From Syntrophales bacterium (lineage in GTDB: Bacteria > Desulfobacterota > Syntrophia > Syntrophales > PHBD01): DNA of 64,000 nt. Numbering within the stretch: position 1 is the stretch's first letter; each line of letters begins with the position of its first letter. Made by a program: the position numbers and the translations under genes. The stretch lies in contig OY764159.1 in the NCBI GenBank assembly GCA_963668175.1, forward strand, positions 1,728,001 through 1,792,000. The letters run 5' to 3'. The notes beneath the pieces are model-generated. The model had not been told where the DNA came from and ran no database searches. It was given only the letters and a program-made list of their open reading frames with translations. Below, one piece after another: positions 1 to 64,000 of the stretch.

Positions 1-7
1 GCCGTTC

Positions 8-817
8 ATGGAAGAGCTGGACGCCGCCGGAAATCCCGCGAGCGAACTGGCCGCCTTCGGCGACTTCAGCCAACTGGCGAAATACGCCATGGTCGCGCGA
101 AGGGCCATGCACGAGGACGGCACCGGGCCGCACGTCTGGAAGGAGATCGCCATCGGCCAGCGCAAATGGGCCAATCTGAACCCGATCGCCGGCATGCACG
201 ATAAGCCCCTGACGGACGACGGCTACTGGAACGACCCGTTCGTGGCGGAGCCTTTCCGCATGCTGGATGCCGTTCCCGTCTCCGACTGCGGCCGGGCGGT
301 CGTGATCACCTCCGCGGAGCGGGCCAGGGACCTGAAAAATCCCCCGGTGCTCATCAGGGGCGTCGGCGAGTCGAATGCGTCCCTGTCGCCCTTCCGCCTC
401 AAGAACACGGACGACAGGAGCGCCGCGGCGATTGCCGGCGCGCAGGCCTTCTCTATGGCCGATTGCGGGCCGGGCGACGTGGACGCGTGCGAACTGTACG
501 ACTGCTTCACGTTCACTGTGGAGCATACCCTGCGGGACTGCGGCTTTTTCAGGCACGGCGAAAGTGCGGACTGGCTCCGGCGGGAACGCATCGGGCCGGG
601 AGGAAGCCTTCCGGTCAATACCTCAGGCGGCATGCTGTCGGAGGCCTACTGCATGGGCCTGACGCCGGTAAGCGAGGGCGCCATGCAGCTCATGGGGCGC
701 TGCGGCGGGCGCCAGCTCGGCGTGCTTCCGGGAACGAAAAAGCCCAGCCTTATTCTTTGCACCGACAACGGCGGCGTGCTGCAGAGCAACTGCACCATGA
801 TCCTGGAAAGGAGTTGA
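8..817 (+). CDS. Thiolase-like (SCP-x/lipid-transfer type) protein, probably 5'-truncated by the window edge
   Basis: Motifs ELYDCFT and LPVNTSGGMLSEAY; immediately followed by a DUF35 OB-fold gene, the usual partner. Confidence 0.85.
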   Translation: MEELDAAGNPASELAAFGDFSQLAKYAMVARRAMHEDGTGPHVWKEIAIGQRKWANLNPIAGMHDKPLTDDGYWNDPFVAEPFRMLDAVPVSDCGRAVVITSAERARDLKNPPVLIRGVGESNASLSPFRLKNTDDRSAAAIAGAQAFSMADCGPGDVDACELYDCFTFTVEHTLRDCGFFRHGESADWLRRERIGPGGSLPVNTSGGMLSEAYCMGLTPVSEGAMQLMGRCGGRQLGVLPGTKKPSLILCTDNGGVLQSNCTMILERS

Positions 818-821
818 CGCG

Positions 822-1253
822 ATGGACCCCGGGACCTGCTTCCCCCTTATGCCGAAAATCAGCGACGACACGGCCCCCTTCTGGCGGGGATGCAGGGAGC
901 GCCGCCTCCTGTTTCAGCGCTGTTCCGAATGCGGCCACATGCGTTATCCCGTGTCCGTCATTTGTCCCGAGTGCCACTCGGCCGCCTTTGAGTGGGTCGA
1001 AGCGAAAGGGGAGGGGCGCATCTATTCGTTCGTCGTCTTCCGTCGCGCCTTCCACCCGGCCATGGCCGGCCGGATTCCCTATGTCGTGGCCGTCGTCGAT
1101 CTCGACGAAGGGCCCTCGTTCCTGACGAACATTGTCGGAACCGATCCCGCGCTCATCCGCTGCGACCAGCGGGTCCGGCTGACATGGGAAAACATGGAAG
1201 ACGGGCTTGCCCTGCCGGTTTTCACAATCGCGGAAACCGGTGAAGCTGCGTGA
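822..1253 (+). CDS. Zn-ribbon/OB-fold DUF35 (ChsH2-like) protein
   Basis: CSECG...CPEC zinc ribbon, G.G.IYSF and PYVVAVVDLDEGP motifs. Confidence 0.9.
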   Translation: MDPGTCFPLMPKISDDTAPFWRGCRERRLLFQRCSECGHMRYPVSVICPECHSAAFEWVEAKGEGRIYSFVVFRRAFHPAMAGRIPYVVAVVDLDEGPSFLTNIVGTDPALIRCDQRVRLTWENMEDGLALPVFTIAETGEAA

Positions 1254-1307
1254 CGGCGCCGGGAAAACGGAGGCGGATTGATCGGGCTTTCGGCCCGCAT
1301 GCGGCTG

Positions 1308-2006
1308 TCAGCCGTTGGCATCCCTGAGGAAGGAAAGCACCTGCGCCATCAAGCCGTTGATCGCTTGATATCTTTCCGGGCTCGCGCCCAGGATATCCGC
1401 TTCTGTCTGGATAGAGTCCGCCTGAACAAGTTCGCTGCGGCAATTCCTTACAAGTTCCCGGGCCGAATCCGGCGTGGTTTCCAGGTGAAACTGCAAGCCG
1501 ATGACGGACCTGCCGTACTGGAACGCCTGGTTCCGGCAAACTTCGCTTTGTGCGAGATGGACGGCGCCTTGAGGCAGGTCGAAGGTCTCGCCGTGCCAGT
1601 GGAACACCTCGGCCGACACAGGGAAGCTGAAAATCGCTTTGCCCGTGGCCGGGATGCCCCGGATGGGAAACCAGCCGATTTCCTTCACCGCGTTTCTATA
1701 AACCCTTGTACCCAAACAATTTGCGATGAGCTGCGCGCCCAGGCAGACACCCAGGACGGGTTTCCCCGATTCGATGACGTTGCGGACGAACTGCTTCTCC
1801 CGGGCGAGCCAGGGGTATTCGTCCTCGTCGTTGACGCTCATGGGGCCGCCCATGATGACGAGGAAATCGATTTCGTCAGGGGAGGGCGGCTCCTCCGCTG
1901 CGAACAGCCGCGTCCGGGAAATCCGGTATCCGGCGGCTTCGAGCCAGGGCCCGATACTGCCGAGGCCTTCGAACGGGACGTGCTGCAGGCAGTGCGCTTT
2001 CATCAT
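1308..2006 (-). CDS. Type 1 glutamine amidotransferase (GMP-synthase-like)
   Basis: QHVPFEGLG, MGGPMSV, LGVCLGAQL (catalytic Cys), GLQFHLE; start trimmed to ATGATG at 2006. Confidence 0.9.
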   Translation of the reverse strand: MMKAHCLQHVPFEGLGSIGPWLEAAGYRISRTRLFAAEEPPSPDEIDFLVIMGGPMSVNDEDEYPWLAREKQFVRNVIESGKPVLGVCLGAQLIANCLGTRVYRNAVKEIGWFPIRGIPATGKAIFSFPVSAEVFHWHGETFDLPQGAVHLAQSEVCRNQAFQYGRSVIGLQFHLETTPDSARELVRNCRSELVQADSIQTEADILGASPERYQAINGLMAQVLSFLRDANG

Positions 2007-2029
2007 GTGTATCATCCCTGGAACATGCG

Positions 2030-3142
2030 CTATCGGGCCCGCTGCAGCTGTTCCCAGTGCAGGTTGGAGCCGATGTTCGGGTTGTCGCTCGCTCTTTCGG
2101 TGAAATAGTATTCGCCCAGGCCGTTCGACCAGGCATGGCCGCCGGTCGGCAGTTCCACCTCTCTCCCGGCACGCTCGTCGTAATACCGGTCCACGCCGCG
2201 GATCGTGTCGCTCTGCATCCGGCCGATCCGGTCGTAGGTCTTCTGCTTGGCCTCCCAACTGCGCTGCTGGTCCTCTCGCAACTTGCTCCCGGCCTTGGAT
2301 ATCATGTCCCCGATGCGCCCGATCCTGACCGTCTTTTCAATCTCCTGCTTGGACAACATCTCCTTGACGTTCGCGACCTTGGCGAACCAGGCCGGATTGA
2401 GCTTCACGGAATAGATTATCGTCTGGAAGCGCCCGGCGTTGGCGTCGAGCTTCCCCTTTTCCGCCCGGAAGGAAAAGACGTGGTCGATGTACCAGAAATT
2501 GATGAAGTCGGTCCGGGAGGTGTTGACGACGAACTGGCTGACCGCCGCGTAAATCTCCTCCTCCATAGCTCTGCCGTTCTGCCGGTATTCGATCCTCACC
2601 TTGCCCGCCTTGGCCAAGGCCTGGACGCCGCGCGCGGGCTCGCCTCTGGCGAGGGTTTCCAACTGCGGGACGTCCTTTTCGGATATCGTCCTTACGTCCT
2701 GGATGTTCTTCCGCGCGGAGGGGATCACGACGCTGTTGAAGGCCGTTCGCAGGCCGACCGGCTGGGCGACGACGGAGCCGTACATCAGGGAGCCGGGCGG
2801 CTTCAGGGAAAGGGTCTGCCGGTTGCTCGTCCAGAAATAGGTGTGCGTCGGAAAGAAGTTGAGTTCCTCCGAGCCGTTCGGGTTATAGAAGCGGAAACGG
2901 ACCTGGATGGGGAGGGCGGGCGTCATCGACCACCGGACGGAACCCTCGACCCGCCAGTCCCTCGGGATCAGCAGGCGGAAGACCTCCAGCCCACACGCGG
3001 GATCGGTGTATTTGTACGTCACGAACGACTGTGCGCCGCCGCTGGGCGTCGCTGCGGATGCGGCCTGCGGCGCGCCGGCAGAGAGCAGACAGACCGCCGT
3101 GAGAATGACGAAGACGTGAAAAGACGAAATGGTTCTGCGCAT
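2030..3142 (-). CDS. Hypothetical secreted protein
   Basis: Long ORF with signal-peptide-like N-terminus MRRTISSFHVFVILTAVCLLSAGAPQAASA and GGGAGG RBS upstream. Confidence 0.7.
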   Translation of the reverse strand: MRRTISSFHVFVILTAVCLLSAGAPQAASAATPSGGAQSFVTYKYTDPACGLEVFRLLIPRDWRVEGSVRWSMTPALPIQVRFRFYNPNGSEELNFFPTHTYFWTSNRQTLSLKPPGSLMYGSVVAQPVGLRTAFNSVVIPSARKNIQDVRTISEKDVPQLETLARGEPARGVQALAKAGKVRIEYRQNGRAMEEEIYAAVSQFVVNTSRTDFINFWYIDHVFSFRAEKGKLDANAGRFQTIIYSVKLNPAWFAKVANVKEMLSKQEIEKTVRIGRIGDMISKAGSKLREDQQRSWEAKQKTYDRIGRMQSDTIRGVDRYYDERAGREVELPTGGHAWSNGLGEYYFTERASDNPNIGSNLHWEQLQRAR

Positions 3143-3312
3143 GAGCGACCTCCCGGAATATGCCTTCACGCCGCCGGTATGCATGGCGCACGCGTAACTG
3201 CGGCGGAATTTGTACCACAAGTTCCGCCGGAGGTCACCTCTGTTTTGAGGATTTCCGGTTTTGCCGCCGTGAGAAGCGGAGGAGAAAGCGGCGGGCAGCG
3301 GTTTCGGTCGGT

Positions 3313-3651
3313 CTACTTATTCTTCTTCGAATCGGGCGGCAGGAACATGGAAAACGGCTTCAGGAGCGCCTTCAACTGATCGGCGATGAGGTTCTGCATC
3401 CCGCCTACCATGTTGGAATAGACGTTGCCCGGCAGGGTCCCCTCGAACTCCTCCGACTCAAATTTGCCGTTCTCGAAGCTCTTCTTTTTCGCCCTCACGC
3501 GGGTGTTGACGCCGTCGGAGGAAATTTCCTTATACGAATACCGGAAGCTGACGAAGGGAAACGGATTCGGCGTATCGTCGACGATCTCAACGTCACGGCC
3601 GTTCCTTCCGGCAACCTCGCCCTTGTCTTTTTTCACAATATCTTTGCTCAT
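3313..3651 (-). CDS. Hypothetical protein
   Basis: ORF MSKDIVKKDKGE... with natural composition, co-oriented with its neighbours. Confidence 0.6.
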   Translation of the reverse strand: MSKDIVKKDKGEVAGRNGRDVEIVDDTPNPFPFVSFRYSYKEISSDGVNTRVRAKKKSFENGKFESEEFEGTLPGNVYSNMVGGMQNLIADQLKALLKPFSMFLPPDSKKNK

Positions 3652-3973
3652 AATTCCCTGCTCCACAGATAGGAAAATCGTGCGGACAATCTAGAACGGA
3701 AGAGAGACTTTTGCAACGGTTTTTGAAGGAGGGCAGGCGGGATCGTTGGGATGTCGTTGCTGAGGAATAGTTCGGAAAAAATATAACGAACATAAGAAGC
3801 GAAAATTCGCATGCCATTCCATTCCCAATGCGATACAGAAATCAGTATCCCCTTTTCTGGCAAGGAAATGATATCCTTGGATTCATGCGATTGCTCCACA
3901 GAAAATCAACCGGCTTTGACAGGTGATTCTAAAGATGCATGATGGCGACGACATGAGGATGATCTGAGGACAG

Positions 3974-4117
3974 TTATTGTTTTGGTATGTCACTGAAAAA
4001 GAACACATAGATAATCATCGAAATTCCGATCAGTAAGACGATATTTTTTGGATTTCTTAATAAACGGATTATAAATTTGTAGAAATCATAAATCTCTTTT
4101 CCGACTGAATTCGACAT
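3974..4117 (-). CDS. Small putative membrane protein (47 aa)
   Basis: GAGAGG RBS then MSNSVGKEIYDF...IVLLIGISMIIYVFFF (one TM segment) in an AT-rich patch. Confidence 0.4.
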   Translation of the reverse strand: MSNSVGKEIYDFYKFIIRLLRNPKNIVLLIGISMIIYVFFFSDIPKQ

Positions 4118-4726
4118 ATTCGCCTCTCTTCGAATTATAGTATAGAATATGTACAATCATTTATTTATTATATGTATTGTAGATTATAATATCAAGAAAA
4201 ATATGATAAAAAAGGAGCGCCTCCATCATCCTCTTTCCTGTAATCCGTTCGCCGGTTCTCGATTACCGGTCGGTTTCAGACCATTTATGATTTTCTTGCC
4301 GAATATTCATCGATCATGTGACCGTTCAAGGCGCGTAGCTAATGCATAACCGGCAGCTGATGCGTTTGATACCCATCCGCTTTTTCCTCCGTGTAATGCC
4401 TCGTTTTTTCACGCAAAACGCGGTCACCGCTCCCCTATTTTTTCATATGAAAGACGTTCCTCCCTTCATCGGTTGCCGGGAAAGCGGAGTTACGCCCCAT
4501 CGGTTGACTTTTCCCCGCATGGTTGCTATATTCCTGAAACGGATACCTTTATCGGCCGGTTGTGTCGCGCCCGCAGGGATGGCGAAAAAATCTTTTGTGC
4601 GTCGAGGCAGTGTGGCGGTATCCTTGAGAGGCGAGATCGTTGCGGAAAGACGGACGATAAACCAGCAGCGGTAAGCCCCGCGTAGTTTCGGCCTTTCCAT
4701 ACGGCAGTTCATTCGGGCCATGAACC

Positions 4727-4885
4727 TTAACTGCTTGTTGAAAAACTCGATTTTGAACAAGCTGTTCAAAAATGTCCAGATGTAAGGCGCGCAAAAGCTG
4801 AGGAAAGAGGCATACATAGAAGTATGTCGATTGACGAGGCTTGCAGCGCAACGCAACAGATGGGCGTTTTTCAACAGCCTGTTAA
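4727..4885. mobile_element. MITE-like non-autonomous element
   Basis: Ends TTAACTGCTTGTTGAAAAAC and GTTTTTCAACAGCCTGTTAA form a 17/20 inverted repeat with TTAA at both ends; internal second IR copy AAGCTGTTCAAAAA at 4759; no transposase. Confidence 0.65.
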
Positions 4886-5008
4886 ACGTCGGCGGCAGGG
4901 GAATTTCCCCGCACCCCGCCGGGAGAACCATCGGGGGTCGGCCGCCGGGTTGACCCTTTTTTTGTAAGTTTTGACGGCAGCAGAAGAGAAGACGGAGAAG
5001 ATTTCAAC

Positions 5009-5881
5009 ATGAAGTACGAAGGCATGATCATCAGGCCCCCCAGCGAGGCAGACAGCCTGCTTATACAGGTCACCGTGGGGTGCTCCAACAACAAGTGCAC
5101 CTTTTGTCCAACCTACAAGGAGAAAAAATTCCGCATCAAGGACGACGAGGAGATCGCCGAGGACATCCGGGAGGCAAGCCGCTACGGCCGCATCCCGCGG
5201 GTCTTCCTCTGCGACGGCGACGCCCTCATCATCCCCCAGAAGAGGCTCGTCGGCATCCTGGGCGCCATCGGCGCGAAGATCAAGGGCGTCGAGCGCATCG
5301 GCACCTACGCCAACGCCAAGAGCATCCTGAAGAAAACGCCGGAAGAACTGGTCCGCCTGCGGGAGCTGGGACTCGGGATTGTCTACATGGGCGTCGAGAC
5401 GGGGAATGAAGAGTTGCTTACCGCCATCAACAAGAAGACTGATTTCGGCAAGCTCGTCGAGGCGGGACGGCGTGTGAAGGAGGCGGGCATCACGCTTTCG
5501 GTCACGGTCCTGCTCGGCATCGGCGGCATCGAGAAGTCCGTCCAGCATGCCCTCGACACGGCGAAGGTCCTCACGGCAATCGACCCGGACTACGTCGGGG
5601 CGCTCACCGTCATGGTGGTGCCCGGCACGCCGCTCCACGACGAAATGCTCGCCGGGCGCTTCGTCCTGCCCGACACCTTCGGGTTCCTCAAGGAGTTGGA
5701 GCTGATGATCGCCCATTCCGATTTCACGCACTGCTTCTTCACGGCCAACCACGCCTCCAATTATCTGCCGATCAGGGCGTGGATGCCGGAAGAGAAGGAA
5801 GAGACGCTGCGCCGCATACGCGAAGTCATTGCCAACCGCGACAAATCGAGGCTCAGGCCGGAATTCATGCGGGGGCTGTAA
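5009..5881 (+). CDS. Radical SAM protein
   Basis: RPPSEA..L..QVTVGCSNNKCTFC (CxxxCxxC), VFLCDGDA, NHASNYL. Confidence 0.9.
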   Translation: MKYEGMIIRPPSEADSLLIQVTVGCSNNKCTFCPTYKEKKFRIKDDEEIAEDIREASRYGRIPRVFLCDGDALIIPQKRLVGILGAIGAKIKGVERIGTYANAKSILKKTPEELVRLRELGLGIVYMGVETGNEELLTAINKKTDFGKLVEAGRRVKEAGITLSVTVLLGIGGIEKSVQHALDTAKVLTAIDPDYVGALTVMVVPGTPLHDEMLAGRFVLPDTFGFLKELELMIAHSDFTHCFFTANHASNYLPIRAWMPEEKEETLRRIREVIANRDKSRLRPEFMRGL

Positions 5882-5891
5882 CGGGGGGATC

Positions 5892-6722
5892 GTGAAAAGC
5901 AAGGTAACCTCATTCTTCAAGTCCATTCTGCCCGTCAAGGACCAGACCCAGCTCGAAAAGGAAATCCAGTCGATCATCGACGACGGCGAGGAGAAGGGCC
6001 TCCTCGACGCCCAGTCGGGCGAGATGATCCAGTCGATCCTCGACTTCCGGGACACGGTCGTCCGGGAGGTCATGGTCCCGCGGACGGAGATCGTCGCCGC
6101 CCGGATCGACTCCGCCATCGAGGAGATCCTCGACCTCATCATCCGTTCCGGCCATACGCGCATCCCCGTCTATACCGAAAGCGTGGACAACATCATCGGC
6201 ATCCTGAACGTCAAGGACCTCGTCAAGTACTGGTCCAAACCGGTGACCGAAAGCGACATCACGGCGATCCTCCGCAAGCCCTACTACATCCCCGAAACGA
6301 AGAACACCCACCTGCTGCTCCATGAGCTCAAGGTCCAGAAGCACCACATGGCCATCGTCATCGACGAGTACGGCGGGACATCGGGGCTTGTCACATTGGA
6401 AGACCTGATCGAGGAGATCGTCGGCGACATCCGCGACGAACACGAAGAGCAGCGCGACGACCTGGTCGACCTGCCCGACGGCTACACGCTGGCGGACGGA
6501 CGCATCGAGATCGAAGAGCTGGAAAGGCGTTTCGACGTCGCCTTCGAGGAAGGGAAGTACGAAACCCTCGGGGGGCTGATCCTCCACGAGACCATGAAGA
6601 TACCGGTTACGGGCGAGCGGTTCGAGATCGGCGGCTTCGAGATGGCAATCGAGGAGGCCGACGAACGGAGCATCAAGAAAGTCAAGCTGCGAAAATTGGG
6701 ACGGGAAGCAGGGAAGGAATGA
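5892..6722 (+). CDS. corC: CBS-domain HlyC/CorC family Mg/Co transport protein
   Basis: [43 protein letters not shown]; sits upstream of lnt as is typical; GTG start inferred. Confidence 0.85.
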
Positions 6723-8263
6723 GCATGCCCCGGAGGCATCTGGACCTAAAATGGCTCTATGCCCTGGCATCGGGAATCCTCCTGGCCCTCTCCTTTCCCA
6801 AGTACGGCGCGGGTTTCGTCGCCTGGATCGCCCTGGTGCCGCTCCTGCGGGCCGTCACGGACGGGGAAGTTGAAGCGAAAAAAGGCTTTCTCCTGGGGCT
6901 CGTTTCCGGGTTCGCCGCCTATGTCGGCATCATCTACTGGATCACCTACGTCGTCGTCCATTACGGGTATCTCCCCTACTGGATGGGCGTGGGGGCCACC
7001 GTTCTCTTGTCGCTCTATCTCGCCGTCTATGTCGGTCTTTTTGCCGCGGGCGTCGCCGTATTGAAAAAGAGGGGCATCCCGTCGGTCCTGGCCGCGCCGG
7101 TCCTGTGGACGAGCCTCGAATACGCCAAATCGGTCCTCTTTACGGGCTTCCCCTGGGAAAACCTCGGTTATTCACAGTATTTGAACATCAACCTGATCCA
7201 GATCGCCGACATCGCGGGTGTGCCGGGCATCACCTTCCTGATCGTCCTTACGAACGCCGTTCTCGCCGATCTGCCCGAAATGAAGACAGACAAAAAAAGG
7301 GTGACGGCCGAGTTCATCATCGCCGTCGTCCTGATCGCCGCCGCCAACGTCTACGGCTACTTTCGCCTCAACCAGATCGAAAAGGCGATGGAAAAGGCGG
7401 AATCCATGGACGTTTCGCTCATCCAAGGCAACATCGAGCAGGACGTCAAGTGGAACCCCGCCTACCAGAAGGGGACCATCGACATTTACAGAAAATTCTC
7501 CCTGACGGACCCGCCGAATGGCGGGCTTATCGTCTGGCCGGAGACGGCGGCGCCGTTCTTCTACCAGGACCCGGGCGAAATGCGCGACGCGGTGACGGAC
7601 GTCGCAAAGGCGACGGGCAGCATGCTCCTCTTCGGGAGCCCCGCCTATAAGCGACGGGACGGCGAAATATACCTGTCGAACAGCGCCTATCTCCTGTCTG
7701 CCGCGGGGGAAACGATAGGCCGGTACAACAAGGTCCACCTGGTCCCTTTCGGGGAGTACGTCCCCCTCCGGAATCTGCTGCCCTTCATGAGCAAGCTCGT
7801 GGCCGGCATCGGCGATTTCGAGTCCGGGCCGGGGTTCGTGCCCGTCGCCGCGGGCAGGCACAAATTGGGCATCCTCGTCTGCTATGAGGGCATACTGGCC
7901 GAGGCCGGCCGAGACTACAAGCGCGGCGGCGCCGATCTTCTCGTCAACGTAACGAACGACGCCTGGTTCGGCAAGACGTCGGCCCCTTACCAGCACCTGT
8001 CCATGGCTGCGCTCCGCGCCGTGGAGACGCGGCTCTACCTCGTCCGGGCGGCCAACACGGGCATCAGCGCCGTGATCGACCCCGCCGGGCGCATCGTCGG
8101 CCGGACGCCCATTTTCGAGCGGTGCCAGCTGCCGGGAAAAATTAAATTCATTGACGAGGCGACCCTTTATGGGGCATATGGGGACGTTTTCGTCTATCTG
8201 AACATGATCATGATGACGGCCATGATCGGATATGCCGTCAAAAAAGGAGGCAAACATGCTTGA
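6719..8263 (+). CDS. lnt: Apolipoprotein N-acyltransferase
   Basis: TM N-terminus, GFPW, QGNI, WPETA, YNKVHLVPFGEY, CYE, TNDAWFG, RAANTGIS. Confidence 0.95.
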   Translation: MSMPRRHLDLKWLYALASGILLALSFPKYGAGFVAWIALVPLLRAVTDGEVEAKKGFLLGLVSGFAAYVGIIYWITYVVVHYGYLPYWMGVGATVLLSLYLAVYVGLFAAGVAVLKKRGIPSVLAAPVLWTSLEYAKSVLFTGFPWENLGYSQYLNINLIQIADIAGVPGITFLIVLTNAVLADLPEMKTDKKRVTAEFIIAVVLIAAANVYGYFRLNQIEKAMEKAESMDVSLIQGNIEQDVKWNPAYQKGTIDIYRKFSLTDPPNGGLIVWPETAAPFFYQDPGEMRDAVTDVAKATGSMLLFGSPAYKRRDGEIYLSNSAYLLSAAGETIGRYNKVHLVPFGEYVPLRNLLPFMSKLVAGIGDFESGPGFVPVAAGRHKLGILVCYEGILAEAGRDYKRGGADLLVNVTNDAWFGKTSAPYQHLSMAALRAVETRLYLVRAANTGISAVIDPAGRIVGRTPIFERCQLPGKIKFIDEATLYGAYGDVFVYLNMIMMTAMIGYAVKKGGKHA

Positions 8264-9363
8264 AAATGTGACCGAAATCCTGAGCGATCTGGAGAAGAGA
8301 ATCCTGCACGTCGGAGACTGCCTTTGACATCCCCGGCAAGCAGACCGAAATAGACAAGCTCGACGCCCTCTCCCAGAAGGAGGACTTCTGGAACGATGCC
8401 GAAACGGCCAGGGACGTCCTCCGCAGGAAGACCAAACTAGCGACCGTAGCGGACAACTGGAAAAAACTCAAACAATCCCTGGACGATGTGAATGTTCTCT
8501 ACGAGTTGGCCTCCGAGGAGGGCGACGAGGAGAGCATGGCCGAGGTCGAGAAGGAACTGACGACGCTCCAGGCCTCCGTCCGGAACGAGGAGCTTCGCCT
8601 CATGCTCGGCGCCGAGCAGGACGTCCTGAACGCCATCATGGCGATCAACGCCGGGGCGGGCGGCACCGAGGCCCAGGACTGGGTCGAGATGCTCATGCGC
8701 ATGTACCTCCGTTGGGCCGAGAGAAAAGGCTACAAGACCAATATCATTGACTTCCAGCCGGGGGACGAGGCCGGTGTCAAGAGCGTATCGTTCACCCTCG
8801 AAGGCGATTACGCCTACGGGTTCGCCAAGGCCGAAACGGGCATCCACCGGCTCGTCCGGATATCGCCTTTCGACGCCGGCGGCCGCCGCCACACCTCCTT
8901 CGCCTCGGTCTTCACCTACCCGGAGGTCAACGACGAAATCGTCATCGATATCGACGAAAACGATCTAAGAATAGATACTTACAGGTCTACAGGGGCCGGC
9001 GGCCAGCATGTCAACAAGACCGACTCGGCAGTCCGCCTGACCCACCTGCCGACGGGCATCGTCGTCCAGTGCCAGAACGAACGGTCCCAGCACAAGAACA
9101 AGTCCATGGCGATGAAATATCTCCGGTCGCGCCTTTACGAACTGAAACTGAAGGAACAGAACGAAAAACTGGAGGCGATGAACAAGACCAAGAAGGATAT
9201 CGCCTGGGGGAGCCAGATCCGGTCTTACGTCCTGCATCCCTATAAGATGGTCAAGGACCATCGCACGAACCTCGAAATCGGCAACGCCGGACGCGTGCTC
9301 GACGGCGATATCGACGATTTAATCGAGGCTTACCTGCTCGCCGCATCATCCGACAAGCCCTGA
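8256..9363 (+). CDS. prfB: Peptide chain release factor 2, with programmed +1 frameshift at 8322-8328
   Basis: AGGAGG RBS, ATG 8256, codon 23 CTT then TGA C; the +1 frame continues into RLVRISPF, GAGGQHVN and WGSQIRSY. Confidence 0.95.
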
Positions 9364-9499
9364 TGAGCGTTTTTTTCTAGGGATATCGGGAAAGATGTGT
9401 TATACGCACGGGGAACTCAACCCGAACATCATCATCCCGGCCCAAAAATTCAGTAGGGACAGTTGCATGCGGCCGGGACTTGGCAAGGAGACATGAACC

Positions 9500-11254
9500 A
9501 TGAAGATATTATTGCGAGTTTTCCTCTGGAGTTGCCTGATCACGGCGTTCATGGCCGCAGGTCCGGGGTCTTCGGTCGGCCCGGTCTCGGCAGACGATAA
9601 GGTCGAGAAACAGGTCGCCGCCGCCGTCCCGGCAGACGAGGCCAAGAAACCGGCGGAAGCCGCCGCCCAGCCGAAACCGCCGGAAAAAGCGGCCGAAGCC
9701 AAAGCGGCGAAATCGGACGACGATGACGACGGCGACGACGAAGGGCAGGATCTCATGGAAGACGCCCTGGCCCTCCTCGGCGAATCGGATGCGTCCTGGA
9801 AGAAGGGCGACATCGAAACCGCCCTGGAACTCCTCGACCAGGCCTATTCCCTGATCCTGGACGCCGACGGCGATCCCAACGTCGCCCGCCAGAAGGACGA
9901 TTTGCGACTCATCATTTCCAAAAGAATCCTGACTATTTATAATTCCATCCACGCGGCGACGGCGGGCAGGCGTAGCGAAATCCCCACCGTTATGAATGCC
10001 GACGTCGAATATGAAATCAAACAGTTCCAGACGCGGGAGCGCGATTTCTTCATCGGCGCCTACCACCGGTCGGGCATCCACCGTCCGGCCATCGTGAAAG
10101 CCCTGAAACAGGCGGGGCTTCCGGAGGAGCTGTCGTGGCTGCCTCTCGTCGAAAGCGGTTTCAAGGTCACGGCCATGTCGCCGGCCCGGGCCCTGGGTAT
10201 CTGGCAGTTCATCCCGTCCACGGGCTACAAATACGGCCTGACCCGGGATGAATGGATCGACGAACGCATGGACGTCGACAAATCCACCCAGGCGGCCATC
10301 GGCTACATGAAAGACCTCCACGGGATGTTCGGCGACTGGCTGACGGTGCTTGCCGCCTACAACTCGGGCGAGGGCCGGGTGCTCCGGGTCATCTCCCACC
10401 AGCGCGTGAACTACCTCGACCACTTCTGGGACCTCTACCGCGAACTTCCCCGGGAAACGGCGCGCTACGTCCCGCGTTTCCTGGCGACGCTCATGATCAT
10501 CAAGGACCCCAAGAAATACGGCATGGACCTGGGCGAACCCGTCGAGAAGCCGATGAATTACGAAAGGGTCAAGACGGCGAAGCCCATGAAACTCACCGAT
10601 ATCGCGAGCAATATCAGCTGCTCGGAGGACCTGCTCTTCCAGCTCAATTCGGAACTCAGGCACAAGGCGACGCCGGACCGGGAATATGACCTCAAGGTGC
10701 CCCCTGAGGCCGGGGAGAGACTGGTTGCGATCATGGACGAAATACCCCGGTGGGAACAGCCGCGATATGCCGCCTCCCGCCGCGGCGTCGTCCGGCACCG
10801 GGTCCGCCGGGGCGAGTCCCTGGCTTCCATTGCGAACCGGTACAGGACTTCCGTGGCCGCCATCCGCGAATACAACCGTATTTCGACCGCCAAGGGCGTC
10901 TATGTCGGGCAGCGCCTGATCGTTCCCGTCCGGGCCCGGGTGGCCGCCGATACGCAGACTTCAAAGGCCGCAAGCAGCCGCGCCCCGCAGACGGCGGGGA
11001 GCACGCCCGTGACTTACAAGATCAAGAAGGGCGACACCCTCATCATGCTCGCCCGGCGCTTCCATACGACCATCCCGGAACTGAAAAAACTGAACGGCAT
11101 GAAAGGCAACGTCCTGGTGCCGGGCCGGGTGATCCGGGTCGGAGCCAATCTCCAGGCCTCCGCGGAAGATCCTCCTGCGCCCAAGGTTGCGAAAAAGAAA
11201 CCCGTCAAGAAGACCGTGAAGAAAAAAGTGGCGAAGAAGGACGTGCAGGATTGA
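9500..11254 (+). CDS. mltD: Lytic murein transglycosylase with two LysM domains (MltD-like)
   Basis: LPLVESG, GIWQFIPSTG, LAAYNSGEG, ETARYVP; LysM repeats HRVRRGESL and YKIKKGDTL. Confidence 0.85.
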   Translation: MKILLRVFLWSCLITAFMAAGPGSSVGPVSADDKVEKQVAAAVPADEAKKPAEAAAQPKPPEKAAEAKAAKSDDDDDGDDEGQDLMEDALALLGESDASWKKGDIETALELLDQAYSLILDADGDPNVARQKDDLRLIISKRILTIYNSIHAATAGRRSEIPTVMNADVEYEIKQFQTRERDFFIGAYHRSGIHRPAIVKALKQAGLPEELSWLPLVESGFKVTAMSPARALGIWQFIPSTGYKYGLTRDEWIDERMDVDKSTQAAIGYMKDLHGMFGDWLTVLAAYNSGEGRVLRVISHQRVNYLDHFWDLYRELPRETARYVPRFLATLMIIKDPKKYGMDLGEPVEKPMNYERVKTAKPMKLTDIASNISCSEDLLFQLNSELRHKATPDREYDLKVPPEAGERLVAIMDEIPRWEQPRYAASRRGVVRHRVRRGESLASIANRYRTSVAAIREYNRISTAKGVYVGQRLIVPVRARVAADTQTSKAASSRAPQTAGSTPVTYKIKKGDTLIMLARRFHTTIPELKKLNGMKGNVLVPGRVIRVGANLQASAEDPPAPKVAKKKPVKKTVKKKVAKKDVQD

Positions 11255-11298
11255 GGCGGGATCTCGGTATATAACAAGAATAATCAACGCATTGCATG

Positions 11299-11335
11299 AG
11301 GGGCCGGCGGACTGAAAATCGCCGGCCCCTTTTTT
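11299..11335 (+). terminator. Rho-independent terminator between convergent mltD and ybeY
   Basis: AGGGGCCGGCG / CGCCGGCCCCT stem followed by a T run. Confidence 0.85.
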
Positions 11336-11424
11336 ATGCGATTCTGCCGGGATGCGTATTTTTCGGGGGATGCCTTGATCTGAAGGATTGCCCGCCGGAT
11401 GCGGCGGTGCGGGGAAAGGGCGTT

Positions 11425-11880
11425 TCAGTGCGCCAGGCGGTAGCCCTTGAGGAAGAAGAACAGCTCGTCCTCCATCTCCTTCATCCTTGTTTCCTCGGCG
11501 GGTGTGGTATTCTCGTGGTTGTAGCCGACGAGGTGCAGGAGCCCGTGGATCAGGAGGAAGTCTATCTCATCGTCCGCCGGGATCCGGGCCTTTTTCGCTT
11601 CGGTACGGGCGGTCTCCACCGAAATGACGATGTCGCCCAGCACTTTCGGATTGACGCCGCCGAATTCGCCCTCCTGCATGGGGAAGGAGATGACGTTCGT
11701 GGCATGATCGCGGTCGAGGTACGACCGGTTGATCTCCCTGATCGCCATGTCATCGACGAGGAGGATGCTCAGCTCGCTGTCGTCGCGGCCGAGGTGCCTG
11801 AGGAGCCTGGATAGAACGGAGCGGATTCTACGCAAATCGATCTTTGCTTCGCTCTGTCTGTTTTCGATCTGTATGGCCAT
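11425..11880 (-). CDS. ybeY: rRNA maturation endoribonuclease YbeY
   Basis: TNVISFP, LGDIVIS, HGLLHLVGYNHE zinc motif. Confidence 0.95.
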   Translation of the reverse strand: MAIQIENRQSEAKIDLRRIRSVLSRLLRHLGRDDSELSILLVDDMAIREINRSYLDRDHATNVISFPMQEGEFGGVNPKVLGDIVISVETARTEAKKARIPADDEIDFLLIHGLLHLVGYNHENTTPAEETRMKEMEDELFFFLKGYRLAH

Positions 11881-14212
11881 TGTTTTCTTTCTTGGCTCCG
11901 TTGCCCGCCGCCGGTTTCACCAGTTCCGGATAGTCGATGCGGTGGTGGAAGATGCCGTTTAGTATCCGCGAGAAGGTCTCGGCGATCTCGTTCAGGTCGT
12001 GGAGGGTCAGCTCGCACTCGTCGAGCTGGCCGTCGGCGAAGACGCGTTCGATCCGCTCCTTGACGAGGTGGTTGATCCGCGCCGGCGTCGGATTGGAGAG
12101 GGTCCGGGAGGAGGCCTCCATGACGTCCCCGAGGAGGACGAGTCCCGCTTCCTTCGTCTGGGGCTTCGGGCCGGGGTAGCGGAAATCGCTTTCCGGCAGG
12201 GACCGGATGGACGGGTCCTTGTCCTTCTTCGCCTTTTCGTAAAAATAGCTGACGAGGCTGGTCCCGTGGTGCTGGCGGATGATATCGGTGATCTCCTTGC
12301 CGAGCCTCGCCTCCTGGGCCAGTTCGCAGCCGTCCTTGATGTGGGAGATGATGACCAGGCTGCTCATCTTGGGCGTCAGGCGGTCGTGCTTGTTCTCGCC
12401 ATCCCGCTGGTTCTCGATGAAATAGCTGGCCTTCTTCACCTTGCCGATGTCGTGGTAGTAGGCGCTCACCTTCGCCAGGAGGGGGTTGGCGCCGATGGCT
12501 TCCGCGGCGGCTTCCACCATGGAACCGGTAATGATGCTGTGGTGGTACGTCCCGGGGGCCTCGATCAGCATGCGCTGGAAGATCGGCTGGTTCAGGTTGG
12601 CCTGTTCGAGGAGCCTGATATCCGTCGTGTAGCCGAAGAAGTACTCGAGGAGGGGGCTTACACCCGCCACGATGAATCCGGAACTGATCCCGCCTACGAA
12701 ACCGAGCGTCATGTTGAGCAGGATCTCGAAAGACGGCACCTTGCCGCCCATGAGGGAGATGAAACAGACGACGACGGCGTTGATAAGACCGAGGTAGAAT
12801 CCCGTCCGGAAGAAGGCGGACCGCCTGCGGCAAAGGACGATGTGGTAGGCCGCGGCGATGCTGCCGAGAAAGGCGAAGACTGCCAGGTCCGTCCGTCCGC
12901 CCAGGAGAAAGGTGACCAGGAAGGACGACATGATCGCGAAGATCAGGGCCATGTTCCGGTTGATCAGGACGCCCGTCAGCATGGCGCCGACGGCGAAGGG
13001 GATCGCAAAGTAGCTCGCCTCAGCCGGTATGGACGGAAAGGCGCGGTTGACCGCCGCCGCGAGAAAGACGCTCAGTTTCACGAGGAAGCTCTGCAGAAGG
13101 ATGGAGACGGCGAGAAAGAGGAGATCCTTGTTGATGTTGGCCCGTTTGCGAAGCCACTCGAACGCAAGGTAGTAGAGCCCGGCGGAAAGGAACATGATGA
13201 CGACCATCATCCCGATGAAGACCCAGACGAGGGACCAGTAGTCGCGGTTGGACCGTTTGTAGTAGGCCTCCAGCATGTCCAGGGTCGTGATGTTGATCTT
13301 TTCGCCTTCCCGGACGATGATTTCGTTGTTCTGCACCTGGAAATAGACAGGTTCGACGCTGTCCAGGATGCTCACCTTGAGCTGTTCCGAGGCGCTTTTA
13401 TTGTAAACCAGGTTGGGCTGGACCAGCTTCGCCGCCAGCATAATGGCGGCGCTCCGGAGGTCGGTCTGTTCGTGACCGAAATAGATGCTCACGTAACGGG
13501 GAATCAAGGGCCTGAGCTGTTCGATCGGGATGGCGCCCGAAAGTTCCTTCTTTGCCTCCTGGCTGTTGGTCCTGATGTCGCGGACGATGATCCCCCTCTC
13601 CCGGTCCTGTTTCGCCAGGGGACCGACGGTGATGAATTTGTTGTCGTAGTAGATCGTCCTGATCAGGTTCGCCATCCGGGTGGCGAAAGTGGGCGAAAGT
13701 TTGAAATTATTAAGGACATTGAATTCGTCTGCCGTAACGGCGGTGCCGATGGCCTTCTCGAATGCGGCCCGGCCTTCTTCGGAGTAGCCGTGGGCAGGAG
13801 CCCCTTCGAGCATGTTCTTCTGCTGGTCCCGCTTCCTGGCGTCGTGCAGCTCGACAAAGGCCTTGGAGAGGTTGGCCTTGATGTAGGCCGGGAGGTTGCT
13901 GTCGTAATCGTAGACGGACTGGATCTTCTCCATGGCCTCCAGTTTCTTCACTTCCGTCGAATTGCGGTCGACGGCGAGGAAATCCCGGTCGGCCCGGACG
14001 TCCTTCTTGGCGATCTGCCCGACCTTATACTGCTCGTGAAAAACCGGTATATTGGGGCTCAGGATGAGCGCCAGGACGAAGCTTAAGCATACGAGGATGG
14101 CCCCCTTCTGGAAGAGGTCGCTCTTCGCGAATTCAGGGTAGAGGTTGTAGCGGGTCGCCGTCTCCTTGATCAGTGAGGCGGCCTTGTCCGTCGCTTCGTC
14201 GATGCGGTTCAT
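11828..14212 (-). CDS. 7TM-HD family phosphohydrolase (PgpH-like)
   Basis: Extracytoplasmic domain, multiple TM helices, [28 protein letters not shown]; located between phoH and ybeY. Confidence 0.9.
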
Positions 14213-15213
14213 ATGGCTGCTTTGGGTTCGCTCTTCCGCCGGCCGGCGTCGAGGTGGTTGTAGGCACGGATCACGTCCTGCACCAGGGGGTGCCGGACCA
14301 CGTCGATTTCGGTGAAATGGACGAAACTGATCCCCTCGATTCGCTTCAGTATCCGTTCCGCTTCGACCAGGCCGGAGATTTTGTCCGGCGGGAGGTCGAT
14401 CTGGGTAATGTCTCCGGTGATGACGGCCTTGGAGCCGAATCCCAGCCGCGTCAGAAACATCTTCATCTGCTCCGACGTCGTGTTCTGGGCTTCATCCAAA
14501 ATGACGAACGAATCGTTCAATGTCCGGCCGCGCATGAAGGCGAGCGGGGCGACCTCGATGACGCCCTTGCTGATGAGCGCCGAGGCCTTGTCGAAATCGA
14601 GCATGTCGAAAAGGGCGTCGTAGAGCGGCCGCAGATAAGGGTTGACCTTCTCAGAGAGGTCGCCGGGGAGGAAGCCGAGCTTTTCCCCCGCCTCGACGGC
14701 CGGTCTCGCCAGGGCGATACGGGCGACCTTCTTCTCCAGGAGGGCCGATACCGCCATGGCCATGGCCAGGTAGGTCTTGCCCGTCCCGGCGGGGCCGATG
14801 CCGAAGACCATGTCGTGGGTCCTCATGGCGTCGATATAGTGCTTCTGGGCGATCCCCTTGGGGGTAATCATCCGTTTTTTCGAGGAGATAAAGACGGTAT
14901 CCATAAAGATCTTGTCGAGCTTCTGGGTGCCGTTTTCCGCCAGGATCCGGTAGGCGTAGCCGATGTCCGGGGGGTAGATGGGGAAGCCGCGGCCCATGAT
15001 GTCGTAAAGCTGGACAAGGAGGTTCTTGATCAGGGCGACGGGGATCGGCTCTCCCGAGATCGTCACGACGTTGCCGCGGACGGAAACCTTGATCCTCTCC
15101 AGCTTTTCGATGAGCTTGATGTTACGGTCGTGCTCACCGAGCAAGCTGCGGAGTATCTCGTTGTCCGGGAAAGTGATTTTCTCTGCCGAAATGGAGTCGG
15201 GCGGTTTGTTCAA
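14209..15213 (-). CDS. phoH: PhoH family ATPase
   Basis: [39 protein letters not shown]. Confidence 0.95.
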
Positions 15214-15331
15214 GGATGAAAGATCCGTGTTTATAGAACCTTAGGCAGAGCCACCCCCTGCCCACCAATGCTGGGGCGGGATGCTATCACGGAGTGCACC
15301 CGTTTGCAACAACTTTCCACAAGCGCAATGC

Positions 15332-16582
15332 TTACCGTCCCGTCTGCAAAAAGAGATGGGCGAAAACCTTCGCGTTTCCCATCATATTCTCAAGGGAGCA
15401 GTGTTCATCCGGCTGGTGGGCCTTCTGAAGCACCCTTGACCAGACCGCCACGGGGTAGTCCTCCTTGCGGAAGTATGCGGCGACGGTGCCGGCGCCCACG
15501 CCCTGAGGGGTGGCCTCGACCTTGTAGACCTCCCGAGCCGCCTCGGCCAGGGCCAGGACGACGGGGGCGTCGTGGGCGGTGGCCGCCGGGGCCTCCACCT
15601 GCTGGACCGGCGTGATCTCGACGGTCACGCCGAAACGCTTCTCGACGGCCTTGACGCGGCTCCCGATCGCCGCCATCACCTCCGCGAGCTTGTACTGGGG
15701 GAGGATGCGGCTGTCGAGGTAAAAGACGTCTTCGCCGGGGATGGTATTGACGTTGGGGACGTTGGCCTCCTTCTTGGTCGGCTGGAAGGTGCTGCCCGGG
15801 GGATCGAAGAACGGATCGACGGCGGGGAAGACCTCGTGCAGCTCGTCCAGGGCGACGGCCAGGTAGGACGCCGCCCGGAAGGCGTTGATGCCCTCGTTCG
15901 GCCGGCTGCCGTGGCACTGCTTTCCGAGGGTCCGGAAGCGGAGCCAGTTGATGGATTTTTCGGCCACTTCGATCATGGTGCCCTCTTCGTTGCCCGAATC
16001 GGGGACGACGATGATGTCGGTCTTGCGGAAGGGATTTTTCGGGTCGGCGAGGACATGGGAGATGCCGTAGCGGCTCGCCGTCTCTTCGTCGGAGACGAAA
16101 GCGAGGCCGATGCCGGACTCGGGCGTCAGTCCTTCATCGAGGAAGGCCTTGGCGGCGAAGATGGAGGCCACCATATCCTGCTGGTTGTCTTCCGTGCCGC
16201 GGCCGTAGACCAGGCCGTCTTTCACGAAGCCCTTGTACGGGTCCGAGTGCCAGAGGGAGGCCTCGCCGGGGGGGACGATGTCGAGATGGGTCATGATCCA
16301 GACCATCCTGTCGGTGCACTTTCCCGGGATGCGGGCGATGAGGTTGGGCCGCTGGCCCGACGAGACCCGGCTGTCCGGGGCGTTGATTTCGAAGATATCG
16401 GTGAATCCCAGTTCCCGGAGGCGTTCCGCGAGGAACCGGGCCTTGGGGAGTTCGCCGTCGCCGCCGTTTTCCGGCGACAGGGCGGGGATGGCCGAAAGGC
16501 CGAACTGAAGGCGGATGCAATCCTCCCTGTAGGAGTCGATGCGTTCGGAGATTTTCTTGAACGAAACTTTATCGATGGTCAT
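15332..16582 (-). CDS. M20 family metallohydrolase (DapE/ArgE-like)
   Basis: HLDIVPPG, YGRGTEDN, DEET, HQPDE. Confidence 0.9.
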   Translation of the reverse strand: MTIDKVSFKKISERIDSYREDCIRLQFGLSAIPALSPENGGDGELPKARFLAERLRELGFTDIFEINAPDSRVSSGQRPNLIARIPGKCTDRMVWIMTHLDIVPPGEASLWHSDPYKGFVKDGLVYGRGTEDNQQDMVASIFAAKAFLDEGLTPESGIGLAFVSDEETASRYGISHVLADPKNPFRKTDIIVVPDSGNEEGTMIEVAEKSINWLRFRTLGKQCHGSRPNEGINAFRAASYLAVALDELHEVFPAVDPFFDPPGSTFQPTKKEANVPNVNTIPGEDVFYLDSRILPQYKLAEVMAAIGSRVKAVEKRFGVTVEITPVQQVEAPAATAHDAPVVLALAEAAREVYKVEATPQGVGAGTVAAYFRKEDYPVAVWSRVLQKAHQPDEHCSLENMMGNAKVFAHLFLQTGR

Positions 16583-17988
16583 AACAATCCTTCCCTGACA
16601 ATAATGTCTTTAAATTCGGTTTTTAACTGCTTGAGGGCTTCATCGTCGCCGACGACGAAGACGATCTCTTCTTCCGGTAAAACGTATTGCTCCTTGACCC
16701 GGGCCAGGTCGGCCAGCGTCACGGCGTCGATCTTTCCGAGATAGGTCTCCATGTGATCCTTGGGGAGGCCGTCGTAGGCGATCTGCATCTGCTGGTAGGC
16801 GATCTGGTGCGCTGAGGTGAAGGAGAAGATGAAGCCGCTGTCGACCGCCTTCTTGGCCCAGGTCAATTCCTGCGCCGAGATGGGCCGACCGGCGCCGTCC
16901 CGGACGATGGCGCGGATCATGGAGAGGGCCTTGCCGGTCGTCGCCGATTTCGTGAAGGCGTAGGCGCTGAAGACGCCTTCCGTCGCCCGGGGCCGATAGA
17001 AGCTTCCGGCGCTGTAGGCCAGCCCCTCGTTGGTGCGGACCTCCTGGAAGATGCGGGAGGGGAATCCGCCGCTGCCGACGATGAAGTCGAAAATACGGAA
17101 CGGGTAAGTATCTTCGGTCAGAAAAGACGGCGCCCGGTGGGCCACGATCACGACCGACTGGGGTGTCTTCTTGGCGAGATAATAGACTCCGCCCCCTTGC
17201 CGCGGGACCGGCGGGGGCGGAGCCGGGATAGGGCCTTCCTCTTTCCAGTCGCCGAAGGCCCTGGCGATTCTTTCTGTTGCTTCCTGCTTTGAGATGTCGC
17301 CGCTTACGGCGATCATGATATTGGCCGGACGGAAGAAACGCCGGTGGAATGCGACGAGGTCCTCGCGGCCGATGCCGGAGACGGAGGCGAATGTGGCCAT
17401 CCTTCCCCGGGGGTGGTTTTGGTAAATGACGCGGTTGAACTCCCGGAAGGCGAAACGCTGCGGGCTGTCGGCGATCCGGCGGATGTCTTCGAGCTTCAGG
17501 TTCCTGGCCAGGTCGAACTTGGCCGCTTCGAAGGCCGGTTCCCGGATGATCCGGGCGAAGATGTCGAGACCGCGGTCGAGGTCCTTCGTGAGGACGGAAA
17601 GCGACACGCTGCCCGATTCCGCGGCGATGCCGGACTCCAGCTCGATGGCGAGCTGCTCCAGGGTGTCGTCGATCTCGCCGCTCTTCATGCCTTTCGTGCC
17701 GCCGTCCCGCAGGAGCTGGCCCGTGAGGTCCGCCAGGCCCTCCTTGCCTTCCGGGTCGTAGACGGATCCGGTCCGGACGAGGGCGGTGACCTTGACGAGG
17801 GGAAGCTCGCGGTCCTCGTAGAAAAAGACGGTGATGCCGTTGTCCAGGACGACGGTCTCCGGCCGGGGCACCCGGAAATGGAGGGGCGGATAGCGCAGAC
17901 TCTCCGGCGACGGAAGCGGCGGGCCTGCGGCGAAGGCCGGCAGACTCAACAAAATGAAGGCCAGAAAGGCGGCGAGTGTCTTCCTCAC
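16579..17988 (-). CDS. M16 (insulinase) peptidase, non-catalytic subunit
   Basis: Signal peptide, LDNG, GLADLT, SRIFQEVRTNEGLAYS; no HxxEH motif. Confidence 0.85.
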   Translation of the reverse strand: MRKTLAAFLAFILLSLPAFAAGPPLPSPESLRYPPLHFRVPRPETVVLDNGITVFFYEDRELPLVKVTALVRTGSVYDPEGKEGLADLTGQLLRDGGTKGMKSGEIDDTLEQLAIELESGIAAESGSVSLSVLTKDLDRGLDIFARIIREPAFEAAKFDLARNLKLEDIRRIADSPQRFAFREFNRVIYQNHPRGRMATFASVSGIGREDLVAFHRRFFRPANIMIAVSGDISKQEATERIARAFGDWKEEGPIPAPPPPVPRQGGGVYYLAKKTPQSVVIVAHRAPSFLTEDTYPFRIFDFIVGSGGFPSRIFQEVRTNEGLAYSAGSFYRPRATEGVFSAYAFTKSATTGKALSMIRAIVRDGAGRPISAQELTWAKKAVDSGFIFSFTSAHQIAYQQMQIAYDGLPKDHMETYLGKIDAVTLADLARVKEQYVLPEEEIVFVVGDDEALKQLKTEFKDIIVREGLL

Positions 17989-19514
17989 GGCTTTACCTCC
18001 TGGTTCGTAATGCGGACGGCCGGGCGCATGACGGCGACGGTCCTGTTCTCCTCCGTCAGATACTTGCGGGCGGCGGCCATGATGTCTTCGGGCGAAATCT
18101 TTTCAATCATCCGGCCGTAGCGAGTCATGTAGCGGTAATCGCCCAGGAGGCACTCGTAGTAGGAAAGCGTGTTCGCCAGGCCGCTGTTGGAATTGAGGCC
18201 CCGGATGAAATCGGCCTTCATCTGGTTCTTGACCTTCTCAAGCTCCTTCGCAGCGACCGGTTCGGATTTCAGCCGCTCGATCTCGGCGTAGACGGCCCTT
18301 TCGACCTCGTCCGTCGTATGCGGGGCCCGGGGCCGGGCATAGACCGTAAAGAGATTGGCGTAGCGCGAGCCAGGCGAGCCGTTGGACGCATAGGCCATTT
18401 CCGCCAGGCCTGTCTCCTCGATCAGCTTCTTGTGAAGCCGGGAGGTGCGGCCGTGACTGAGGACAGCCTCGACGACATCGAGCGTATAATCGTCGAAAGA
18501 AGGCATCGTCGGCTTGTGCCAGCCGGCGATCAGCCTTGGGTTGGCGTCGTCGTCGATAACGAGGCGACGCTCCTGTTTCTGTGGCGGTTCGGACAGGACG
18601 GCCGCGGGCGTATACCTGTAACGGGGGATCTTGCCGAAGTACCTTTCGATGAGGCGGATGGCTTCGCCGGTCCTGAAATCGCCCACGGCGGCAATGACCG
18701 TATTCTCCGGGGCGTGGAGCTTTTTGACGAAGGCCTTCATGTCGTCCATGCCGAGGAAGGGGATGTCGGCTTCCCAGCCGATGACGGGCCGGCGGTAGGG
18801 GTGAACGGCAAAGGCCTCGGCCAGGAATTTCTCCATCAGCCTGCCGTCGGGGCTCGATTCGGTCCGCTGCCGCTTCTCCTCGCGGATCACGTCCCTTTCC
18901 GTGTAGAATTCCCTAAGGACGGGGTTCGTCATCCGGTCCGATTCCATCCGCGCCCAGAGTTCCATCTTGTTGGCGGGGAGGCTTACCTTGAACGTCGTCA
19001 TGTCCTGGCCCGTGGAGCCGTTCATGTCGAGGCCGCCGTTTTCCGTGTAGAGCCTGTCCATTTCGTTGGAGAGGACGAGGTTCCCGGCCTTCTTCTGCAG
19101 TTCCCGGAGCTCCTCCGTCAGGGCCTTTACCCGCGCCGGATCGGCGTCCTTTCCCTTCTTCCTTTCGGCGTCGAGCCTGCCGCCCACCTTGGCGATCCTG
19201 TTAAGGAGGGGTTTTTCCTTCCGGTAGTCCTTCGTGCCGATCGTCTTCGTCCCCTTGAACATCATGTGTTCCAGGAAGTGGGCCATGCCCGTCTTGCCGT
19301 CCGGTTCGTCCACGGCGCCGGTCCTGTGCCTGATATAGAAGGAGACGGTGGGGCTCAGGTGCCGCTCCAGGAGCAGGACCTTAAGTCCGTTCTTCAGGGT
19401 GTACGATTTGACCCTCTTCTCCAGATCGGCCCCGTCGTCGGCGCCGGCGGCGCGCACGAAAAGGCACAGGAAAACCAGCGAAAGAAGGAGAAGCTTCGGT
19501 CTAGATGTCTTCAT
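17985..19514 (-). CDS. M16 (insulinase) zinc peptidase, catalytic subunit
   Basis: Signal peptide, GMAHFLEHMMFKGT (HxxEH), HPYRRPVIGW. Confidence 0.9.
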   Translation of the reverse strand: MKTSRPKLLLLSLVFLCLFVRAAGADDGADLEKRVKSYTLKNGLKVLLLERHLSPTVSFYIRHRTGAVDEPDGKTGMAHFLEHMMFKGTKTIGTKDYRKEKPLLNRIAKVGGRLDAERKKGKDADPARVKALTEELRELQKKAGNLVLSNEMDRLYTENGGLDMNGSTGQDMTTFKVSLPANKMELWARMESDRMTNPVLREFYTERDVIREEKRQRTESSPDGRLMEKFLAEAFAVHPYRRPVIGWEADIPFLGMDDMKAFVKKLHAPENTVIAAVGDFRTGEAIRLIERYFGKIPRYRYTPAAVLSEPPQKQERRLVIDDDANPRLIAGWHKPTMPSFDDYTLDVVEAVLSHGRTSRLHKKLIEETGLAEMAYASNGSPGSRYANLFTVYARPRAPHTTDEVERAVYAEIERLKSEPVAAKELEKVKNQMKADFIRGLNSNSGLANTLSYYECLLGDYRYMTRYGRMIEKISPEDIMAAARKYLTEENRTVAVMRPAVRITNQEVKP

Positions 19515-19713
19515 GATCTCTGCTTTTGTCCTGGGATTTCAAGCGGGTGCGGATCTGGAAAAAAGGATAGATGATGCCGACGATGGAAACAAGGATAATC
19601 ATATTGGACGAGAAAAAATACATGATAAACTCGAATACGTTCTTTTTGCGATAGGCGGCCGTCAGAGAGTCGATCCCGAACAGGAGAAAGACAACCGAAA
19701 AGACGGCAATCAC
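19501..19713 (-). CDS. Small two-TM membrane protein (start uncertain)
   Basis: Two hydrophobic segments; stop codon overlaps the start of the M16 gene. Confidence 0.5.
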   Translation of the reverse strand: MIAVFSVVFLLFGIDSLTAAYRKKNVFEFIMYFFSSNMIILVSIVGIIYPFFQIRTRLKSQDKSRDHEDI

Positions 19714-19930
19714 GATGTTCTTGAGCCACCAAAGCCACGGTGCCGTTCCTGTTTGCCTGCTTTCCGCCGTAAGGTCCCCGTCTTTCCGGGAGCGGGAAGC
19801 TCCCCTGCCTTGCCTTCCATTCTAACGCGTCTGCCGCCCGCTGGCAAGCACCAATGCGTGGGGCGGAATCCCGTTCCATGTCACTCGCGGAGCAAAACCT
19901 TCCGCCCGGCCTGTCCCGGGAAGGGAGCCG

Positions 19931-20209
19931 TCAGCGGATCTCATACTCCCCATGCTCCGAGGCGCCTTTGAAGTGATAATAGGACCGGTAAATCAGGTTT
20001 CCGTGTATCACGTATTCGGGCAGGGCTGAAGAACCGTCCGGATGCTTCGCAGTCCTGAAAATCAACCCTTTTTTAACGACGTATTCGGGAAATGTCGAGG
20101 GCCCCAGGGGATGATGATCGGTTCTGTAGATGTCGGCGCCCTTGATCTCGTAATCGGGCTTATCCCCGGCGCCATCGGGATGAGCCGCCGTACGGTACAC
20201 GTATCCCAT
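19931..20209 (-). CDS. Small tandem-repeat hypothetical protein
   Basis: About 3.5 copies of IYRT..HP.G....P.Y.I.G. Confidence 0.55.
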   Translation of the reverse strand: MGYVYRTAAHPDGAGDKPDYEIKGADIYRTDHHPLGPSTFPEYVVKKGLIFRTAKHPDGSSALPEYVIHGNLIYRSYYHFKGASEHGEYEIR

Positions 20210-20535
20210 AAATTGTTCATTCTTCCGAAATGGTCCATTTCAAGAAGACCGGCTCCGGGTGAACCGGCCACAACACCACTAGGTTCCTTAGATAACACGA
20301 CAGGACTCCTGCATTCAACAGGAAAGTCGTCTCTCCGGGGAATCTCCCTGTTATTCCGTTAAAATTCTTGACATATCGGCGATTTTCTGTTTTATTACTT
20401 GGTTAATGGAATTGCGGTTTTTAAAAGACCCAATAAATACGGAAATCTATGGATGTCGGACCGCGCCCAAACGCCTTCCCCAACGCCTGACAAAAATCAT
20501 AAACTATTGATAATCGATACAAGAAACGAGGAAAC

Positions 20536-22113
20536 ATGGAAGAATACAACAATGAAAACAACGCCGCCAGTGCGCCCGAACAACCGCCCGCAGCCGAAAG
20601 CGGCTACGGGATGCCGCCGGGCGAAGAACAGCTCATCGAGCCCGAAGACGCCCTGACCGCGGTAACCTTAAACGATTTACCCGAACGGCTCCGGGAAGCA
20701 TGCCGCACGGCGGGCTGGACCAAGCTCCTGCCCGTCCAGGCCCGGGCGTACCCCTATGTCATGGCCGGCCGGAACCTGATGATCCAGTCCCATACCGGCA
20801 GCGGCAAAACGGCGGCCTATCTCCTGCCGCTCATGGAGCGGATCAATATGGAAAAGAAGGTATGCCAGGTGCTGGTCCTGGTTCCCACCCGCGAACTTGC
20901 CCTGCAGGTCTCCCGGGAGGCCGAGATGCTCGCGAACGGCCTGCCGATGAAGACGGCCGTGGTCTACGGCGGCGTATCCTACGGCCCGCAGCTTGAGGCA
21001 TTCCGGCAGGGAGCCCAGCTCGTCGTGGGCACGCCGGGGCGCATCCTAGACCACCTCATCAAGGGATCGCTCTCCCTGGAGCACCTGCAGATCATCGTCT
21101 TCGACGAGGCGGACCGCATGCTCTCCATGGGGTTCTATCCCGACATGCGGCGGATCAAGCAGCTCATGCCGTCCCGGCCGATCAACGGCTACATGTTCTC
21201 GGCGACATTCCCCATCTTCGTCCTGCGCCTTGCCGGCGAGTTCATGCGCAAGCCCGAATTCCTGAGCTTGAGCCGCGACCGGGTGCATGTCACCGACACG
21301 GAGCATATCTGCTATACCGTGCCGGGAATGCAGCGCGAGCGGTCGCTTGTGAAGATCATCGAGGTGGAGAATCCCGTCTCGGCCATTATCTTCTGCAACA
21401 CGAAATCGACGGTCCATTTCCTGTCGGTCGTCCTGAAGCGATTCGGCTACGATGCCGACGAACTGAGTTCGGACCTCGCCCAGGGGGCCCGCGAGCGGGT
21501 CATGGGTCGCGTGCGGCGGGGGGCGCTGCGTTTCCTTGTCGCGACGGACGTTGCGGCCCGGGGCATCGACATCCCGGATCTGTCGCACGTCATCCAGTAC
21601 GAGCCGCCGGAGGACCCGGAACTATACATCCACCGCGCCGGCCGGACCGGGCGGGTAGGGGCCAGCGGCGTCGCAATTTCGATTGTGGCCGGGATGGAGC
21701 AGTTCAAGCTCAGGGAGATCGCCCGGACGTACAAGATCGACCTGGTGGAGAAGAAGATTCCGACGGAGGAGGAGATCGAAGGGATTGTGGCCCAGAGGGT
21801 CGTGGCGTCGCTGGAGTCTGAACTGCGGTCCCGCGACAGCCTGGCGAACGAAAGGATGCAGCGTTTTATTCCCCTGGGCCGAAGCCTCGGAGAGGCGGAA
21901 ATGGATTCGCCGCTCATCGCCATGCTGTTGGACGATTATTACCAGCGGACCCTTCAGGCCCCGCCCCAGACGCCCGACAGCCAGGAGCCGCCGGAGGCGG
22001 CACCGGCAGCCGGCCGGCCGCCGCGTTCCTCCGAAGCGAAGAAGGACAAGAAACCCCGGCGGCGGGGCGGCAGGAGGAAAAAGCCTTCCTCCCAAGGCCA
22101 GCCGGCTTCTTAG
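20536..22113 (+). CDS. DEAD-box RNA helicase
   Basis: TGSGKT, PTRELA, TPGR, DEAD, SAT, ARGID, HRAGRTGR. Confidence 0.95.
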   Translation: MEEYNNENNAASAPEQPPAAESGYGMPPGEEQLIEPEDALTAVTLNDLPERLREACRTAGWTKLLPVQARAYPYVMAGRNLMIQSHTGSGKTAAYLLPLMERINMEKKVCQVLVLVPTRELALQVSREAEMLANGLPMKTAVVYGGVSYGPQLEAFRQGAQLVVGTPGRILDHLIKGSLSLEHLQIIVFDEADRMLSMGFYPDMRRIKQLMPSRPINGYMFSATFPIFVLRLAGEFMRKPEFLSLSRDRVHVTDTEHICYTVPGMQRERSLVKIIEVENPVSAIIFCNTKSTVHFLSVVLKRFGYDADELSSDLAQGARERVMGRVRRGALRFLVATDVAARGIDIPDLSHVIQYEPPEDPELYIHRAGRTGRVGASGVAISIVAGMEQFKLREIARTYKIDLVEKKIPTEEEIEGIVAQRVVASLESELRSRDSLANERMQRFIPLGRSLGEAEMDSPLIAMLLDDYYQRTLQAPPQTPDSQEPPEAAPAAGRPPRSSEAKKDKKPRRRGGRRKKPSSQGQPAS

Positions 22114-22158
22114 CCTACGCTTTTCATCACGGGGTAAGCAGGACGCTTTGGAAAATAG

Positions 22159-22192
22159 AACGGCCCGCGGCTTGAAGCCGGGGGCCGTTTTT
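22159..22192 (+). terminator. Terminator hairpin between the convergent helicase and MCP genes
   Basis: AACGGCCC...GGGCCGTT stem followed by Ts. Confidence 0.75.
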
Positions 22193-22215
22193 CAGTTGTT
22201 CCTGCAGGGCCGATC

Positions 22216-24141
22216 CTAGAAATTCCTGAAACCCTCTTCCTCGTGGTACGAGGTTTCGACCGCGGCGGGTCTTCCCGCGGATTTTTCCGGTGCGGGCAGT
22301 TTCTCCTGCTTGCCGAACGGCAGTTCGACATCCACCTTTTTCGTCTTCAGTCCTGAAATGATCCTTCTTCCCGCTTTCCTGGGCTCTTCGTCCCTGGCGC
22401 CGTCTGTGCCGACGATAGCCGTAAGCTGGCCGACGCTGCTCTTCATCTGCATCGCCTGGGCGTTCATCTGCTGCGCGGAGGAGGCCGTCTCTTCCGCGGT
22501 GGCGGCCGATTCCTGCGTCACCTTGTCCATCTCGGTGACGGCCTTGGCGACATGGGTGATGCCCTGGGCCTGCTCGTCCGAAGCGGCGGCGATCTCGTCG
22601 ATGAGGTTGGCGACTTTCTTCGCGATGGCGATGTTCTCCTGGAACGCCTCCTGGGTGGAACGGGTCAGGTCGTTGCCGTTCCGGACGTTGGCGATCGTGC
22701 CCTCGATGAGTGCACTCGTGGTCCTGGCGGCTTCGGCCGCTCTCATGGCGAGATTCCGGACTTCCTCGGCGACGACGGCGAATCCCGCCCCCGCCTCGCC
22801 GGCCCGGGCCGCCTCCACGGCGGCGTTGAGGGCCAGGAGGTTCGTCTGGAAGGCAATCTCGTCAATCGTCTTGATGATCTTGCCCGTCTCCTCGCTGGAG
22901 CGGGTGATCTCGCGGATGGCGGCAGCCATGTCTTCCATCAGTTTGCCGACGCGGTCCACGATCTTTTGCGTTTCCGCCGTCAGCTTCTTGGCCTGGGCGG
23001 CGTTCTCCGCCGTCTGTTTCGTCATGGACGACATCTCGTCGAGGGAACTGGAAGACTGCTCCAGGGCCGCCGCCTGCTTGGCGGTGCCTGCGGCGAGGTT
23101 CTGGCTCGCCGACGATACCTGGGACGAAGCCGACGAGACCTGGTCCGACGCCTCGTTGATCTCCGCGGCGATGCCGATCAACGGCCGGGAGATGCTGCGG
23201 CCGAAGAAGATCACCGTGACCGAGGTCAGGATCAGGAAGAACAGGGCCACGCCGACCAGGACCAGCCTGATCGCAAGGGCCTCCGCGTACAGGTCGTCCT
23301 GATTCTGGGTGACGATGATCGACCAGCCGGTGATGGGTACGGGTGCAAAAGCCGCGACTTTCTTGACGTTTTCGAAAACATATTCCTCGATGCCGGTCTC
23401 GTGGGCATTGGCCTTGGCGATGAAGGCCTCCATGCCCTTTTCATTGGTGAGGTTCTTTTCGAGGATCAATTCCTTGCGGGGATGGGCTATGACCGTGCCC
23501 TTCGGGTCGGTGGCAAGGGCGTAGCCGGTCTTGCCGATTTTGACGGACGTTATCTTGTTGGAGAGGTAGTCGATCTTGACGACGGCCGCGACAACGCCGT
23601 CGAACTCGCCGCCGGACGAACGGATCGGCACCGAGGCGATGGTGACGGTGTTGCCCGTGGCCTTCGATTTGATGACCTGGCCGATGGATGTCTTGCCCGC
23701 CTTGCCGTCCGTGAAATAGGCCCGTTCCTTGACGTTGAGCCCCTTGGTCTTGCCGCCGACGCTGTCGGCGGAGATGATTCCGTCGGGATTGACATAGATA
23801 ATCTGCTCGTAGTTGTCCCCCACCGCCTTATGGCTGAGTTCGAGTGCTTTCGATATCCGGCCCAGGGCCTCCTCGGTGTTTGCTCCTTTCCTGACCTGTT
23901 CCGCCGCCGCCAGGATCTCGCTGTTGGCCGCGACGGCCTTGATGATGTTCAACTGCTCCGTCATGCCCAACTGGACGATGTCGGACAGGTCCTTGGCGAT
24001 GGACGTGGCCCGGTCCTTGGAAAGCGTTTCGATAACCGACTGCGCCTTCCACGACGAGAAAACGCCGACGGTCACCAATGGGATCAGCACGATGCCGATC
24101 CCGCCCACAATCATCTTGTAACCTAAAGTCTTTTTCTTCAT
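22216..24141 (-). CDS. Methyl-accepting chemotaxis protein with a Cache-type sensor domain
   Basis: Two TMs; [37 protein letters not shown] signalling hairpin; start MKKKTLGYK after GGGGG RBS. Confidence 0.93.
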
Positions 24142-24424
24142 AAAGCAATCGCCCCCCGTCTTGTTTGCGGTCCGCCTCCGGCGGCAGGATCGGCCTGCGG
24201 CCCGGGCGTCACCGGTTGATTGCATGTAAAGGCTTCTTGGTTGTAGAGAGGATCGTTTGAATGAGATGAAACCTTTTACCAGCTTAGGCCGCAAAGGTCA
24301 ATGTATATATCCCTTATATTTCAGAGGGAAACGGCATGGATGAGAAAAAATTCTTGCAATCGCGGTTCGTTTGAGATAAAGCACCACATTCTCCCGAACG
24401 GGAGGCCATAAAACCAGTCTCAAG

Positions 24425-24500
24425 GGGCCCTTAGCTCAGCAGGTAGAGCAACTGACTCTTAATCAGTAGGTTGTCGGTTCGATCCCGACAGGGCTCACCA
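24425..24500 (+). tRNA. tRNA-Lys (anticodon CTT)
   Basis: GGGCCCT/AGGGCTC acceptor stem, TAGCTCAG D-arm, CTGA-CTCTTAA-TCAG anticodon arm, GGTTCGATCC T-arm, encoded CCA; 76 nt. Confidence 0.97.
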
Positions 24501-24508
24501 GAAAATAC

Positions 24509-24546
24509 AGGGGTTTCGAGCGTTTCCGCTTGGAGCCCCTTTTTTT
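24509..24546 (+). terminator. Terminator after tRNA-Lys, carried on the left arm of module 1
   Basis: AGGGGTTTCGAGCG / CGCTTGGAGCCCCT plus T run; near-identical copy at about 27353-27389. Confidence 0.75.
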
Positions 24547-24771
24547 CGTTTCCCGTCAGACCTCGTCATTTTGATCGTTTCCGCACCCAAATTGAACCGC
24601 CATGCGGCTGCGTCGCGGAATGCGTATTTCAAAAAGCCTTTGGATGGCGAAACGAAATCGGCGACAAAGATTTCCTCTGTTGCATCTGCTTATCGGTTGC
24701 GCGAATAATCGATGAGCAATGAAGATAACCCGTTGTGATCTTCAAATCCGGACGGGTTTTCCGGGGGCGTG

Positions 24772-26694
24772 TCAGGCAGTCTGAAATCCGCTTGTCTGTT
24801 TCACAAGCTTCATAAACAGTTCTCTCTGTTTTTCCAGAGCAGACTTATATTGCATGGCCTCTTTTATGAAAGTGCTATTCTCGATAACCATTTTTAAGCG
24901 TTTTCTGGCCAGGACGATTTCATTTGTATTAAAATGAAGATTCTTACCAAGCAGGGCTATGATATCATTCGCACTGCAATAATTTTCATCGGACCTGGAG
25001 AGGATGTTGGAAAATATGAAGCTGAAAATATCTTGATCAAACTCATACAGCTCCTTCAAGAATTGAGATACTGCGTGAGATTTATTCCTGCCGGCCCAGT
25101 CCGTGTAATTTATGCCTGTCTTGGTTCTGGTTTCGTTGCTGTCCAGCTTATCCATGGCTTCTGATATATCCCTTTCGGAATAATTGGTAATGAGGAACCC
25201 GGCCCACACAATCCAGGTGATGGCAAGGGCATACAGGTCATGCGACCAGGATGCCTTGTAGGTGCGGAATTCATCAAATTGCTTAACCGTAATGGGTCGT
25301 ATATAGCCTTTCGTGCCTGCAAGACTTCCATTATGGCCTTCCGTCACGCACGTTCCATAATCCATAAGTGCAAACGTGCCGTCCATCGAAGCAAAAATGT
25401 TACCCGGTTTCAGGTCCCGGTGAACGTAATGCTTCTGATGGCATGTGTTCAAGTCATTTGCAATATCCCACAAGAGGAGGCGAAGGAGGGAGCGACCGTC
25501 TTGCTGTTCTTTAAGATCTTTACGCAGGCTTGTGGACGGGCACATGAGGTTCATGACCATATAGGCCTTGATGCCTCTCTTGGGATCCTTCGGCGATCTC
25601 ACGACTATCTTGTCGATGATCTTTGCCTTGCTCTGGAGCTTCTTCATTAATTCTATCTCTTTATCAAAATCCTTCAGAACAGAGTCCTGGGTGACTTTCC
25701 TCGGCTTCTCCTGTTGTTTCGGAAGGGGCTGCGGATTGGGAACGGACTTCTTCTTGGGGGCAAAGAAAAGTTTGAAGAGATTCTGTTGGGGAGCGGTCGT
25801 CTGTTTGGGGACCTCCTTTTTGGGGCCGGGGGGAGGGGATGCAGGGTGGGTATACTGATTGTGAACTTCTTTTATGGCGAGAATGTCCTTCTTCCCCTCC
25901 GATTCCATGCCATAACGGATTTTGCCGAAACTGCCTGCGGCTGAAGACTGCGCCACGATATAACCTTTGTACAGCTTATTGGCGCTGTATCTATCCGGCA
26001 CAAGCAGGGAAAGACGCGTGGTTTTTGCTTCGGAGCCCTTGCCGATCGTTATCTTGAATTCACCGTTTGGAGATTGCGGTGTCTTGTATTTCTTCCCGAT
26101 TCCTCCCATCGCATACTCCGGAGTGATGGACGGGGTGAATGCAAGAATTTGCTGGGCCCAGCCGTGATGGTCATAGATGTTGTCCTTGTCCCATATCCGG
26201 TATATTTTGGGTGCAGGGCCTTTTGAAACAAGGTCGAAACCGCTGTCGTCGTGGATACTTTCGCTTTGGAAAGGGCTGGCTTGAACCAAATCGTAAGGAG
26301 CATCAATCTCCGGCTGTTCCTTAAGCTTGTCAATTTCATTAAGCAGAATCGCCCCCTGGATATCAAGAATCGATTCCCAGGCCTTTTGTTCATTTCTTGA
26401 TCGGTCCGCCTCCGTGATCGATCTGATGAGGTCCATAATGACATGATCGGATGGCAATGGTGATTTCTCCATATATTCATATGGTTCCACTTTGCAAAGA
26501 AGAAGCCAGCATGTCGGCAGGATGTTCGTCTGACCGTTCTTGAATACAAGATCCTCGACGATATGCTTGACCCAGCGAAGTTGCCAGGGGGCAGTTAAAA
26601 ACGGGTCCGGTTTGATACACAAAAAGCCCTGGTGCAGAACCTCACCCTTAATGGCCTTGCCGGACTTCGGGTCTCTCCAGGTTTCTCTGGGCAT
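24772..26694 (-). CDS. Hanks-type Ser/Thr protein kinase with an uncharacterised N-terminal region
   Basis: AGSFGKI, LAIKE, HRDLKPGN, DYG, AGTKGY, DLYALA; AAAGGAGG RBS before ATG 26694. Confidence 0.85.
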   Translation of the reverse strand: MPRETWRDPKSGKAIKGEVLHQGFLCIKPDPFLTAPWQLRWVKHIVEDLVFKNGQTNILPTCWLLLCKVEPYEYMEKSPLPSDHVIMDLIRSITEADRSRNEQKAWESILDIQGAILLNEIDKLKEQPEIDAPYDLVQASPFQSESIHDDSGFDLVSKGPAPKIYRIWDKDNIYDHHGWAQQILAFTPSITPEYAMGGIGKKYKTPQSPNGEFKITIGKGSEAKTTRLSLLVPDRYSANKLYKGYIVAQSSAAGSFGKIRYGMESEGKKDILAIKEVHNQYTHPASPPPGPKKEVPKQTTAPQQNLFKLFFAPKKKSVPNPQPLPKQQEKPRKVTQDSVLKDFDKEIELMKKLQSKAKIIDKIVVRSPKDPKRGIKAYMVMNLMCPSTSLRKDLKEQQDGRSLLRLLLWDIANDLNTCHQKHYVHRDLKPGNIFASMDGTFALMDYGTCVTEGHNGSLAGTKGYIRPITVKQFDEFRTYKASWSHDLYALAITWIVWAGFLITNYSERDISEAMDKLDSNETRTKTGINYTDWAGRNKSHAVSQFLKELYEFDQDIFSFIFSNILSRSDENYCSANDIIALLGKNLHFNTNEIVLARKRLKMVIENSTFIKEAMQYKSALEKQRELFMKLVKQTSGFQTA

Positions 26695-26869
26695 GATGCC
26701 TCCTTTGTCGAGTAGGGGTGATGCAAATATTCCCGTGCGCATTCCTGTATCTTGGGTTTAACGACTGCGATCTTGAAGCGGAGTGGGGAAACTGTGAACT
26801 GAATTGTGGGTATTGTCAAGATTAAATATCAGTAAAATGACTTAAGAATAGACCGGCATCCCCCCGAAA

Positions 26870-27228
26870 TCATGCAGGCGGGAGGAGGGGAAGGGTCGGG
26901 GCGCGGTCGCTCCGGACGGCGAGGCCTTTGAGGACGCCCATGACGAGTTCTCCCGTCTTGTGGTCCAGGGCGCTTGTCGGCTCGTCGCAGACGACGAGTT
27001 TCGGGTCGTGAACCAAAGCGCGGGCGATGGCCACCCGCTGCTGCTGGCCGCCTGAAAGCTCATTCGGCAGGGACGCCTCCCGCCCCGTCAGCCCCACCTG
27101 GGCCAGGCACTCCGTAGCCCGGACCGCTGCCTTCTCTTCCTTCTGTCCGTTGATGAGCAGCGGGATGCCGATATTCTCCACGATGCTTAAGGTCGGGATG
27201 AGATTGAAGGCCTGGAAGACGAACCCGC
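26870..27228 (-). pseudogene. Internal fragment of a LolD/MacB-type ABC ATPase
   Basis: [24 protein letters not shown] and DEPTSALD present; Walker A and H-loop absent. Confidence 0.85.
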
Positions 27229-27236
27229 TTTGCTGC

Positions 27237-27444
27237 CATGTGGTCATTTTTCGTCGTCAAATGCTTATTCATTTCATCATGTTAAAATAGCGCATATTAC
27301 TCTTAATCAGTAGGTTGTCGGTTCGATCCCGACAGGGCTCACCATGAAATACAGGGGTTTCGAGCGTTTCCGCTTGGAACCCCTTTTTTCGTTTCTCGTC
27401 AAATCTCGTCATTTTTAACCAGTTCTGCACCCAAAATGCACCCA
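27237..27444 (+). repeat. att junction B (conserved left arm + tRNA-Lys 3' core + right arm)
   Basis: Core 27299-27344 is identical to 24455-24500; left arm shared with junctions C and D; right arm similar to 24501-24600. Confidence 0.9.
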
Positions 27445-27832
27445 CTACGCAATCTTCATTTTCCCCATTTCGGCCTTCATCATTTCATCAACGACCGGGA
27501 GGAATTCTCAACCCCCTGACACGATTCTTTCGGTGGAATCATGAAGTCATGTTTGTTCTCCGTCTCCTTCGGGCAATTCAACCATGTTGTCAATCAGGAC
27601 CCGCTGCCCAATCACTAATAATTAGAGGATATACTGCTTGGGAGTGCGCAAACGGTTAGGGAGTAATAACGCCCGTGACTCTTTCGAGACTATCCTGTCC
27701 CCCATATCCTTTTGGGGCAACTTGTGATAAATTCACTCCCAATAAAAGATAAAAACTCAGGGAGGCATTAGGGTGGAGAAGTTCATCCGTTGCGGTCCCG
27801 GAGGGCAAATTATTAACCAATACAGGATAAGT

Positions 27833-29500
27833 ATGAAATATAAACAAACTTATGCGGAAGTGAAGAAGGGCAACGACCTGTTAGAGGCGGAGATCAAGCG
27901 GCAGGCCAAGTTAAAAAGAGCCCTCATAGAGACAGAGAGTTTCTACCGAACGATCTGGGAAAGCTCGCTCACCGGCCTCTACATCGCCCAAAACGGCATT
28001 TTCCAGGCCGTTAACCCCATCCCGGCCCTGTTCACAGGCTACAGCAAAGATGATCTCGTGGGAAAGAAATCGGACAGCATCATCCATCCCGACGACAAGG
28101 AGGCCGTAAAGAAAAACGCCCACGCGATGCTTCTGAAAAAGAGCTCCACGCCCTACGAATTCAGAATCCTCTCTAAGGACAAACATATCCGCTGGGTCAT
28201 GGAATACGTCGCGCCTACGACTTATAACGGAAAGCCGGCAATCCTCGGCAATTTCATGGACATCACCGCCCGGAAGGACTTTGAATCGAAACTGAAAGAA
28301 TCGGAGAACCTTTACCGGACCATCTTTGAAAATACAGGTTCGGCAACGATCATCATCGAGGACGACATGACCGTCTCCCTCATGAACTCCGAGTTCGAAA
28401 GGATGACGGGATACCGAAAGGAAGAGTGGGAAGGGAAGAAGAAGTGGATCGAATATATCTCGAAAGAACAGCAGCCCTGGATGAAAAAATACCATAAACT
28501 GCGGAGACTCAATCATGAGGCCGCCCCACGCCGCTACGAACACGAGATCATCCGCAGTGATGGGAGTGTCGTTAGCGTTCTGATCACCATCGACATGATT
28601 CCCGGTACCAAGAAGAGTGTCGCCTCCCATACGAACATCACCGATTGGAAAAAGGCCCAAGAGAAACTGAAGGAATCTGAAAATCTTTACCGCGCGATTT
28701 TTGAAACGACTGGGGCCGCAACGGTCATCATGGAAGACGACATGACTATCTCCCATATGAACTCGGAGTTCGAGCGGATGACGGGCTATCGCAGAGAGGC
28801 ATGGGAAGGAAAGAAAAAATGGACCGAATACGTCCTTAATGAAGATCTTCCTTGGATGATTGATTACCATACTCAACGTCGCCTCGACCGCAGCGCTCCC
28901 CCGCGGAACTACGAGCATCGGCTGGTGGACAGCAAAGGGAGGATCAGGCATATGTACCTTACCGTCGATATGATCCCCGAAACGAAAAAGAGCCTCGCGT
29001 CCTTCGTGGATGTTACGGACTGGAAGGAGGCGGAAACCCGCCTGAAGAAAAGAGAAGAAGAACTCCAGGCCAAGTCCCGGAACCTTTCGGAATTAAACAC
29101 GGCCCTTCGTGTCCTCTTGAAACAGCGTGAAGATGACCGCGAAGAGTTCGAGGAAAAGGTGCTGTCCAACGTCAGGGAATTTGTCCTGCCTTACGTTCAA
29201 ACATTGAAAAAAAGTAAGATGCCGGCGAAAGACCTGGCCTATGTGGGCATTCTGGAGTCGAATATTCAGGACATCATCTCGCCATTCGCCCGCAAGATTT
29301 CGTCCAAGTACATGCAGCTCACGCCCAAAGAAGTGCAGATAGCCTACTTGATCAAGGAAGGCAAGACCAGCAAGGAGATCGCCGAGGCGATGAATCTCTC
29401 CAAGTGTGCCGTCGATATCCACCGTTACCGGCTCCGGAACAAACTGGGCCTGAACAACAAGAAAGCCAACCTGAGAATGCACCTGATGAACATTTCATAA
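27833..29500 (+). CDS. Multi-PAS domain LuxR-family transcriptional regulator
   Basis: Three PAS/PAC repeats (IHPDDK..., ESENLYR.IFE.TG twice); C-terminal LTPKEVQIAYLIKEGKTSKEIA...HR..LRNKL HTH. Confidence 0.9.
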   Translation: MKYKQTYAEVKKGNDLLEAEIKRQAKLKRALIETESFYRTIWESSLTGLYIAQNGIFQAVNPIPALFTGYSKDDLVGKKSDSIIHPDDKEAVKKNAHAMLLKKSSTPYEFRILSKDKHIRWVMEYVAPTTYNGKPAILGNFMDITARKDFESKLKESENLYRTIFENTGSATIIIEDDMTVSLMNSEFERMTGYRKEEWEGKKKWIEYISKEQQPWMKKYHKLRRLNHEAAPRRYEHEIIRSDGSVVSVLITIDMIPGTKKSVASHTNITDWKKAQEKLKESENLYRAIFETTGAATVIMEDDMTISHMNSEFERMTGYRREAWEGKKKWTEYVLNEDLPWMIDYHTQRRLDRSAPPRNYEHRLVDSKGRIRHMYLTVDMIPETKKSLASFVDVTDWKEAETRLKKREEELQAKSRNLSELNTALRVLLKQREDDREEFEEKVLSNVREFVLPYVQTLKKSKMPAKDLAYVGILESNIQDIISPFARKISSKYMQLTPKEVQIAYLIKEGKTSKEIAEAMNLSKCAVDIHRYRLRNKLGLNNKKANLRMHLMNIS

Positions 29501-29504
29501 TTTG

Positions 29505-29583
29505 TTACAAATTTTCCACAATTTTTGTAATATTTATGTAATTAGCGTTTGATAATATTACAATTTCGTGACAACTTTTGTAA
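29505..29583. promoter_or_regulatory. Two TTACAA-N14-TTGTAA palindromes upstream of hbd (candidate operator)
   Basis: 29505-29530 and 29558-29583, offset 53 bp, in an AT-rich intergenic region. Confidence 0.55.
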
Positions 29584-29744
29584 CATTCATCAAACATTGA
29601 TTAAAACCCTTCCTTGCCCCTAAATACACCCATCACAATAAAACTGGTCCGCGGCAGTCCAAGCAGCATCTATGATCGGGCCCGACATTTCGGGACTTTC
29701 GCGGAAGTGCCGGTTTTCCACCCAACACAAGGAGTAGATTAACT

Positions 29745-30608
29745 ATGAAAATCAATACAATAGGAGTAATCGGGGCGGGGAACATGGGGCGTCAGATCGC
29801 CCTGCAGTGCGCCCTGTCGGGTTTCGAGGTTTACTGCACGGACACGATCGCCGTTGTTCTGCAAAGCGCCGAGGCCTTTTCGCGCAAGTGGCTCGCCGAC
29901 CGCGTCGCCAAGGGCAAGATGGCCGAGGATGAAGCGAAGACGGTAGGCGCCCGCCTGCACTATACGGCCGAACTGGCCGAGGCCGCCAAGGGCGCAGACC
30001 TCATCATCGAAGCCATCATCGAGATATTGGAAACGAAGCGGACGCTCTTCAAAGAGCTGGACAAGCTCTGTCCGGCCCACACGATCCTTGCGACCAACAG
30101 CTCGTACATCGTGAGTTCCAGGATCGCCGACGCCACGAAACGGCCCGACAAGGTCCTGAACATGCACTTCTTCAACCCGGCCCTCGTCATGAAGCTCGTC
30201 GAGGTCGTCCAGGGTCCCCACGTCTCCGACGAAACGGTCGAGACGGTCATCGAAGTCGGCAAGGCGTTGGGCAAGGTGCCCACACGGGTGAACAAGGAGA
30301 TCTACGGCTTCATCTGCAACCGGATGTTCAGCGCCATCACCAAGGAGGCCTGCTATCTCCTGGATCTGGGCATCGCCTCCATCGAAGACATCGACAACGC
30401 CGCGAAGAACGGCCTGGGGCATCCGATGGGTCCCCTGCAGCTCCTCGACATGACGGGCATCGACCTCGAATACTACGTCTCCATGGAACGTTACCAGGAG
30501 ACGCGGAACCTCGCCGACAAGCCGAGTCCCGGCCTCGTGGAGCGTTACGCCCGGGGCGACTACGGCAGGAAGACGGGCAAGGGATTCTACGATTACACGA
30601 AGAAGTGA
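29745..30608 (+). CDS. hbd: 3-hydroxybutyryl-CoA (3-hydroxyacyl-CoA) dehydrogenase
   Basis: GVIGAGNMG, IEAIIE, ATNSS, MHFFNP, GHPMGPL. Confidence 0.9.
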   Translation: MKINTIGVIGAGNMGRQIALQCALSGFEVYCTDTIAVVLQSAEAFSRKWLADRVAKGKMAEDEAKTVGARLHYTAELAEAAKGADLIIEAIIEILETKRTLFKELDKLCPAHTILATNSSYIVSSRIADATKRPDKVLNMHFFNPALVMKLVEVVQGPHVSDETVETVIEVGKALGKVPTRVNKEIYGFICNRMFSAITKEACYLLDLGIASIEDIDNAAKNGLGHPMGPLQLLDMTGIDLEYYVSMERYQETRNLADKPSPGLVERYARGDYGRKTGKGFYDYTKK

Positions 30609-30639
30609 GACGGCGACGTTTTCCGGAAAGGATAGAGAC

Positions 30640-31404
30640 ATGAATTACGAAAACATTCAGTTCGCGGTGAGCGGGGCGACGGCCGTTTTAATGCTGAACC
30701 GTCCGAAGGCGATGAACGCCCTGAACCGCGCGCTTGTGGACGAACTGGACCATGCCGTGGACCGGATCGCGAACGACCCGTCCATCGCGGCGGTTGTCCT
30801 CTCGGGCGAGAAGAACTTCGCGGCGGGGGCGGACATCACGTCGATGGTGGAGATGGACCCGGAAGCGGCGAAGGCGTTTGCCTTCACGCCGGCGTATCAG
30901 AAGATCGAAGACCTGGCAAAGCCGACGATTGCCGCGATATCGGGCTTCGCCCTGGGGGGCGGCCTGGAGCTGGCCCTGGCGTGCGACATCCGGATCGCCG
31001 GTCCCGATGCGAAGCTTGCCTTCCCCGAGATCAATATAGGGATATTCCCCGGCGCCGGGGGGACGCAGCGTCTGCCCCGGCTGGTGGGACCCGCCCGGGC
31101 AAAGGAGCTGATCTTCCTGGGGACGACGCTCGACGCCCAGAAGGCGCTCGAATACGGTCTCGTGAACAGCATCGCGGACGATCCGCTGGATGCGGCCATG
31201 AAGATGGCGTTGAAGCTGGCGGGGAAGCCCGCCGTGGCCCTGGCGCGCGCGAAGGAATGCATCAACATCGCCTCGGAGTCGGGCCTTAAGGCGGGACTGA
31301 AAGCCGAGGCGGAGAAATGGGGCAGCCTCTTTACGACGGCGGACCAGAAGGAAGGCATGCGGGCCTTCCTGGAGAAGAGGAAACCGGTCTACACGGGCCG
31401 ATAA
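30640..31404 (+). CDS. crt: Enoyl-CoA hydratase (crotonase)
   Basis: LNRPKAMNAL, FAAGADI, ALGGGLELALACD, PEINIGIFPGAGGTQRL. Confidence 0.9.
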   Translation: MNYENIQFAVSGATAVLMLNRPKAMNALNRALVDELDHAVDRIANDPSIAAVVLSGEKNFAAGADITSMVEMDPEAAKAFAFTPAYQKIEDLAKPTIAAISGFALGGGLELALACDIRIAGPDAKLAFPEINIGIFPGAGGTQRLPRLVGPARAKELIFLGTTLDAQKALEYGLVNSIADDPLDAAMKMALKLAGKPAVALARAKECINIASESGLKAGLKAEAEKWGSLFTTADQKEGMRAFLEKRKPVYTGR

Positions 31405-31422
31405 CACACAGAAGGAGCAGTT

Positions 31423-32604
31423 ATGAGAGACGTGGTCATTATCGGCGGTGCGAGAACCGCCATTGGAAACTATATGGGATCGCTGGCGGGGTTCAACTCC
31501 GTCGCGCTGGGCATCTTTGCGCTGAAAGGCGCCCTTGAGAAGACGGGGGTGGCCATGGGCGACCTGGAGTGCCTCGTTGCTGGTCACGTGAACCAGGCGG
31601 GTGCGCCGGGGAACTCGGCCAGACACATCGCCATGCGGGCGGGCCTGCCGATTACGTCCTACGCCTACACGGTGCACCAGCAGTGCGCATCGTCCATGCG
31701 TGCGGCGGAGTGCCTGTCCCAGGACATCATGCTGGGGAAGTACGACGTGGGCGTCGTGGTGGGCATCGAGTCCATGAGCACGGCGCCGTATCTCCTGATG
31801 GGCGCCCGGAAGGGATACCGCCTCGGGGATGCGGAAAAGGTGCAGGACAGCCTCATGATCGGGGGCCTGGTCGACGATCTTCTGGGTTATCACATGGGGA
31901 TCACGGCGGAGAACATCGCGGCCGATTACGGGATCACGCGTGAAGAGCAGGACGAGTTTGCCCTCATGAGCAACATGCGGGCGTGCAAGGCGATCCAGGA
32001 GGGGTGGTTCAAGGACGAGATCGTCCCGGTGGAGATCAAGACGAAGAAGGGGATATCCGTCTTCGATACGGACGAGCATCCGCAGGCGAACACGTCGATG
32101 GAGGCGTTGGCGAAGCTGAAGCCCGCCTTCAAGAAGGACGGGACGGTGACGGCGGGGAACGCCTCCGGACTGAACGACGCGGGATCGGCCCTGATCATGA
32201 TGTCGGCGGAAGCGGCGAAGGCGAAGGGCTTCAAGCCTGTCGCCAGGGTCGTCGCCTCCTCCCCCGGTTCGGTGGAGCCCCGGATCATGGGCATGGGTGT
32301 GGTTCCCGCGGTGCGTAACGCCCTGAAGTTCGCGGGGCTTTCGCAGGACCGGATCGATTACTGGGAGCTGAACGAGGCGTTTGCGGCGCAGGTTTTGGGA
32401 GTGAACCGCGAGTTGAAGATCGGCCTGGACCGCGTGAATGCCGTGGGCTCGGGGATCGGCCTGGGTCATCCGGTGGGTGCGACGGGCGCGCGTCTCATCA
32501 TCACCATGATCAACGAGATGAAGCGCCGGGGCGTGAGATACGGCTGCGCCTCCCTGTGCGCAAGCGGCGGACCCGCCCATGCGTTTATCGTCGAATCTAT
32601 CTAA
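31423..32604 (+). CDS. Acetyl-CoA acetyltransferase (thiolase)
   Basis: QQCASS (catalytic Cys), NEAFAA, GHPVGATG, SLCASGG. Confidence 0.93.
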   Translation: MRDVVIIGGARTAIGNYMGSLAGFNSVALGIFALKGALEKTGVAMGDLECLVAGHVNQAGAPGNSARHIAMRAGLPITSYAYTVHQQCASSMRAAECLSQDIMLGKYDVGVVVGIESMSTAPYLLMGARKGYRLGDAEKVQDSLMIGGLVDDLLGYHMGITAENIAADYGITREEQDEFALMSNMRACKAIQEGWFKDEIVPVEIKTKKGISVFDTDEHPQANTSMEALAKLKPAFKKDGTVTAGNASGLNDAGSALIMMSAEAAKAKGFKPVARVVASSPGSVEPRIMGMGVVPAVRNALKFAGLSQDRIDYWELNEAFAAQVLGVNRELKIGLDRVNAVGSGIGLGHPVGATGARLIITMINEMKRRGVRYGCASLCASGGPAHAFIVESI

Positions 32605-32641
32605 CGCAGCGATTGCGAAACCATATAATGGAGAAGAGAAT

Positions 32642-33778
32642 ATGAATTTTCAAGTATCTGAAGAACACGAAGCCTTAAGGACCATGGCCCATAAATTTTC
32701 TGAACAGGAGATATTGCCCGTTATCCTGGAATACGATGAGAAAGGGGAGTTTCCCTGGCCCATCGTCAATAAAATGCACGAAGTCGGCCTGCTGACCGCC
32801 GGTGTGCCGGAAGAGTATGGTGGACCCGGTATCGACATGCTGGGCCAGATTATCGTCACGGAAGAGATCGCCTACGGCTGCGGCGGCTGCGCCGCGACCA
32901 TGGCGGCAAGCAGCCTGCTGTCGCCTGAGCCGGTCGTCGTCGGCGGCACCCCGGAACAGAAGAAGATGTACTTCGACGTCCTGAACGAAGGCAAGCTGGG
33001 CGCCTTCTGCCTCACCGAACCGGGAGCGGGTTCCGATGTCGCGGGGCTTTCGATGACGGCCAAGCGCGACGGCGACTACTACATACTGAACGGCACGAAA
33101 CAGTTCATTACGAACGGCGGCGTAGCCGACATATACACTGTCTTCGCCACCACGGACAAGAACCTCCGTTTCAAGGGAATCGTCGGCTTCATCGTTGACC
33201 GCAAAACTCCCGGCGTCTCCGTCGGACCGGAAGAAAAGAAGATGGGCATCTGCACCTCCGATACCCGCCAGGTGATCTTTGAGGATGTACGCGTACCCGT
33301 TGCCAACCGGCTCGGCGAGGAGGGCAAGGGGTTCGGCGTCTGCATGCAGGCCCTCGACCTCTCCCGCCCCTCCGTGGCGGCGGAGGCCATCGGCATCGCC
33401 CTCCGGGCCTTCGAGATTGCGGTGAAGTATTCCCAGGAGAGGACGGCCTTCGGGCAACCCATCGCAAGCCTCCAGGCTATCCGTTTTATGCTTGCGGACA
33501 TGGCCATGAGCATCGAAGCGGCGAGACTTCTCACTTATAAGGCCTGCTGCCTCGCCATGGCCAAACAGCCGTTCAATTATATGGCATCTTATGCCAAGTG
33601 CTTCGCCGCCGATATGGCGATGAAGGTCACGACCGACGTTGTCCAGATCCTGGGCGGCTACGGATATCTGAGGGAATATGGCGCGGAAAAATGCATGCGG
33701 GATGCGAAAGTCATGCAGATCTACGAAGGCACGAACCAGATCCAGCGCGTCGTGATCGCCAACCACATCTACAAATAG
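32642..33778 (+). CDS. Short-chain (butyryl-CoA-type) acyl-CoA dehydrogenase
   Basis: FCLTEPGAGSD, NGTKQFITNG, GGYGY, QIYEGTNQIQR. Confidence 0.9.
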   Translation: MNFQVSEEHEALRTMAHKFSEQEILPVILEYDEKGEFPWPIVNKMHEVGLLTAGVPEEYGGPGIDMLGQIIVTEEIAYGCGGCAATMAASSLLSPEPVVVGGTPEQKKMYFDVLNEGKLGAFCLTEPGAGSDVAGLSMTAKRDGDYYILNGTKQFITNGGVADIYTVFATTDKNLRFKGIVGFIVDRKTPGVSVGPEEKKMGICTSDTRQVIFEDVRVPVANRLGEEGKGFGVCMQALDLSRPSVAAEAIGIALRAFEIAVKYSQERTAFGQPIASLQAIRFMLADMAMSIEAARLLTYKACCLAMAKQPFNYMASYAKCFAADMAMKVTTDVVQILGGYGYLREYGAEKCMRDAKVMQIYEGTNQIQRVVIANHIYK

Positions 33779-33796
33779 AAGCGGCCGGAGGCACAT

Positions 33797-35131
33797 ATGA
33801 ACTTCAAGGAAGAGTATCAGCGAAAGCTGGTAACAGCGGAGGAAGCGGTCAAGGCCGTGAAATCCGGCGATTGGGTGGATTACGGGTCCTTCGCCGGCCA
33901 GACGGTCCTTCTTGACCGGGCCCTGGCCAAACGCCGGGACGAACTGACCGACGTAAAACTCCGCGGCACGCTGCGAATGGTGATGCCGGAAGTTGTCAGG
34001 GAGGACCCGACGACGGAACACTTCTGCTTCAACAGCACCCACTTCAGCGGGCTGGAACGGAAGCTGGGCGACGACAATTTATGCTGGTATCTGCCGGTCC
34101 TGTATCATGAACAACCTCGGTATTACAGGGAAAACATCCCAACGGATGTCCTTCTCCTTACCGTGGCGCCTATGGACGAATGGGGTTATTTCAATTTCGG
34201 ACCCCAGGTCTCGTGCACCATGGCCCTGTGTGAGTCGGCAAAAACGATCATCTGCGAAGTGAATCCGAATGTTCCCCGTTGCGGAGGGGGTTCGCAGGAA
34301 GCCATCCACATTTCGCAGGTCGACTACATCGTCGAGGCAGATTGGCCCCTCAGCGAGTTGCCGAACATCATACCCAGCGATACGGACCGGCAGATTGCCG
34401 GTCTCATTATGGAACACATCGAGGACGGCAGTTGCCTTCAACTCGGCATCGGCGGCATGCCCAACGCCGTCGGCGCCATGATTGCCGAATCGAACCTGAA
34501 GGACCTGGGCATCCATACGGAGATGTTCGTCGACTCCTTTGTCCAAATGGTCGAATCGGGGCGCGTCACAGGAGCGAAGAAAAACGTCGACAAGTACAAG
34601 ATCGTCTGTACCTTCGCCCTGGGCTCGAAGAAAACTTATGATTTCGTTAACAACAATCCACGGATTGCGTTTTATCCGGTGGACTACACCAACGACCCTT
34701 TCATCATAGCTCAGAACGATAAGGTCGTGGCCATCAATAACTGCGTAGAAGTCGATCTTACAGGACAGGTCTGTTCCGAGTCATCGGGCGTAAGGCAAAT
34801 CAGCGGCACGGGCGGACAGTTCGACTTTACCTACGGAGCCTATCGCTCCCGTGGAGGGAAGTCGTTCCTCTGTCTCGCATCGACTTACACCAAGAAAGGA
34901 GGAATGAAATCCCGGATAAAGCCGGTTCTCACGACCGGCGCCACCGTAACCGTGCCAAGAACGGCTGTGCAGTACCTGGTTACTGAGTACGGCGCCGTTA
35001 ACCTCAAAGGGAAAACCACGTGGGAACGGGCCGAGGCTATTATTTCCATCGCGCATCCCGACTTTCGCGAGGAACTTATTCAGGGTGCCCGGGAAATGGG
35101 GATATGGCGAAAGAGCAATAAAATAATTTGA
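33797..35131 (+). CDS. Acetyl-CoA hydrolase/transferase family CoA-transferase (butyrate or 4-hydroxybutyrate type)
   Basis: [42 protein letters not shown]. Confidence 0.9.
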
Positions 35132-35153
35132 TTTTAAAAGTGAGGGAAAGGGG

Positions 35154-36455
35154 ATGACTGGTATGGATAGCAGTGTCAAGAAAATCGAAAAACCGGCCTC
35201 AAACTACCGTTTCATGGCCGTCTTCCTGGCCTCAATGGCCATCATCATCAACTACGTCGACCGGGTGAACTTCGGCGTGGCGACACCGGCCATGATGAAA
35301 GAATTCGGCCTGACGGCTTCCCAGATGGGCGTGCTGATGTCGGCGTTCTTCTGGCCGTACGCCCTGATGTTTATCCCGGCGGGCGCACTCCTAAACAAAT
35401 ACGGATCAAAAAAGGTCATGGGCTTTGCCCTGTTGCTCTGGGGCGGAGCCACCATGCTCACGGGCGCTGTCAAGGGATTCACCCATATGATCTTCGTTCG
35501 TATCCTGCTGGGTGTCGCCGAAGCGCCCGGTTTCCCGGCGGCGACACGCGTCGTTTCCGTCTGGATACCCTTGCGGGAGCGGACATTCGCCTCCGCGTGC
35601 TTCGATACATGCGCGCGTGTAGGCAATGCCTTCACGCCTCCCTTCGTGGCCTGGATCATCGCCACGTGGGGCTGGCGCATGTCCTTCGTCGTTACGGGCG
35701 GTCTGGCGCTTCTCTTCTGCGCCTGGTGGTTTGCCTCCTATAAGGAGCCGGACGACCACCCGAAAGTCTCCGAATCGGAGCTTGCCTATATCCGCCAGGA
35801 CGAAGTCGTCCAGGACGGCAAGGTCGTTTCCGTGCCCGTCCCCATGGTGAAGCTGGTCACCTATCCCACCATCGTGAAGGCCGCCATCGGTTACGCCGCC
35901 TATCTTTATGTGTGGAATGTCTTCACCTACTGGCTTCCCGCCTACCTGATGCTCGCCAAGGGTTTCAGCCTCAAGAGCATGGGATTCGCGTCGATGATTC
36001 CCTATATCTTCGCCGTCATCTTTGAGTTGATCGGCGGCGTCGTCTTCGACCGGTGGTACCGGCGGGGCGCCTCCCACACGGTCCTGCGCAGGACCGGCAT
36101 GGGTATCAGCATGATCGGTGCAGCCGTTTTCATCTTCCTGACCACGCAGGCGGAAACGCCTTTCATGATGGTCTTCTGGCTTACCTGCTACTGCACCATC
36201 TCGGGCTTCGGGGCCAGCAATGTCCAGGCAATTCCGTCGGACCTGGCGCCTTACGGACAGGCGGGAGGCGTGGCCGGTTTCATCGGCTTCGTCGGCAACA
36301 TCGGCGCGCTTGTGGCACCGATGATCACCGGCTTCATGGTCGATTCGCATTACGGTTACACGGGCGCCTTCATCCTGGCGGCGATTGTCTGCCTGGTCAG
36401 TGCCACGTTCTATATCTTCAACTCGTATGACCGTGTGCAGCCGAAAACAGCCTAG
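35154..36455 (+). CDS. MFS transporter (anion:cation symporter-like)
   Basis: INYVDRVN, RILLGVAEAPGFP, about 12 TM segments. Confidence 0.9.
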   Translation: MTGMDSSVKKIEKPASNYRFMAVFLASMAIIINYVDRVNFGVATPAMMKEFGLTASQMGVLMSAFFWPYALMFIPAGALLNKYGSKKVMGFALLLWGGATMLTGAVKGFTHMIFVRILLGVAEAPGFPAATRVVSVWIPLRERTFASACFDTCARVGNAFTPPFVAWIIATWGWRMSFVVTGGLALLFCAWWFASYKEPDDHPKVSESELAYIRQDEVVQDGKVVSVPVPMVKLVTYPTIVKAAIGYAAYLYVWNVFTYWLPAYLMLAKGFSLKSMGFASMIPYIFAVIFELIGGVVFDRWYRRGASHTVLRRTGMGISMIGAAVFIFLTTQAETPFMMVFWLTCYCTISGFGASNVQAIPSDLAPYGQAGGVAGFIGFVGNIGALVAPMITGFMVDSHYGYTGAFILAAIVCLVSATFYIFNSYDRVQPKTA

Positions 36456-36577
36456 AATAGGAGTTAAGAACCTACGGAACGGACGGCAGATACAGCCAGG
36501 ACCTTTTAGAACGGGGTGCTTGATATCTGCCGTCCGTCCTACCGTCCGACAAGGAACAGACATCAGAGGATTTGACC

Positions 36578-37105
36578 ATGGATATGACAGATTCTTACAT
36601 CATCGCCGCCATCATTACGGTATCCGTTTTTCTGGTCTGGTTTTACATCCGCGGGGCCCGGAAGTGGAATGCCTTGGCGCAGGCGGAACAGGAAATCGTC
36701 TCGTCGGATCGCGACGCCGTCATCGTTAAGGGAATTGCCTACCACGGGGGCTTCCCGGCCATCCCGAAGCCGACGCGGCTGACCTTGGGACTCTGTCGCG
36801 AAGGTGTTACCCTCTCTTCCATCGATGGGCGTCAAGGAAACATACCCTTCGCAGACTTCCATAAGATCGATAAATTCAGCACCTTGCGGAAGCAGGGCAA
36901 AAGGCAGAGCATGTTTTTCTGGGCACCCGTTGCTCTTCTGTTCGTCCGGGAAAAAACGAGGCACTTCGTCACGATCAAATACACGGATGTCGATCGGGAC
37001 ATTAACCACGTAGTCCTGGAAACAAAGGACGAGACAGAACTCGACCGGCTATACCGATTCCTCGACCAGGGCTGGCATGGATTCAAGGCGTACCGTCCGG
37101 TGTAA
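36578..37105 (+). CDS. Hypothetical membrane-anchored protein
   Basis: N-terminal TM helix; GAGGA RBS. Confidence 0.6.
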   Translation: MDMTDSYIIAAIITVSVFLVWFYIRGARKWNALAQAEQEIVSSDRDAVIVKGIAYHGGFPAIPKPTRLTLGLCREGVTLSSIDGRQGNIPFADFHKIDKFSTLRKQGKRQSMFFWAPVALLFVREKTRHFVTIKYTDVDRDINHVVLETKDETELDRLYRFLDQGWHGFKAYRPV

Positions 37106-37144
37106 ACATGGCGACAAAAGATTTCAAAAGAAAGGAGCAAACAT

Positions 37145-37594
37145 ATGTTTTCGACCGACCGGATTCTGGTTCCTACTGATTTCTCCAGTCACTCGAACAT
37201 GGCATTAAAGAAGGCGGTTGATATCGCCTCCCAGTTCAACGCAAAGATATATCTCCTCCATGTCATAGACGATCATCTGTTCGAGTTCGGCTCCGATGTA
37301 GGTCTCGGTATGGAAGAGAACAGGGCAACAATCATCGGGGATACGATGACATATGCCAGAAACCTCATGAAGGAGAAAGTGGCGTCCATGAAGGATGCTA
37401 AAGGTATCATCGTGGACATCGATGTTGTAACCGGAAATCCTGCCGAGACAATCCTTACCGAAGAAAAGGAACGTAAAATCGATCTTATTGTCATCGGCGC
37501 CCATGGCCGTACCGGCATCTTGCATCAGCTTCTCGGGGGCGTCGCCGACAAGGTCGTACGTCGCGCAACGAACCCGGTTTTCGTCGTCAAATAA
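37145..37594 (+). CDS. Universal stress protein
   Basis: ILVPTDFS, LLHVI, DLIVIGAHGRTG, GGVADKVVRRA. Confidence 0.92.
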   Translation: MFSTDRILVPTDFSSHSNMALKKAVDIASQFNAKIYLLHVIDDHLFEFGSDVGLGMEENRATIIGDTMTYARNLMKEKVASMKDAKGIIVDIDVVTGNPAETILTEEKERKIDLIVIGAHGRTGILHQLLGGVADKVVRRATNPVFVVK

Positions 37595-37675
37595 TACGGT
37601 CTGCGATTGCAATTCGCCACCGTTACCATATGCACCTCGGGGGAAGACACTTACATCAACAAAGGAGAATTTGAT

Positions 37676-39127
37676 ATGGCACTCAAGACGCCTGAAGAGT
37701 ACGAAGCAAGTCTGCGAAAAATGAACATGAAGATCTACCTGATGGGCGAGCGGGTGAAGGACCCGGTGGACCATCCCATCATCCGGCCTTCGATGAACTC
37801 CGTGAAGAAGACCTACGAGCTGGCCCTGGACCCGTCCTGCGAGGACCTGATGACGGCGACGTCGTCGCTGACGGGGAAGAAGATCAACCGCTTCTGCCAT
37901 CTGCACCAGAACACGGACGACCTGATCAGGAAGGTGAAGATGCAGCGTCTGCTGGGCCAGCAGACGGCGGCGTGCTTCCAGCGGTGCGTCGGCATGGACG
38001 CGATCAACGCCGTGGACTCGACGACCTTCGAAATGGACCAGAAGCTGGGGACGGAATACCACAAGCGCTTCCGGAACTTTCTCCTCAGGATGCAGGAGGA
38101 GGATTGGACGGTGGACGGCGCCATGACGGACGTGAAGGGCGACCGCGGTCTGGCTCCGCACCAGCAGGCGGACCCGGACCTCTTTGTCCGGGTGGTGGAG
38201 AAGAATGACAGGGGGATCGTGGTGCGCGGGGCGAAGGCGCACCAGACGGGTGCGGTGAACTCGCACTGGGTTCTCGTGATGCCGACGATCGCCATGGGGA
38301 AGGACGATGCGGACTATGCGGTGGCGTTTGTCGCCCCGGCGGACGCGGAGGGCATCTTCTACATCTACGGGCGGCAGTCCTGCGATACGCGGAAGCTGGA
38401 AGGCGGGACGATCGACGTGGGCAACGCGACCTACGGGGGTCACGAGGCGCTGATCGTCTTCGAGGACGTGTTCGTTCCGTGGGAGAACGTGCTCATGTGC
38501 GGGGAGTGGCAGTACAGCGGGCTGCTGGTGGAGCGATTCGCCGGTTATCACCGTCAGAGCTACGGGGGCTGCAAGGTCGGCGTGGGCGACGTTTTGATCG
38601 GGGCGGCGGCGGTTGCTGCGGACTATAACGGCGCGGCGAAGGCGTCGCATGTGAAGGACAAGCTGATCGAGATGATGCACCTGAACGAGACGCTGTATTC
38701 GTGCGGGATCGCCTGTTCGTCGCAGGGGAGCAAGACGGCGTCGGGGACGTACCTGATCGACCTTCTGCTTGCGAACGTGTGCAAACAGAACGTGACGCGC
38801 TACCCGTACGAGATTGCGCGGCTGGCCCAGGACATTGCGGGTGGCCTCATGGTGACGATGGCGTCCGAGCGCGATCTGAAGCACCCGGAGATCGGGAAGG
38901 TGCTGGAGAAGTACATGAAGGGCAACGCAAGCGTGCCGGTGGAGAACCGCTGCCGGATGATGCGCCTGGTGGAGAACCTGACGCTGGGAACGGCGGCGGT
39001 GGGCTATCTGACGGAATCGATGCACGGGGCGGGTTCGCCTCAGGCGCAGCGCATCATGATCGCCCGCCAGGGCAACCTGGAACACAAGAAGAAGCTCGCC
39101 GAGAAGATCGCCGGGGTCAAGGAATAG
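37676..39127 (+). CDS. abfD: 4-hydroxybutyryl-CoA dehydratase/vinylacetyl-CoA isomerase
   Basis: CFQRCVGMD, GAMTDVKGDR, GAKAHQTG, HRQSYGGCKVG, ESMHGAGSPQAQ (Fe-S ligand motifs of AbfD). Confidence 0.92.
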   Translation: MALKTPEEYEASLRKMNMKIYLMGERVKDPVDHPIIRPSMNSVKKTYELALDPSCEDLMTATSSLTGKKINRFCHLHQNTDDLIRKVKMQRLLGQQTAACFQRCVGMDAINAVDSTTFEMDQKLGTEYHKRFRNFLLRMQEEDWTVDGAMTDVKGDRGLAPHQQADPDLFVRVVEKNDRGIVVRGAKAHQTGAVNSHWVLVMPTIAMGKDDADYAVAFVAPADAEGIFYIYGRQSCDTRKLEGGTIDVGNATYGGHEALIVFEDVFVPWENVLMCGEWQYSGLLVERFAGYHRQSYGGCKVGVGDVLIGAAAVAADYNGAAKASHVKDKLIEMMHLNETLYSCGIACSSQGSKTASGTYLIDLLLANVCKQNVTRYPYEIARLAQDIAGGLMVTMASERDLKHPEIGKVLEKYMKGNASVPVENRCRMMRLVENLTLGTAAVGYLTESMHGAGSPQAQRIMIARQGNLEHKKKLAEKIAGVKE

Positions 39128-39338
39128 AAGCGGCATGACGGTCCGGTTTTCAATCAAAACCGTCAGAAATTTTCATTGCCGGCTGCATTGATGCGGAGAA
39201 TGATAGAGAGGAATGATCCATAACATAGGAAATATTCTTTTTGATCAGATATCCCCTGCCGGGATTCTTTCATGATCGCCTTATTGCTCGCGCAGAAGAG
39301 TGGGTTCTGCATGACATTAAAGATTAACGAAGCGCCGA

Positions 39339-39481
39339 CATGTGGTTATTTTATGTCGTTATATCCGCCGTGATATCAGGATATTAAAATAGCGCACATT
39401 ACTCTTAATCAGTAGGTTGTCGGTTCGATCCCGGCAGGGCTCACCAAATATCGAGGGGTTGCGAAATTCGCAACCCCTTTT
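39339..39481 (+). repeat. att junction C
   Basis: Core 39401-39446 has 1 mismatch to the tRNA 3' end; conserved left arm; right arm carries an AGGGGTTGCGAAATTCGCAACCCCT hairpin. Confidence 0.9.
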
Positions 39482-39831
39482 GATTGATTGCTGACCCATT
39501 GATTTGATATCCTCATGGGTGAAGGAGTCTGCCGTCGGACGACTCCGTTCTCCAAAGATAATGAATTGTTATCACCTGCAAGTCTCTGCAATCAGTATTT
39601 GCTGCTGACTGTTTAAAACCTTGATCTCGATCCAACCCTTTATATCGTTCCCATCTTCATTTAGACCGGTTATTATAAAATAGGAGAAGAGAGTCTGCAC
39701 GCCGGAAGGCAGATTGATTCTGATTGTTTGATATTTGTGATCGTCTATGCTATCGGAGTGACATCGACATAGCTGTAATCATTCATAAACGCTTGTCCTA
39801 ATGATCTAAAACATAAGGTGGCTCACCGGCT

Positions 39832-41421
39832 ATGAAAAAAACTTTTCCCAATATCCATCCCATCATACGCATTCTGGCGGAGGAATCCATTAACGGTCTT
39901 TTCCTGGTCAAAGAGGGGAAATTCATTTATGTCAACACGAATATAGCCCGCTACACCCAGTATACGATAAAGGAACTCATCGGGGCGAAATCCGACAGCC
40001 TGATCCATCCCGATGACAAGGACCGGGTCAAGCAGAAGGCGCGGGAAATGCTCAAGGGAGAACATAAGGTTCCCTATGCCTACCGGATCATAACGAAAAA
40101 AGGGCAGGTTCGCTGGGTCATGGAAACGGTGTCGCCCTTTCCCATCGACGGGAATCGGTTGTTGCTGGGAAATACCATGGATGTGACGGATCGCATGGAG
40201 GCGGAAGAGCGGCTCCGGACATCCGAGAATCTTTACAGGACCATCTTTGAGACGACCGGCACGGCGATGCTCATCATGGGCGAAGATACCACCGTATTGA
40301 GGGTGAATACGGAATTCGAGAAACTCTCCGGTGCGGATAAGGATTACTGGGAAGGCAAGCGGAGCTGGCGCGAGTTCGTGCACAGGAAGGATTTCCGGAG
40401 AATGTTCCGGTATCACAATGACCGTCGCAACGATCCGGACTCGGCGCCACGGATATACGAATTCCATTTTCTGGATCGCCAGGGGAATTCCCGGCAAGTC
40501 ATCATGCTCGCCTCGATGATTCCCGGAACCAGACAAAGCGTCGCGGCCCTGGTGGACATCACGGATCGCATAGAGGCAGAGCGGAAGATTCAGGCATCGG
40601 AAAATCTCTATAGGGCCATTTTCGAAACAACGGGTACGGCCATGACGATTGTGGAAGAAGATATGACTGTATCGCTTGTGAATACGGAGTTTGAAAAGCT
40701 CAGCGGCGCCGGGAGAGACTTCTGGGAGGGGAAGCACAGTTGGAAGGAGTATGTCCATGAGGGCGATCTCTATAAGATGCTCCGCTATCATCAGAACCGG
40801 CGCATTGATCCCACATCGGCGCCCCGTAACTATGAATTCCGCATCGTGGATCGGCAGGGGAATATCCATGACGTTCTCAATACGATATCGGTGATTCCGG
40901 GTACCAAGCGCAGCGTATCTTCTTACATCGACATTACGGAACGGAAGAGATCCGAGGAATCTCTAATCAGGCGCGAGGCGGAACTCAGAGAAAAAACACG
41001 CGATCTGGAGGAGCTGAATGCCGCGCTTGGGGTTCTTCTCAAGCGGAGAGAGGAAGACCGGTCCGAACTCGAGAACAACGTGATCTCGGGTTTAAATAAG
41101 CTGGTAATGCCCTGCGTCGAAAAGCTCAAGAGAAGCGCCTTGAAGAAAAGCGATATGGCTTGCCTGAATATCATGGAATCGCACCTGAAAGATATGACCT
41201 CATCCTTCGTCCGGAAGCTGTCCTCGGAACATCTGAAATTGACCCCCCGTGAACTGCAAATGGCGGGGCTGATCAAGGAAGGGAAGACGACCAAAGAGAT
41301 CGCGGAATTCATGAATCTTTCGCTTGCTACAGTGGAGACCCACCGGCAGCATATTCGCGATAAACTTGACCTGAAAAGCAAGAAGGTGAACCTGAGAACT
41401 TTCCTTTCATCCCTGTCTTGA
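39832..41421 (+). CDS. Multi-PAS domain LuxR-family regulator (paralog of 27833-29500)
   Basis: KSDSLIHPDDK, SENLYR.IFETTG twice, LTPRELQMAGLIKEGKTTKEIA HTH. Confidence 0.9.
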   Translation: MKKTFPNIHPIIRILAEESINGLFLVKEGKFIYVNTNIARYTQYTIKELIGAKSDSLIHPDDKDRVKQKAREMLKGEHKVPYAYRIITKKGQVRWVMETVSPFPIDGNRLLLGNTMDVTDRMEAEERLRTSENLYRTIFETTGTAMLIMGEDTTVLRVNTEFEKLSGADKDYWEGKRSWREFVHRKDFRRMFRYHNDRRNDPDSAPRIYEFHFLDRQGNSRQVIMLASMIPGTRQSVAALVDITDRIEAERKIQASENLYRAIFETTGTAMTIVEEDMTVSLVNTEFEKLSGAGRDFWEGKHSWKEYVHEGDLYKMLRYHQNRRIDPTSAPRNYEFRIVDRQGNIHDVLNTISVIPGTKRSVSSYIDITERKRSEESLIRREAELREKTRDLEELNAALGVLLKRREEDRSELENNVISGLNKLVMPCVEKLKRSALKKSDMACLNIMESHLKDMTSSFVRKLSSEHLKLTPRELQMAGLIKEGKTTKEIAEFMNLSLATVETHRQHIRDKLDLKSKKVNLRTFLSSLS

Positions 41422-41819
41422 TCCACGCGACCGTCCGAAAAGGGTTGCTGCTATCCCCTTGATAAAAGTTACCGGTCTTATCCTTGCCCGGCCTGCGTGA
41501 ACATCTCAAGATAGATAGCAATATCGTCAATATATTCAATAGATGTACATTGTGCCGCCCTCCGTATGCTTCGCATCGAAGCGAATCCGGCCATTGGAAA
41601 ACCATGAGAAAATATACAGGGTCCATCATGGATTATCCAACGTTGCCATCCTCTGCAAACCTGTTATGCTCCACGCCGAAAAAGGTGGTTACTTCATTTC
41701 CGTCCAGTTCATTTACGAGATAACAATTTAATATAGCGACATCATGCCTGCACGGTGTTCAGCGACATCCCGGCAACGGGGATTGGTTTGCGAAACCGAG
41801 ACTTAAGGAGGATTGCATC

Positions 41820-42764
41820 ATGAAAGTATCCAAGGTCATGACGGCCAAGGAAGCGGTTTCCAGGTTTATCGATGACGGAATGACGGTGGCGATCGGCAGT
41901 TTCTTCCACACGATTGCTTATGACGTCACCCACGAAATCATCCGCCAGGGAAAGAAGCACCTCACCATTTGCGCGCCGAGTTTCAACGATCATGCCGATC
42001 AATTGATCGGGGCGGGATGCGTCGACCGGATCGAATCGTCCTACGTCTGGATGGAGGTATTCGGGCCTCTTTACAGCTTCAGGAGGGCGATTGAACAAGG
42101 GATCCCGCACAAAGTGGAAATGGAGGACTATACCAACTTTGCCATGACGGCGCGGCTGCTCGCCGGCGCGCTCGGCCTTCCCTATGTGCCGGTTCATTCC
42201 ATGAAGGGAAGCGATATGATGCGCTGTTCTTCCTGGAAAGGAGAAAACAAGGTCAGGCTGCTTAAGGATCCGTTCGGCAGCGGAGCGGAGCACGCCCTTG
42301 TCCCCGCCCTCACGCCGGATATCGGCTATATCCATGCGCAGCGAGGCGACGACGAAGGCAACTTCCAATTATGGGGAATTATGGGAGACGCTCCTTTCAG
42401 CATGAGGGCCTGCAAGCAGGTCATTGTCTCGGTTGAAGAGGTCGTGAGCCGTGACGTAATCGGACGCGATCCGAACCGGACCGTTATTCCGGGATATAAG
42501 GTCGTTGCCGTGATCGAAGCGCCCTTCGGCTCTCATCCCAAGAACTGTCAGGGCCACTACGGCGTCGACAAGGATTTTATCTTTAAATACATCCGCGAAT
42601 CCCGGACGGAAGAGGGTTGGAAAAAATTCATGGACGAATGGGTCTTCGGTGTGGCCGACCGATCGGAATATCTGAAGAAGTATGTCGATACGTTCGGGAT
42701 GGGGAAGTTCCTTAGTTTAAAAGCGAAGGATATGAGTTCCGGCTGTGTCAATTACGGATTTTAA
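41820..42764 (+). CDS. CoA-transferase alpha subunit (glutaconate CoA-transferase GctA-like)
   Basis: HEIIRQG, DQLIGAG, AGALGLPY, IHAQRGD..GN, EAPFGSHP. Confidence 0.88.
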   Translation: MKVSKVMTAKEAVSRFIDDGMTVAIGSFFHTIAYDVTHEIIRQGKKHLTICAPSFNDHADQLIGAGCVDRIESSYVWMEVFGPLYSFRRAIEQGIPHKVEMEDYTNFAMTARLLAGALGLPYVPVHSMKGSDMMRCSSWKGENKVRLLKDPFGSGAEHALVPALTPDIGYIHAQRGDDEGNFQLWGIMGDAPFSMRACKQVIVSVEEVVSRDVIGRDPNRTVIPGYKVVAVIEAPFGSHPKNCQGHYGVDKDFIFKYIRESRTEEGWKKFMDEWVFGVADRSEYLKKYVDTFGMGKFLSLKAKDMSSGCVNYGF

Positions 42765-42775
42765 GGGGGCGGATC

Positions 42776-43555
42776 ATGACTGAAAAATATACCGATTTTA
42801 CTCTGCAGGAACTGATGGCTGTCGCAGCGGCGAGGGAAATTCAAGACGGAGAAAAAGTCATCATCGGAACGGGACTCCCGCTCTTGGCGGCGTTTCTGGC
42901 TCAGAAAACCCATGCTCCCAATATGATGGCCATATACGAATCCGGGGCCATTGATTGCAGGCCCGCCGTTACGCCCTTGTCGGTAGCGGACGCCGTGCTG
43001 GTCCCGGGGGCCGCTATGCAGGGGGGGCTTATCGAAGCCCTCGGTATTGTCCATAAAGGAGAACTCGACGTGGGATTTCTTGGCGGTGCCCAGATAGACA
43101 AATACGGCAATCTCAACACGCATGTCATCGGCGATTATTACAGCCCGAAGGTACGCTTCGCGGGAAGCGGGGGATCGAACGATATCGGCGCCGGCTGCAA
43201 AAGAACGATCGTCATGATGCTCCACCAGAAGCAGCGTTTTCCCGAAAAAGTCGATTTCGTCACGACGCCGGGCTATTTCGGCGGACCCGGTCAGCGGGAA
43301 CAAATGGGCTTTCCGGGAGGCGGCCCCAGCGTCGTCGTTTCGACGATGGGCATTCTTCGCTTTCACCGGGAAACGAAAGAAATGTACCTCGAATCGTACC
43401 ATCCCGGGGTGGCCGTCGAACAGATCAAGGCCACGACCGGATGGGACCTTATGGTTGCCGAGAACGTCAGGGAAACGGAGCGGCCTTCGCCCGACCTGAT
43501 CAGGATTCTGCGGGAAGAGATCGATCCCACGGGGGTCTTTTTGAAGAAGCAATAG
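42776..43555 (+). CDS. CoA-transferase beta subunit (GctB-like)
   Basis: IGTGLP, IYESG (catalytic Glu), GGAQIDKYGNLN, GSGGSND. Confidence 0.88.
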   Translation: MTEKYTDFTLQELMAVAAAREIQDGEKVIIGTGLPLLAAFLAQKTHAPNMMAIYESGAIDCRPAVTPLSVADAVLVPGAAMQGGLIEALGIVHKGELDVGFLGGAQIDKYGNLNTHVIGDYYSPKVRFAGSGGSNDIGAGCKRTIVMMLHQKQRFPEKVDFVTTPGYFGGPGQREQMGFPGGGPSVVVSTMGILRFHRETKEMYLESYHPGVAVEQIKATTGWDLMVAENVRETERPSPDLIRILREEIDPTGVFLKKQ

Positions 43556-43564
43556 GAAGGAGGA

Positions 43565-44347
43565 ATGGAATCGTTCATGGAAGAAAAGAAGGACATCATC
43601 ATTTTCACGAGAAAAGACGGCGTGGCGGTTTTGACTTTTAACCGCCCCGAGTCTTTAAACGCGTTGAACAAGAATGTCAATTTAAGGCTCATCGAGTTTC
43701 TTCTCCAGGCGGAAGCGGACCCCGATATCAGGGTCGTCGTTCTGACGGGCTCGGGAAAGGCTTTCGTTGCCGGAGGCGATATCAAGGAGATGTATGGAAA
43801 GGATGCGATGGAAGCAAGGGCTTATGCCCTTCAGGCAAAGCGGGTTACGGATACGATCTGGAACCTGGGCAAACCCGTCATCGCTGCGATTAACGGTCTG
43901 TGTCTCGGCGGAGGGTTGGAGTATGCCATGGCTTGCGACCTGAGGACCGCTTCGGAGAACGCGAAGTTCGGGCAGCCCGAAATCAATATCGGGATCATGC
44001 CGGGAAGCGCGGGGACGCAGAGGCTTCCACGCCTGATCGGCATGACGAAGGCCAAGGAGTTCTGTTTTACCGGCGTCATGTTCGACGCAAGAACGGCGTT
44101 CGATCTCGGTTTGGTCAACTATGTCTACCCCGCTGCCTCCTTCATGGAAGAGACGCTCGCGCTGGCAGGACAAATCGCTGCCAAGTCGGCACCGGCCCTC
44201 AAGCTGATCAAGTCGGCGATCAACCACGGGGCGGATGCGGACATCGAGACCGGATCGCTCTTTGAAATCGACTGCTTCGGCCTTTGCTTCTCGACGCAGG
44301 AGCAGAAAGACAGCATGAGGGCCTTTGTGGAAAAGAGCGGAAAATAA
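43565..44347 (+). CDS. Enoyl-CoA hydratase
   Basis: NRPESLNAL, FVAGGDI, LGGGLEYAMACD, QPEINIGIMPG. Confidence 0.9.
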   Translation: MESFMEEKKDIIIFTRKDGVAVLTFNRPESLNALNKNVNLRLIEFLLQAEADPDIRVVVLTGSGKAFVAGGDIKEMYGKDAMEARAYALQAKRVTDTIWNLGKPVIAAINGLCLGGGLEYAMACDLRTASENAKFGQPEINIGIMPGSAGTQRLPRLIGMTKAKEFCFTGVMFDARTAFDLGLVNYVYPAASFMEETLALAGQIAAKSAPALKLIKSAINHGADADIETGSLFEIDCFGLCFSTQEQKDSMRAFVEKSGK

Positions 44348-44371
44348 GGCGGAGAAAGGAGAAAAAGAGCA

Positions 44372-45229
44372 ATGTCGGAAAAGATAACCGTGATCGGTGC
44401 GGGCACCATGGGTGCCGGAATTGCGCAGATCGCGATGGAAGCTGGATTTGAAGTCGCCCTGGTCGATACGGAGCAGAAATTCGTCGACCGGGGCGTGGAG
44501 GGCATCGGAAAGTTTCTGGAACGCAAAATCGCCAAAGGGACGTACACGCCGGAACAGGGCAAAGCTATAGAAGGACGGCTGACGGGTACGACGGACATGA
44601 AGACGGGCGTCGAAGATGCCGCCATGGTTGTCGAGGCGGTTTTCGAGAATATCGATCTCAAAAAGAAGATCTTCCAAACGCTCGATGCCTTGTGTCCGGA
44701 AGAAACGATCCTTGCCAGCAACACCTCGACCCTGAGCATATCGCTCATTTCATCGGCGACCAGCAAACCGTCCCGCGTCATCGGGACCCATTATTTCAGC
44801 CCGGTGCCGCTTATGCGTCTGGTGGAAGTCATCAGGGGCGATAAAACGTCCGAGGCGGCGACGATGAAGACCGTGGAGCTCTGCAAGAGGTTCGGCAAGA
44901 CCCCCATCGTAGTCAAGGATATTCCGGGATTCATCGTCAACCGGTTCCTTTGTCTTCTCTATAACGAAGCGGCCAACATGGTCGGAAAGGGTCTGGCCAC
45001 GGCGGAAGACATCGATACCGCTCTCAAACTCGGCTGCAACTGGCCCATGGGCGTCGCCGAGATCATGGACATGGCCGGCGTGGACGTGGTCCTTTACGCC
45101 ATGCGCGCGATGTATTCCATGACGGGGGAAGAGCGTTACAAACCTTCACCCCTTCTGGAGGCGATGGTGGCGGAAAACAGACTGGGAAGGAAGACGGGCA
45201 AGGGATTTTACACAGGAGGGAAGTCATGA
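44372..45229 (+). CDS. 3-hydroxyacyl-CoA dehydrogenase
   Basis: VIGAGTMGAGIA, EAVFE, ASNTS, THYFSP, GRKTGKGFY. Confidence 0.9.
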   Translation: MSEKITVIGAGTMGAGIAQIAMEAGFEVALVDTEQKFVDRGVEGIGKFLERKIAKGTYTPEQGKAIEGRLTGTTDMKTGVEDAAMVVEAVFENIDLKKKIFQTLDALCPEETILASNTSTLSISLISSATSKPSRVIGTHYFSPVPLMRLVEVIRGDKTSEAATMKTVELCKRFGKTPIVVKDIPGFIVNRFLCLLYNEAANMVGKGLATAEDIDTALKLGCNWPMGVAEIMDMAGVDVVLYAMRAMYSMTGEERYKPSPLLEAMVAENRLGRKTGKGFYTGGKS

Positions 45230-46446
45230 AGAAGAATGATGTTGTCATCGTAAGCGCCGTCCGGACGCCCTTCGGGCGATACGACGGCGTTCTGAAAAAT
45301 GTTTTAAGCATGGATCTCGGTGTCCTGGCGGTGAAGGAAGTCATCGCGAAGATCGGTCTCGACGCGTCGCAGGTGGACGAACTCTATTACGGCACATGCA
45401 TTCCGGCGGAATACGCCATATACACAAACGTGCCGGCGCGGCAGATCACGCTGCTTGCGGGGTTTCCGGAAAAGAACATTTCCCTCACGATCGACCGGGC
45501 GTGCTGCTCCTCGATGACGGCGCTCCGCCTGGGCTGCCGCGCCATCAAGTCCGGCGATGCCGAGGTTGTGATTGCAGCCGGAGCGGAGAATATGGGCAAT
45601 ACGCCGCTTATCGCAGGCGCCGCGAAGGCCCGCTGGGGAGCGCGCCTGGGACCGATCGAACTGGAGGACGTGCTTTTTGAGCTGGGATACGGACGTAAAG
45701 GCTTTGCGCCCGTCGCGACCGACGCGGGCTTCGTGGCCGAGGAATTCGGCGTGACCAGACAGATGCAGGACGAATGGGCACTGCAAAGCCATGAGCGGTA
45801 CAACCAAGCCTTCAAGGATGGGAAGTTCAAAGTGGGCGAAGAGCTGATGCGGATCGATATCCCCCAGAAAAAAGCCCCCGTCGTACTCGAACGTGACGAA
45901 TCGCCCCGGGAGAACCTCAGCATGGATAAGCTGGCGGCCCTGAAGACCGTTTACGGCAGCCCCACGGTCACCGCCGGCAATGCGCCGGGGCTGAACTCCG
46001 GAGCGTCGGCCATGGTCCTGATGAGCCGGGAAAAAGCGGAGTCCCTGAATCTCAAGCCTATGGCTGAAATCGTTGCCTGCGAAAGCGGGGCAGGGACCCC
46101 GAAGTATATGGCGTGCGTTCCCGCCGAAACCATTGAGAAGATGTTCGCAAAATCGAATAGGACCATTGACGATGTCGATCTCGTTGAAATCAACGAAGCC
46201 TTTGCGGCCGTGACCCTGGTTTCGCTCAAGATGCTTGCCGGCGGCGATCCGAAGAAACTCGATGAGCTGAAAGACAAGACCAATGTCAACGGCGGGGCGA
46301 TCGCCATCGGTCATCCGGTCGGTGCGAGCGGCGCCAGGATCACCATGACCATGATGTACGAACTCATGAGGCGGGGCGGAGGCACGGGCGTGGCCGCCAT
46401 CTGCGGAGGACTGTCACAGGGCGAAGCGCTCATGCTCAGGGTATAA
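45226..46446 (+). CDS. Thiolase (acetyl-CoA C-acyltransferase)
   Basis: RTPFG, DRACCSS, EINEAFA, GHPVGASG, AICGG. Confidence 0.92.
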   Translation: MKKNDVVIVSAVRTPFGRYDGVLKNVLSMDLGVLAVKEVIAKIGLDASQVDELYYGTCIPAEYAIYTNVPARQITLLAGFPEKNISLTIDRACCSSMTALRLGCRAIKSGDAEVVIAAGAENMGNTPLIAGAAKARWGARLGPIELEDVLFELGYGRKGFAPVATDAGFVAEEFGVTRQMQDEWALQSHERYNQAFKDGKFKVGEELMRIDIPQKKAPVVLERDESPRENLSMDKLAALKTVYGSPTVTAGNAPGLNSGASAMVLMSREKAESLNLKPMAEIVACESGAGTPKYMACVPAETIEKMFAKSNRTIDDVDLVEINEAFAAVTLVSLKMLAGGDPKKLDELKDKTNVNGGAIAIGHPVGASGARITMTMMYELMRRGGGTGVAAICGGLSQGEALMLRV

Positions 46447-46458
46447 TCATTAAAGGAG

Positions 46459-47613
46459 ATGAAGAAGATGGATTTCAGATTGACGGAAGATCAGATCATG
46501 CTGAGGGACACCGTCCGACGGATCGCCTCGGAAAACTTTGCCCCGAAAGCGGCCGAAATAGACGAGAAAGAAATTTTCCCGGAAGAGAACTATAAAATAC
46601 TTGCGGAAAACGGGCTGCTCGGCATCCAGATTCCGGAAGAATACGGCGGGGCGGGAGCAGGCATGCTTTCGATGATTCTTGCGATCGAGGAGGTTGCAAA
46701 GGCTTGTGCCTCTACTTCGGTCATGATGACGACGCAAGCCCTCGCCAGCGATCCTTTTCTTATTGCCGGAAACGAGGAACAGAAGAAAACGCTCCTGTAC
46801 CGTCTTGCCTCGGGGCAGTGCCTCGGGGCGGTGGGCATCACGGAGCCCGGCGCCGGTTCCGATGTGGCGGGAATGAAGACCATGGCAACGAAGGTGGACG
46901 GCGGGTATGTCCTGAACGGAGCGAAGATATTCATCACGGACGGCGGCGTTTCCGAACTGGCTACGATCCTCTGCTACACGGATAAAGCCAGGAGTAACAG
47001 AGGAATCAGCATGTTGGTCGTCGAAAAGGGAGCCAAGGGCTTCACGGTCGGAAAGAAGGAGCACAAGATGGGGATTCGCGGCTCCGACACGCGGGAACTC
47101 ATCCTGGATGACGTATTCGTTCCGGATTCGCACCTCCTGGGGCCTGAGGGCACAGGGTTCAAGACGCTGATGACAACATTCAATTACACGAGGCCCGGCG
47201 TCGCCGCCCAGGCGCTCGGCATCGCCCAGGGCGCTTTCGATGCCGCGGTCCATTATGCGAAAGAGAGGGTTCAGTTCGGAAGAAGTCTGGCATCGTTTCA
47301 GGGGCTGCAATGGATGATATCCGAAATGGCGCTTCAGATAGAGTTGGCAAGAACCATCACCTATAGGGCTGCGTCGCTCATAGACAATGATCCGGATTCG
47401 CCGGATATCCCCCGGCTGGCGTCCATGGCGAAATGGCACGCCTCGGATACCGCCATGAAAGTCACAACGGATGCCGTTCAGATATTCGGCGGCTATGGAT
47501 ACATCAGGGAGTATCCCGTGGAAAGAATGATGCGCGATGCGAAGATCACGCAAATCTATGAAGGAACGAACCAGATTCAGCGGATGATCATCGCGGGGCA
47601 GATCCTGAAATGA
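46459..47613 (+). CDS. Acyl-CoA dehydrogenase
   Basis: ITEPGAGSD, NGAKIFIT, GGYGY, QIYEGTNQIQR. Confidence 0.92.
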   Translation: MKKMDFRLTEDQIMLRDTVRRIASENFAPKAAEIDEKEIFPEENYKILAENGLLGIQIPEEYGGAGAGMLSMILAIEEVAKACASTSVMMTTQALASDPFLIAGNEEQKKTLLYRLASGQCLGAVGITEPGAGSDVAGMKTMATKVDGGYVLNGAKIFITDGGVSELATILCYTDKARSNRGISMLVVEKGAKGFTVGKKEHKMGIRGSDTRELILDDVFVPDSHLLGPEGTGFKTLMTTFNYTRPGVAAQALGIAQGAFDAAVHYAKERVQFGRSLASFQGLQWMISEMALQIELARTITYRAASLIDNDPDSPDIPRLASMAKWHASDTAMKVTTDAVQIFGGYGYIREYPVERMMRDAKITQIYEGTNQIQRMIIAGQILK

Positions 47614-47713
47614 CGGATTGAAGAAGCGAAAGGAAGGGGGTGATGCCCGGAAGCAGCAGACGACAGATAGTTTCAGATGTTCGCAAACAAATAAAGAGAG
47701 GGGATATGCAACT

Positions 47714-49030
47714 ATGTCAAATCAAGCTATTGCGACACAGTCTATATCGGTAGCCAAACCTGAAAGCGGCACCAGGTGGTTTGTCGTTTTCTGGCTCGCC
47801 ATGGGGACGATGATCAATTACATCGACCGCGTGAATTTCGGTGTCGCGACACCGACGTTGATGAAGGAGTTCAATCTCGGTACGGCAGAGATGGGCATTC
47901 TGATGTCGGCCTTCTTCTGGTCCTATACGCTGATGATGCTCCCTTCAGGGTATTTTCTCAATAAGATCGGGCCGAAGAAGGTTCTCGGTATTGCGGGCAT
48001 TGCCTGGGGCGCCGTAACGATGCTGGTCGCTGCCTGTTCGGGATTCGCTTCATTCCTTGCCCTTCGCATCGGCATAGGCGTTACCGAAGCGCCGGCCTTC
48101 CCGGCCAATGCACGGGTTGTCTCCGTGTGGGTTCCGAAACGGGAAAGGACGTTCGCCTCGGCCATATTCGACTGCTCGGCCAGAGCCGGGAGCGCGTTTG
48201 CTCCGCCAATGGTTGCCTTCATTATTGCCGCCTGGGGCTGGAAGATGTCCTTTGTCCTGACCGGCGCCCTGGCCGTGGTGTGGGGCTTCCTATGGTTCCT
48301 CTGGTATCATGAGCCGTCGGACCATCCGAAGATCACGGCGTCCGAATTGGCCTATATCCGCCAGGACGAGGTCGTTCACAGCGACGGCACGGTCCAGAGC
48401 CATCCCATACCCATGACCCGATTGGTGACGTATCCGGTTATTTTAAAGGCAACGCTCGGTTATGCTCTATATCTTTATGTATGGACGGTCTTTCTCTACT
48501 GGATTCCCACCTATCTGATGAAGGTAAGGGGGCTGTCGCTGAAGGAGATGGGGATAGCGGCCTCTATTCCGTACATTGTGGCCGTCTTCGGGGAGCTCCT
48601 GGGCGGTAAAGTATTCGATAAATGGTACGACAGGGGTGCAACCACCACCGCATTGAGGCGAACAGGAATGGGAATCGGTATGTTCGGCGCGGCTGTCTTC
48701 ATCTGGATGTGCATGCAGGCGACGACGCCGTTCTGGGCGATTTTCTGGCTGAGCGCCTTTGCGGGAATCTTCGCCTTCGGCGCCTCCAATGTCTGGGCCA
48801 TTCCGAGCGACATCGCCCCTTACGGCCAGGCGGGCGGCGTGGGCGGCGTCTATAATTTCGTCGGCAATTTCGGCGCCCTTTTTGCCCCGATCGTTACCGG
48901 GTATCTCGCGGCATCCGCTTACGGATTCAACGGTGCTTTCGCGATTTGCGTGGTTTTCTCCATCGTCGGCGGCTTGCTCTTTGTGTTCAACTCATACGAG
49001 AGACTGAAACCGAAAACTCAGGACCTTTAA
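47714..49030 (+). CDS. MFS transporter (close paralog of 35154-36455)
   Basis: INYIDRVNFGVATP, SELAYIRQDEVV and IPSD.APYGQAGGV are shared with the module-2 MFS. Confidence 0.9.
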   Translation: MSNQAIATQSISVAKPESGTRWFVVFWLAMGTMINYIDRVNFGVATPTLMKEFNLGTAEMGILMSAFFWSYTLMMLPSGYFLNKIGPKKVLGIAGIAWGAVTMLVAACSGFASFLALRIGIGVTEAPAFPANARVVSVWVPKRERTFASAIFDCSARAGSAFAPPMVAFIIAAWGWKMSFVLTGALAVVWGFLWFLWYHEPSDHPKITASELAYIRQDEVVHSDGTVQSHPIPMTRLVTYPVILKATLGYALYLYVWTVFLYWIPTYLMKVRGLSLKEMGIAASIPYIVAVFGELLGGKVFDKWYDRGATTTALRRTGMGIGMFGAAVFIWMCMQATTPFWAIFWLSAFAGIFAFGASNVWAIPSDIAPYGQAGGVGGVYNFVGNFGALFAPIVTGYLAASAYGFNGAFAICVVFSIVGGLLFVFNSYERLKPKTQDL

Positions 49031-49513
49031 GATGCCATATCGAACGCCAAATCTGAAATAAGAACCTGCCTCCTCCTCATGCAGGAGGTCAAGTTGTTCC
49101 ACCACAGCAGCTCTGACCTCCTGCACGACGGAAGGAACGAAACCCGAAACTTAAACGGGGTTGTATCTGACTACAGTGATGCGGAATGTCGGCACGCTAA
49201 TGGGGTATGGCATGGCTTGTTGATTGTCGTTTGTAATGTTCACTGCCGACTTGGATTATTGTCCAATTGGCTACAGGAAAACATCTTGATCCGCAATCTT
49301 CCTTCCTTACACCTGTTTTCAGAAATGCATCATCCGGAATCGATTAAGATGAGATCGCTTTCTATGGTCATTAGAAGCACACGGGTGACTGGAAAACGCT
49401 CAGGGCTGAAAGGACCGCTTTCTTCTCCAAGAACGAACCGGCGTCCCAAAACGGGTCCGGTTTTGAATCAAGCCTTGGGGAGAGGGTCGTTTCCATGATC
49501 TGTTCTCCGGTGG

Positions 49514-49661
49514 CACGTGGTCATTTTATGTCGTCAAACCTGTCTTCATACCAACAGATGAAAATAGCGCACATTTCTCTTGACCAGCAGGTTGTCGGTT
49601 CGATCCCGGCAGGGCTTACCGAATATCAAGGGGTTGCGAAATTCGTAACCCCTTCTTTTTT
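49514..49661 (+). repeat. att junction D (degenerate)
   Basis: Core 49576-49621 has 7/46 mismatches to the tRNA 3' end; conserved left arm; right arm resembles that of C and includes TATCAAGGGGTTG. Confidence 0.8.
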
Positions 49662-49962
49662 TAATATAGTAACCATATCATATCGTGCCGAATCCCTAAG
49701 CAGCATACGTCGCAGGTATCGTTCTGCCGACACCGATTGTGCCGATAGACAGGAATCCTTCCCCAATATCATCTAGAGCCGTCTGAATTGGCTGAGAATG
49801 GGAAAGAAGGGATTTTGACCTGATTGTCAAAATGATTTCTATTTTCATCTCAAACTGAACCTTCGAAAAAAGATAGATCTCGTCAGATGGCCAGCGGTGA
49901 CTTGGATATAACCATCTTATCCTCATCAAAGGTATCCATACTGCCTTGTGTCGAATAATTTA

Positions 49963-49998
49963 TGTTCCGAATCAGGACGAGTGTTCGGGATCGGAACA
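49963..49998. promoter_or_regulatory. Candidate enhancer (UAS) sites for a sigma54 activator
   Basis: TGTTCCGAATCAGGACG and TGTTCGGGATCGGAACA imperfect palindromes about 100-140 bp upstream of the -24 element. Confidence 0.45.
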
Positions 49999-50099
49999 TC
50001 TGAAAAACCGATGCTTTTCCGGAAGACACAAGGCACGAATCAAAAAAATCACAATCATAATAATGGACTGCAGCCGGTCAAGCCGCCGGCCGTCGATGA

Positions 50100-50115
50100 C
50101 GGCATGCAAATTGCC
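50100..50115 (+). promoter_or_regulatory. Sigma54 (-24/-12) promoter of the aco-like operon
   Basis: CGGCATGCAAATTGCC (GG-N10-GC); an AcoR-like activator is encoded in the same module. Confidence 0.6.
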
Positions 50116-50172
50116 ATTGCTTGGATACACGCAAGATCATCACGACCGGATCGAAGACACAAGGAGGCATCC

Positions 50173-51156
50173 GTGAAAACCTATGACCGCAACTTACTGG
50201 TTCTTCTTTATACGAAAATGATCGGCATCCGACTGTTTGAAGAGAAAGTGGGGGAATTGTTTTTGGCGGGCGACCTTCCCGGGTTCGTTCATCTCTATAT
50301 CGGCGAGGAGGCCGTGGCCGTGGGGATTTGTGCGAACCTGGATGACGACGATTATATCACCAGCACCCATCGCGGGCATGGCCATTGTATCGCGAAGGGC
50401 GCTGACCCGGCACAAATGATGGCGGAAATTTTCGGCAAGAAAACGGGTTATTGCCGGGGTAAGGGCGGTTCGATGCACATTGCCGATTTCAAAATCGGCA
50501 TGCTCGGCGCCAACGGCGTCGTGGGCGGCGGGTTCAATATCGCCGTGGGGGCGGCCCTGGCGGCGAAAATGCGAAAGTCGCGGCAGGTATCGGTCTGCTT
50601 CTTCGGCGACGGCGCTTCCAACAGGGGCACTTTTCACGAAAGTATGAACATGGCGGCCGTCTGGGAATTGCCGGTCGTTTTTGTGTGCGAAAACAACCAA
50701 TGGGCTTCGACGACGCCCTATCGCTCGACGACATCGGTCGAGGATATCGCCTGCAGGGCCGCGGCCTACGGCATACCGGGCGTCGTCGTGGAGAAGGGCA
50801 ACGACGTATTCAAGGTCTACGAAGCGGCCAGAGACGTCGTAGAGCGGGTCCGTCGGGGAGAAGGCCCCATCCTGATGGAAGTGAAGACATATCGGATCAA
50901 GGGCCACTTTGTCGGCGATCCGGAACTATACCGCGACAAGAAGGAAGTGGAGGAGATCTTCCGGTCGGACGATCCCGTCCGCAATTTTACGGAAACGGTA
51001 TTGAAGAATGGCTGGCTCAAACAGAAAGAACTCGACGCGATCCAGGCCGAAACAATGCAGATTCTGGAACAGGCGATTGAAAACGCCCGACGGGACCCTT
51101 ATCCGGAAGATCATGAGCTTTATGCCGGCCTCTATGTAGAAAGCGAGGTTAACTGA
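50173..51156 (+). CDS. acoA: TPP-dependent acetoin/2-oxoacid dehydrogenase E1 alpha (AcoA-like)
   Basis: PGFVHLYIGEEA, STHRGHGH, GKGGSMH, GDGASNRG...ENN TPP motif; AAGGAGG RBS and GTG start. Confidence 0.85.
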   Translation: MKTYDRNLLVLLYTKMIGIRLFEEKVGELFLAGDLPGFVHLYIGEEAVAVGICANLDDDDYITSTHRGHGHCIAKGADPAQMMAEIFGKKTGYCRGKGGSMHIADFKIGMLGANGVVGGGFNIAVGAALAAKMRKSRQVSVCFFGDGASNRGTFHESMNMAAVWELPVVFVCENNQWASTTPYRSTTSVEDIACRAAAYGIPGVVVEKGNDVFKVYEAARDVVERVRRGEGPILMEVKTYRIKGHFVGDPELYRDKKEVEEIFRSDDPVRNFTETVLKNGWLKQKELDAIQAETMQILEQAIENARRDPYPEDHELYAGLYVESEVN

Positions 51157-51159
51157 CTT

Positions 51160-52134
51160 ATGCGGGAGATTACCTTTTCGGAAGCGACCCTGGAAGCGAT
51201 GACCGAGGAGATGCAGCACGACGACCGGGTATTCATCATGGGGGAAGACATCGCGCGGCAGGGCGGCATCTTCGGGCAGTTTAAGGGGCTTCCCCAGAAG
51301 TTCGGCTGCAATCGTGTGATGGACACGCCGATCTCCGAGACGGCCATCGTCGGCGCCGGAATCGGCGCGGCCATGGCCGGCATGAGGCCGGTCATCGACA
51401 TGCACTTTGTGGATTTTATCACCGTCGCCATGGACGAAGTTGTCAACCAGATGGCCAAGATCCCGTTTATGTTCGGCGGTCAGTGCAGGCTTCCCCTCGT
51501 GCTCAGGGCTCCCGACGGCATCATCAGGTCGGCGGCCGCCCAGCATTCGCAGAGTTTGGAGGCGTGGTTTCTCCATGTGCCCGGCCTGAAGGTTGTCATT
51601 CCGTCAAGTCCGGCCGACGCCAAGGGCTTGCTGAAGGCGGCGATCCGAGACGACAACCCGGTTCTGTATTTCGAGCACAAGGTCTTGTTCGCCATGCGGG
51701 GACCCGTACCCGAGGGAGAGCACATCACGCCGATCGGCAAGGCCAATGTCGTGAAGGAGGGGAGGGACGTCACGATCGTATCTTACTCCCTGATGCTCCA
51801 GCGCGTGCTGGAAGCGGAGAAGACATTGTCCTCCCGGGGAATCGATGCGGAAGTTATCGACTTAAGGACGATATCGCCCATCGACAAGGAGACGATATTC
51901 AAATCCATTGCCAAGACCAAGCGCCTGGTCATCGTCCACGAGGCTGTCAAAACCGGCGGCGTCGGGGCCGAAATCGCCGCCCTTGTTTCCGAAGAAGCAC
52001 TGGACTGCCTCGATGCACCCATCAAGCGCATAGGTGCCCCGTCCGTGCCGATACCGTTCAGCCCGCCGTTGGAGAAGCTGGTCAAAATCCACCCCGAGGA
52101 CATCGCGATGTCGGCCGCTGAAATATGCGGATGA
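51160..52134 (+). CDS. acoB: E1 beta subunit (AcoB-like)
   Basis: MGEDI, DTPISE, AAQHSQ, FEHK, IDLRTI.P.D. Confidence 0.85.
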   Translation: MREITFSEATLEAMTEEMQHDDRVFIMGEDIARQGGIFGQFKGLPQKFGCNRVMDTPISETAIVGAGIGAAMAGMRPVIDMHFVDFITVAMDEVVNQMAKIPFMFGGQCRLPLVLRAPDGIIRSAAAQHSQSLEAWFLHVPGLKVVIPSSPADAKGLLKAAIRDDNPVLYFEHKVLFAMRGPVPEGEHITPIGKANVVKEGRDVTIVSYSLMLQRVLEAEKTLSSRGIDAEVIDLRTISPIDKETIFKSIAKTKRLVIVHEAVKTGGVGAEIAALVSEEALDCLDAPIKRIGAPSVPIPFSPPLEKLVKIHPEDIAMSAAEICG

Positions 52135-52231
52135 CGGAAAGTCAGGCGGGATGAAAAGGAAGAAAAGAGAGAGGATCGATAGGAAGGATCTGAAATATCA
52201 AAACAGCCGAAATCTTGAAGGAGGGTTGAAG

Positions 52232-53563
52232 ATGTCAAATTCCACTATTTCCGCGGATGCGGTAAATGGCGCCGTTGCCGTTGAAGGGCTGGAACAGCGC
52301 GTCATTAAGAAGGTCTTCTGGCACATTATCCCGTTCCTGTTTTTGTTGTATATCGTTGCCTTTCTGGATCGGGTGAATGTCGGGTTCGCAGCCCTGTCCA
52401 TGAATAAGGACCTGGGATTCAGCAATGCCGTGTACGGGCTGGGTGCCGGGATATTTTTCATCGGCTATTTCATCATGGAGATACCGGGCAACCTGATCAT
52501 GGCCAAAGTGGGCGCCCGGATCTGGATTGCGCGGATTCTCATCACCTGGGGTTTGATTTCCGGCGCCACGGCATTCGTGAGCACCCCCACGCAATTCTAT
52601 ATCGTCCGCTTCCTCCTGGGGATTGCGGAAGCGAGTTTCTTCCCGGGCATCATCTACTATCTGAGCACGTGGTATCGTCAGAAAGACCAGGCCAAAGCGG
52701 TGGCCCTGTTCATGATGTCCCTTCCCATCTGCAATATCGTGGCCGCTCCGGTCTCCTCCTATCTCATCGGCATCAGCTGGATGGACTGGGCGGGGTGGAA
52801 GTGGCTGTTCATCCTGGAGGCCGCGCCGTCCGTCATCCTTGGAATCTTGACGCCGTTCTACCTGACCGACAAACCGGAACAGGCGAAGTGGCTGGACAAG
52901 GAGGAAAAGGGCTGGCTGACGGGGGTTCTGGCCGAGGAAAAATCCGCCATCGTCAAGAAAAAGCATTACACGCTTCTGCAGGCTTTTACGGATAAGGATG
53001 TCCTGGTCCTGTCAGGGATATACTTCGCGTGGGTCTGCGGTTTCTACGGTGTTACCATGTTCCTGCCCATCCTCGTCAAGGCGCTGTCGGCAAAAATCAG
53101 CAATCAGATGGTCGGTTTCCTTGTCGCCGTGCCGTATATCGGAGCTTTTTTAAGCATGTACTTCATCAGCCGCCATTCGGACCGGACCAAGGAGAGACGT
53201 TACCACACGATCCTGAGCCTCCTCGTCGGCGCAATCGGCCTGGCCGGAAGCGTCTACCTGGCCAACATCAGCGTTTTCGTTTCCATGGTCTTCTTCACGA
53301 TTGCCGTGATGGGCATCTACGGCGCTTTCGGTCCCTTCTGGTCCATTCCGCCATCCTTCCTGACCGCTTCCGTTGCCGCCGGGGCCATCGCCATGATCAA
53401 CAGCATCGGGAATCTCGGCGGCTTCGTCGGCCCGTACGCGATGGGGTATATCCGGGAGGCCACGGGATCGTTCAACGGCGGGGTCATGTTCCTGGTGGCT
53501 TGTCTGGTTTTTGCGTCGTTACTTGTGCTGACGCTGCGAAAAGCGAAGACGGCCGAATCGTGA
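52232..53563 (+). CDS. MFS transporter (tartrate/TtuB-like organic acid permease)
   Basis: AFLDRVNVGFAAL, GAGIFFIGY..EIPGN, ARILITWG, INSIGNLGGFVGP. Confidence 0.9.
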   Translation: MSNSTISADAVNGAVAVEGLEQRVIKKVFWHIIPFLFLLYIVAFLDRVNVGFAALSMNKDLGFSNAVYGLGAGIFFIGYFIMEIPGNLIMAKVGARIWIARILITWGLISGATAFVSTPTQFYIVRFLLGIAEASFFPGIIYYLSTWYRQKDQAKAVALFMMSLPICNIVAAPVSSYLIGISWMDWAGWKWLFILEAAPSVILGILTPFYLTDKPEQAKWLDKEEKGWLTGVLAEEKSAIVKKKHYTLLQAFTDKDVLVLSGIYFAWVCGFYGVTMFLPILVKALSAKISNQMVGFLVAVPYIGAFLSMYFISRHSDRTKERRYHTILSLLVGAIGLAGSVYLANISVFVSMVFFTIAVMGIYGAFGPFWSIPPSFLTASVAAGAIAMINSIGNLGGFVGPYAMGYIREATGSFNGGVMFLVACLVFASLLVLTLRKAKTAES

Positions 53564-53644
53564 AAGCGAGCGAGGAAAAGGGCGGGAAGATTCAGGAGCA
53601 GGGCATACAAACGATCAATAAACTCAAGCGAAGGAGACTCGAAA

Positions 53645-54643
53645 ATGGCAACAAAAATGTATTATGAAAAAGACGCGGATATCACCTTGCTGAAAGATAA
53701 GATCATCGCCATTATCGGCTACGGCAGCCAGGGACATGCTCAGGCACAGAATCTCAGGGACAGCGGCGCGAACGTCGTCGTGGCGGAATTGGCGGGATCC
53801 GAGAATTATCAGCTGGCCGTAAAAGACGGCTTCAAGCCCGTAACCGCCGCGGAAGCGGCCGAGAAGGCGGACATCATCCAGATGCTGGCGCCCGATCAGG
53901 CCCAGGCATCCATCTACCGCACGGCGGTCGAGAAAAATCTGAAAGCCGGGAAAGCCCTGGTCTTCTCGCACGGCTTCAATATTCACTACGGGCAGATCGT
54001 TCCCCCTAAAGATATCGATGTATTCATGATCGCCCCCAAAGCGCCGGGACACCTGGTCAGACGGGTGTTCACCGAGGGGAGCGGCGTTCCGTGCCTTGTG
54101 GCGGTGTTTCAAGATCATTCCGGCAAGGCGAAGGAATGCGCCCTCGCCTACGGCAAGGGTATAGGCGGAACGCGGGCCGGTATCATCGAAACCACCTTTG
54201 CCGAGGAGACGGAGACCGATCTGTTCGGCGAGCAGTGCGTGATCTGCGGCGGCGTGACCGCGCTGGTCAATGCCGGTTTTGAAACACTCGTAGCCGCCGG
54301 TTATCAGCCGGAAATCGCCTATTTCGAATGTCTCCACGAACTCAAGCTCATCGTGGACCTCATGTACGAAGGCGGCATGGCGAGGATGCGCTACTCCATC
54401 AGCGACACCGCGGAATACGGAGACATGACGCGCGGACCGCGCATCATCACGGAAGAAACGCGAAAAGAGATGGCGCGCATCCTGGGGGATATCCAAACCG
54501 GCAAATTCGCGACGGAGTGGATTTTGGAAAACCAGGCGGGCTGCGCCGGTTTCAAGGCGTTGCGCAGGATAAACGCCGAGATGCTGATTGAAAAAGTCGG
54601 GGCAGGGCTCCGGGGCATGATGACCTGGTTGAAGAAAAAGTAG
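53645..54643 (+). CDS. ilvC: Ketol-acid reductoisomerase (class I)
   Basis: [51 protein letters not shown]. Confidence 0.95.
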
Positions 54644-54692
54644 GCTTCGCCGGGCCGGGAATTCTATGCACTTGAGGGTTGGAAAGGAGAAA

Positions 54693-56030
54693 ATGATTAT
54701 GGGGGATTCGCTGGAAGACGCTGTGGCGGCAACGGGGGTAGGGGTCGCCGACGTCGCCGAGAGCGCAAGGAGAAAGGCCTATATCAACATTGTCCTGCCT
54801 CTCTTTCTCACGTCGGTTATCGCCTATATCGATCGCGTGAACATCGGCTATGCAGCCTTGACGATGAACAAGGATCTGGGCTTTACGGCGCAGATGTTCG
54901 GCATGGGGGCGGGGATCTTTTTCGCGGGGTATATCCTGTTTGAGATTCCCGGGGCGCTGATCGCCGAGAAGTACAGCCCGAAGGTTTGGCTGGCGCGGAT
55001 CATGATTACGTGGGGGCTGGTTTCCGGTTTGATGGCCCTGATGACGACCGCGTGGCAGTTCTATCTCATTCGCTTTCTTCTGGGGGCGGCCGAAGCCAGC
55101 CTGTATCCCGTGATTTATGCGTCGTGCGTCCCGCGCTGGTTCAGCGCCAAGGATCGGGCGCGTGCCATAGCATTGCTCCTGACGTCCCTGCAGATCTCCG
55201 GCATCGTCGGAGCGCCGCTGGCCGGATGGCTGATCGGAGTGCCGCTTTTCGGGCTGAAAGGCTGGCAGGGCCTGTTTATCCTGGAAGCCATACCGGCGGT
55301 CCTGTTTGGCTTTGTGATTATTTACTGGATGGCGGACTGGCCGGAAAAGGCGAAATGGCTGACGGACGACGAAAAGAAATTCCTTACGGAGCAGTACGAG
55401 AGGGAAGTGGCGGCCAAGAAGGCCGTCAGGAACTATTCCGTGTGGGAAGCCTTTTCCAATCCGGAAGTCCTGAAACTCTGCCTTGCCTATTTCCTCTGGA
55501 TCACCGGATTCTGGGGTTTCAACTACTGGATGCCCACCGTGCTCAAGGGCGTATCCGGCTGGTCGAACCTGGCGATCGGCTGGCTCGTCGTGATACCGAT
55601 GGCTTGTTCCCTTCTTTTCATGCTTTACATCGGGCATTCGTCGTCGAAAACGGGTGAAAAAAGATGGCACGGGGCCATCGGCTTGTTCATCGGCGCCGTC
55701 GGCATGGGCATCGGGGTGTTTATTAAAGATCCATGGATCAGCTTCTTCTTTGTCGTCCTGGCCGGCATCGGCGTGTATGCGCCCTTCGGCGTCTGGTGGT
55801 CCTACCCGACGACTTTTCTTTCCGGGACCGCCGCAGCCGGCGCCATCGGCCTCATCAACTCCTGCGGGAACGTGGGCGGGTTCGTGGGACCCTATATCAC
55901 CGGCTACATCAAGGATGCGACGGGTTCGTTTGTCGGGGCGTGGGTGTACCTGGCCTGTTCGCTGACACTGGGCGCTCTTCTGATCCTGACGTTCAGGAAG
56001 CAGCCTACGGATAGTCTCAAGACGGATTAG
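54693..56030 (+). CDS. MFS transporter (TtuB-like; paralog of 52232-53563)
   Basis: AYIDRVNIGYAAL, GAGIFFAGY..EIPG, INSCGNVGGFVGP. Confidence 0.9.
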   Translation: MIMGDSLEDAVAATGVGVADVAESARRKAYINIVLPLFLTSVIAYIDRVNIGYAALTMNKDLGFTAQMFGMGAGIFFAGYILFEIPGALIAEKYSPKVWLARIMITWGLVSGLMALMTTAWQFYLIRFLLGAAEASLYPVIYASCVPRWFSAKDRARAIALLLTSLQISGIVGAPLAGWLIGVPLFGLKGWQGLFILEAIPAVLFGFVIIYWMADWPEKAKWLTDDEKKFLTEQYEREVAAKKAVRNYSVWEAFSNPEVLKLCLAYFLWITGFWGFNYWMPTVLKGVSGWSNLAIGWLVVIPMACSLLFMLYIGHSSSKTGEKRWHGAIGLFIGAVGMGIGVFIKDPWISFFFVVLAGIGVYAPFGVWWSYPTTFLSGTAAAGAIGLINSCGNVGGFVGPYITGYIKDATGSFVGAWVYLACSLTLGALLILTFRKQPTDSLKTD

Positions 56031-56163
56031 CTGCTTGCGGAGACGGTTTGTATGGAAAACGGCCGGATGAAACGCGCCTGTTCTCTTCATCCGGCCGATG
56101 ACAATGTGCCGTCAGGAACTGTATTCTCATATGCCGTTTCCGATAATATCCCGACCGACGGCA

Positions 56164-56895
56164 ATGAACTTAAGGGGAAGACTGTACGTGAGCAGTGCGC
56201 CGGAATGGCAGTATGACGAAAGTAAGTTCCCCGGTATCGACTACGCACGGGACGAGGTTGTCGCCGCTTACGATTGCCTCCATAAAAAATTCCGGGACTA
56301 TGCGAAGGCGGCCGACGAGATCGTTCGCCGTCTTGGTCTTGGCGCCGGCAGCACGGTGATCGATTTCGGTTCGGGTACGGGGGCCTTCGCCTTGCATGCG
56401 GCCAAAGTATGCCGAACGGTTTATGCCGTCGATATCTCGGCGGCAATGATCGAATACTGCCGCCGGCGGGCAGCGGAGCTGGGACTGACGAACATCGTGT
56501 TCCGCCATGGCGGTTTGCTGTCATACGAACACAAGGCCGAGGCGGCCGATGCGGCGGTGTGCGTGGCCGTGCTTCATCACCTGCCGGATTTCTGGAAGGC
56601 GGCCGCCCTCAGCCGCTGCCGGGACGCGCTGAAGCCGGGGGGAAAACTTTTGCTCTTCGATATCGTTTTCCCCTCCGGAGAAGCCGATCTGACGCAAGAG
56701 ATCGACGGCTGGATATCGTATCTCAATACACTGGCCGATGCGCGCTTGGCGGAGGAAGCGGCGATCCATGTCCGGGAAGAGTTCAGCACATATGACTGGA
56801 TCATGGAAGGCATGATCCGAAGAAGCGGTTTCCATATCGATTCGGCGGAGTATGCAGCCGGCTTTGCGGCGACCTATATCTGTACAAATAAATAA
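56164..56895 (+). CDS. Class I SAM-dependent methyltransferase (start uncertain, possibly GTG 56188)
   Basis: VIDFGSGTG, YAVDIS, VLHHLPD, LKPGG. Confidence 0.85.
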   Translation: MNLRGRLYVSSAPEWQYDESKFPGIDYARDEVVAAYDCLHKKFRDYAKAADEIVRRLGLGAGSTVIDFGSGTGAFALHAAKVCRTVYAVDISAAMIEYCRRRAAELGLTNIVFRHGGLLSYEHKAEAADAAVCVAVLHHLPDFWKAAALSRCRDALKPGGKLLLFDIVFPSGEADLTQEIDGWISYLNTLADARLAEEAAIHVREEFSTYDWIMEGMIRRSGFHIDSAEYAAGFAATYICTNK

Positions 56896-56957
56896 TGGAG
56901 GCGGAAGGCGGGCGGCCGTTCGGCGCGTGCCTTCCTGCAGCGGAAGGAGTGTGGAAC

Positions 56958-58217
56958 ATGGCGGTGAACGTCATCATGCCTCAACTGGGTCTGACGATGA
57001 CCGAGGGCATGGTTACCAAGTGGCATAAGGCGGCCGGCGAAAAGATTGCGAAGGGCGAAGTCCTGGTGGAGATCATGACCGAAAAGATTACCCAGCAGAT
57101 TGAATCGCCCGCAGACGGCGTCGTTTTGGCCATTCTGGTTCCGGAAGGGGCAACAGTGCCGGTCAAAGCTTTATTGGCCGTCATCGGCGAAGAAGGAGAA
57201 CGGGTGGATCATACTGCGCCCACCGGAAATAATGAAGACGAAGGGCCGAACGGGCAATCGAATGTCGCTGCCGTCAAGGCGTCGCCGGCGGCCAAAAAAC
57301 TGGCCCGCGAAAGCGGTGTCGATCTGACGCTGGTGACAAGTACGGGCAGCGGCGGGCGGCTGACGGAAAAGGATGTGCTGCGGTACCTGGACGGGCAGAA
57401 AAAGAAAATTCGTGCAACGCCCCTGGCGGCGAAAATCGCCGTAGAACAGAACATCGATCTGTCCGGGATAAGCAAGGAAGGCAGAATCGCCAAAGCGGAC
57501 GTATTGGCGGCAGTCGCGAAAGCGGAAGGCCCGTCACCCGGGGCGGAGGAGGCGTCATCCGTGCCCCTCGCCGGGACGCGGAAAATAATTGCAGACCGGA
57601 TGAGTTTGAGCTGGCATACGGCGCCGCATGTGAATCTGACCGTGTCGGTTGACATGTCGTCCGTCGTCGGTCTGAATAGGAACACCAAAGCCGAGAAGAA
57701 ATTTTCCGTTACGGAAATGATGGTCGCCGTTGCCGCCCGGGCATTGTCCGAATACGGCGACATCAATGCCAGTCTCGTGGACGGCAAGGTGATGCGGTAC
57801 AAGACCGTCAATATCGGTGTGGCCGTCGCCCTCGATAAGGGATTGATCGTCCCGGTCATCAGGGATGCCCAGAGAAAAGGCTTGCCCGCGATCCGGAGGG
57901 AAATCGCCGATCTCGCCGCCAGGGCGCGGCAGGGGGGCTTGCTGCCCGAGGAAGTGACCGGCGGGACGTTCACGATAACCAATCTCGGCATGTTCGGCGT
58001 GGACCATTTCGCCCCGATCATCAATCCGCCGGAAAGCGCCATCCTGGCCGTGTGCCGCGTCGTCGACCGGCCGGTGGTCGTGGACGGCGCCGTCGAAATC
58101 CGGCCGATGGCGAACCTGTGCCTGTCCTTCGATCACCGTCTGATCGACGGCGCTCTGGCCGCCAGGTTCATGGCGCACGTCCGCGAATTGATGGAACAGC
58201 CGCTGTTGCTGCTCTAG
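56958..58217 (+). CDS. Dihydrolipoamide acyltransferase E2 (AcoC-like)
   Basis: Lipoyl domain EIMTEKI, two E3-binding repeats (ASPAAKKLA, ATPLAAKIA), TFTITNLG, SFDHRLIDG. Confidence 0.92.
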   Translation: MAVNVIMPQLGLTMTEGMVTKWHKAAGEKIAKGEVLVEIMTEKITQQIESPADGVVLAILVPEGATVPVKALLAVIGEEGERVDHTAPTGNNEDEGPNGQSNVAAVKASPAAKKLARESGVDLTLVTSTGSGGRLTEKDVLRYLDGQKKKIRATPLAAKIAVEQNIDLSGISKEGRIAKADVLAAVAKAEGPSPGAEEASSVPLAGTRKIIADRMSLSWHTAPHVNLTVSVDMSSVVGLNRNTKAEKKFSVTEMMVAVAARALSEYGDINASLVDGKVMRYKTVNIGVAVALDKGLIVPVIRDAQRKGLPAIRREIADLAARARQGGLLPEEVTGGTFTITNLGMFGVDHFAPIINPPESAILAVCRVVDRPVVVDGAVEIRPMANLCLSFDHRLIDGALAARFMAHVRELMEQPLLLL

Positions 58218-58269
58218 GCCGATGAAGGAACATATCCTGCGATCGGTAATAAAATGATGAGGTAGGCGA

Positions 58270-59670
58270 ATGAAAAGAGTCGTCGTCATAGGCGGAGGCC
58301 CTGCGGGCTACGTGTCGGCCATCCGCGCCGCGCAACTGGGGGCGGAAGTCCATCTGGTGGAAAACGGCCGGTTGGGCGGCACATGTCTGAATGTCGGCTG
58401 TATTCCCACCAAGGTGCTGCTCCATTCGGCCGATCTGTACCGCCTGGTCAGGTGCGGTAAAATTGCCGGTCTGAGTGCGGAAAAAGCGGATATGGACTGG
58501 CCGGAATTGCTGCGCCACAAGCAGGCGGTAATCGCCCGATTGGTCGGGGGCGTCGAAGGCTTGTTGAAGGCGAACAAGGTCGAGGTCCATCGGGGCCTCG
58601 CTTCCCTCATGGACGGCCGCACGGTGGAGATCGAGAACGTCCGGCCGCAGAGGCTGACCGCCGATGCCGTTGTCCTGGCAATGGGATCGGTGCCGCTCAA
58701 GTTGCATTTTCCCGGAGCCGATCTGCCCGAGGTGATAGACAGTACGGCAGCGCTGGAACTGCGGCATGTGCCGAGCTCGCTGGTCATCATCGGCGGCGGC
58801 GTCTTGGGCGTGGAGTTCGGGGCCCTGTTCAGCGCCTTGGGCTCCCAAGTCACGATCGTCGAAATGCTTCCGGAAATTCTGCCCGGGCTGGACAGGAAGA
58901 TTGCCGCCGCCGTGAAGCGGGAGATGGAAGGCCGCGGCATCAGCTTCCTCACCGGCAGCCGGGTTGCCGGTGTAAGTAAGGGTTCCACAGGCCTGACGGT
59001 CAAGGCCGTTGGGGGCGATACCGCTCGTGATCTGTCCGCCGATTATGTGCTGGTGGCGGCAGGTAGAGTGCCCGCAACGGAATATATCGGCCTGGAAAAG
59101 GCGGGCATAGAAATGCGTGGTGCAAAGATCGCCGTAGACGAAAATTTCCGTACCAATGTCCCTGGTATTTATGCCGCGGGCGACTGCAACGGTGAACTCA
59201 TGCTGGCTCATGCGGCTTCCGCCCAGGGGATCGCAGCCGTGGAGCATGCACTGACGGGGCATGCTTCCTATCATAAAAACACCATCCCGTCCTGCATCTA
59301 TACTTCCCCGGAAGTCGCCTCCGTGGGATGGACAGAAGAAGAGGCGGATCGTCAGGGATTGCAATATAAAGCCGGCGTCTTTCCGCTGGCGGCGAACGGA
59401 AAGGCCTGCATAGAAGACGGTTCGTCGGGACTCATCAAGATCGTGGCCGGGGCCAGGTACGGCGAAATTCTCGGGGTGCATATTTACGGTCCCCGTGCCA
59501 CGGAGCTGATCGCCGAGGCGGCTTTGGCCATCCGCCTGGAAGCGACGGCGGACGAGCTGGTTTCCACGATTCATCCCCACCCGACGATCAGCGAAGCGCT
59601 GGGGGAGGCGGCGCTTGCGGTGAACGGCAGCAGCATTCATTATTTCCGCAGGCCGTCATCCTTTCAATAG
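58270..59670 (+). CDS. lpdA: Dihydrolipoamide dehydrogenase E3
   Basis: GGGPAGY, GGTCLNVGCIPTK, HPHPTISE. Confidence 0.95.
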   Translation: MKRVVVIGGGPAGYVSAIRAAQLGAEVHLVENGRLGGTCLNVGCIPTKVLLHSADLYRLVRCGKIAGLSAEKADMDWPELLRHKQAVIARLVGGVEGLLKANKVEVHRGLASLMDGRTVEIENVRPQRLTADAVVLAMGSVPLKLHFPGADLPEVIDSTAALELRHVPSSLVIIGGGVLGVEFGALFSALGSQVTIVEMLPEILPGLDRKIAAAVKREMEGRGISFLTGSRVAGVSKGSTGLTVKAVGGDTARDLSADYVLVAAGRVPATEYIGLEKAGIEMRGAKIAVDENFRTNVPGIYAAGDCNGELMLAHAASAQGIAAVEHALTGHASYHKNTIPSCIYTSPEVASVGWTEEEADRQGLQYKAGVFPLAANGKACIEDGSSGLIKIVAGARYGEILGVHIYGPRATELIAEAALAIRLEATADELVSTIHPHPTISEALGEAALAVNGSSIHYFRRPSSFQ

Positions 59671-59677
59671 GTAAACT

Positions 59678-60352
59678 ATGGACGGAAACAACGGCAGGAA
59701 CAGACGATGCGCCTTCCAGCGGGAAGGGGTCGTAACGTACGAGCACGGCCTGGAACTGCAGGAAACCGCGCGCGGTCTGGTGGAGAAGGGTGAGTGGGAC
59801 GGGATTTTGCTCCTGCTTGAGCATGCGCCTGTGATCACCGTCGGGAGCGGCGGCGGCCTGGAGCATCTGCGTACCGATGCGGATACGCTCGCGGGAAGGG
59901 GCATTGCCGTCCTCCGCTCCGAACGGGGCGGTAATATCACCTGTCACAATCCGGGACAGCTCGTCGGCTACCCGGTCCTCAATCTGAGTCTCTGGCGCCG
60001 CGATTTATCCTGGTACAGGGAATCCCTGGAAGAGACGCTGATCAGGACCCTCGCACGTTTTGGAATCGTCTCCGGGCGAAAGGCCCGTTACAACGGCGTG
60101 TGGGTGGAGGACAGTAAAATCGCCGCCATCGGCGTGACGGTCCGGAACTGGATCACGAAGCACGGCTTTGCCCTGAACGTCCAAAACGATCTGGCCTTGT
60201 TTCAGGACATCGTCCCCTGCGGGATTCGCGATTATGGAGTTACAAGTCTGGTCGAAACGGCCGGCAGGCCGATGGGAATGGACGAAACGGCCGCTGCCTT
60301 GGTTGAGGAATTCTCTTTCGTCTTTCGATGCGCCGTAAGGGAATTGCAATGA
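59678..60352 (+). CDS. lipB: Octanoyltransferase
   Basis: LEHAPVIT, RGGNITCHNPGQLVGYP, KIAAIG, HGFALN, IVPCG. Confidence 0.93.
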   Translation: MDGNNGRNRRCAFQREGVVTYEHGLELQETARGLVEKGEWDGILLLLEHAPVITVGSGGGLEHLRTDADTLAGRGIAVLRSERGGNITCHNPGQLVGYPVLNLSLWRRDLSWYRESLEETLIRTLARFGIVSGRKARYNGVWVEDSKIAAIGVTVRNWITKHGFALNVQNDLALFQDIVPCGIRDYGVTSLVETAGRPMGMDETAAALVEEFSFVFRCAVRELQ

Positions 60353-61263
60353 TCCGAAATGATGGGGCAAAGACACCGGCGATCGATACGAAAAAGCCCG
60401 CGTGGCTGGTTCAGCGGTTCCGCGGCGGCGACGCGTTCAACGGCATGGTCGATCTCCTCACGGATCTCGGTTTGAATACGGTCTGCCAGAGCGCCTCCTG
60501 CCCCAATATCGGGGAATGCTTTAATGCCGGGACGGCCACTTTTTTAATTCTCGGTGGCCTGTGTACAAGGAACTGCCGGTTCTGTGCCGTGCCGAAGGGA
60601 CAGCCGAGCTCACCCGATCCGGACGAGCCGGGAAAAGTCGCGCAGGCGGCCCGGGTCGCGGGTATCAGGCATGCCGTTGTCACGTCCGTTACGCGCGACG
60701 ACCTTGACGATGGCGGTGCGGACCAGTTTGTCCGTTGCATTCAACGCCTCCGCGAGACGGTTCCGGAGACCTCCGTTGAGGTCCTGACGCCCGATTTTCG
60801 AGGTGACAGAAAGGCGTTGCGGGCCGTTCTGGCCGCTGGACTGGATGTGTTCAATCACAATGTGGAGACGGTACCGCGACTCTATCCGTTGGTGAGACCG
60901 GGAGCCGATTACCATCGTTCCCTGCGAATGTTGCGCGAAGCGGCCCGTCGCATCAGGGTTGTCAAGAGTGGGATCATGGTCGGCATGGGAGAGGACGAGA
61001 AAGAGGTGCGAGGGGTCTTTCGCGATCTCGTCGCCGCCGGTGTCGCGGTCCTCACCATCGGACAATATCTGAGACCTTCCCCCGGGCAAATGGAGGTGGT
61101 CGAATACGTCCATCCCGAGCGGTTCCGTTCATACGGGGAGATGGCGCTGGCGGCCGGGTTCAAGTCCGTGGCGGCCGGGCCGCTGGTGCGCAGTTCTTAT
61201 CATGCGGAACGGTTATTTGGAAACGGGATACCCTGCCCGATACCGCCGGCCGACGCCCGGTAA
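60349..61263 (+). CDS. lipA: Lipoyl synthase
   Basis: TVCQSASCPNIGEC, CTRNCRFC, NHNVETV, GPLVRSSY. Confidence 0.95.
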   Translation: MIRNDGAKTPAIDTKKPAWLVQRFRGGDAFNGMVDLLTDLGLNTVCQSASCPNIGECFNAGTATFLILGGLCTRNCRFCAVPKGQPSSPDPDEPGKVAQAARVAGIRHAVVTSVTRDDLDDGGADQFVRCIQRLRETVPETSVEVLTPDFRGDRKALRAVLAAGLDVFNHNVETVPRLYPLVRPGADYHRSLRMLREAARRIRVVKSGIMVGMGEDEKEVRGVFRDLVAAGVAVLTIGQYLRPSPGQMEVVEYVHPERFRSYGEMALAAGFKSVAAGPLVRSSYHAERLFGNGIPCPIPPADAR

Positions 61264-61440
61264 CACATGAGAAATATCTTTCCTGGGAAGGGCTTCATCC
61301 GTCCGGAAGCCTTATCTTGTCATCCCGACTATCCCGTTTTGATGATTCCCTCCCGTATCGCAACAAAGAGCCGGAAATTACAGATAGGCCATGGTTATCA
61401 AAAGCGTGAATATAAAGAAATAAGTTGAATAAGATTAAAA

Positions 61441-61469
61441 TTGACAACGGTCTCGTAATTGTTTAGTAT
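61441..61469 (+). promoter_or_regulatory. Sigma70-type promoter of the XRE regulator
   Basis: TTGACA-17 bp-TAGTAT. Confidence 0.6.
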
Positions 61470-61511
61470 TCATAACCACATACATTAAATCAGACGACGA
61501 CATGAGGAAAT

Positions 61512-62111
61512 ATGATCGAAAAACAGATTGCCGACAGCATGCGAAAGATCCGTAATTCCAAGGGAATGACGCTGAAACAGCTGGGCGAGAAAATCGGCAT
61601 TTCTCCCGGCATGCTTTCTCGCCTGGAAAACAATCAGTCGTCGCCTCCCATTGCGACGCTGGCGAAGATCGCCCAGGGACTGGACGTTCCCATCAGCGTT
61701 TTTTTCGAGGGCAACGGTGACGACACGGATCTCAAATATATCGTGACACGCAGCGACCGGCGCCGCCAGGTGATACGCCGCGGCAGCGATATCGGATTCA
61801 TTTATTACGCCTTCAACACCGCCAGGGACCTTCACCTCATTGAAGCCTTCGTGATGGAGCATCCCCCGCTCCGAAAGAAAATGAAAGTTCTGTTCGATCA
61901 CCCGGGGGAGGAGCTTATTCTGGTATTAAAGGGTACCATAGAACTGGTCTACGGCTATGAGACGATACGCCTGGAGGAGGGCGATGCCATCCACTTCGAT
62001 CCCTCGGTTCCCCATCGCGCCCAGAACGTGGGTAAGGAGAAGTCGGAATGCCTGGTGGTCATTGCCGGTCAAAAGGGCTATTTCAAACGCAACAACGCAA
62101 CATCCGCATAA
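61512..62111 (+). CDS. XRE-family HTH plus cupin transcriptional regulator
   Basis: TLKQLGEKIGISPGMLSRLENN HTH; HPGEE...GDAIHFD...PH cupin. Confidence 0.9.
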   Translation: MIEKQIADSMRKIRNSKGMTLKQLGEKIGISPGMLSRLENNQSSPPIATLAKIAQGLDVPISVFFEGNGDDTDLKYIVTRSDRRRQVIRRGSDIGFIYYAFNTARDLHLIEAFVMEHPPLRKKMKVLFDHPGEELILVLKGTIELVYGYETIRLEEGDAIHFDPSVPHRAQNVGKEKSECLVVIAGQKGYFKRNNATSA

Positions 62112-62363
62112 CGTTATTTTCCCTGCCCGTCTCCCTCCGGAATGTCTTCCGGAGCTTTGTTGCTCTATGCGCGGCGACGCGATCCTTTCCGGTTGGCCCG
62201 AAAGCGGGGCATTGCCTCCTGCAGTTGGTTGATATCGGGGGTAGGTCCATGCCGGACGTGTGCCCGATCAGTGCCTCATCCCTCTAAATAGCCTCTTCAC
62301 AGTGAAGGCGGAATGTCAAACCTGAAAGGTGTCGGTCTTGTTTTTGATGCCGACAAAATAAAC

Positions 62364-62392
62364 TTGACATCGGTAAAAATGTTTACTATTAT
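62364..62392 (+). promoter_or_regulatory. Sigma70-type promoter upstream of the acoR-like gene
   Basis: TTGACA-17 bp-TATTAT. Confidence 0.6.
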
Positions 62393-62598
62393 GCAACTAA
62401 ATACGTACAACGAAACATTTCAACCTGCCTGCAACAGCCGCTCCGCTCTTGACGCCAGATAACCCAGCCTTCGTCGGCTGGTCACAACGCAGCGCATGAA
62501 CTCCCGGCATTCCGGAAGCATAACCGGAATGCGACGAAGAACAGCGCGGCGAATAAACATCTTCATTCGTTTGTTTACTGAATAGTCGGAGGTGAACC

Positions 62599-64000
62599 AT
62601 GGTACGCGAACTTGCCACGAGTATGCCCGATGACTTTGCCGGATTCAACAGATCGGAAGCGAATACCTTTAGACCTTCCACCCTGAGACCCATTATCATG
62701 GATTCCTGGAGAAGGTCGAGGGAGTATGGGGTCTATCGGGAGGAGTGCGTCAGCAGCGTCGTTCTGACTGCCGGGGAATTGGAACTCCTGCTGCGTAAAA
62801 ATTCCGAACTTATAGACGCCGCGATGCCTTTCATACACAATCTATACAGGCTTGTCGCCAGTTCGGGATTTGTGGTTATTCTTGTCGACAGGGAAGGATA
62901 CATTCTGGAGGTTGTCGGAGCCGTCGATCGGCTGGGTATCGCCGAGAATATCCATTATGTCAAAGGAATGAAATGGACCGAGGAACTTGTCGGCACGACC
63001 GCGATCGGACTTGCCCTTCGGGAGCGCCAGCCCATTCAAGTGGCGGGGGATGAGCACTATTGCTGCAGCTTCAGGAACTGGGCTTGCTCGGCGGCTCCGA
63101 TAGTCGATGAAAACAACGATCTTCTCGGCGTGTTGAGCGTCACAGGTTTGAAAAAGTATGTCCACTGCCACACCCTGGGCATGGCGGTGTCGGCGGCCAC
63201 CGCGATGACCAACATCCTGCGGGAAAGAAAAATCCAGAAAAAATTGGAGCAATCGGCCCAGATACATTCCACCATCGTTCATTCCATTTCCGACGGTCTT
63301 CTCATGCTGGACAAGAACGGTATCGTTACCTTCATCAACCCCACCGGGGCGCGAATACTGGGTGTGAAAAGGGATGAAGCCACGGGCAGACATATTTCAT
63401 CGATTGTCGATTTCAAACCCGTCGTGCTCCAGGTATTGGAGAGGGGCCAGGGGTATGCCGACAGGGAATTCTTTATCGAAACCAGGAAAGGCGTCGTGCA
63501 TTTCATCAAGACGGCCATTCCGATCAGGGACAAGGACGGCAACCTGGACGGGGTCATCGATATCTTCCGGGAGATCAAGAAGGTGCGCCAGTTGGTCAAT
63601 CGGATGGTGGGGTCGTCCGCTAAATTCTCTTTCGACGATATCCTGGGTTCGAGCGCGGCCGTCAAGGAAGTCGTTCGCATGGGGAAAATCGCCGCCAACA
63701 GCTTCGCCAATTTGCTGATCCAGGGGGAAAGCGGCACCGGCAAGGAGATGATTGCCCAGGCCGTCCATAATGCAAGCGCGCGGGCGGAAGGGCCGTTCAT
63801 CGCGATCAATTGCGGAGCTATCCCGCGGGATCTCGTCGAAAGCGAATTGTTCGGCTACGAGGAAGGGGCGTTTACCGGGGCGAGGCATAACGGCCGGCCG
63901 GGAAAATTTGAATTGGCCCACGGAGGAACCATATTCCTGGACGAAATAGGCGAGACGCCCGTGGACATCCAGGTAAAACTCCTGAGGGTGCTTCAGGATA
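62599..64000 (+). CDS. acoR: Sigma54-dependent activator, GAF-PAS-AAA+ (AcoR-like); truncated by the window end and absent from the ORF track
   Basis: Read manually: GGAGG RBS, ATG 62599, [36 protein letters not shown]. Confidence 0.85.

Follow-up and report, generated by a model that had tools for sequence, protein, structure and literature searches.

The 64-kb window studied here, i.e., the whole stretch of DNA that was analyzed, stems from an uncultured Syntrophales bacterium and is likely to harbor three or more, probably four, CIME-like genomic islets in tandem, which are devoid of integrases and were stacked by site-specific recombination at a tRNA-Lys(CTT) gene. The array fits an established scheme in which decay comes after accretion, and is best read in these terms and not as the sign of a new integron-like system. 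All features are listed in Table 1.

Table 1. Features of the tRNA-Lys(CTT) locus and the downstream array (window coordinates)
Feature	Position	Strand	Basis or remarks
tRNA-Lys(CTT), attB-bearing	24425-24500	+	ARAGORN; Rfam tRNA 71.4 bits
Arm D0, left end of element 1	24501-24598	+	terminator-like hairpin 24509-24540, then T run (terminator scan)
Element 1 cargo: orphan protein, 656 aa, C-terminal Ser/Thr kinase domain	24772-26742	-	Pfam Pkinase 2e-16
Element 1 ABC transporter ATPase pseudogene fragment	26870-27247	-	Pfam ABC_tran, profile positions 59-137 of 137 only
Junction R1	27232-27442	+	U1, core 27299-27344, arm D1 27345-27442 with hairpin 27353-27384
Arm U1	27232-27298	+	67-nt arm upstream of core 1
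Core copy 1	27299-27344	+	46/46, 0 mismatches
Element 2, 4-hydroxybutyrate/butyrate-type module	27345-39400	+	Pfam
Junction R2	39334-39479	+	U2, core 39401-39446, arm D2 with hairpin GGGGTTGCG..CGCAACCCC
Arm U2	39334-39400	+	upstream of core 2
Core copy 2	39401-39446	+	45/46, 1 mismatch
Element 3, acyl-CoA beta-oxidation module	39447-49575	+	Pfam
Junction R3	49511-49662	+	U3, core 49576-49621, arm D3 with hairpin
Arm U3	49511-49575	+	upstream of core 3
Core copy 3	49576-49621	+	39/46, 7 mismatches; decayed core
Module 4, probable fourth element, right end beyond window	49622-64000	+	Pfam, NCBIfam

The tRNA Gene and Its Repeated 3' End

ARAGORN and Rfam agree on a single tRNA, tRNA-Lys(CTT), the last 46 nt of which constitute the repeated core; this core spans 24455-24500 and has its first nucleotide at tRNA position 31, in the 5' side of the anticodon loop. 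In complete agreement with the earlier note, this segment recurs at 27299, 39401 and 49576. All three fragments share the orientation of the tRNA and are confined to its 3' side, and their identity to the tRNA drops with distance from it (46/46, 45/46 and 39/46, respectively), while the tRNA itself is intact. An intact tRNA gene combined with co-oriented direct repeats of its 3' part at the ends of the elements is the arrangement that characterizes tRNA islands, and the start of the core at the anticodon loop falls into the usual class of crossover sublocations for such islands. The passage on sublocations in the Islander paper assigns 2083 of its islands to the anticodon loop (PMC4383910).

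When 100 shuffles were searched at up to three mismatches to the core, no match was obtained. The copy at 49576 lies outside the reach of the three-mismatch search and was detected with a repeat finder and by alignment. Its seven mismatches do not necessarily reflect age in place, as the copy could originate from a donor whose tRNA-Lys differs, or could have arrived en bloc within a pre-assembled array.

Structure of the Junctions

The repeat units extend beyond the 46-nt core. An upstream arm of about 65-67 nt is common to all three downstream copies, with pairwise identities between U1, U2 and U3 of 49/67, 49/65 and 49/65 (73-75%), and has sharp limits, given that control segments just upstream of the arms agree at only 14-16 of 67 positions (21-24%). 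Conservation within the arm is boxed: 19 of 25 columns are invariant in the first part, 7 of 22 in a spacer and 14 of 15 in the part adjoining the core. On the other side, a terminator-type hairpin is located 3' of every core. The sequence at 24501-24598 is similar to that at 27345-27442, and 39447-39479 resembles 49622-49654. The D0 region and 27288-27442 are 87.8% identical over 156 columns, core included.

With their order of P arm, core and P' arm the junctions look like attP, and each unit sits between two cores with a related P' arm at its left and a related P arm at its right end, i.e., it is bounded by att sites as described for CIMEs. The proposal of the earlier note that the repeats represent att-type junctions at an anticodon-loop site is supported. 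Its observation that they coincide with functional boundaries also holds true, since all three are positioned between operons: the first between the truncated ABC gene and a PAS-LuxR regulator gene, the second follows the end of the AbfD gene (39127) and precedes a regulator gene starting at 39832, and the third lies after the MFS stop (49030) and ahead of the E1-alpha start (49948).

Cargo of the Elements

The three complete units measure 2.8, 12.1 and 10.2 kb (elements 1, 2 and 3), and two of them carry their own PAS-LuxR regulator. Element 1 encodes an orphan protein for which the sole full-length match among 5.8 billion proteins is the protein itself; its gene has a GC3 of 0.57, and its kinase domain is similar to defence kinases (PADLOC mad6, 2.6e-15). 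The second gene of element 1 is a fragment of an ABC transporter ATPase gene with NCBIfam matches spanning about positions 80-190 of 214-250, in the translation of which neither Walker A nor H-loop was recognized by eye. As this gene is truncated at the 5' end, right at the border of arm U1, module 1 is visibly an eroded remnant, just as the decay of ordinary islands predicts.

Element 2 comprises genes for a PAS-LuxR regulator, 3-hydroxyacyl-CoA dehydrogenase, enoyl-CoA hydratase, thiolase, acyl-CoA dehydrogenase, a butyryl-CoA:acetate-type CoA-transferase, an MFS transporter, an unknown protein of 177 aa, Usp and 4-hydroxybutyryl-CoA dehydratase. A match to TIGR03948 reaches 618 bits, which is under the cut-off of this family, and AbfD matches PDB 1u8v with an E-value of 4.7e-218. 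Element 3 encodes a PAS-LuxR regulator, CoA-transferase subunits A and B, enoyl-CoA hydratase, 3-hydroxyacyl-CoA dehydrogenase, thiolase, acyl-CoA dehydrogenase and an MFS transporter, and its proteins are paralogous to those of element 2 (35-60% amino-acid identity). Module 4 features genes for PDH/acetoin-type E1 alpha and beta, two MFS transporters, ketol-acid reductoisomerase, a methyltransferase, E2, E3, LipB, LipA, an HTH-cupin regulator and a sigma-54 activator.

Composition and Comparison With Other Genomes

From 24.5 kb on, the region is compositionally foreign. GC content is 0.50-0.57 in the modules vs. 0.60 upstream, and mean GC3 amounts to 0.695 in element 3 (p 7.8e-5) and 0.714 in module 4 (p 8.6e-5) compared to 0.822 in core genes. 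Element 2 is a mosaic with GC3 values between 0.60 and 0.87 and does not differ significantly from the core genes (p 0.26).

A contig from a conspecific MAG, L001, is 99.64% identical to window positions 15837-24519, an 8.7-kb stretch reaching the tRNA, which itself is 100% identical in both. Just past the tRNA the two diverge, and the module DNA of the window is absent directly after the tRNA of L001, which is followed by a hairpin similar to those at 39447 and 49622 and then by a gene for a tyrosine integrase (Pfam Phage_integrase, 4.4e-37) with its stop codon 66 nt after the tRNA. Of all arms in the window, D3 bears the greatest resemblance to that preceding the integrase gene, and blastn pairs L001 positions 8668-8705 with 49622-49662. 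Divergence right after the tRNA together with the presence of an integrase at this point identifies tRNA-Lys as a strain-variable integration hot spot, based on one comparator genome in which 7.6 kb after the tRNA were covered. The comparison across strains suggested by the earlier note has thus revealed a difference at the very same tRNA. The region combines a foreign composition with presence/absence differences among close relatives, as is typical of tRNA islands.

Beyond L001, the junction motif was matched in none of 185,579 representative genomes, the MAG containing L001 included, in a scan for exact matches to a 25-nt degenerate pattern that diverged relatives would escape, and none of the 80 fetched loci contains the arm boxes. 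The search for the junction arm elsewhere, also suggested in the earlier note, thereby covers relatives, and no dispersed repeat was found in these genomes and loci. The 79 loci other than L001 contain neither the core pattern (0/79) nor the flanking genes (0/79) and therefore provide no empty site, and among those scanned for tRNAs none has tRNA-Lys(CTT) after the helicase (0/45).

These data bear on two further explanations. It is very unlikely that the repeat units themselves are mobile or duplicated, be it as a tRNA-derived, MITE-like repeat or through local duplications of the tRNA 3' region between native operons. The units would be suitable in being short (150-210 nt), intergenic and composed of a tRNA part plus terminator, but such a repeat is at odds with the lack of matches among the representative genomes, even in the 99.64%-identical MAG, and with the missing boxes in the fetched loci. 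Moreover, the DNA between the units is foreign in GC and GC3 and absent right after the tRNA in L001, one unit adjoins a truncated gene, and all units are oriented like the tRNA and occur only on its 3' side. Even less probable is an assembly artefact, i.e., a metagenomic contig that is chimeric or was wrongly joined where a tRNA segment is repeated. In its favor, the sequence apparently comes from a single 4.57-Mb contig from an uncultured organism, and the DNA after the tRNA is different in the conspecific MAG; the copies, however, differ from each other (arms 73-75% identical, cores with 0, 1 and 7 changes), every copy is embedded in unique sequence, and chimeras would not yield three junctions with the same order of arm, core and hairpin.

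Recombinases and a Model for Array Formation

Pfam families of integrases, relaxases, transposases and phages were not detected in the 34 ORFs between 24.7 and 64 kb, and the same recombinase and phage families were not found in 76 of 79 stop-to-stop frames overlapping intergenic gaps, three frames having been left out as annotated genes or their shadow frames. A tblastn search of the window with the L001 integrase gave a best E-value of 0.075 and no integrase remnant, and the 64-kb window contains no recombinase gene to the left or right of the tRNA. All this agrees with the claim of the earlier note that the complete modules are free of integrase, relaxase, transposase and phage genes, and the HMM search for decayed integrases in the modules, also proposed there, was negative for the 34 ORFs and 76 intergenic frames. 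The same set yielded no ICE/IME gene remnants, leaving the truncated ABC ATPase at U1 as the only sign of decay. None of the islands has an integrase of its own, and their lack of integration and transfer genes is as described for CIMEs. Among the best 120 relatives of the L001 integrase, none stems from the 4,567,304-nt contig containing the window, other proteins of which do occur in the database used.

The array would form as follows. An incoming circle would carry an attP consisting of the P arm of about 67 nt, a 46-nt copy of the tRNA 3' end and a P' arm with terminator hairpin, and a tyrosine integrase would cross this site with the tRNA gene. The crossover would regenerate the tRNA, supply a new terminator and displace older elements downstream, such that a junction of P arm, core and P' arm would be left between neighbors. 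The CIME-like elements may be decayed islands that have lost their integrases or may never have carried one, and any present mobility would require an integrase supplied by another source or RecA-mediated recombination between the direct repeats of 46-150 nt. Insertion order, integrase loss and any present activity are inferred. Loss by decay would need to have been clean in three or four elements and, since no element retains an integrase remnant, can only be presumed. Passages on accretion in PMC5704250 describe a corresponding three-step model of integration, decay to a CIME and accretion of a newcomer, and PMC12084326 includes a description of tandems of up to four elements, integrase-less remnants among them.

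Instead of separate islets, everything from 24.5 kb onward could be a large composite island that arrived, or moves, as a unit and has its only integrase beyond the 64 kb, its internal junctions being fossils of accretion in earlier hosts. We consider this quite improbable. Consistent with it, all of 24.5-64 kb is atypical in composition, module 4 runs past the window, and the movement of whole composites after accretion is documented in part of PMC5704250. In addition, the arms differ by 25% compared to a flank difference of 0.36% between the conspecifics, which means that the elements did not diverge in place since the genomes split. On the other hand, the integrase of L001 resides beside the tRNA and not at the far end, no relative of it from the contig of the window is among the matches listed, and the far end would lie beyond the window, so that it lends no positive support.

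Integron-Like Accretion as an Unlikely Alternative

Returning to the tandem array of islets, the earlier note had interpreted it as an integron-like chromosomal platform. A working system of this kind, in which operon cassettes are addressable via the conserved arms and captured, excised and reshuffled at tRNA-Lys by an integrase encoded elsewhere, appears unlikely. Such an enzyme could come from a more distal part of the array, from another site in the genome or from islands like that of L001 that circulate in the population. In favor of such a system are the three or four consecutive elements without recombinase or remnant, the P arms keeping two boxes around a variable spacer, as expected of protein-binding sites, and the integrase-bearing island at the same tRNA in the conspecific, the P' hairpin of which resembles D2 and D3. 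The motif GTNGTCAWWT, chosen post hoc after viewing the sequences, matches twice between hairpin and integrase gene in L001 (0.31 expected) and is also present in arms U1 and U3. Furthermore, a separate 10-kb contig encodes a regulator sharing 96% identity with the one of module 2, which indicates that module 2 circulates.

Against it, the 64 kb are without an integrase and none is found beside the tRNA, where L001 has its own, nor does any of the 120 listed relatives derive from this contig. Module 1 is eroded at an arm, the last core is changed at 7 of 46 positions, and GTCATTT is not enriched overall (11 matches vs. 8.5 expected). No attC-like fold is common to the junctions, whose folds agree only in the tRNA T-arm and the terminator hairpin and have no extended stem in common; fold z-scores of -1.3, -4.8 and -2.1 were obtained by general folding, which includes no dedicated attC model. 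Neither excision products nor alternative cassette orders were seen, and intI is not present on either side of the primary attachment site within the window. The platform interpretation is thus not borne out: an integrase is lacking at the tRNA and in the window, an attC fold is missing, the units are operon-sized and self-regulated, and module 1 is eroded.

A rather improbable variant shifts the exchange to the level of populations, with Syntrophales harboring integrase-less, att-flanked operon cassettes that would be captured, stacked and exchanged at tRNA-Lys(CTT) by integrases of other islands of the same population, e.g., that of L001. The boxed P arm of about 67 nt and the terminator-bearing P' arm may be common to such a cassette family, which would amount to an integron-like market in entire catabolic pathways at the population level.

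Relation to Known Systems

ICESt1/ICESt3-related CIMEs and their accretion are reportedly the subject of work by Pavlovic (2004) and Bellanger (2011). Passages of the IME reviews (PMC5704250) treat CIMEs and tandem accretion for these elements of Streptococcus thermophilus, and as far as described there, the present elements resemble CIMEs in being flanked by att sites, in having lost or lacking integration and transfer genes and in their tandem arrangement at the 3' end of a target gene, with newcomers entering a flanking att site and junctions forming chimeric att sites. They differ in residing at tRNA-Lys(CTT) in a Syntrophales chromosome as three to four consecutive integrase-less units with no ICE/IME partner in view, in carrying whole self-regulated catabolic operons and in having no remnants of conjugation genes that would tie them to ICEs. 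The Faecalibacterium ICE/IME composites, as outlined in PMC12084326, are similar with regard to tandems of up to four, integrase-less remnants and a single site, but have recognizable ICE/IME backbones and at least one integrase, none of which is present in the window.

Tandem islands in Islander share the intact tDNA, displaced 3' fragments at the ends and crossover at the anticodon loop; the relevant part of that paper counts 125 tandems of at least two and 4 of at least three among 3919 islands (PMC4383910). The array rule given there demands an integrase of every member, and the present array, with none, would be filtered out. Island finders built on this demand discard such arrays, and metabolic islets may therefore be under-counted.

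Integrons mostly contain promoterless single-gene cassettes that are served by a platform promoter, and their attC sites are imperfect palindromes folding single-stranded. The present array resembles them in that cargo units are serially stacked beside one attachment site, the newest probably being nearest. In contrast, no platform integrase (intI), attC-type folded site or common promoter is found here, the units are operons of 2.8-12 kb with their own regulators and terminators, and the repeats are double-strand, tRNA-derived att cores. In Bordetella petrii, tandem islands are said to occur at tRNA-Gly.

If the arms prove to be substrates of an integrase acting in trans, the locus would offer a tractable case of pathway-sized cassette exchange. 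Read as a tandem array of islets, it illustrates how a syntrophic fatty-acid degrader known without cultivation acquires entire self-regulated catabolic pathways, namely 4-hydroxybutyrate/butyrate-type, acyl-CoA and 2-oxoacid dehydrogenase modules, at one tRNA hot spot, where two genomes with 99.6% flank identity are set apart by tens of kilobases.

Partial tRNA copies and anatomy of the junctions

The sole tRNA gene of the window is tRNA-Lys(CTT), and it is the 3' part of this gene, from tRNA position 31 (anticodon loop, 5' side) onward and termed the core in the following, that is repeated downstream. In agreement with the earlier note, three further copies were confirmed, all on the same strand as the tRNA, and the repeat finder returned core spacings of 2844, 12102 and 10175 nt from the tRNA copy onward. 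Shuffled versions of the window gave no core match in a search allowing three mismatches; the last copy is beyond the reach of this search and was found via the repeat finder and alignment. Because the copies differ among themselves, an assembly artefact as the source of the repeats is very unlikely.

Features of the tRNA-Lys(CTT)-anchored array and of a related tRNA-Lys(TTT) arrangement
Feature	Position	Strand	Identity to core	Description
tRNA-Lys(CTT)	24425-24500	+		core is its last 46 nt
Core copy 1	27299	+	46/46	junction R1
Core copy 2	39401	+	45/46	junction R2
Core copy 3	49576	+	39/46	junction R3
Arm U1	from 27232			precedes core copy 1
Arm U2	from 39334			precedes core copy 2
Arm U3	from 49511			precedes core copy 3
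Arm D0	24501-24598			follows the tRNA
Arm D1	27345-27442			follows core copy 1
Module 1	24501-27298			GC 0.50
Module 2	27345-39400			PAS-LuxR regulator, four beta-oxidation-type enzymes, butyryl-CoA:acetate-type CoA-transferase, MFS transporter, Usp, 4-hydroxybutyryl-CoA dehydratase
Module 3	39447-49575			PAS-LuxR regulator, two-subunit CoA-transferase, the four enzyme types of module 2, MFS transporter
Module 4	49622 to window end			2-oxoacid/acetoin-type dehydrogenase complex, ilvC, two MFS transporters, lipB/lipA, two regulators
tRNA-Lys(TTT) arrangement	L053 14123-17708; also L055, L066, L077			Smithella-type relatives

The repeats exceed the length originally assigned to them, as related arms of about 65-67 nt (U1 to U3) lie ahead of the downstream copies, whereas the true tRNA has no such arm in front of it. 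Pairwise identities between these arms are 49/67, 49/65 and 49/65, compared with 14-16/67 for the adjoining upstream segments. Invariant columns are concentrated in a distal box (CAYGTGGTYATTTTNNGTCGTYAWA, 19 of 25) and in a box touching the core (AAAATAGCGCAYATT, 14 of 15), with 7 of 22 in the spacer. On the 3' side, every core has a hairpin with a T run behind it; arm D0 resembles arm D1, and D2 and D3, which follow core copies 2 and 3, match each other over 33 nt. Arms, core and hairpin at each internal junction thus give the order P arm, core, P' arm, as would be expected at the border between two neighbouring elements that had each integrated site-specifically. A 161-nt query across junction R2 had no match in plasmid and phage collections. 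The motif GTNGTCAWWT, picked post hoc, gave five hits (1.39 expected), three of them within arms, and the shorter motif GTCATTT showed no overall enrichment.

U2 (39334-39400) alone can form a long-range stem with core-adjacent sequence (DNA fold z-score -4.8, none of 200 shuffles as stable) that is not present in U1 and U3. Two forward-strand ORFs close to R3 (49079-49498, 139 aa, and 49495-49776, 93 aa) have no family match and are probably not genes; the shorter one crosses the junction repeat and the translation of the longer one resembles non-coding sequence.

Genes carried by the modules

Module 1 is visibly eroded, and its 125-aa ABC ATPase fragment is cut at the 5' end by the edge of U1. 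Its other gene product is a 656-aa orphan kinase (24772-26742, minus strand) that, in a search of 5.8 billion proteins, matched only itself over the full length. The N-terminal ~350 aa are without a family match; the kinase domain is similar to those of defence-associated kinases (PADLOC mad6 at 2.6e-15, numerous PD-T4-6 models), and module 1 may represent a decayed defence islet.

Modules 2 and 3 are of paralogous design, with proteins that are 35-60% identical. The 4-hydroxybutyryl-CoA dehydratase of module 2 matches PDB 1u8v with an E value of 4.7e-218. GC3 in module 2 is a mosaic (0.60-0.87) and not significantly different from that of core genes (p 0.26), whereas it is lower in module 3 (0.695 vs. 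0.822 in core genes, p 7.8e-5) and in module 4 (0.714 vs. 0.822, p 8.6e-5). By its composition, module 4 thus appears foreign as well, and it probably represents a fourth element, with its right end beyond the window. Within module 2, GC3 is host-like (0.84-0.87) in the genes for the dehydrogenase, hydratase, thiolase and AbfD, and values of 0.60-0.70 were obtained for the regulator, the CoA-transferase, Usp and a 177-aa ORF; the module may have been put together from parts of different origin.

Search for recombinase genes

The modules had been described as free of recombinases, and this was borne out on three levels. Integrase, transposase, relaxase and phage families are not represented among the 34 ORFs of the 24.7-64 kb stretch, none of 76 intergenic stop-to-stop frames has a Pfam match at E values up to 0.01 (three of the original 79 were excluded as annotated genes or shadow frames of these), and tblastn of the integrase from a conspecific genome (L001, see below) against the window gave a best E value of 0.075. 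These three negative results therefore speak against a decayed integrase in each module. The upstream 24 kb likewise yielded no integrase. A single composite island with its integrase beyond the 64 kb appears quite unlikely.

Comparison with related genomes

The arm-core junction motif had no match in 185,579 representative genomes. This collection includes the conspecific Syntrophales metagenome-assembled genome (MAG) containing locus L001, and R1 to R3 are therefore missing from the assembly of this MAG. When the helicase encoded upstream of the tRNA was used as a protein query, 80 loci were recovered, among them L001, which is a piece of a contig of 63,483 nt. Over 8686 columns, L001 shares 99.64% identity with window positions 15837-24519, and all similarity ends just past the tRNA. 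Behind the tRNA, which is identical in L001, come a D2/D3-type hairpin, two tandem GTTGTCATTT motifs and, on the minus strand, a gene for a tyrosine integrase of 333 aa, with its stop codon 66 nt from the tRNA end. A Pol IV/UmuC-like gene (11021-12343) and a gene for an ApeA-type HEPN protein (12996-14324) are located beyond the integrase. Four further ORFs in this island (8734-16277), one of them open at the locus end, are without family match.

On the basis of this one informative comparator, with 7.6 kb of its island read, the divergence and the integrase at the same tRNA identify tRNA-Lys(CTT) as an integration hot spot at which conspecific genomes differ in content, and the population contains an integrase of the cognate type. 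In a literature search, no published description for this lineage was found among the titles and abstracts listed.

The 79 other loci share no synteny past the helicase, and an empty site is not definable from them. The flanking genes M16b, h122, h92 and MCP as well as the core pattern are absent from all 79, tRNA-Lys(CTT) does not follow the helicase in any of the 45 scanned for it, and no module gene has a counterpart of more than 66% identity in these loci. A tRNA-derived dispersed repeat is very unlikely, since the junction scans came back empty and the DNA between the units is foreign in composition. Four Smithella-type loci are arranged differently, in the order helicase, an unknown gene, purA and tRNA-Lys(TTT). 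A TIR-domain protein gene and an IS110 transposase gene come after this tRNA in L053 and a GGDEF protein gene in L066, and the tRNA-Lys(TTT) site therefore looks variable too.

Divergence between the window and L001 is 0.36% in the flanks, far below that among the arms (~25%) and that of the last core (15%), so the elements have not diverged from one another at this site after the separation of the two genomes. Judged from these sequence comparisons, they would have been different on arrival, whether one by one or in a single block, or would have been lost from the other genome.

Probable tandem accretion and the integron-like interpretation

The array is best read as the result of tandem site-specific accretion at tRNA-Lys(CTT), in which each arriving element would have restored the tRNA, brought a terminator and pushed older elements away. 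The present units are without integrase and hence resemble cis-mobilizable elements (CIMEs), and the array belongs to a known kind, i.e., tandem, decayed, tRNA-anchored islands. It follows the scheme outlined for ICE- and IME-related elements, in which integration and decay to a CIME are succeeded, as the third step, by accretion of a newcomer (PMC5704250). Tandems of up to four elements, integrase-less remnants among them, are reported from Faecalibacterium (PMC12084326), and tRNA fragments are well known as attR marks (PMC9897764 and PMC4383910). The array is unusual in that three or four successive units show neither a recombinase nor a remnant of one nor a visible ICE or IME partner, and in that the cargo consists of entire regulated operons. 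Islander-type searches would drop it, because they demand an integrase for each member (PMC4383910).

While att-type stacking at the tRNA, as proposed in the earlier note, is retained, its classification as an integron-like system failed on three counts: an intI-like gene beside the site is absent, folding revealed no attC-like structure common to the three junctions, and the units are operon-sized, with regulators and terminators of their own. In a weaker form of this proposal, the conserved arms would keep the cassettes addressable by an integrase acting in trans, as could be suggested by the boxed arm conservation, the absence of integrase remnants and the post hoc motif common to the arms and the L001 P' arm. 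This is nevertheless unlikely: none of the 120 relatives of the L001 integrase among the matches listed stems from the 4.57-Mb contig of the window, although the database contains proteins of this contig. In addition, module 1 is eroded and core copy 3 is decayed, and cassettes in any other arrangement were not seen.

Upstream chromosome and regulator paralogs

The genes 5' of the tRNA (lnt, prfB, a lytic transglycosylase gene, phoH and genes for M16 peptidases, the DEAD-box helicase and an MCP) are ordinary chromosomal genes with a GC content of 0.60 and a mean GC3 of 0.82. A low-GC patch at 2258-4870 (0.49 at 3001-5000 vs. 0.60 in the surrounding core) may be another foreign insert; the ORFs tested in it (2030-3220 -, 2057-3379 +, 3160-3672 +, 3313-3666 -, 4342-4674 + and 4443-4931 -) have no Pfam match. 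In the release-factor ORF (8488-9363, plus strand) the PCRF match begins only at profile position 57, and the N-terminal part must be located in a different frame upstream of 8488. The split is presumably accounted for by the programmed +1 frameshift known for prfB.

The PAS-LuxR regulators of modules 2 and 3 (27773-29500 and 39832-41421) fall within a large Syntrophales/Smithellaceae family. The 4.57-Mb contig of the window encodes at least three more paralogs (53-54% identity), a separate contig of 10,015 nt encodes a protein with 96% identity to the module 2 regulator, and similar regulator and CoA-transferase genes occur near the helicase in the related locus L003.

Follow-up and report, generated by a model that had tools for sequence, protein, structure and literature searches.

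Tandem modules with catabolic operons at tRNA-Lys(CTT) of a Syntrophales bacterium, a probable stack of decayed site-specific elements

Described tandem islands and the tRNA-Lys(CTT) array

CIMEs of the ICESt1/ICESt3 family (PMC5704250) have lost their integration and transfer genes, keep their att sites and follow one another in tandem at a single target; their internal att sites are chimeric, and a tRNA-Lys example is described in the same review. In Dehalococcoides, tandem islands with metabolic cargo lie within about 100 kb of ssrA, and 15 islands without integration modules were proposed as CIMEs, the distal ones as fixed (PMC3146451). Tycheposons of Prochlorococcus have a tRNA seed, new elements push the old ones outward and useful cargo is kept distally, while partial tRNAs and fragmented integrases mark the older events (bioRxiv 10.1101/2020.12.28.424599). 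Site A of Islander, which is centred on the anticodon, shows an intact tRNA with displaced 3' fragments in the same orientation and a crossover in the loop, and Islander requires an integrase in each island (PMC4383910).

The array reported here begins in a window of 64,000 nucleotides, the whole stretch of DNA analysed (contig OY764159.1, assembly GCA_963668175.1, Syntrophales bacterium). Like CIMEs, it possesses no integration or transfer genes, keeps att-type sites and is stacked in tandem. Unlike them, it has five members in a row, no autonomous member left in the genome and a cargo of catabolic operons of 10-40 kb; three of its junctions have altered exchange regions, and its mobilisation is predicted only. 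It resembles the Dehalococcoides islands in having tandem modules with metabolic cargo near one RNA gene of an anaerobe, but tmRNA, a 20-bp repeat and serine recombinases are found there and a tRNA anticodon loop with tyrosine-integrase arms is found here. Unlike tycheposons, it has no integrase or replication module, and the host and integrase families are different. The tRNA and the downstream 3' fragment in the same orientation are present as in Islander, but no integrase lies within an island, and the array would therefore be filtered out.

Integrons are composed of IntI, attI and attC cassettes, which are small, mostly single-gene and promoterless. The preliminary description of this DNA had proposed an integron-like platform of addressable cassettes. 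The array indeed shares with integrons an ordered stack at one site, the newest member being proximal, and members without their own recombinase. However, it has no IntI, its junctions are tRNA-derived attP-type sites with arm repeats, its members are multi-gene operons (2.8-40.5 kb) and no sign of reshuffling was observed. None of the seven genome matches to the integron integrase (TIGR02249) was over the cut-off, the best reaching 83 of 265 bits, and the exchange regions of J4-J6 are altered, which speaks against the proposal. The array most probably reflects a known mode of genomic island growth and not a new integron-like machine. On this reading it is a clean, precisely bounded case of an anaerobe from a syntroph lineage that gained genes for acyl-CoA, 2-oxoacid and amino-acid catabolism, about 81 kb in all, at a single tRNA. 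Among the matches listed for genomic islands, tRNA-Lys and integrase in the literature, Syntrophales was not mentioned in the main texts.

Layout of the array and anatomy of its junctions

Recurrence of the 3' 46 nt of tRNA-Lys(CTT) at 27299, 39401 and 49576 had been reported earlier. It was confirmed by blastn against the 4.57-Mb genome (identity 46/46, 45/46 and 39/46; E-values from 3e-18 to 2e-9) and by the junction-to-junction spacings of 2844, 12102 and 10175 nt within the window. Extension of the contig, suggested earlier as a check, revealed two further junctions past the window, and the array continues to equivalent 105259. In all, the tRNA 3' half recurs five times and bounds five modules of 2.8-40.5 kb (15.1 kb in module 4), which total 81 kb and contain 67 annotated genes, with regulators present in modules 2-5. 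The features are listed in the table.

Table. Features of the tRNA-Lys(CTT) array (window positions; "equivalent" marks positions past the window)
Feature	Position	Strand	Description
tRNA-Lys(CTT), intact	24425..24500	+	attB / junction J1, attL of module 1 (ARAGORN)
J1 right side	24501..24600	+	terminator hairpin 24509-24540, decayed family-B-type right arm (P')
Module 1 kinase	24772..26742	-	656-aa Ser/Thr protein-kinase-domain protein (Pfam PF00069)
Module 1 ABC ATPase	26870..27247	-	N-terminally truncated, cut at P arm
J2 left (P) arm	27234..27298	+	family-A type; outer arm-site block and conserved core-proximal block
J2 core	27299..27344	+	tRNA-Lys 3' half, 46/46, exchange region intact
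J2 right side	27345..27444	+	terminator 27353-27384, family-B right arm
Family-B tyrosine integrase remnant	27445..27495	-	stop codon and last 16 codons, start of module 2
Module 2 cargo	27773..39127	+	PAS-LuxR regulator, 3-hydroxyacyl-CoA dehydrogenase, enoyl-CoA hydratase, thiolase, acyl-CoA dehydrogenase, CoA-transferase, MFS, unknown, Usp, HpaB-family protein
Junction J3	39336..39480	+	P arm 39336-39400, core 39401-39446 (45/46), exchange region intact, terminator
Module 3 cargo	39832..49030	+	PAS-LuxR regulator, two-subunit CoA-transferase, beta-oxidation set, MFS
Junction J4	49511..49655	+	P arm 49511-49575, core 49576-49621 (39/46), terminator
Module 4 cargo	49948..64000, on to equivalent 64566	+	E1 alpha/beta, MFS x2, IlvC, methyltransferase, E2, E3, LipB, LipA, XRE-cupin regulator, sigma-54 activator
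Junction J5	core at equivalent 64732 (G000:C1:1792732)		40/46, exchange region changed
Module 5	between J5 and J6, past window		40.5 kb; amino-acid and acyl-CoA catabolic genes
Junction J6	core at equivalent 105259 (G000:C1:1833259)		41/46, two exchange-region changes

The repeat had been equated with the tRNA 3' half. This is true of its core, but the whole unit is larger, and each repeat is an att junction in which the tRNA half lies between a conserved 65-nt arm on its left and a terminator hairpin on its right. The repeats frame the modules as described before, but not always exactly at functional boundaries, since module 1 (GC 50%) ends in an ABC gene cut at the arm; about 80 N-terminal residues are missing and profile matches begin at position about 79-88 of full-length models. 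The copies start matching the tRNA at the anticodon loop, and this loop (24456-24462) is probably the 7-bp exchange region. An IHF consensus fits the J3 arm but also the tRNA itself, and was therefore given no weight.

Sequence-level attL- and attR-type sites, with cores and arms, are kept at all module ends. The five right ends are all of family-A type, spaced at exactly 65 nt and not flanked by mobile DNA. Modules 1 and 2 have family-B left ends, so that their two ends are mismatched (hybrid). The right arm of J2 contains two 8-nt direct repeats (27426-27433 and 27437-27444) and matches the attL arms of the intact family-B elements L083, L098 and L099; the right arm of J1 is 88% like it over about 155 nt. 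In G064 (and G028), an intact family-A element has an attR arm that agrees with the outer 17-nt block of the arm at 15 of 17 positions and places it almost equally far from the core; 13 of 20,000 random 90-nt windows reach 13/17. Among the six scored modules with full or partial family-A integrase, the block is clear only in these two; G253 has only an 8-nt site, and G204, G223 and G263 stand at 9-10/17. Among 151 Syntrophales, the right-arm lineage was found only in this genome and in contig G021:C5.

Sequence wear differs between the junctions and gives an approximate age order of the modules. From J2 to J6 the cores differ from the tRNA at 0, 1, 7, 6 and 5 of 46 positions, and the J6 arm departs from the consensus at 27 of its 65 positions, as against 9-12 in J2-J5. 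The exchange region is intact in J1-J3 and substituted in the other three of the six junctions (a single change in J4), no two neighbours among them matching, and modules 3-5 therefore look locked in. Two core substitutions are common to J4-J6 and a third to J3, J4 and J6, and J3 and J4 are 84% identical over 141 nt. Four substitutions fall in the 7-bp region, out of about 10 private ones (P = 0.05) or 18 in total (P = 0.29), which is no more than suggestive of locking by selection.

The nearest relative sharing the flank, G002, is rearranged at the tRNA, and the distal end of the array could therefore not be fixed from an empty-site reference. Four of the eight listed sequencing runs were compared over 20601-40500. 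The contig set of run X3 covers 30/30 bins, with a depth of about 42-50 over unique stretches; this run contains this DNA and is possibly the source sample, so it is not independent of the assembly. Its contigs break at repeats and no listed piece crosses the whole stretch, so the module order rests on the single-contig assembly. None of the 15 joints listed of 50 in this region is a junction-to-junction joint, and contigs cannot show rare circles. Run X1 gave small pieces of the flank and module 2, 91-98% alike, with no depth in three bins over the kinase gene, its overall depth being too low to call absence. The organism is absent from X8, the only raw-read run among the four.

Mobility genes, cargo and related elements

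The complete modules had been described as free of recognisable mobility genes. In agreement, Pfam detected no integrase, relaxase, transposase or phage family among the module ORFs or in any of the 103 stop-to-stop frames of at least 55 aa in the intergenic gaps. A replication/lysogeny module is absent from the five modules. Nothing significant was found in the array by tblastn with two integrases and two Rep proteins, with a 17-sequence family-A HMM, or by phmmer with 25 related recombinases (best E 0.2 for modules 1, 3, 4 and 5). Decayed integrases in each module had been named earlier as a refuting result, and this came true in part: in module 2, a 16-codon integrase tail immediately follows the J2 arm repeats, its place and orientation being those expected. 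It is invisible to Pfam and was found only by position-anchored scoring, as the best of 130,552 stop-anchored 16-aa frames of the genome (37.7 vs 27.3 for the next) with three mutually related probes and a scoring chosen after the candidate was seen.

The integrase had earlier been placed further downstream or supplied in trans. Neither was supported, as the annotated 75 kb past the window contain no tyrosine recombinase and the nearest of the six PF00589 recombinases in the genome, an XerC/D-like protein, lies about 317 kb from the array. The genome encodes no close relative of either matching integrase family, the best identity (23-38%) being to this XerC/D-like protein. The integrase of the tRNA-Arg island shares 62% identity with one in G280 that targets tRNA-Lys. 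It is an unlikely helper, since its arm repeats were not found in register at any junction.

The HpaB-family protein of module 2 is probably a 4-hydroxybutyryl-CoA dehydratase by context. For two stretches of this module (29729-32605 and 37673-39127), copies with 97-98% identity are present at other places in the genome. The same HpaB-family gene stands at the end of modules 2 and 5; the genome has four copies of it, with 97-98% identity and synonymous differences of 0.08-0.11. For most of the cargo, no second near-identical copy exists in the genome. The identity of cargo homologues within the same family reaches 79%, a level like that of core genes (69-77%).

tRNA-Lys(CTT) of Syntrophales was shown to be the target of several tyrosine-integrase families and is an order-wide hotspot common to them. 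The core pattern was found in 171 of the 301 Syntrophales genomes searched, with at least two copies in 40 of the 171. Twenty-one such modules in other Syntrophales comprise 13 with a full integrase, one with a stub, six with none and one not fully fetched; integrase stubs lie right behind the junctions in L044, L051, L089 and L094. Modules of only 0.2-1.5 kb occur in relatives, and in G289 one integrase-less module likewise has mismatched ends. Variable occupancy across strains, suggested earlier as a check, was observed in the same-species-like contig G021:C5, which shares 8.7 kb of the upstream flank at 99.6% identity. In this contig the tRNA is occupied by a 41-kb element that contains an integrase, a TraG-like gene, CRISPR-Cas and Rep3, and beyond the element lies a second junction with an integrase stub. 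The exact arm and core patterns gave no match in genome, viral and metagenome contigs, collections that may lack near-self records, and the family-A integrase matched only its own record in genome contigs. A Rep3 alignment matched two of the 301 genomes of the order and nothing in metagenomes, and plasmid searches gave distant matches only, under 40% among the matches listed.

Origin of the array

The array probably consists of decayed site-specific elements (CIMEs) that accumulated in tandem at a tRNA hotspot, and the earlier view of a stack formed by site-specific integration at the anticodon loop, with attP-like junctions, is supported. Circular elements would have recombined one after another with the loop of tRNA-Lys, each insertion restoring the tRNA and pushing older residents and displaced tRNA halves outward. 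Integrase and replication genes would later have been deleted, sometimes with an internal junction, leaving hybrids with B-type left and A-type right ends. Useful catabolic operons would have been retained, near-identical copies still being exchanged with other chromosomal loci. Modules 3-5, whose exchange regions have ceased to match, would now be fixed. Modules 1 and 2, with J1-J3 intact, may be excisable or co-mobilisable if a cognate integrase element reaches the tRNA, as in G021:C5; otherwise they would move only by homologous recombination between the junction repeats of 140-155 nt. If they are excisable in trans despite the hybrid arms, operon-sized relics would remain a mobile reserve, as the CIME model predicts.

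Decay is favoured by the junction anatomy, the integrase tail, the cut ABC gene, the wear away from the tRNA, the likeness of the outer arm block to that of G064 and G028, the whole decay series in relatives, the occupied site in G021:C5 and the published precedents. At the level of sequence, descent from an integrase-encoding element is suggested for module 2 by the integrase tail and for the other modules by arm homology to intact elements only. Against decay, a convincing integrase remnant is present in module 2 only, and the other modules are much cleaner than random erosion would suggest. The family-A block is clear in only two of the six scored modules, the five right arms belong to a single lineage, and the J1 arm, expected to be the youngest, is more worn than that of J2. 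The hybrid ends of modules 1 and 2 and the substitutions shared between junctions (J3-J6), which independent decay does not predict, are left unexplained by it.

The uniform right ends would also fit a maintained integrase-less cassette system of att-flanked operons with standard family-A right arms, mobilised by visiting elements that supply integrase in trans. The cargo is intact with its own regulators, the exchange regions of J1-J3 are intact, and a cognate-type helper stands at this tRNA in G021:C5. A Rep3-only unit of 2.4 kb with the same arm lies in the tmRNA island, and 6 of the 21 modules of relatives likewise have no integrase. Such a system is nevertheless unlikely: module 2 has an integrase stub and module 1 a truncated ABC gene, J4-J6 are mismatched, the arms wear along with the cores, no helper was found in this genome and the arm was not found by exact pattern in the genome, viral and metagenome collections. 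Comparably improbable is a non-autonomous capture, in which a family-A right arm was placed flush on host operons, even mid-gene, paired with an available tRNA-proximal left end, moved by visiting integrases and then locked by mutations in the 7 bp. If true, the tRNA would be a helper-dependent platform for operon-scale gene capture in syntrophic metabolism.

There is an equally small chance that the modules never travelled as units, small or empty att units being copied by homologous recombination or duplication and operons deposited later from host paralogues. The substitutions shared among J3-J6, the likeness of J3 and J4, the copies of one gene at the ends of modules 2 and 5, the core-like identity of cargo homologues and the tiny modules of relatives fit such copying. 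However, left ends of different types are unexpected from simple duplication of one junction, most cargo has no near-identical copy elsewhere in the genome, and gene conversion after arrival accounts for the paralogues equally well. Copying of att units is partly compatible with a stack of decayed elements.

An origin without integrase, as a scattered tRNA-derived MITE (named earlier as a possible refutation), Xer/dif-type modules or an assembly artefact, is very improbable: a further arm copy and a worn core do lie 1.7 Mb away and two XerC/D-like recombinases are encoded in the genome, but five of the six arm copies share a single array and orientation, the sixth belonging to the tmRNA island, the junctions differ among themselves with even depth over unique stretches, and they match the dif XerD-arm motif at only 3 of 11 positions. 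A proper dif-like site was found elsewhere, at 2,831,399, at the GC-skew switch.

Layout and cargo of the array

The window corresponds to G000:C1:1728001-1792000. The genome under study (G000; 4.57 Mb, single contig) holds an 80.8 kb array that begins at an intact tRNA-Lys(CTT), J1, and is divided by five downstream junctions, J2-J6, into modules 1-5. The three repeats of the 3' 46 nt of the tRNA (the core) claimed in the preliminary description were all present, and the look past the window that it had proposed revealed two further copies. The tRNA homology of the junctions starts at the anticodon loop, which is taken from the sequence as the putative 7-bp exchange region. This region is unchanged at J1-J3 and changed at J4, J5 and J6, differently in each. 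Every junction possesses a 65-nt left arm at exact spacing (five copies in the array, one elsewhere) and a terminator-like hairpin 3' of the tRNA half. In contigs of sequencing run X3, possibly the source sample of the genome, 30/30 bins of window 20601-40500 are covered, depth is uniform where the sequence is unique, and the contigs end at the repeats.

Features of the array and related loci (G, genome; C, contig; L, region taken from a genome)
Feature	Location	Length	Remark
tRNA-Lys(CTT), J1	window 24425-24500		ARAGORN
J2 core	window 27299		0 mismatches over 46 nt
J3 core	window 39401		1 mismatch
J4 core	window 49576		7 mismatches
J5 core	window-equivalent 64732		6 mismatches
J6 core	window-equivalent 105259		5 mismatches
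Module 1	J1-J2	2.8 kb	GC 50% (genome 56%)
Module 2	J2-J3	12.1 kb
Module 3	J3-J4	10.1 kb
Module 4	J4-J5	15.1 kb
Module 5	J5-J6	40.5 kb
Kinase	window 24772-26742		module 1
ORF	window 36572-37105		no Pfam/NCBIfam match; small predicted membrane protein within operon
ORF	window 49079-49498		no Pfam/NCBIfam match; looks non-coding
Ketol-acid reductoisomerase	window 53645-54643		above NCBIfam cut-off
Near-identical block/gene copies	window 29729-32605, 37673-39127; G000:C1:1831570-1833024, 3496235-3500583, 3556318-3560655
tRNA-Arg(CCT) island	G000:C1:522722-535657	12.9 kb
dif-like site	G000:C1:2831399		minus strand; at GC-skew switch
tmRNA island	G000:C1:3387180-3472235	~84 kb	own integrase; two tmRNA 3' fragments
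Rep3-only unit	G000:C1:3468369-3470865 (L005:13369-15865)	2.4 kb	nested near right end of tmRNA island
Integrase-less units	L077:183-1668 (G214); L085:5139-6637 (G280)	1.5 kb	both end sequences in common
tRNA-Lys 5' part duplication	L079:18032-19188 (G226)	1.2 kb downstream	3' end broken

Cargo families were assigned with Pfam and NCBIfam. Module 1 carries a broken ABC ATPase and a kinase whose long N-terminal region lacks a Pfam match; the kinase also has a Pro/Lys-rich linker. Modules 2 and 3 contain acyl-CoA operons, each headed by PAS-LuxR, and module 4 a 2-oxoacid/acetoin-dehydrogenase-type operon with IlvC (the ketol-acid reductoisomerase, between two MFS genes), lipoylation genes and a sigma-54 activator. 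Module 5 holds clusters for amino-acid and acyl-CoA catabolism. The 67 annotated genes occupy most of the array, and the 103 stop-to-stop frames (>=55 aa) in the intergenic gaps gave no match to mobility families; two matched a zinc ribbon and a biotin carrier. Stretches of module 2 recur at other genome sites with 97-98% identity, and copies of one gene end modules 2 and 5 (synonymous differences 0.08-0.11 among its four copies). A dehydrogenase-hydratase-thiolase block occurs three times at 98% identity and an HpaB-family gene four times; the differences are almost all synonymous, pointing to recent amplification or gene conversion. From family and context, the HpaB-family genes probably encode 4-hydroxybutyryl-CoA dehydratase.

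Attachment arms and integrases at tRNA-Lys

The core pattern was found in 171 of 301 Syntrophales genomes, at least twice in 40 of the 171. The 40 regions sampled came from genomes picked mainly for two cores on one contig, and the sample is thus biased to arrays. Both ends were visible for 21 of its modules: 13 possess a full PF00589 integrase, one a C-terminal stub and six none, and one was incompletely retrieved. These integrases form several families, two of which are labelled A and B here. Family-A integrases (333-400 aa) are encoded back toward the tRNA, and paired 8-nt repeats past the terminator recur as reverse complement in the right arm. An outer block of 17 nt in the G000 arms agrees at 15/17 positions with the right arm of an intact element of this family (G064, G028); at least 13/17 was reached in 13 of 20,000 random windows. 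Four other modules with a full or partial family-A integrase reach no more than 8-10, which restricts the match to a sub-lineage of family A. The arms 3' of J1 and J2 align to left ends of family-B elements (scores 31-46 vs shuffle maxima of 21-25).

The 63-kb contig G021:C5 (L044-L046, L059) is filed with a genome from a different family. Over 8.7 kb it shares 99.6% identity with the flank upstream of the array, against ~70% for G021's own orthologues, and it is probably a stray from the G000 species. After tRNA-Lys comes an element of 41 kb whose genes include a family-A integrase, a TraG-like gene, a resolvase and type I-C CRISPR-Cas, along with IS copies; Rep3 stands next to the outer part of the G000-type arm, and HEPN protein, UmuC and Fic are also encoded. 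Beyond it lies another junction, which has a stub of an integrase. The proximal slots, the part that this contig covers, therefore vary and can hold an autonomous element. The arm (2/151 genomes) and Rep3 (2/301) were each found in G000 and G021 only.

Origin of the array

At J2 a minus-strand stop codon lies immediately past the second family-B repeat, and the 16 preceding codons resemble a family-B integrase C-terminus (VVDEMMKAEMGKMKIA vs e.g. VLDEMIKNEMSKFEYK), in location and orientation as in intact family-B genes. Among 130,552 stop-anchored genome frames, in a test devised after this candidate was seen, the tail ranks first (37.7, next 27.3). A weaker 27-nt echo lies ~180 nt past J6, and J6 may therefore not be the true distal end. 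The ABC ATPase gene at the end of module 1 is truncated at the arm. The data establish the att anatomy, the families of the arms as judged by sequence, a single integrase remnant, junction decay away from the tRNA, a lack of mobility genes, and occupancy that varies.

Tandem accretion followed by decay is considered the probable origin. Elements would have integrated repeatedly at the tRNA-Lys anticodon loop; mobility genes would have been lost, at times along with an internal junction, giving hybrid ends; useful operons would have been kept and would later have exchanged with paralogues. Against accretion and decay count the lack of an integrase remnant in four of the five modules, right arms of a single lineage in modules 1-5, hybrid ends in two modules (likewise in one of G289), substitutions common to J3-J6, and a J1 arm more eroded than that of J2. 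That the att sites are copied relics, with operons filled in between them in place, is unlikely.

A cassette system maintained by a trans-acting integrase appears equally improbable. The genome has six tyrosine recombinases by PF00589, two XerC/D-like and four in tRNA-Arg, tmRNA and tRNA-Sec islands, and none of the six reached the integron-integrase cut-off. The recombinase suggested as one option to lie further downstream was not borne out, the closest PF00589 match being ~317 kb off. Most tyrosine recombinases require identity in the exchange region (PMC2817482). Given this and the altered exchange regions at J4-J6, modules 3-5 are probably locked in place, and modules 1 and 2 alone would still be potential substrates. 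IntDOT is reportedly an exception to the identity requirement.

Known systems and other elements

The array is real and of an already known kind. Its earlier reading as an integron-like system fails on the two defining features tested, an adjacent IntI gene and small, mostly single-gene promoterless cassettes; the likeness is confined to an ordered stack. Cis-mobilizable elements (CIMEs) have lost integration and transfer genes and kept attL and attR, and neighbours in tandem accretion are mostly decayed (PMC5704250). In Dehalococcoides, islands with metabolic cargo stand in tandem at ssrA, and 15 that lack integration modules have been suggested to be CIMEs (PMC3146451). The tycheposon model has the same outward pushing and includes fragmented integrases and partial tRNAs (10.1101/2020.12.28.424599). 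Among tDNA islands, Islander covers anticodon-centred ones and discards any that have no integrase (PMC4383910). A 2026 preprint on genomic islands mentions tandem elements at one spot (10.64898/2026.01.13.699239). Among the papers listed by the literature search, none on this Syntrophales tRNA-Lys hotspot was noticed. The value of the array lies in its size, clean boundaries, metabolic cargo and testable hybrid junctions J1-J3.

The junctions were also considered as dif-type sites and rejected, being unlike the dif-like site of the genome. The integrase of the tRNA-Arg(CCT) island shares 62% and 61% identity with tRNA-Lys-targeting integrases of G280 and G004, one family serving several anticodon loops. 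The right part of the tmRNA island carries AbiEi, a resolvase, E1/ThiF and JAB-domain genes, a SET-domain gene and BrnT, and its nested Rep3-only unit is bounded to the left by a worn tRNA-Lys half and to the right by a G000-type 65-nt arm with a 12-nt core. In G226 the tRNA-Lys 5' part is duplicated, whereas the usual repeats are of the 3' half. The 1.5-kb units of G214 and G280 bear paired arm-like repeats at each end and possibly represent a family of non-autonomous mini-elements at tRNA-Lys.

What the first reader, a model, noticed from the sequence alone, without database searches (positions are those of the whole stretch)
27237..49661. Junction arms are conserved with exact spacing: recombinase arm-type and IHF-like sites
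Seen: each junction has a left arm CAYGTGGTYATTTT(W)(Y)GTCGTYA starting at 27237, 39339 and 49514. AAAATAGCGCAYATT begins exactly 47 nt later in all three (27284, 39386, 49561) and abuts the core, while the spacer between the blocks has diverged. The first block is a direct repeat (GTGGTCA/GTCGTCA). A similar CTCGTCA pair lies in the right arms of the tRNA and junction B (24551-24568, 27394-27411), followed by a TGCACCCA pair (27426-27444). Right arms fall into two families, tRNA/B and C/D, each with its own terminator hairpin. D has a perfect IHF consensus WATCAANNNNTTR (49624-49636) and C a one-mismatch version (39449-39461). Inference: conserved motifs and spacing with a drifting spacer point to selection for protein binding by one integrase family.
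Basis: partly seen in the sequence, partly recalled or inferred. Interest (0 to 1): 0.72.

Follow-up and report, generated by a model that had tools for sequence, protein, structure and literature searches.

The report
Stacked island ends at lysine tRNA
The three look-alike stretches are seams between gene islands stacked behind a lysine tRNA gene; their conserved blocks likely are docking sites for the integrases that probably inserted them, none of which is encoded in the stack today, which is a known way for bacteria to collect foreign genes.

Summary
The motifs and the 47-nt spacing are real and recur at two more junctions outside the window. They mark five integrase-less metabolic islands (about 81 kb) stacked at tRNA-Lys(CTT). 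The first heptamer of block 1 behaves like an arm-type site. In 11 of 16 related elements that carry an integrase or its stub, the element's own left-end repeat reappears exactly 56-66 nt before the crossover heptamer (12% in swapped pairs), and block 1 lies at -60. 'One integrase family' is wrong. Left arms match one tyrosine-integrase group. The right arms of the tRNA and junction B match another, and B keeps the last ~16 codons of that second integrase, the top score of 391,719 ORF ends. At least one island therefore decayed from an integrase-bearing element. The IHF-like match at C/D is a common tRNA trailer in this order (8 of 51 tRNA/tmRNA genes here) and is missing at four of six sites. 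The spacer is only partly diverged. No cognate integrase was found in the genome, and excision could not be tested. Verdict: tandem accretion with CIME-like decay, a known kind. The scan has noted similar arrays in other genomes.

The parts
24425..24500 (+). Intact tRNA-Lys(CTT) gene, the integration target; anticodon-loop heptamer at 24456-24462 is the inferred crossover region
   Evidence: ARAGORN; every duplicated 3' half begins at or next to this heptamer
24501..24600 (+). Right arm of the tRNA (left end of island E1): terminator hairpin, CTCGTCA-type pair (24552-24568), degenerate second pair (about 24581-24599); group II type, no integrase stub
   Evidence: (alignment with B's right arm), compared with G110, G176, G125, G252, G161
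24501..27299 (.). Island E1, 2.8 kb, GC 0.50: protein-kinase-domain ORF (24772-26742, minus) and a 5'-truncated ABC ATPase gene (26870-27235, minus) that ends at the edge of block 1
   Evidence: Pfam; tblastn similarity runs to within a few codons of block 1
27237..27259 (+). Junction B block 1; first heptamer (27240-27246) is the reverse complement of the TGACCAC repeat of group I elements, at -60: inferred arm-type integrase site
27260..27283 (+). Junction B spacer, partly conserved; a 2-mismatch IHF-like 13-mer starts at -28 (27272)
27284..27299 (+). Junction B block 2, abutting the crossover heptamer: inferred core-type integrase site
   Evidence: position only
27300..27344 (+). Junction B core: 3' 45 nt of tRNA-Lys, 0 mismatches
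27345..27444 (+). Junction B right arm: terminator, CTCGTCA pair (27395-27411), TGCACCCA pair (27426-27444); group II type
   Evidence: (same layout in G161's second element)
27445..27498 (-). Stub of a group II tyrosine integrase gene: last ~16 codons and stop, placed like the end of the intact integrase in G161's second element
   Evidence: (26.4 bits, next best 3.8, of 391,719 ORF ends)
27345..39401 (.). Island E2, 12.1 kb: PAS-LuxR regulator, 3-hydroxyacyl-CoA dehydrogenase, enoyl-CoA hydratase, thiolase, acyl-CoA dehydrogenase, CoA transferase, MFS, Usp, HpaB-family gene; no integrase
39339..39401 (+). Junction C left arm: block 1 (39339-39361), spacer with a 1-mismatch IHF-like 13-mer at -28, block 2 (39386-39401)
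39402..39481 (+). Junction C core (1 mismatch, heptamer intact) and terminator with IHF-like trailer; group I type terminator, no intact arm-repeat pair behind it
39447..49576 (.). Island E3, 10.1 kb: PAS-LuxR regulator, CoA transferase subunits, beta-oxidation-type genes, MFS; no integrase
49514..49576 (+). Junction D left arm: block 1 (49514-49536), spacer, block 2 (49561-49576)
49577..49661 (+). Junction D core (6 mismatches, one in the heptamer), perfect IHF-pattern trailer (49624-49636) overlapping the terminator stem; no intact arm-repeat pair behind it
49622..64000 (.). Island E4 (15.1 kb, runs to junction E at genome 1792670-1792777, just outside the window): 2-oxoacid/acetoin-dehydrogenase-like cluster, KARI, MFS, lipoyl genes, sigma-54 regulator; no integrase

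Best explanation
The sites are junctions in a row of five gene islands, none with an integrase gene, behind tRNA-Lys(CTT), likely built by repeated site-specific integration of tyrosine-integrase elements that then probably lost their mobility genes by deletion. Each integration would cross over in the anticodon-loop heptamer, rebuild the tRNA with a new terminator and left end, and push the old 3' half and older islands outward (inferred). Block 1's first heptamer is the inferred arm-type site of group I integrases (G021/G179 type), block 2 the inferred core-type site, and the partly kept spacer probably holds a weak IHF-type bend site. The left ends at the tRNA and at B come from a second integrase group (II), so E1 and E2 are mosaics, most simply made by deletion across two neighbouring elements (inferred). 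The blocks stay alike because they were selected in the active donor elements. Today most islands are probably fixed or can move only with a neighbour (CIME-like).
For: Shown: five junctions with the same left arm and a tRNA 3' half. No PF00589 or PF00239 match lies in the array, and no group I or II integrase was found in G000. A group II integrase stub sits at B, the top score of 391,719 ORF ends, with a weaker trace at F (3 of 2000 random windows score as high). In 16 related elements with both ends and a group I/II integrase or stub, the own left-end repeat recurs exactly at -56 to -66 in 11, against 29 of 240 swapped pairs, nearly all of them between elements sharing a repeat type. Three repeat types covary (TGACCAC, TGACTAC, TGGCCAC). 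G000's arms carry inverted TGACCAC at -60 with 0-1 mismatch in B, C, D, E. They align best with group I arms (z 6.9, 6.0, 5.3 for G179, G125-Thr, G042) and poorly with group II arms (z 0.3-2.1). A contig 99.6% identical to G000 upstream of the tRNA (G021:C5) has a different occupant there: a 41-kb element with an intact 333-aa group I integrase, Rep3 and an exact block 1, followed by a second left end with a 62-aa integrase stub. Integrase stubs at this tRNA also occur in G042, G195, G028, G176 and G064. Decay increases outward: core mismatches 0, 1, 6, 6, 5, with the heptamer altered in D, E and F, and no intact TGACCAC pair in any right arm (best 5-6 mismatches of 14). This three-step history is described for CIMEs (PMC5704250, passage).
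Against: No binding or recombination was tested. Only E2 (and weakly the island beyond F) shows an integrase stub; E1, E3, E4 and E5 show no trace of mobility genes. All five left arms belong to one narrow sub-lineage (block 1 pattern in only 2 real hits among 239 genomes) and begin near the same edge, which random decay does not require. E1 and E2 share the same group II/group I mosaic, which would need two similar deletions or a mosaic that moved as such. Left arms look better kept than the right-arm repeats. Decay is not strictly monotonic (F has fewer core mismatches than D and E). The related elements are not independent (G064/G028 and G176/G125 are near twins), and for G028 and G042 the two ends lie on different contigs and were paired by assumption.
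Confidence: 0.72

Rival explanations
1. The islands are maintained non-autonomous cassettes. They were trimmed to minimal ends and are integrated or shuffled in trans by a visiting group I integrase (or one that reads the GTCA repeats at both ends), making an integron-like collector of acid-catabolism operons.
For: Five successive left arms from one sub-lineage with fixed spacing; ABC gene cut right at block 1; E1, the newest island (core 0 mismatches), has no integrase trace and a decayed group II pair but a kept CTCGTCA pair; a group I integrase element with the same block 1 occurs on a near-identical contig; cargo of E2-E5 is mostly metabolic.
Against: No intact group I repeat pair in any right arm; heptamer mutated in D, E, F; no cognate integrase in the genome; integrase stub at B shows decay from an autonomous element; E3 was found as a unit in none of 238 other genomes, only as 66-77% identical operon pieces; no excision joint among the listed contig joints (a weak test).
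Confidence: 0.15
2. Part of the array was moved or reshuffled by homologous recombination between the 110-150-nt junction repeats, or arrived as a pre-assembled block, so that the similar arms are partly copies of each other rather than ends of five separate integrations.
For: D, E and F cores share two substitutions absent from the present tRNA. Identity between the A and B right arms falls off with distance from the core.
Against: Spacers differ at about 45% of positions while blocks are kept, also out of sample, which recent copying would not give. Right arms fall into at least three terminator types that match different element types in relatives.
Confidence: 0.09
3. The blocks are regulatory DNA, such as a transcription-factor box or promoter for read-through from the tRNA fragment, and not recombinase sites.
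For: In two copies (orphan, G021) TTGACA precedes block 1. The downstream cargo often starts with a regulator gene.
Against: TTGACA is missing in B, C, D, E and F. A terminator follows each core. Position and sequence covary with each element's own left-end repeat across two tRNA targets.
Confidence: 0.04

Closest known systems
CIMEs and tandem accretion of ICEs/IMEs (ICESt1 family; reviewed in PMC5704250, passages read)
   Same: Tandem elements at one target, internal chimeric att junctions, decayed elements that kept att ends but lost integration and transfer genes; neighbours can come from distantly related integrases.
   Different: Five or six such islands in a row with no autonomous member left; functional att sites and cis-mobilisation not shown; outer junctions have altered crossover heptamers.
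Dehalococcoides ssrA genomic islands (PMC3146451, passages read)
   Same: Multiple tandem islands within about 100 kb of one RNA gene, 15 of them without an integration module, carrying catabolic or respiratory cargo in an anaerobe.
   Different: Target is tmRNA and the enzyme a serine recombinase there; here tRNA-Lys(CTT), tyrosine integrases and lambda-type arm repeats.
Lambda-type att architecture, as in KplE1/IntS (PMC2951348, passages read)
   Same: Heterobivalent tyrosine integrase with arm-type and core-type sites and IHF assistance; the layout here (repeat at -60, AT-rich spacer, block next to a 7-nt crossover) fits it.
   Different: Sites here are inferred from position and covariation only; the integrases (about 333-356 aa) reach no NCBIfam cut-off and are uncharacterised.
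Tycheposon islands of Prochlorococcus (10.1101/2020.12.28.424599, passages read)
   Same: Successive integrations separated by partial tRNA copies, new elements pushing older ones outward, fragmented integrases left behind.
   Different: Different host group and integrases; no tycheposon replication module was seen in the array.
Integrons (attI/attC cassette arrays; recalled, not read here)
   Same: A polarised row of integrase-less gene units, newest next to the insertion point.
   Different: No adjacent IntI, no attC-type inverted-repeat sites, units of 3-40 kb with their own regulators, junctions made of tRNA halves.

Membership tests
Tandem tRNA-targeted genomic islands | Intact tRNA followed by direct copies of its 3' end that bound foreign DNA | tested here: met
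   Five 45-nt copies behind tRNA-Lys(CTT); island GC 0.50-0.57 vs 0.60 upstream
Tandem tRNA-targeted genomic islands | Occupancy of the site differs between close relatives | tested here: met
   G021:C5 is 99.6-99.7% identical upstream of the tRNA but carries other elements and lacks E1-E3; it may be a misbinned contig of the same species
CIME (cis-mobilisable element) | No integrase or transfer genes in the element | tested here: met
   PF00589, PF00239 and group I/II profiles find nothing intact in the array; Pfam scans of selected ORFs show no relaxase or T4SS family (not every ORF was scanned)
CIME (cis-mobilisable element) | Derived by decay from an integrative element | tested here: met
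   Met for E2 (integrase stub); weak for the island beyond F; not shown for E1, E3, E4, E5
CIME (cis-mobilisable element) | attL and attR retained | tested here: inconclusive
   Right ends well kept; left-end group I repeats decayed and crossover heptamer altered in D, E, F
CIME (cis-mobilisable element) | Excised or transferred together with an adjacent element | not testable with these tools
   Only assembled contigs hold the stretch
Lambda-type arm-type site | Same short motif in both arms of one element, at a fixed distance from the crossover | tested here: met
   11 of 16 related elements exact at -56 to -66 vs 29 of 240 swapped; G000 arms at -60. Within G000 itself no island has a matched intact pair
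Lambda-type arm-type site | Bound by the integrase N-terminal domain and needed for recombination | not testable with these tools
   Needs footprinting and a recombination assay
IHF site at junctions C/D | Consensus match specific to att junctions | tested here: not met
   At most 1 mismatch after 8 of 51 tRNA/tmRNA genes of G000 (background 0.4%) and after 27 of 60 intact tRNA-Lys and 23 of 51 fragments in relatives; 3-4 mismatches at A, B, E, F. It may still bind IHF
Integron | intI gene and attI beside the array; attC sites | tested here: not met
   No tyrosine recombinase gene within about 300 kb of the array; junctions are tRNA halves

The most novel reading that the evidence does not exclude
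This lineage keeps an integron-like collector at tRNA-Lys(CTT): integrase-free cassettes of acyl-CoA catabolism operons, trimmed to a minimal right arm and a borrowed group II left end, are captured and exchanged in trans whenever a Rep3-type element with a group I integrase visits the cell.
Probability: 0.13. Interest if true: 0.65.

Novelty: new member of a known kind. Interest (0 to 1): 0.3.

Why it matters
As it stands this is a clean, large example (about 81 kb, five islands) of a known process. It shows how an anaerobe, probably of the order Syntrophales (judged from source names on homologous integrases), piles up organic-acid catabolism operons at one tRNA. The by-product is useful: two uncharacterised tyrosine-integrase groups that target tRNA-Lys and tRNA-Thr are linked to predicted arm sites and spacing, which could be tested directly and might give integration tools for a group with few genetic tools (my own knowledge). 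It would matter much more if the islands proved to be cassettes moved in trans.

Tried and rejected
Exact arm patterns in public collections gave nothing real: 0 hits; 2, 5 and 5 hits, none followed by a tRNA half on inspection. The G021 integrase found no relative in viral contigs. A sequence-only model of the arm over 151 genomes found G021 strongly and G042 weakly; the 12 other weak hits were not pursued, and the seven of them I looked at showed no complete arm-plus-core junction. I first took the G021 (group I) integrase as the single cognate enzyme and dropped this when the stub at B proved to be group II. I considered the CTCGTCA pair as the partner of block 1; group II elements that carry it use a different repeat at -61, so this pairing is unsupported but not excluded. 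A resemblance of block 2 to a Xer-type half site was recalled from memory and not tested. Reads could not test excision: four runs of one sample hold the stretch only as contigs, with flat depth (about 42-49) over E1, E2 and the start of E3; no joint between att cores was among the 15 listed (35 not shown); the one raw-read run did not hold the stretch. Small-share runs X1 and X8 were laid but give only fragments. G110's right end could not be found. Literature searches showed no paper on this locus or these integrase groups in their listings; the library lacks most subscription papers, and no supplements were read.
Full report
Observation. The window is G000:1728001-1792000 and holds one tRNA, tRNA-Lys(CTT) at 24425-24500. 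Block 1 and block 2 start exactly 47 nt apart in all three. Invariant columns are 18/23 in block 1, 8/24 in the spacer, 14/15 in block 2 and 2/30 upstream, and each exact block pattern occurs only three times in the genome. The spacer is 13/24 identical in each pair, so it is only partly diverged.

Extent. A profile search of the genome found two more full junctions, E (genome 1792670) and F (1833197), a doubtful sixth (1843381, E=0.01), and two orphan copies near 3.47 Mb. The islands are 2.8, 12.1, 10.1, 15.1 and 40.5 kb, with a possible further 10.1 kb. Cargo is mostly acyl-CoA and 2-oxoacid metabolism, transporters and PAS-LuxR or sigma-54 regulators (50 and 53 chosen ORFs, not all ORFs). 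The genome's six PF00589 and two PF00239 matches all lie far from the array; two of the six are probably XerC/XerD (untested). Core mismatches to the tRNA are 0, 1, 6, 6 and 5 for B to F, and the anticodon-loop heptamer is altered in D, E and F.

Related elements. One contig of G021 is 99.6-99.7% identical to G000 over about 8.8 kb upstream of the tRNA, while G000's downstream flank matches G021 only at about 70%; it may be a misbinned contig of G000's species. At the same tRNA it carries a 41-kb element with an intact 333-aa tyrosine integrase, umuC-like, TraG_N, Cas and Rep3 genes, then an exact block 1, an IS and a different core-proximal arm, and then a second left end with a 62-aa integrase stub. 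G000's orphan copy at 3470793 also follows a Rep3-like ORF, 75% identical to G021's. Across 339 genomes of the order, 197 match the tRNA-Lys 3' pattern and many have two to four copies. I fetched the multi-copy cases I could locate. Two integrase groups emerged, 20-24% identical in a multiple alignment and 30% over the catalytic part: group I (G021-like, 18 of 339 genomes) and group II (G161-second-element-like, 14 of 301). G000 has neither.

Arm test. I took the 16 elements where both ends and a group I or II integrase or stub were at hand, leaving out elements with other integrases and those whose ends could not be paired. For each, a script picked a direct-repeat pair behind the tRNA and sought it in the right end. 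An exact copy lay at -56 to -66 from the crossover heptamer in 11 of 16, against 29 of 240 swapped pairs, nearly all between elements that share a repeat type. Group I copies are inverted (8 exact and 2 with one mismatch of 13; misses were G195, G021 and G194-Thr), group II copies direct (3 of 3). The repeat changes in step at both ends: TGACCAC, TGACTAC and TGGCCAC types. G000's left arms hold inverted TGACCAC at -60 with 0, 1, 0 and 1 mismatches in B to E (F is more decayed) and no good group II repeat. They align best with the group I arms of G179, G125-Thr and G042. The sample is not independent (two near-twin pairs) and two elements were paired across contigs. The second heptamer of block 1 is not kept in other group I arms, and full block 1 was found only in G000 and G021 among 239 genomes, apart from two 3-mismatch hits that I did not follow up. 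Block 2 touches the crossover heptamer, where a core-type site lies in the lambda scheme (PMC2951348, passages); this rests on position alone.

Two families, not one. The right arms at the tRNA and at B have the layout of group II left ends: same terminator type, a CTCGTCA-like pair, then a TGC-type pair. By eye this holds in all five group II elements seen at this tRNA (G161, G176, G125, G252, and G110 with a broken gene). Directly behind B's TGCACCCA pair, on the minus strand, lie 16-17 codons and a stop that match the group II C-terminus. Scored with a matrix of the family's last 17 residues, this is the best of 391,719 ORF ends in the genome, 26.4 bits against 3.8. E2 therefore descends from an integrase-bearing element. 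F's right arm has a weaker trace of the same stub. The C and D terminators match G021's group I left ends, but no right arm in G000 keeps a TGACCAC pair. So E1 and E2 are mosaics, and E3 to E5 have decayed left ends.

IHF. The pattern matches at D and C as stated, but it overlaps the terminator stem. It follows 8 of 51 tRNA/tmRNA genes of G000 with at most one mismatch (3 perfect; background 0.4%) and is absent at A, B, E and F. In relatives it follows 27 of 60 intact tRNA-Lys genes and 23 of 51 fragments. It may be a real IHF site left by past integrations, but it does not single out these junctions. A second candidate lies in the spacer at -28 (1, 2 and 2 mismatches in C, B, D). Relatives have an IHF-like 13-mer between arm repeat and core, perfect in G252 and G179 and with one mismatch in G042, G028, G192, G176 and G125. 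The genome has nine HU/IHF-family genes; I did not sort them.

Mechanism. Shown: the junction anatomy, the lack of integrases, the stub, the covariation in relatives and variable occupancy of the site. Inferred: crossover in the anticodon loop, stepwise insertion next to the tRNA, protein binding to the blocks, and loss of mobility genes by deletion. This matches the integration, decay and accretion route to CIMEs (PMC5704250, passage), the Dehalococcoides ssrA islands, 15 of which lack an integration module (PMC3146451, passages), and the island growth described for Prochlorococcus (10.1101/2020.12.28.424599, passages). Confidence 0.72. What this reading explains least well: five left arms from one narrow lineage, an ABC gene cut at the very edge of block 1, and the same mosaic twice. 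These keep open a system of cassettes moved in trans (0.13-0.15). Against that, E3 occurs as a unit in none of 238 other genomes, and contig data could not show excision.

Verdict. Observation confirmed, interpretation partly supported, new member of a known kind, interest 0.30. Earlier notes of this scan describe similar integrase-less arrays at other tRNAs in other genomes; I read them after reaching this reading and did not check them. No look-alike of this sequence was on record.

Noticed in passing
G000:C1:3468354-3470866 (L004/L005): Two orphan junction copies away from any tRNA-Lys flank a 2.4-kb piece with a Rep3-like ORF; the second keeps block 1, block 2 and only 11 nt of core, like the right end of an element at a secondary site. 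The region shares pieces with the G021 element.
   Followed up: partly
window 49577-49621; genome 1792733 and 1833260: Cores D, E and F share two substitutions absent from the present tRNA gene, and F's loop heptamer reads with the Thr anticodon CGT; group I elements also target tRNA-Thr(CGT).
   Followed up: no
G021:C5 (L072-L075, L143): This contig is 99.6-99.7% identical to G000 upstream of the tRNA and holds an IS about 99% identical to six or more copies in G000, although G021 is filed in another family; possibly misbinned.
   Followed up: partly
L072-L073 (G021:C5 about 23600-31500): A type I-C-like Cas cluster (Cas3, Cas5d, Csd1, Cas7, Cas4, Cas1) rides inside the 41-kb tRNA-Lys element with TraG_N, ApeA-like and Fic genes.
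   Followed up: no
window 24772-26742 (minus): 656-aa low-GC ORF with a protein-kinase domain is the main cargo of the newest island E1; no NCBIfam cut-off reached.
   Followed up: partly
tRNA 3' flanks in G000 and relatives: An IHF-consensus 13-mer forming the 5' stem of the terminator follows many intact tRNA genes across the order; its role is unexplained.
   Followed up: partly
left ends of group II elements at tRNA-Lys(CTT) (L091, L099, L137, L162, L177; window 24552-24568, 27395-27411): All carry a 10-nt-period GTCA pair that resembles a group I arm repeat in reverse orientation, in front of their own TGC-type pair. The binding partner is unknown.
   Followed up: partly
L096 (G192:C7:335097-342173): A 7-kb element in another family shows the same mosaic: group II-type left end, group I-type right end, no integrase hit.
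   Followed up: partly
window 27773-29500 and 39832-41421; 33582-33776 and 47417-47611: E2 and E3 are paralogous in plan: each opens with a PAS-LuxR regulator followed by a beta-oxidation-type operon and an MFS gene; G000 has a further 72% identical operon piece at 1672102-1677597.
   Followed up: no
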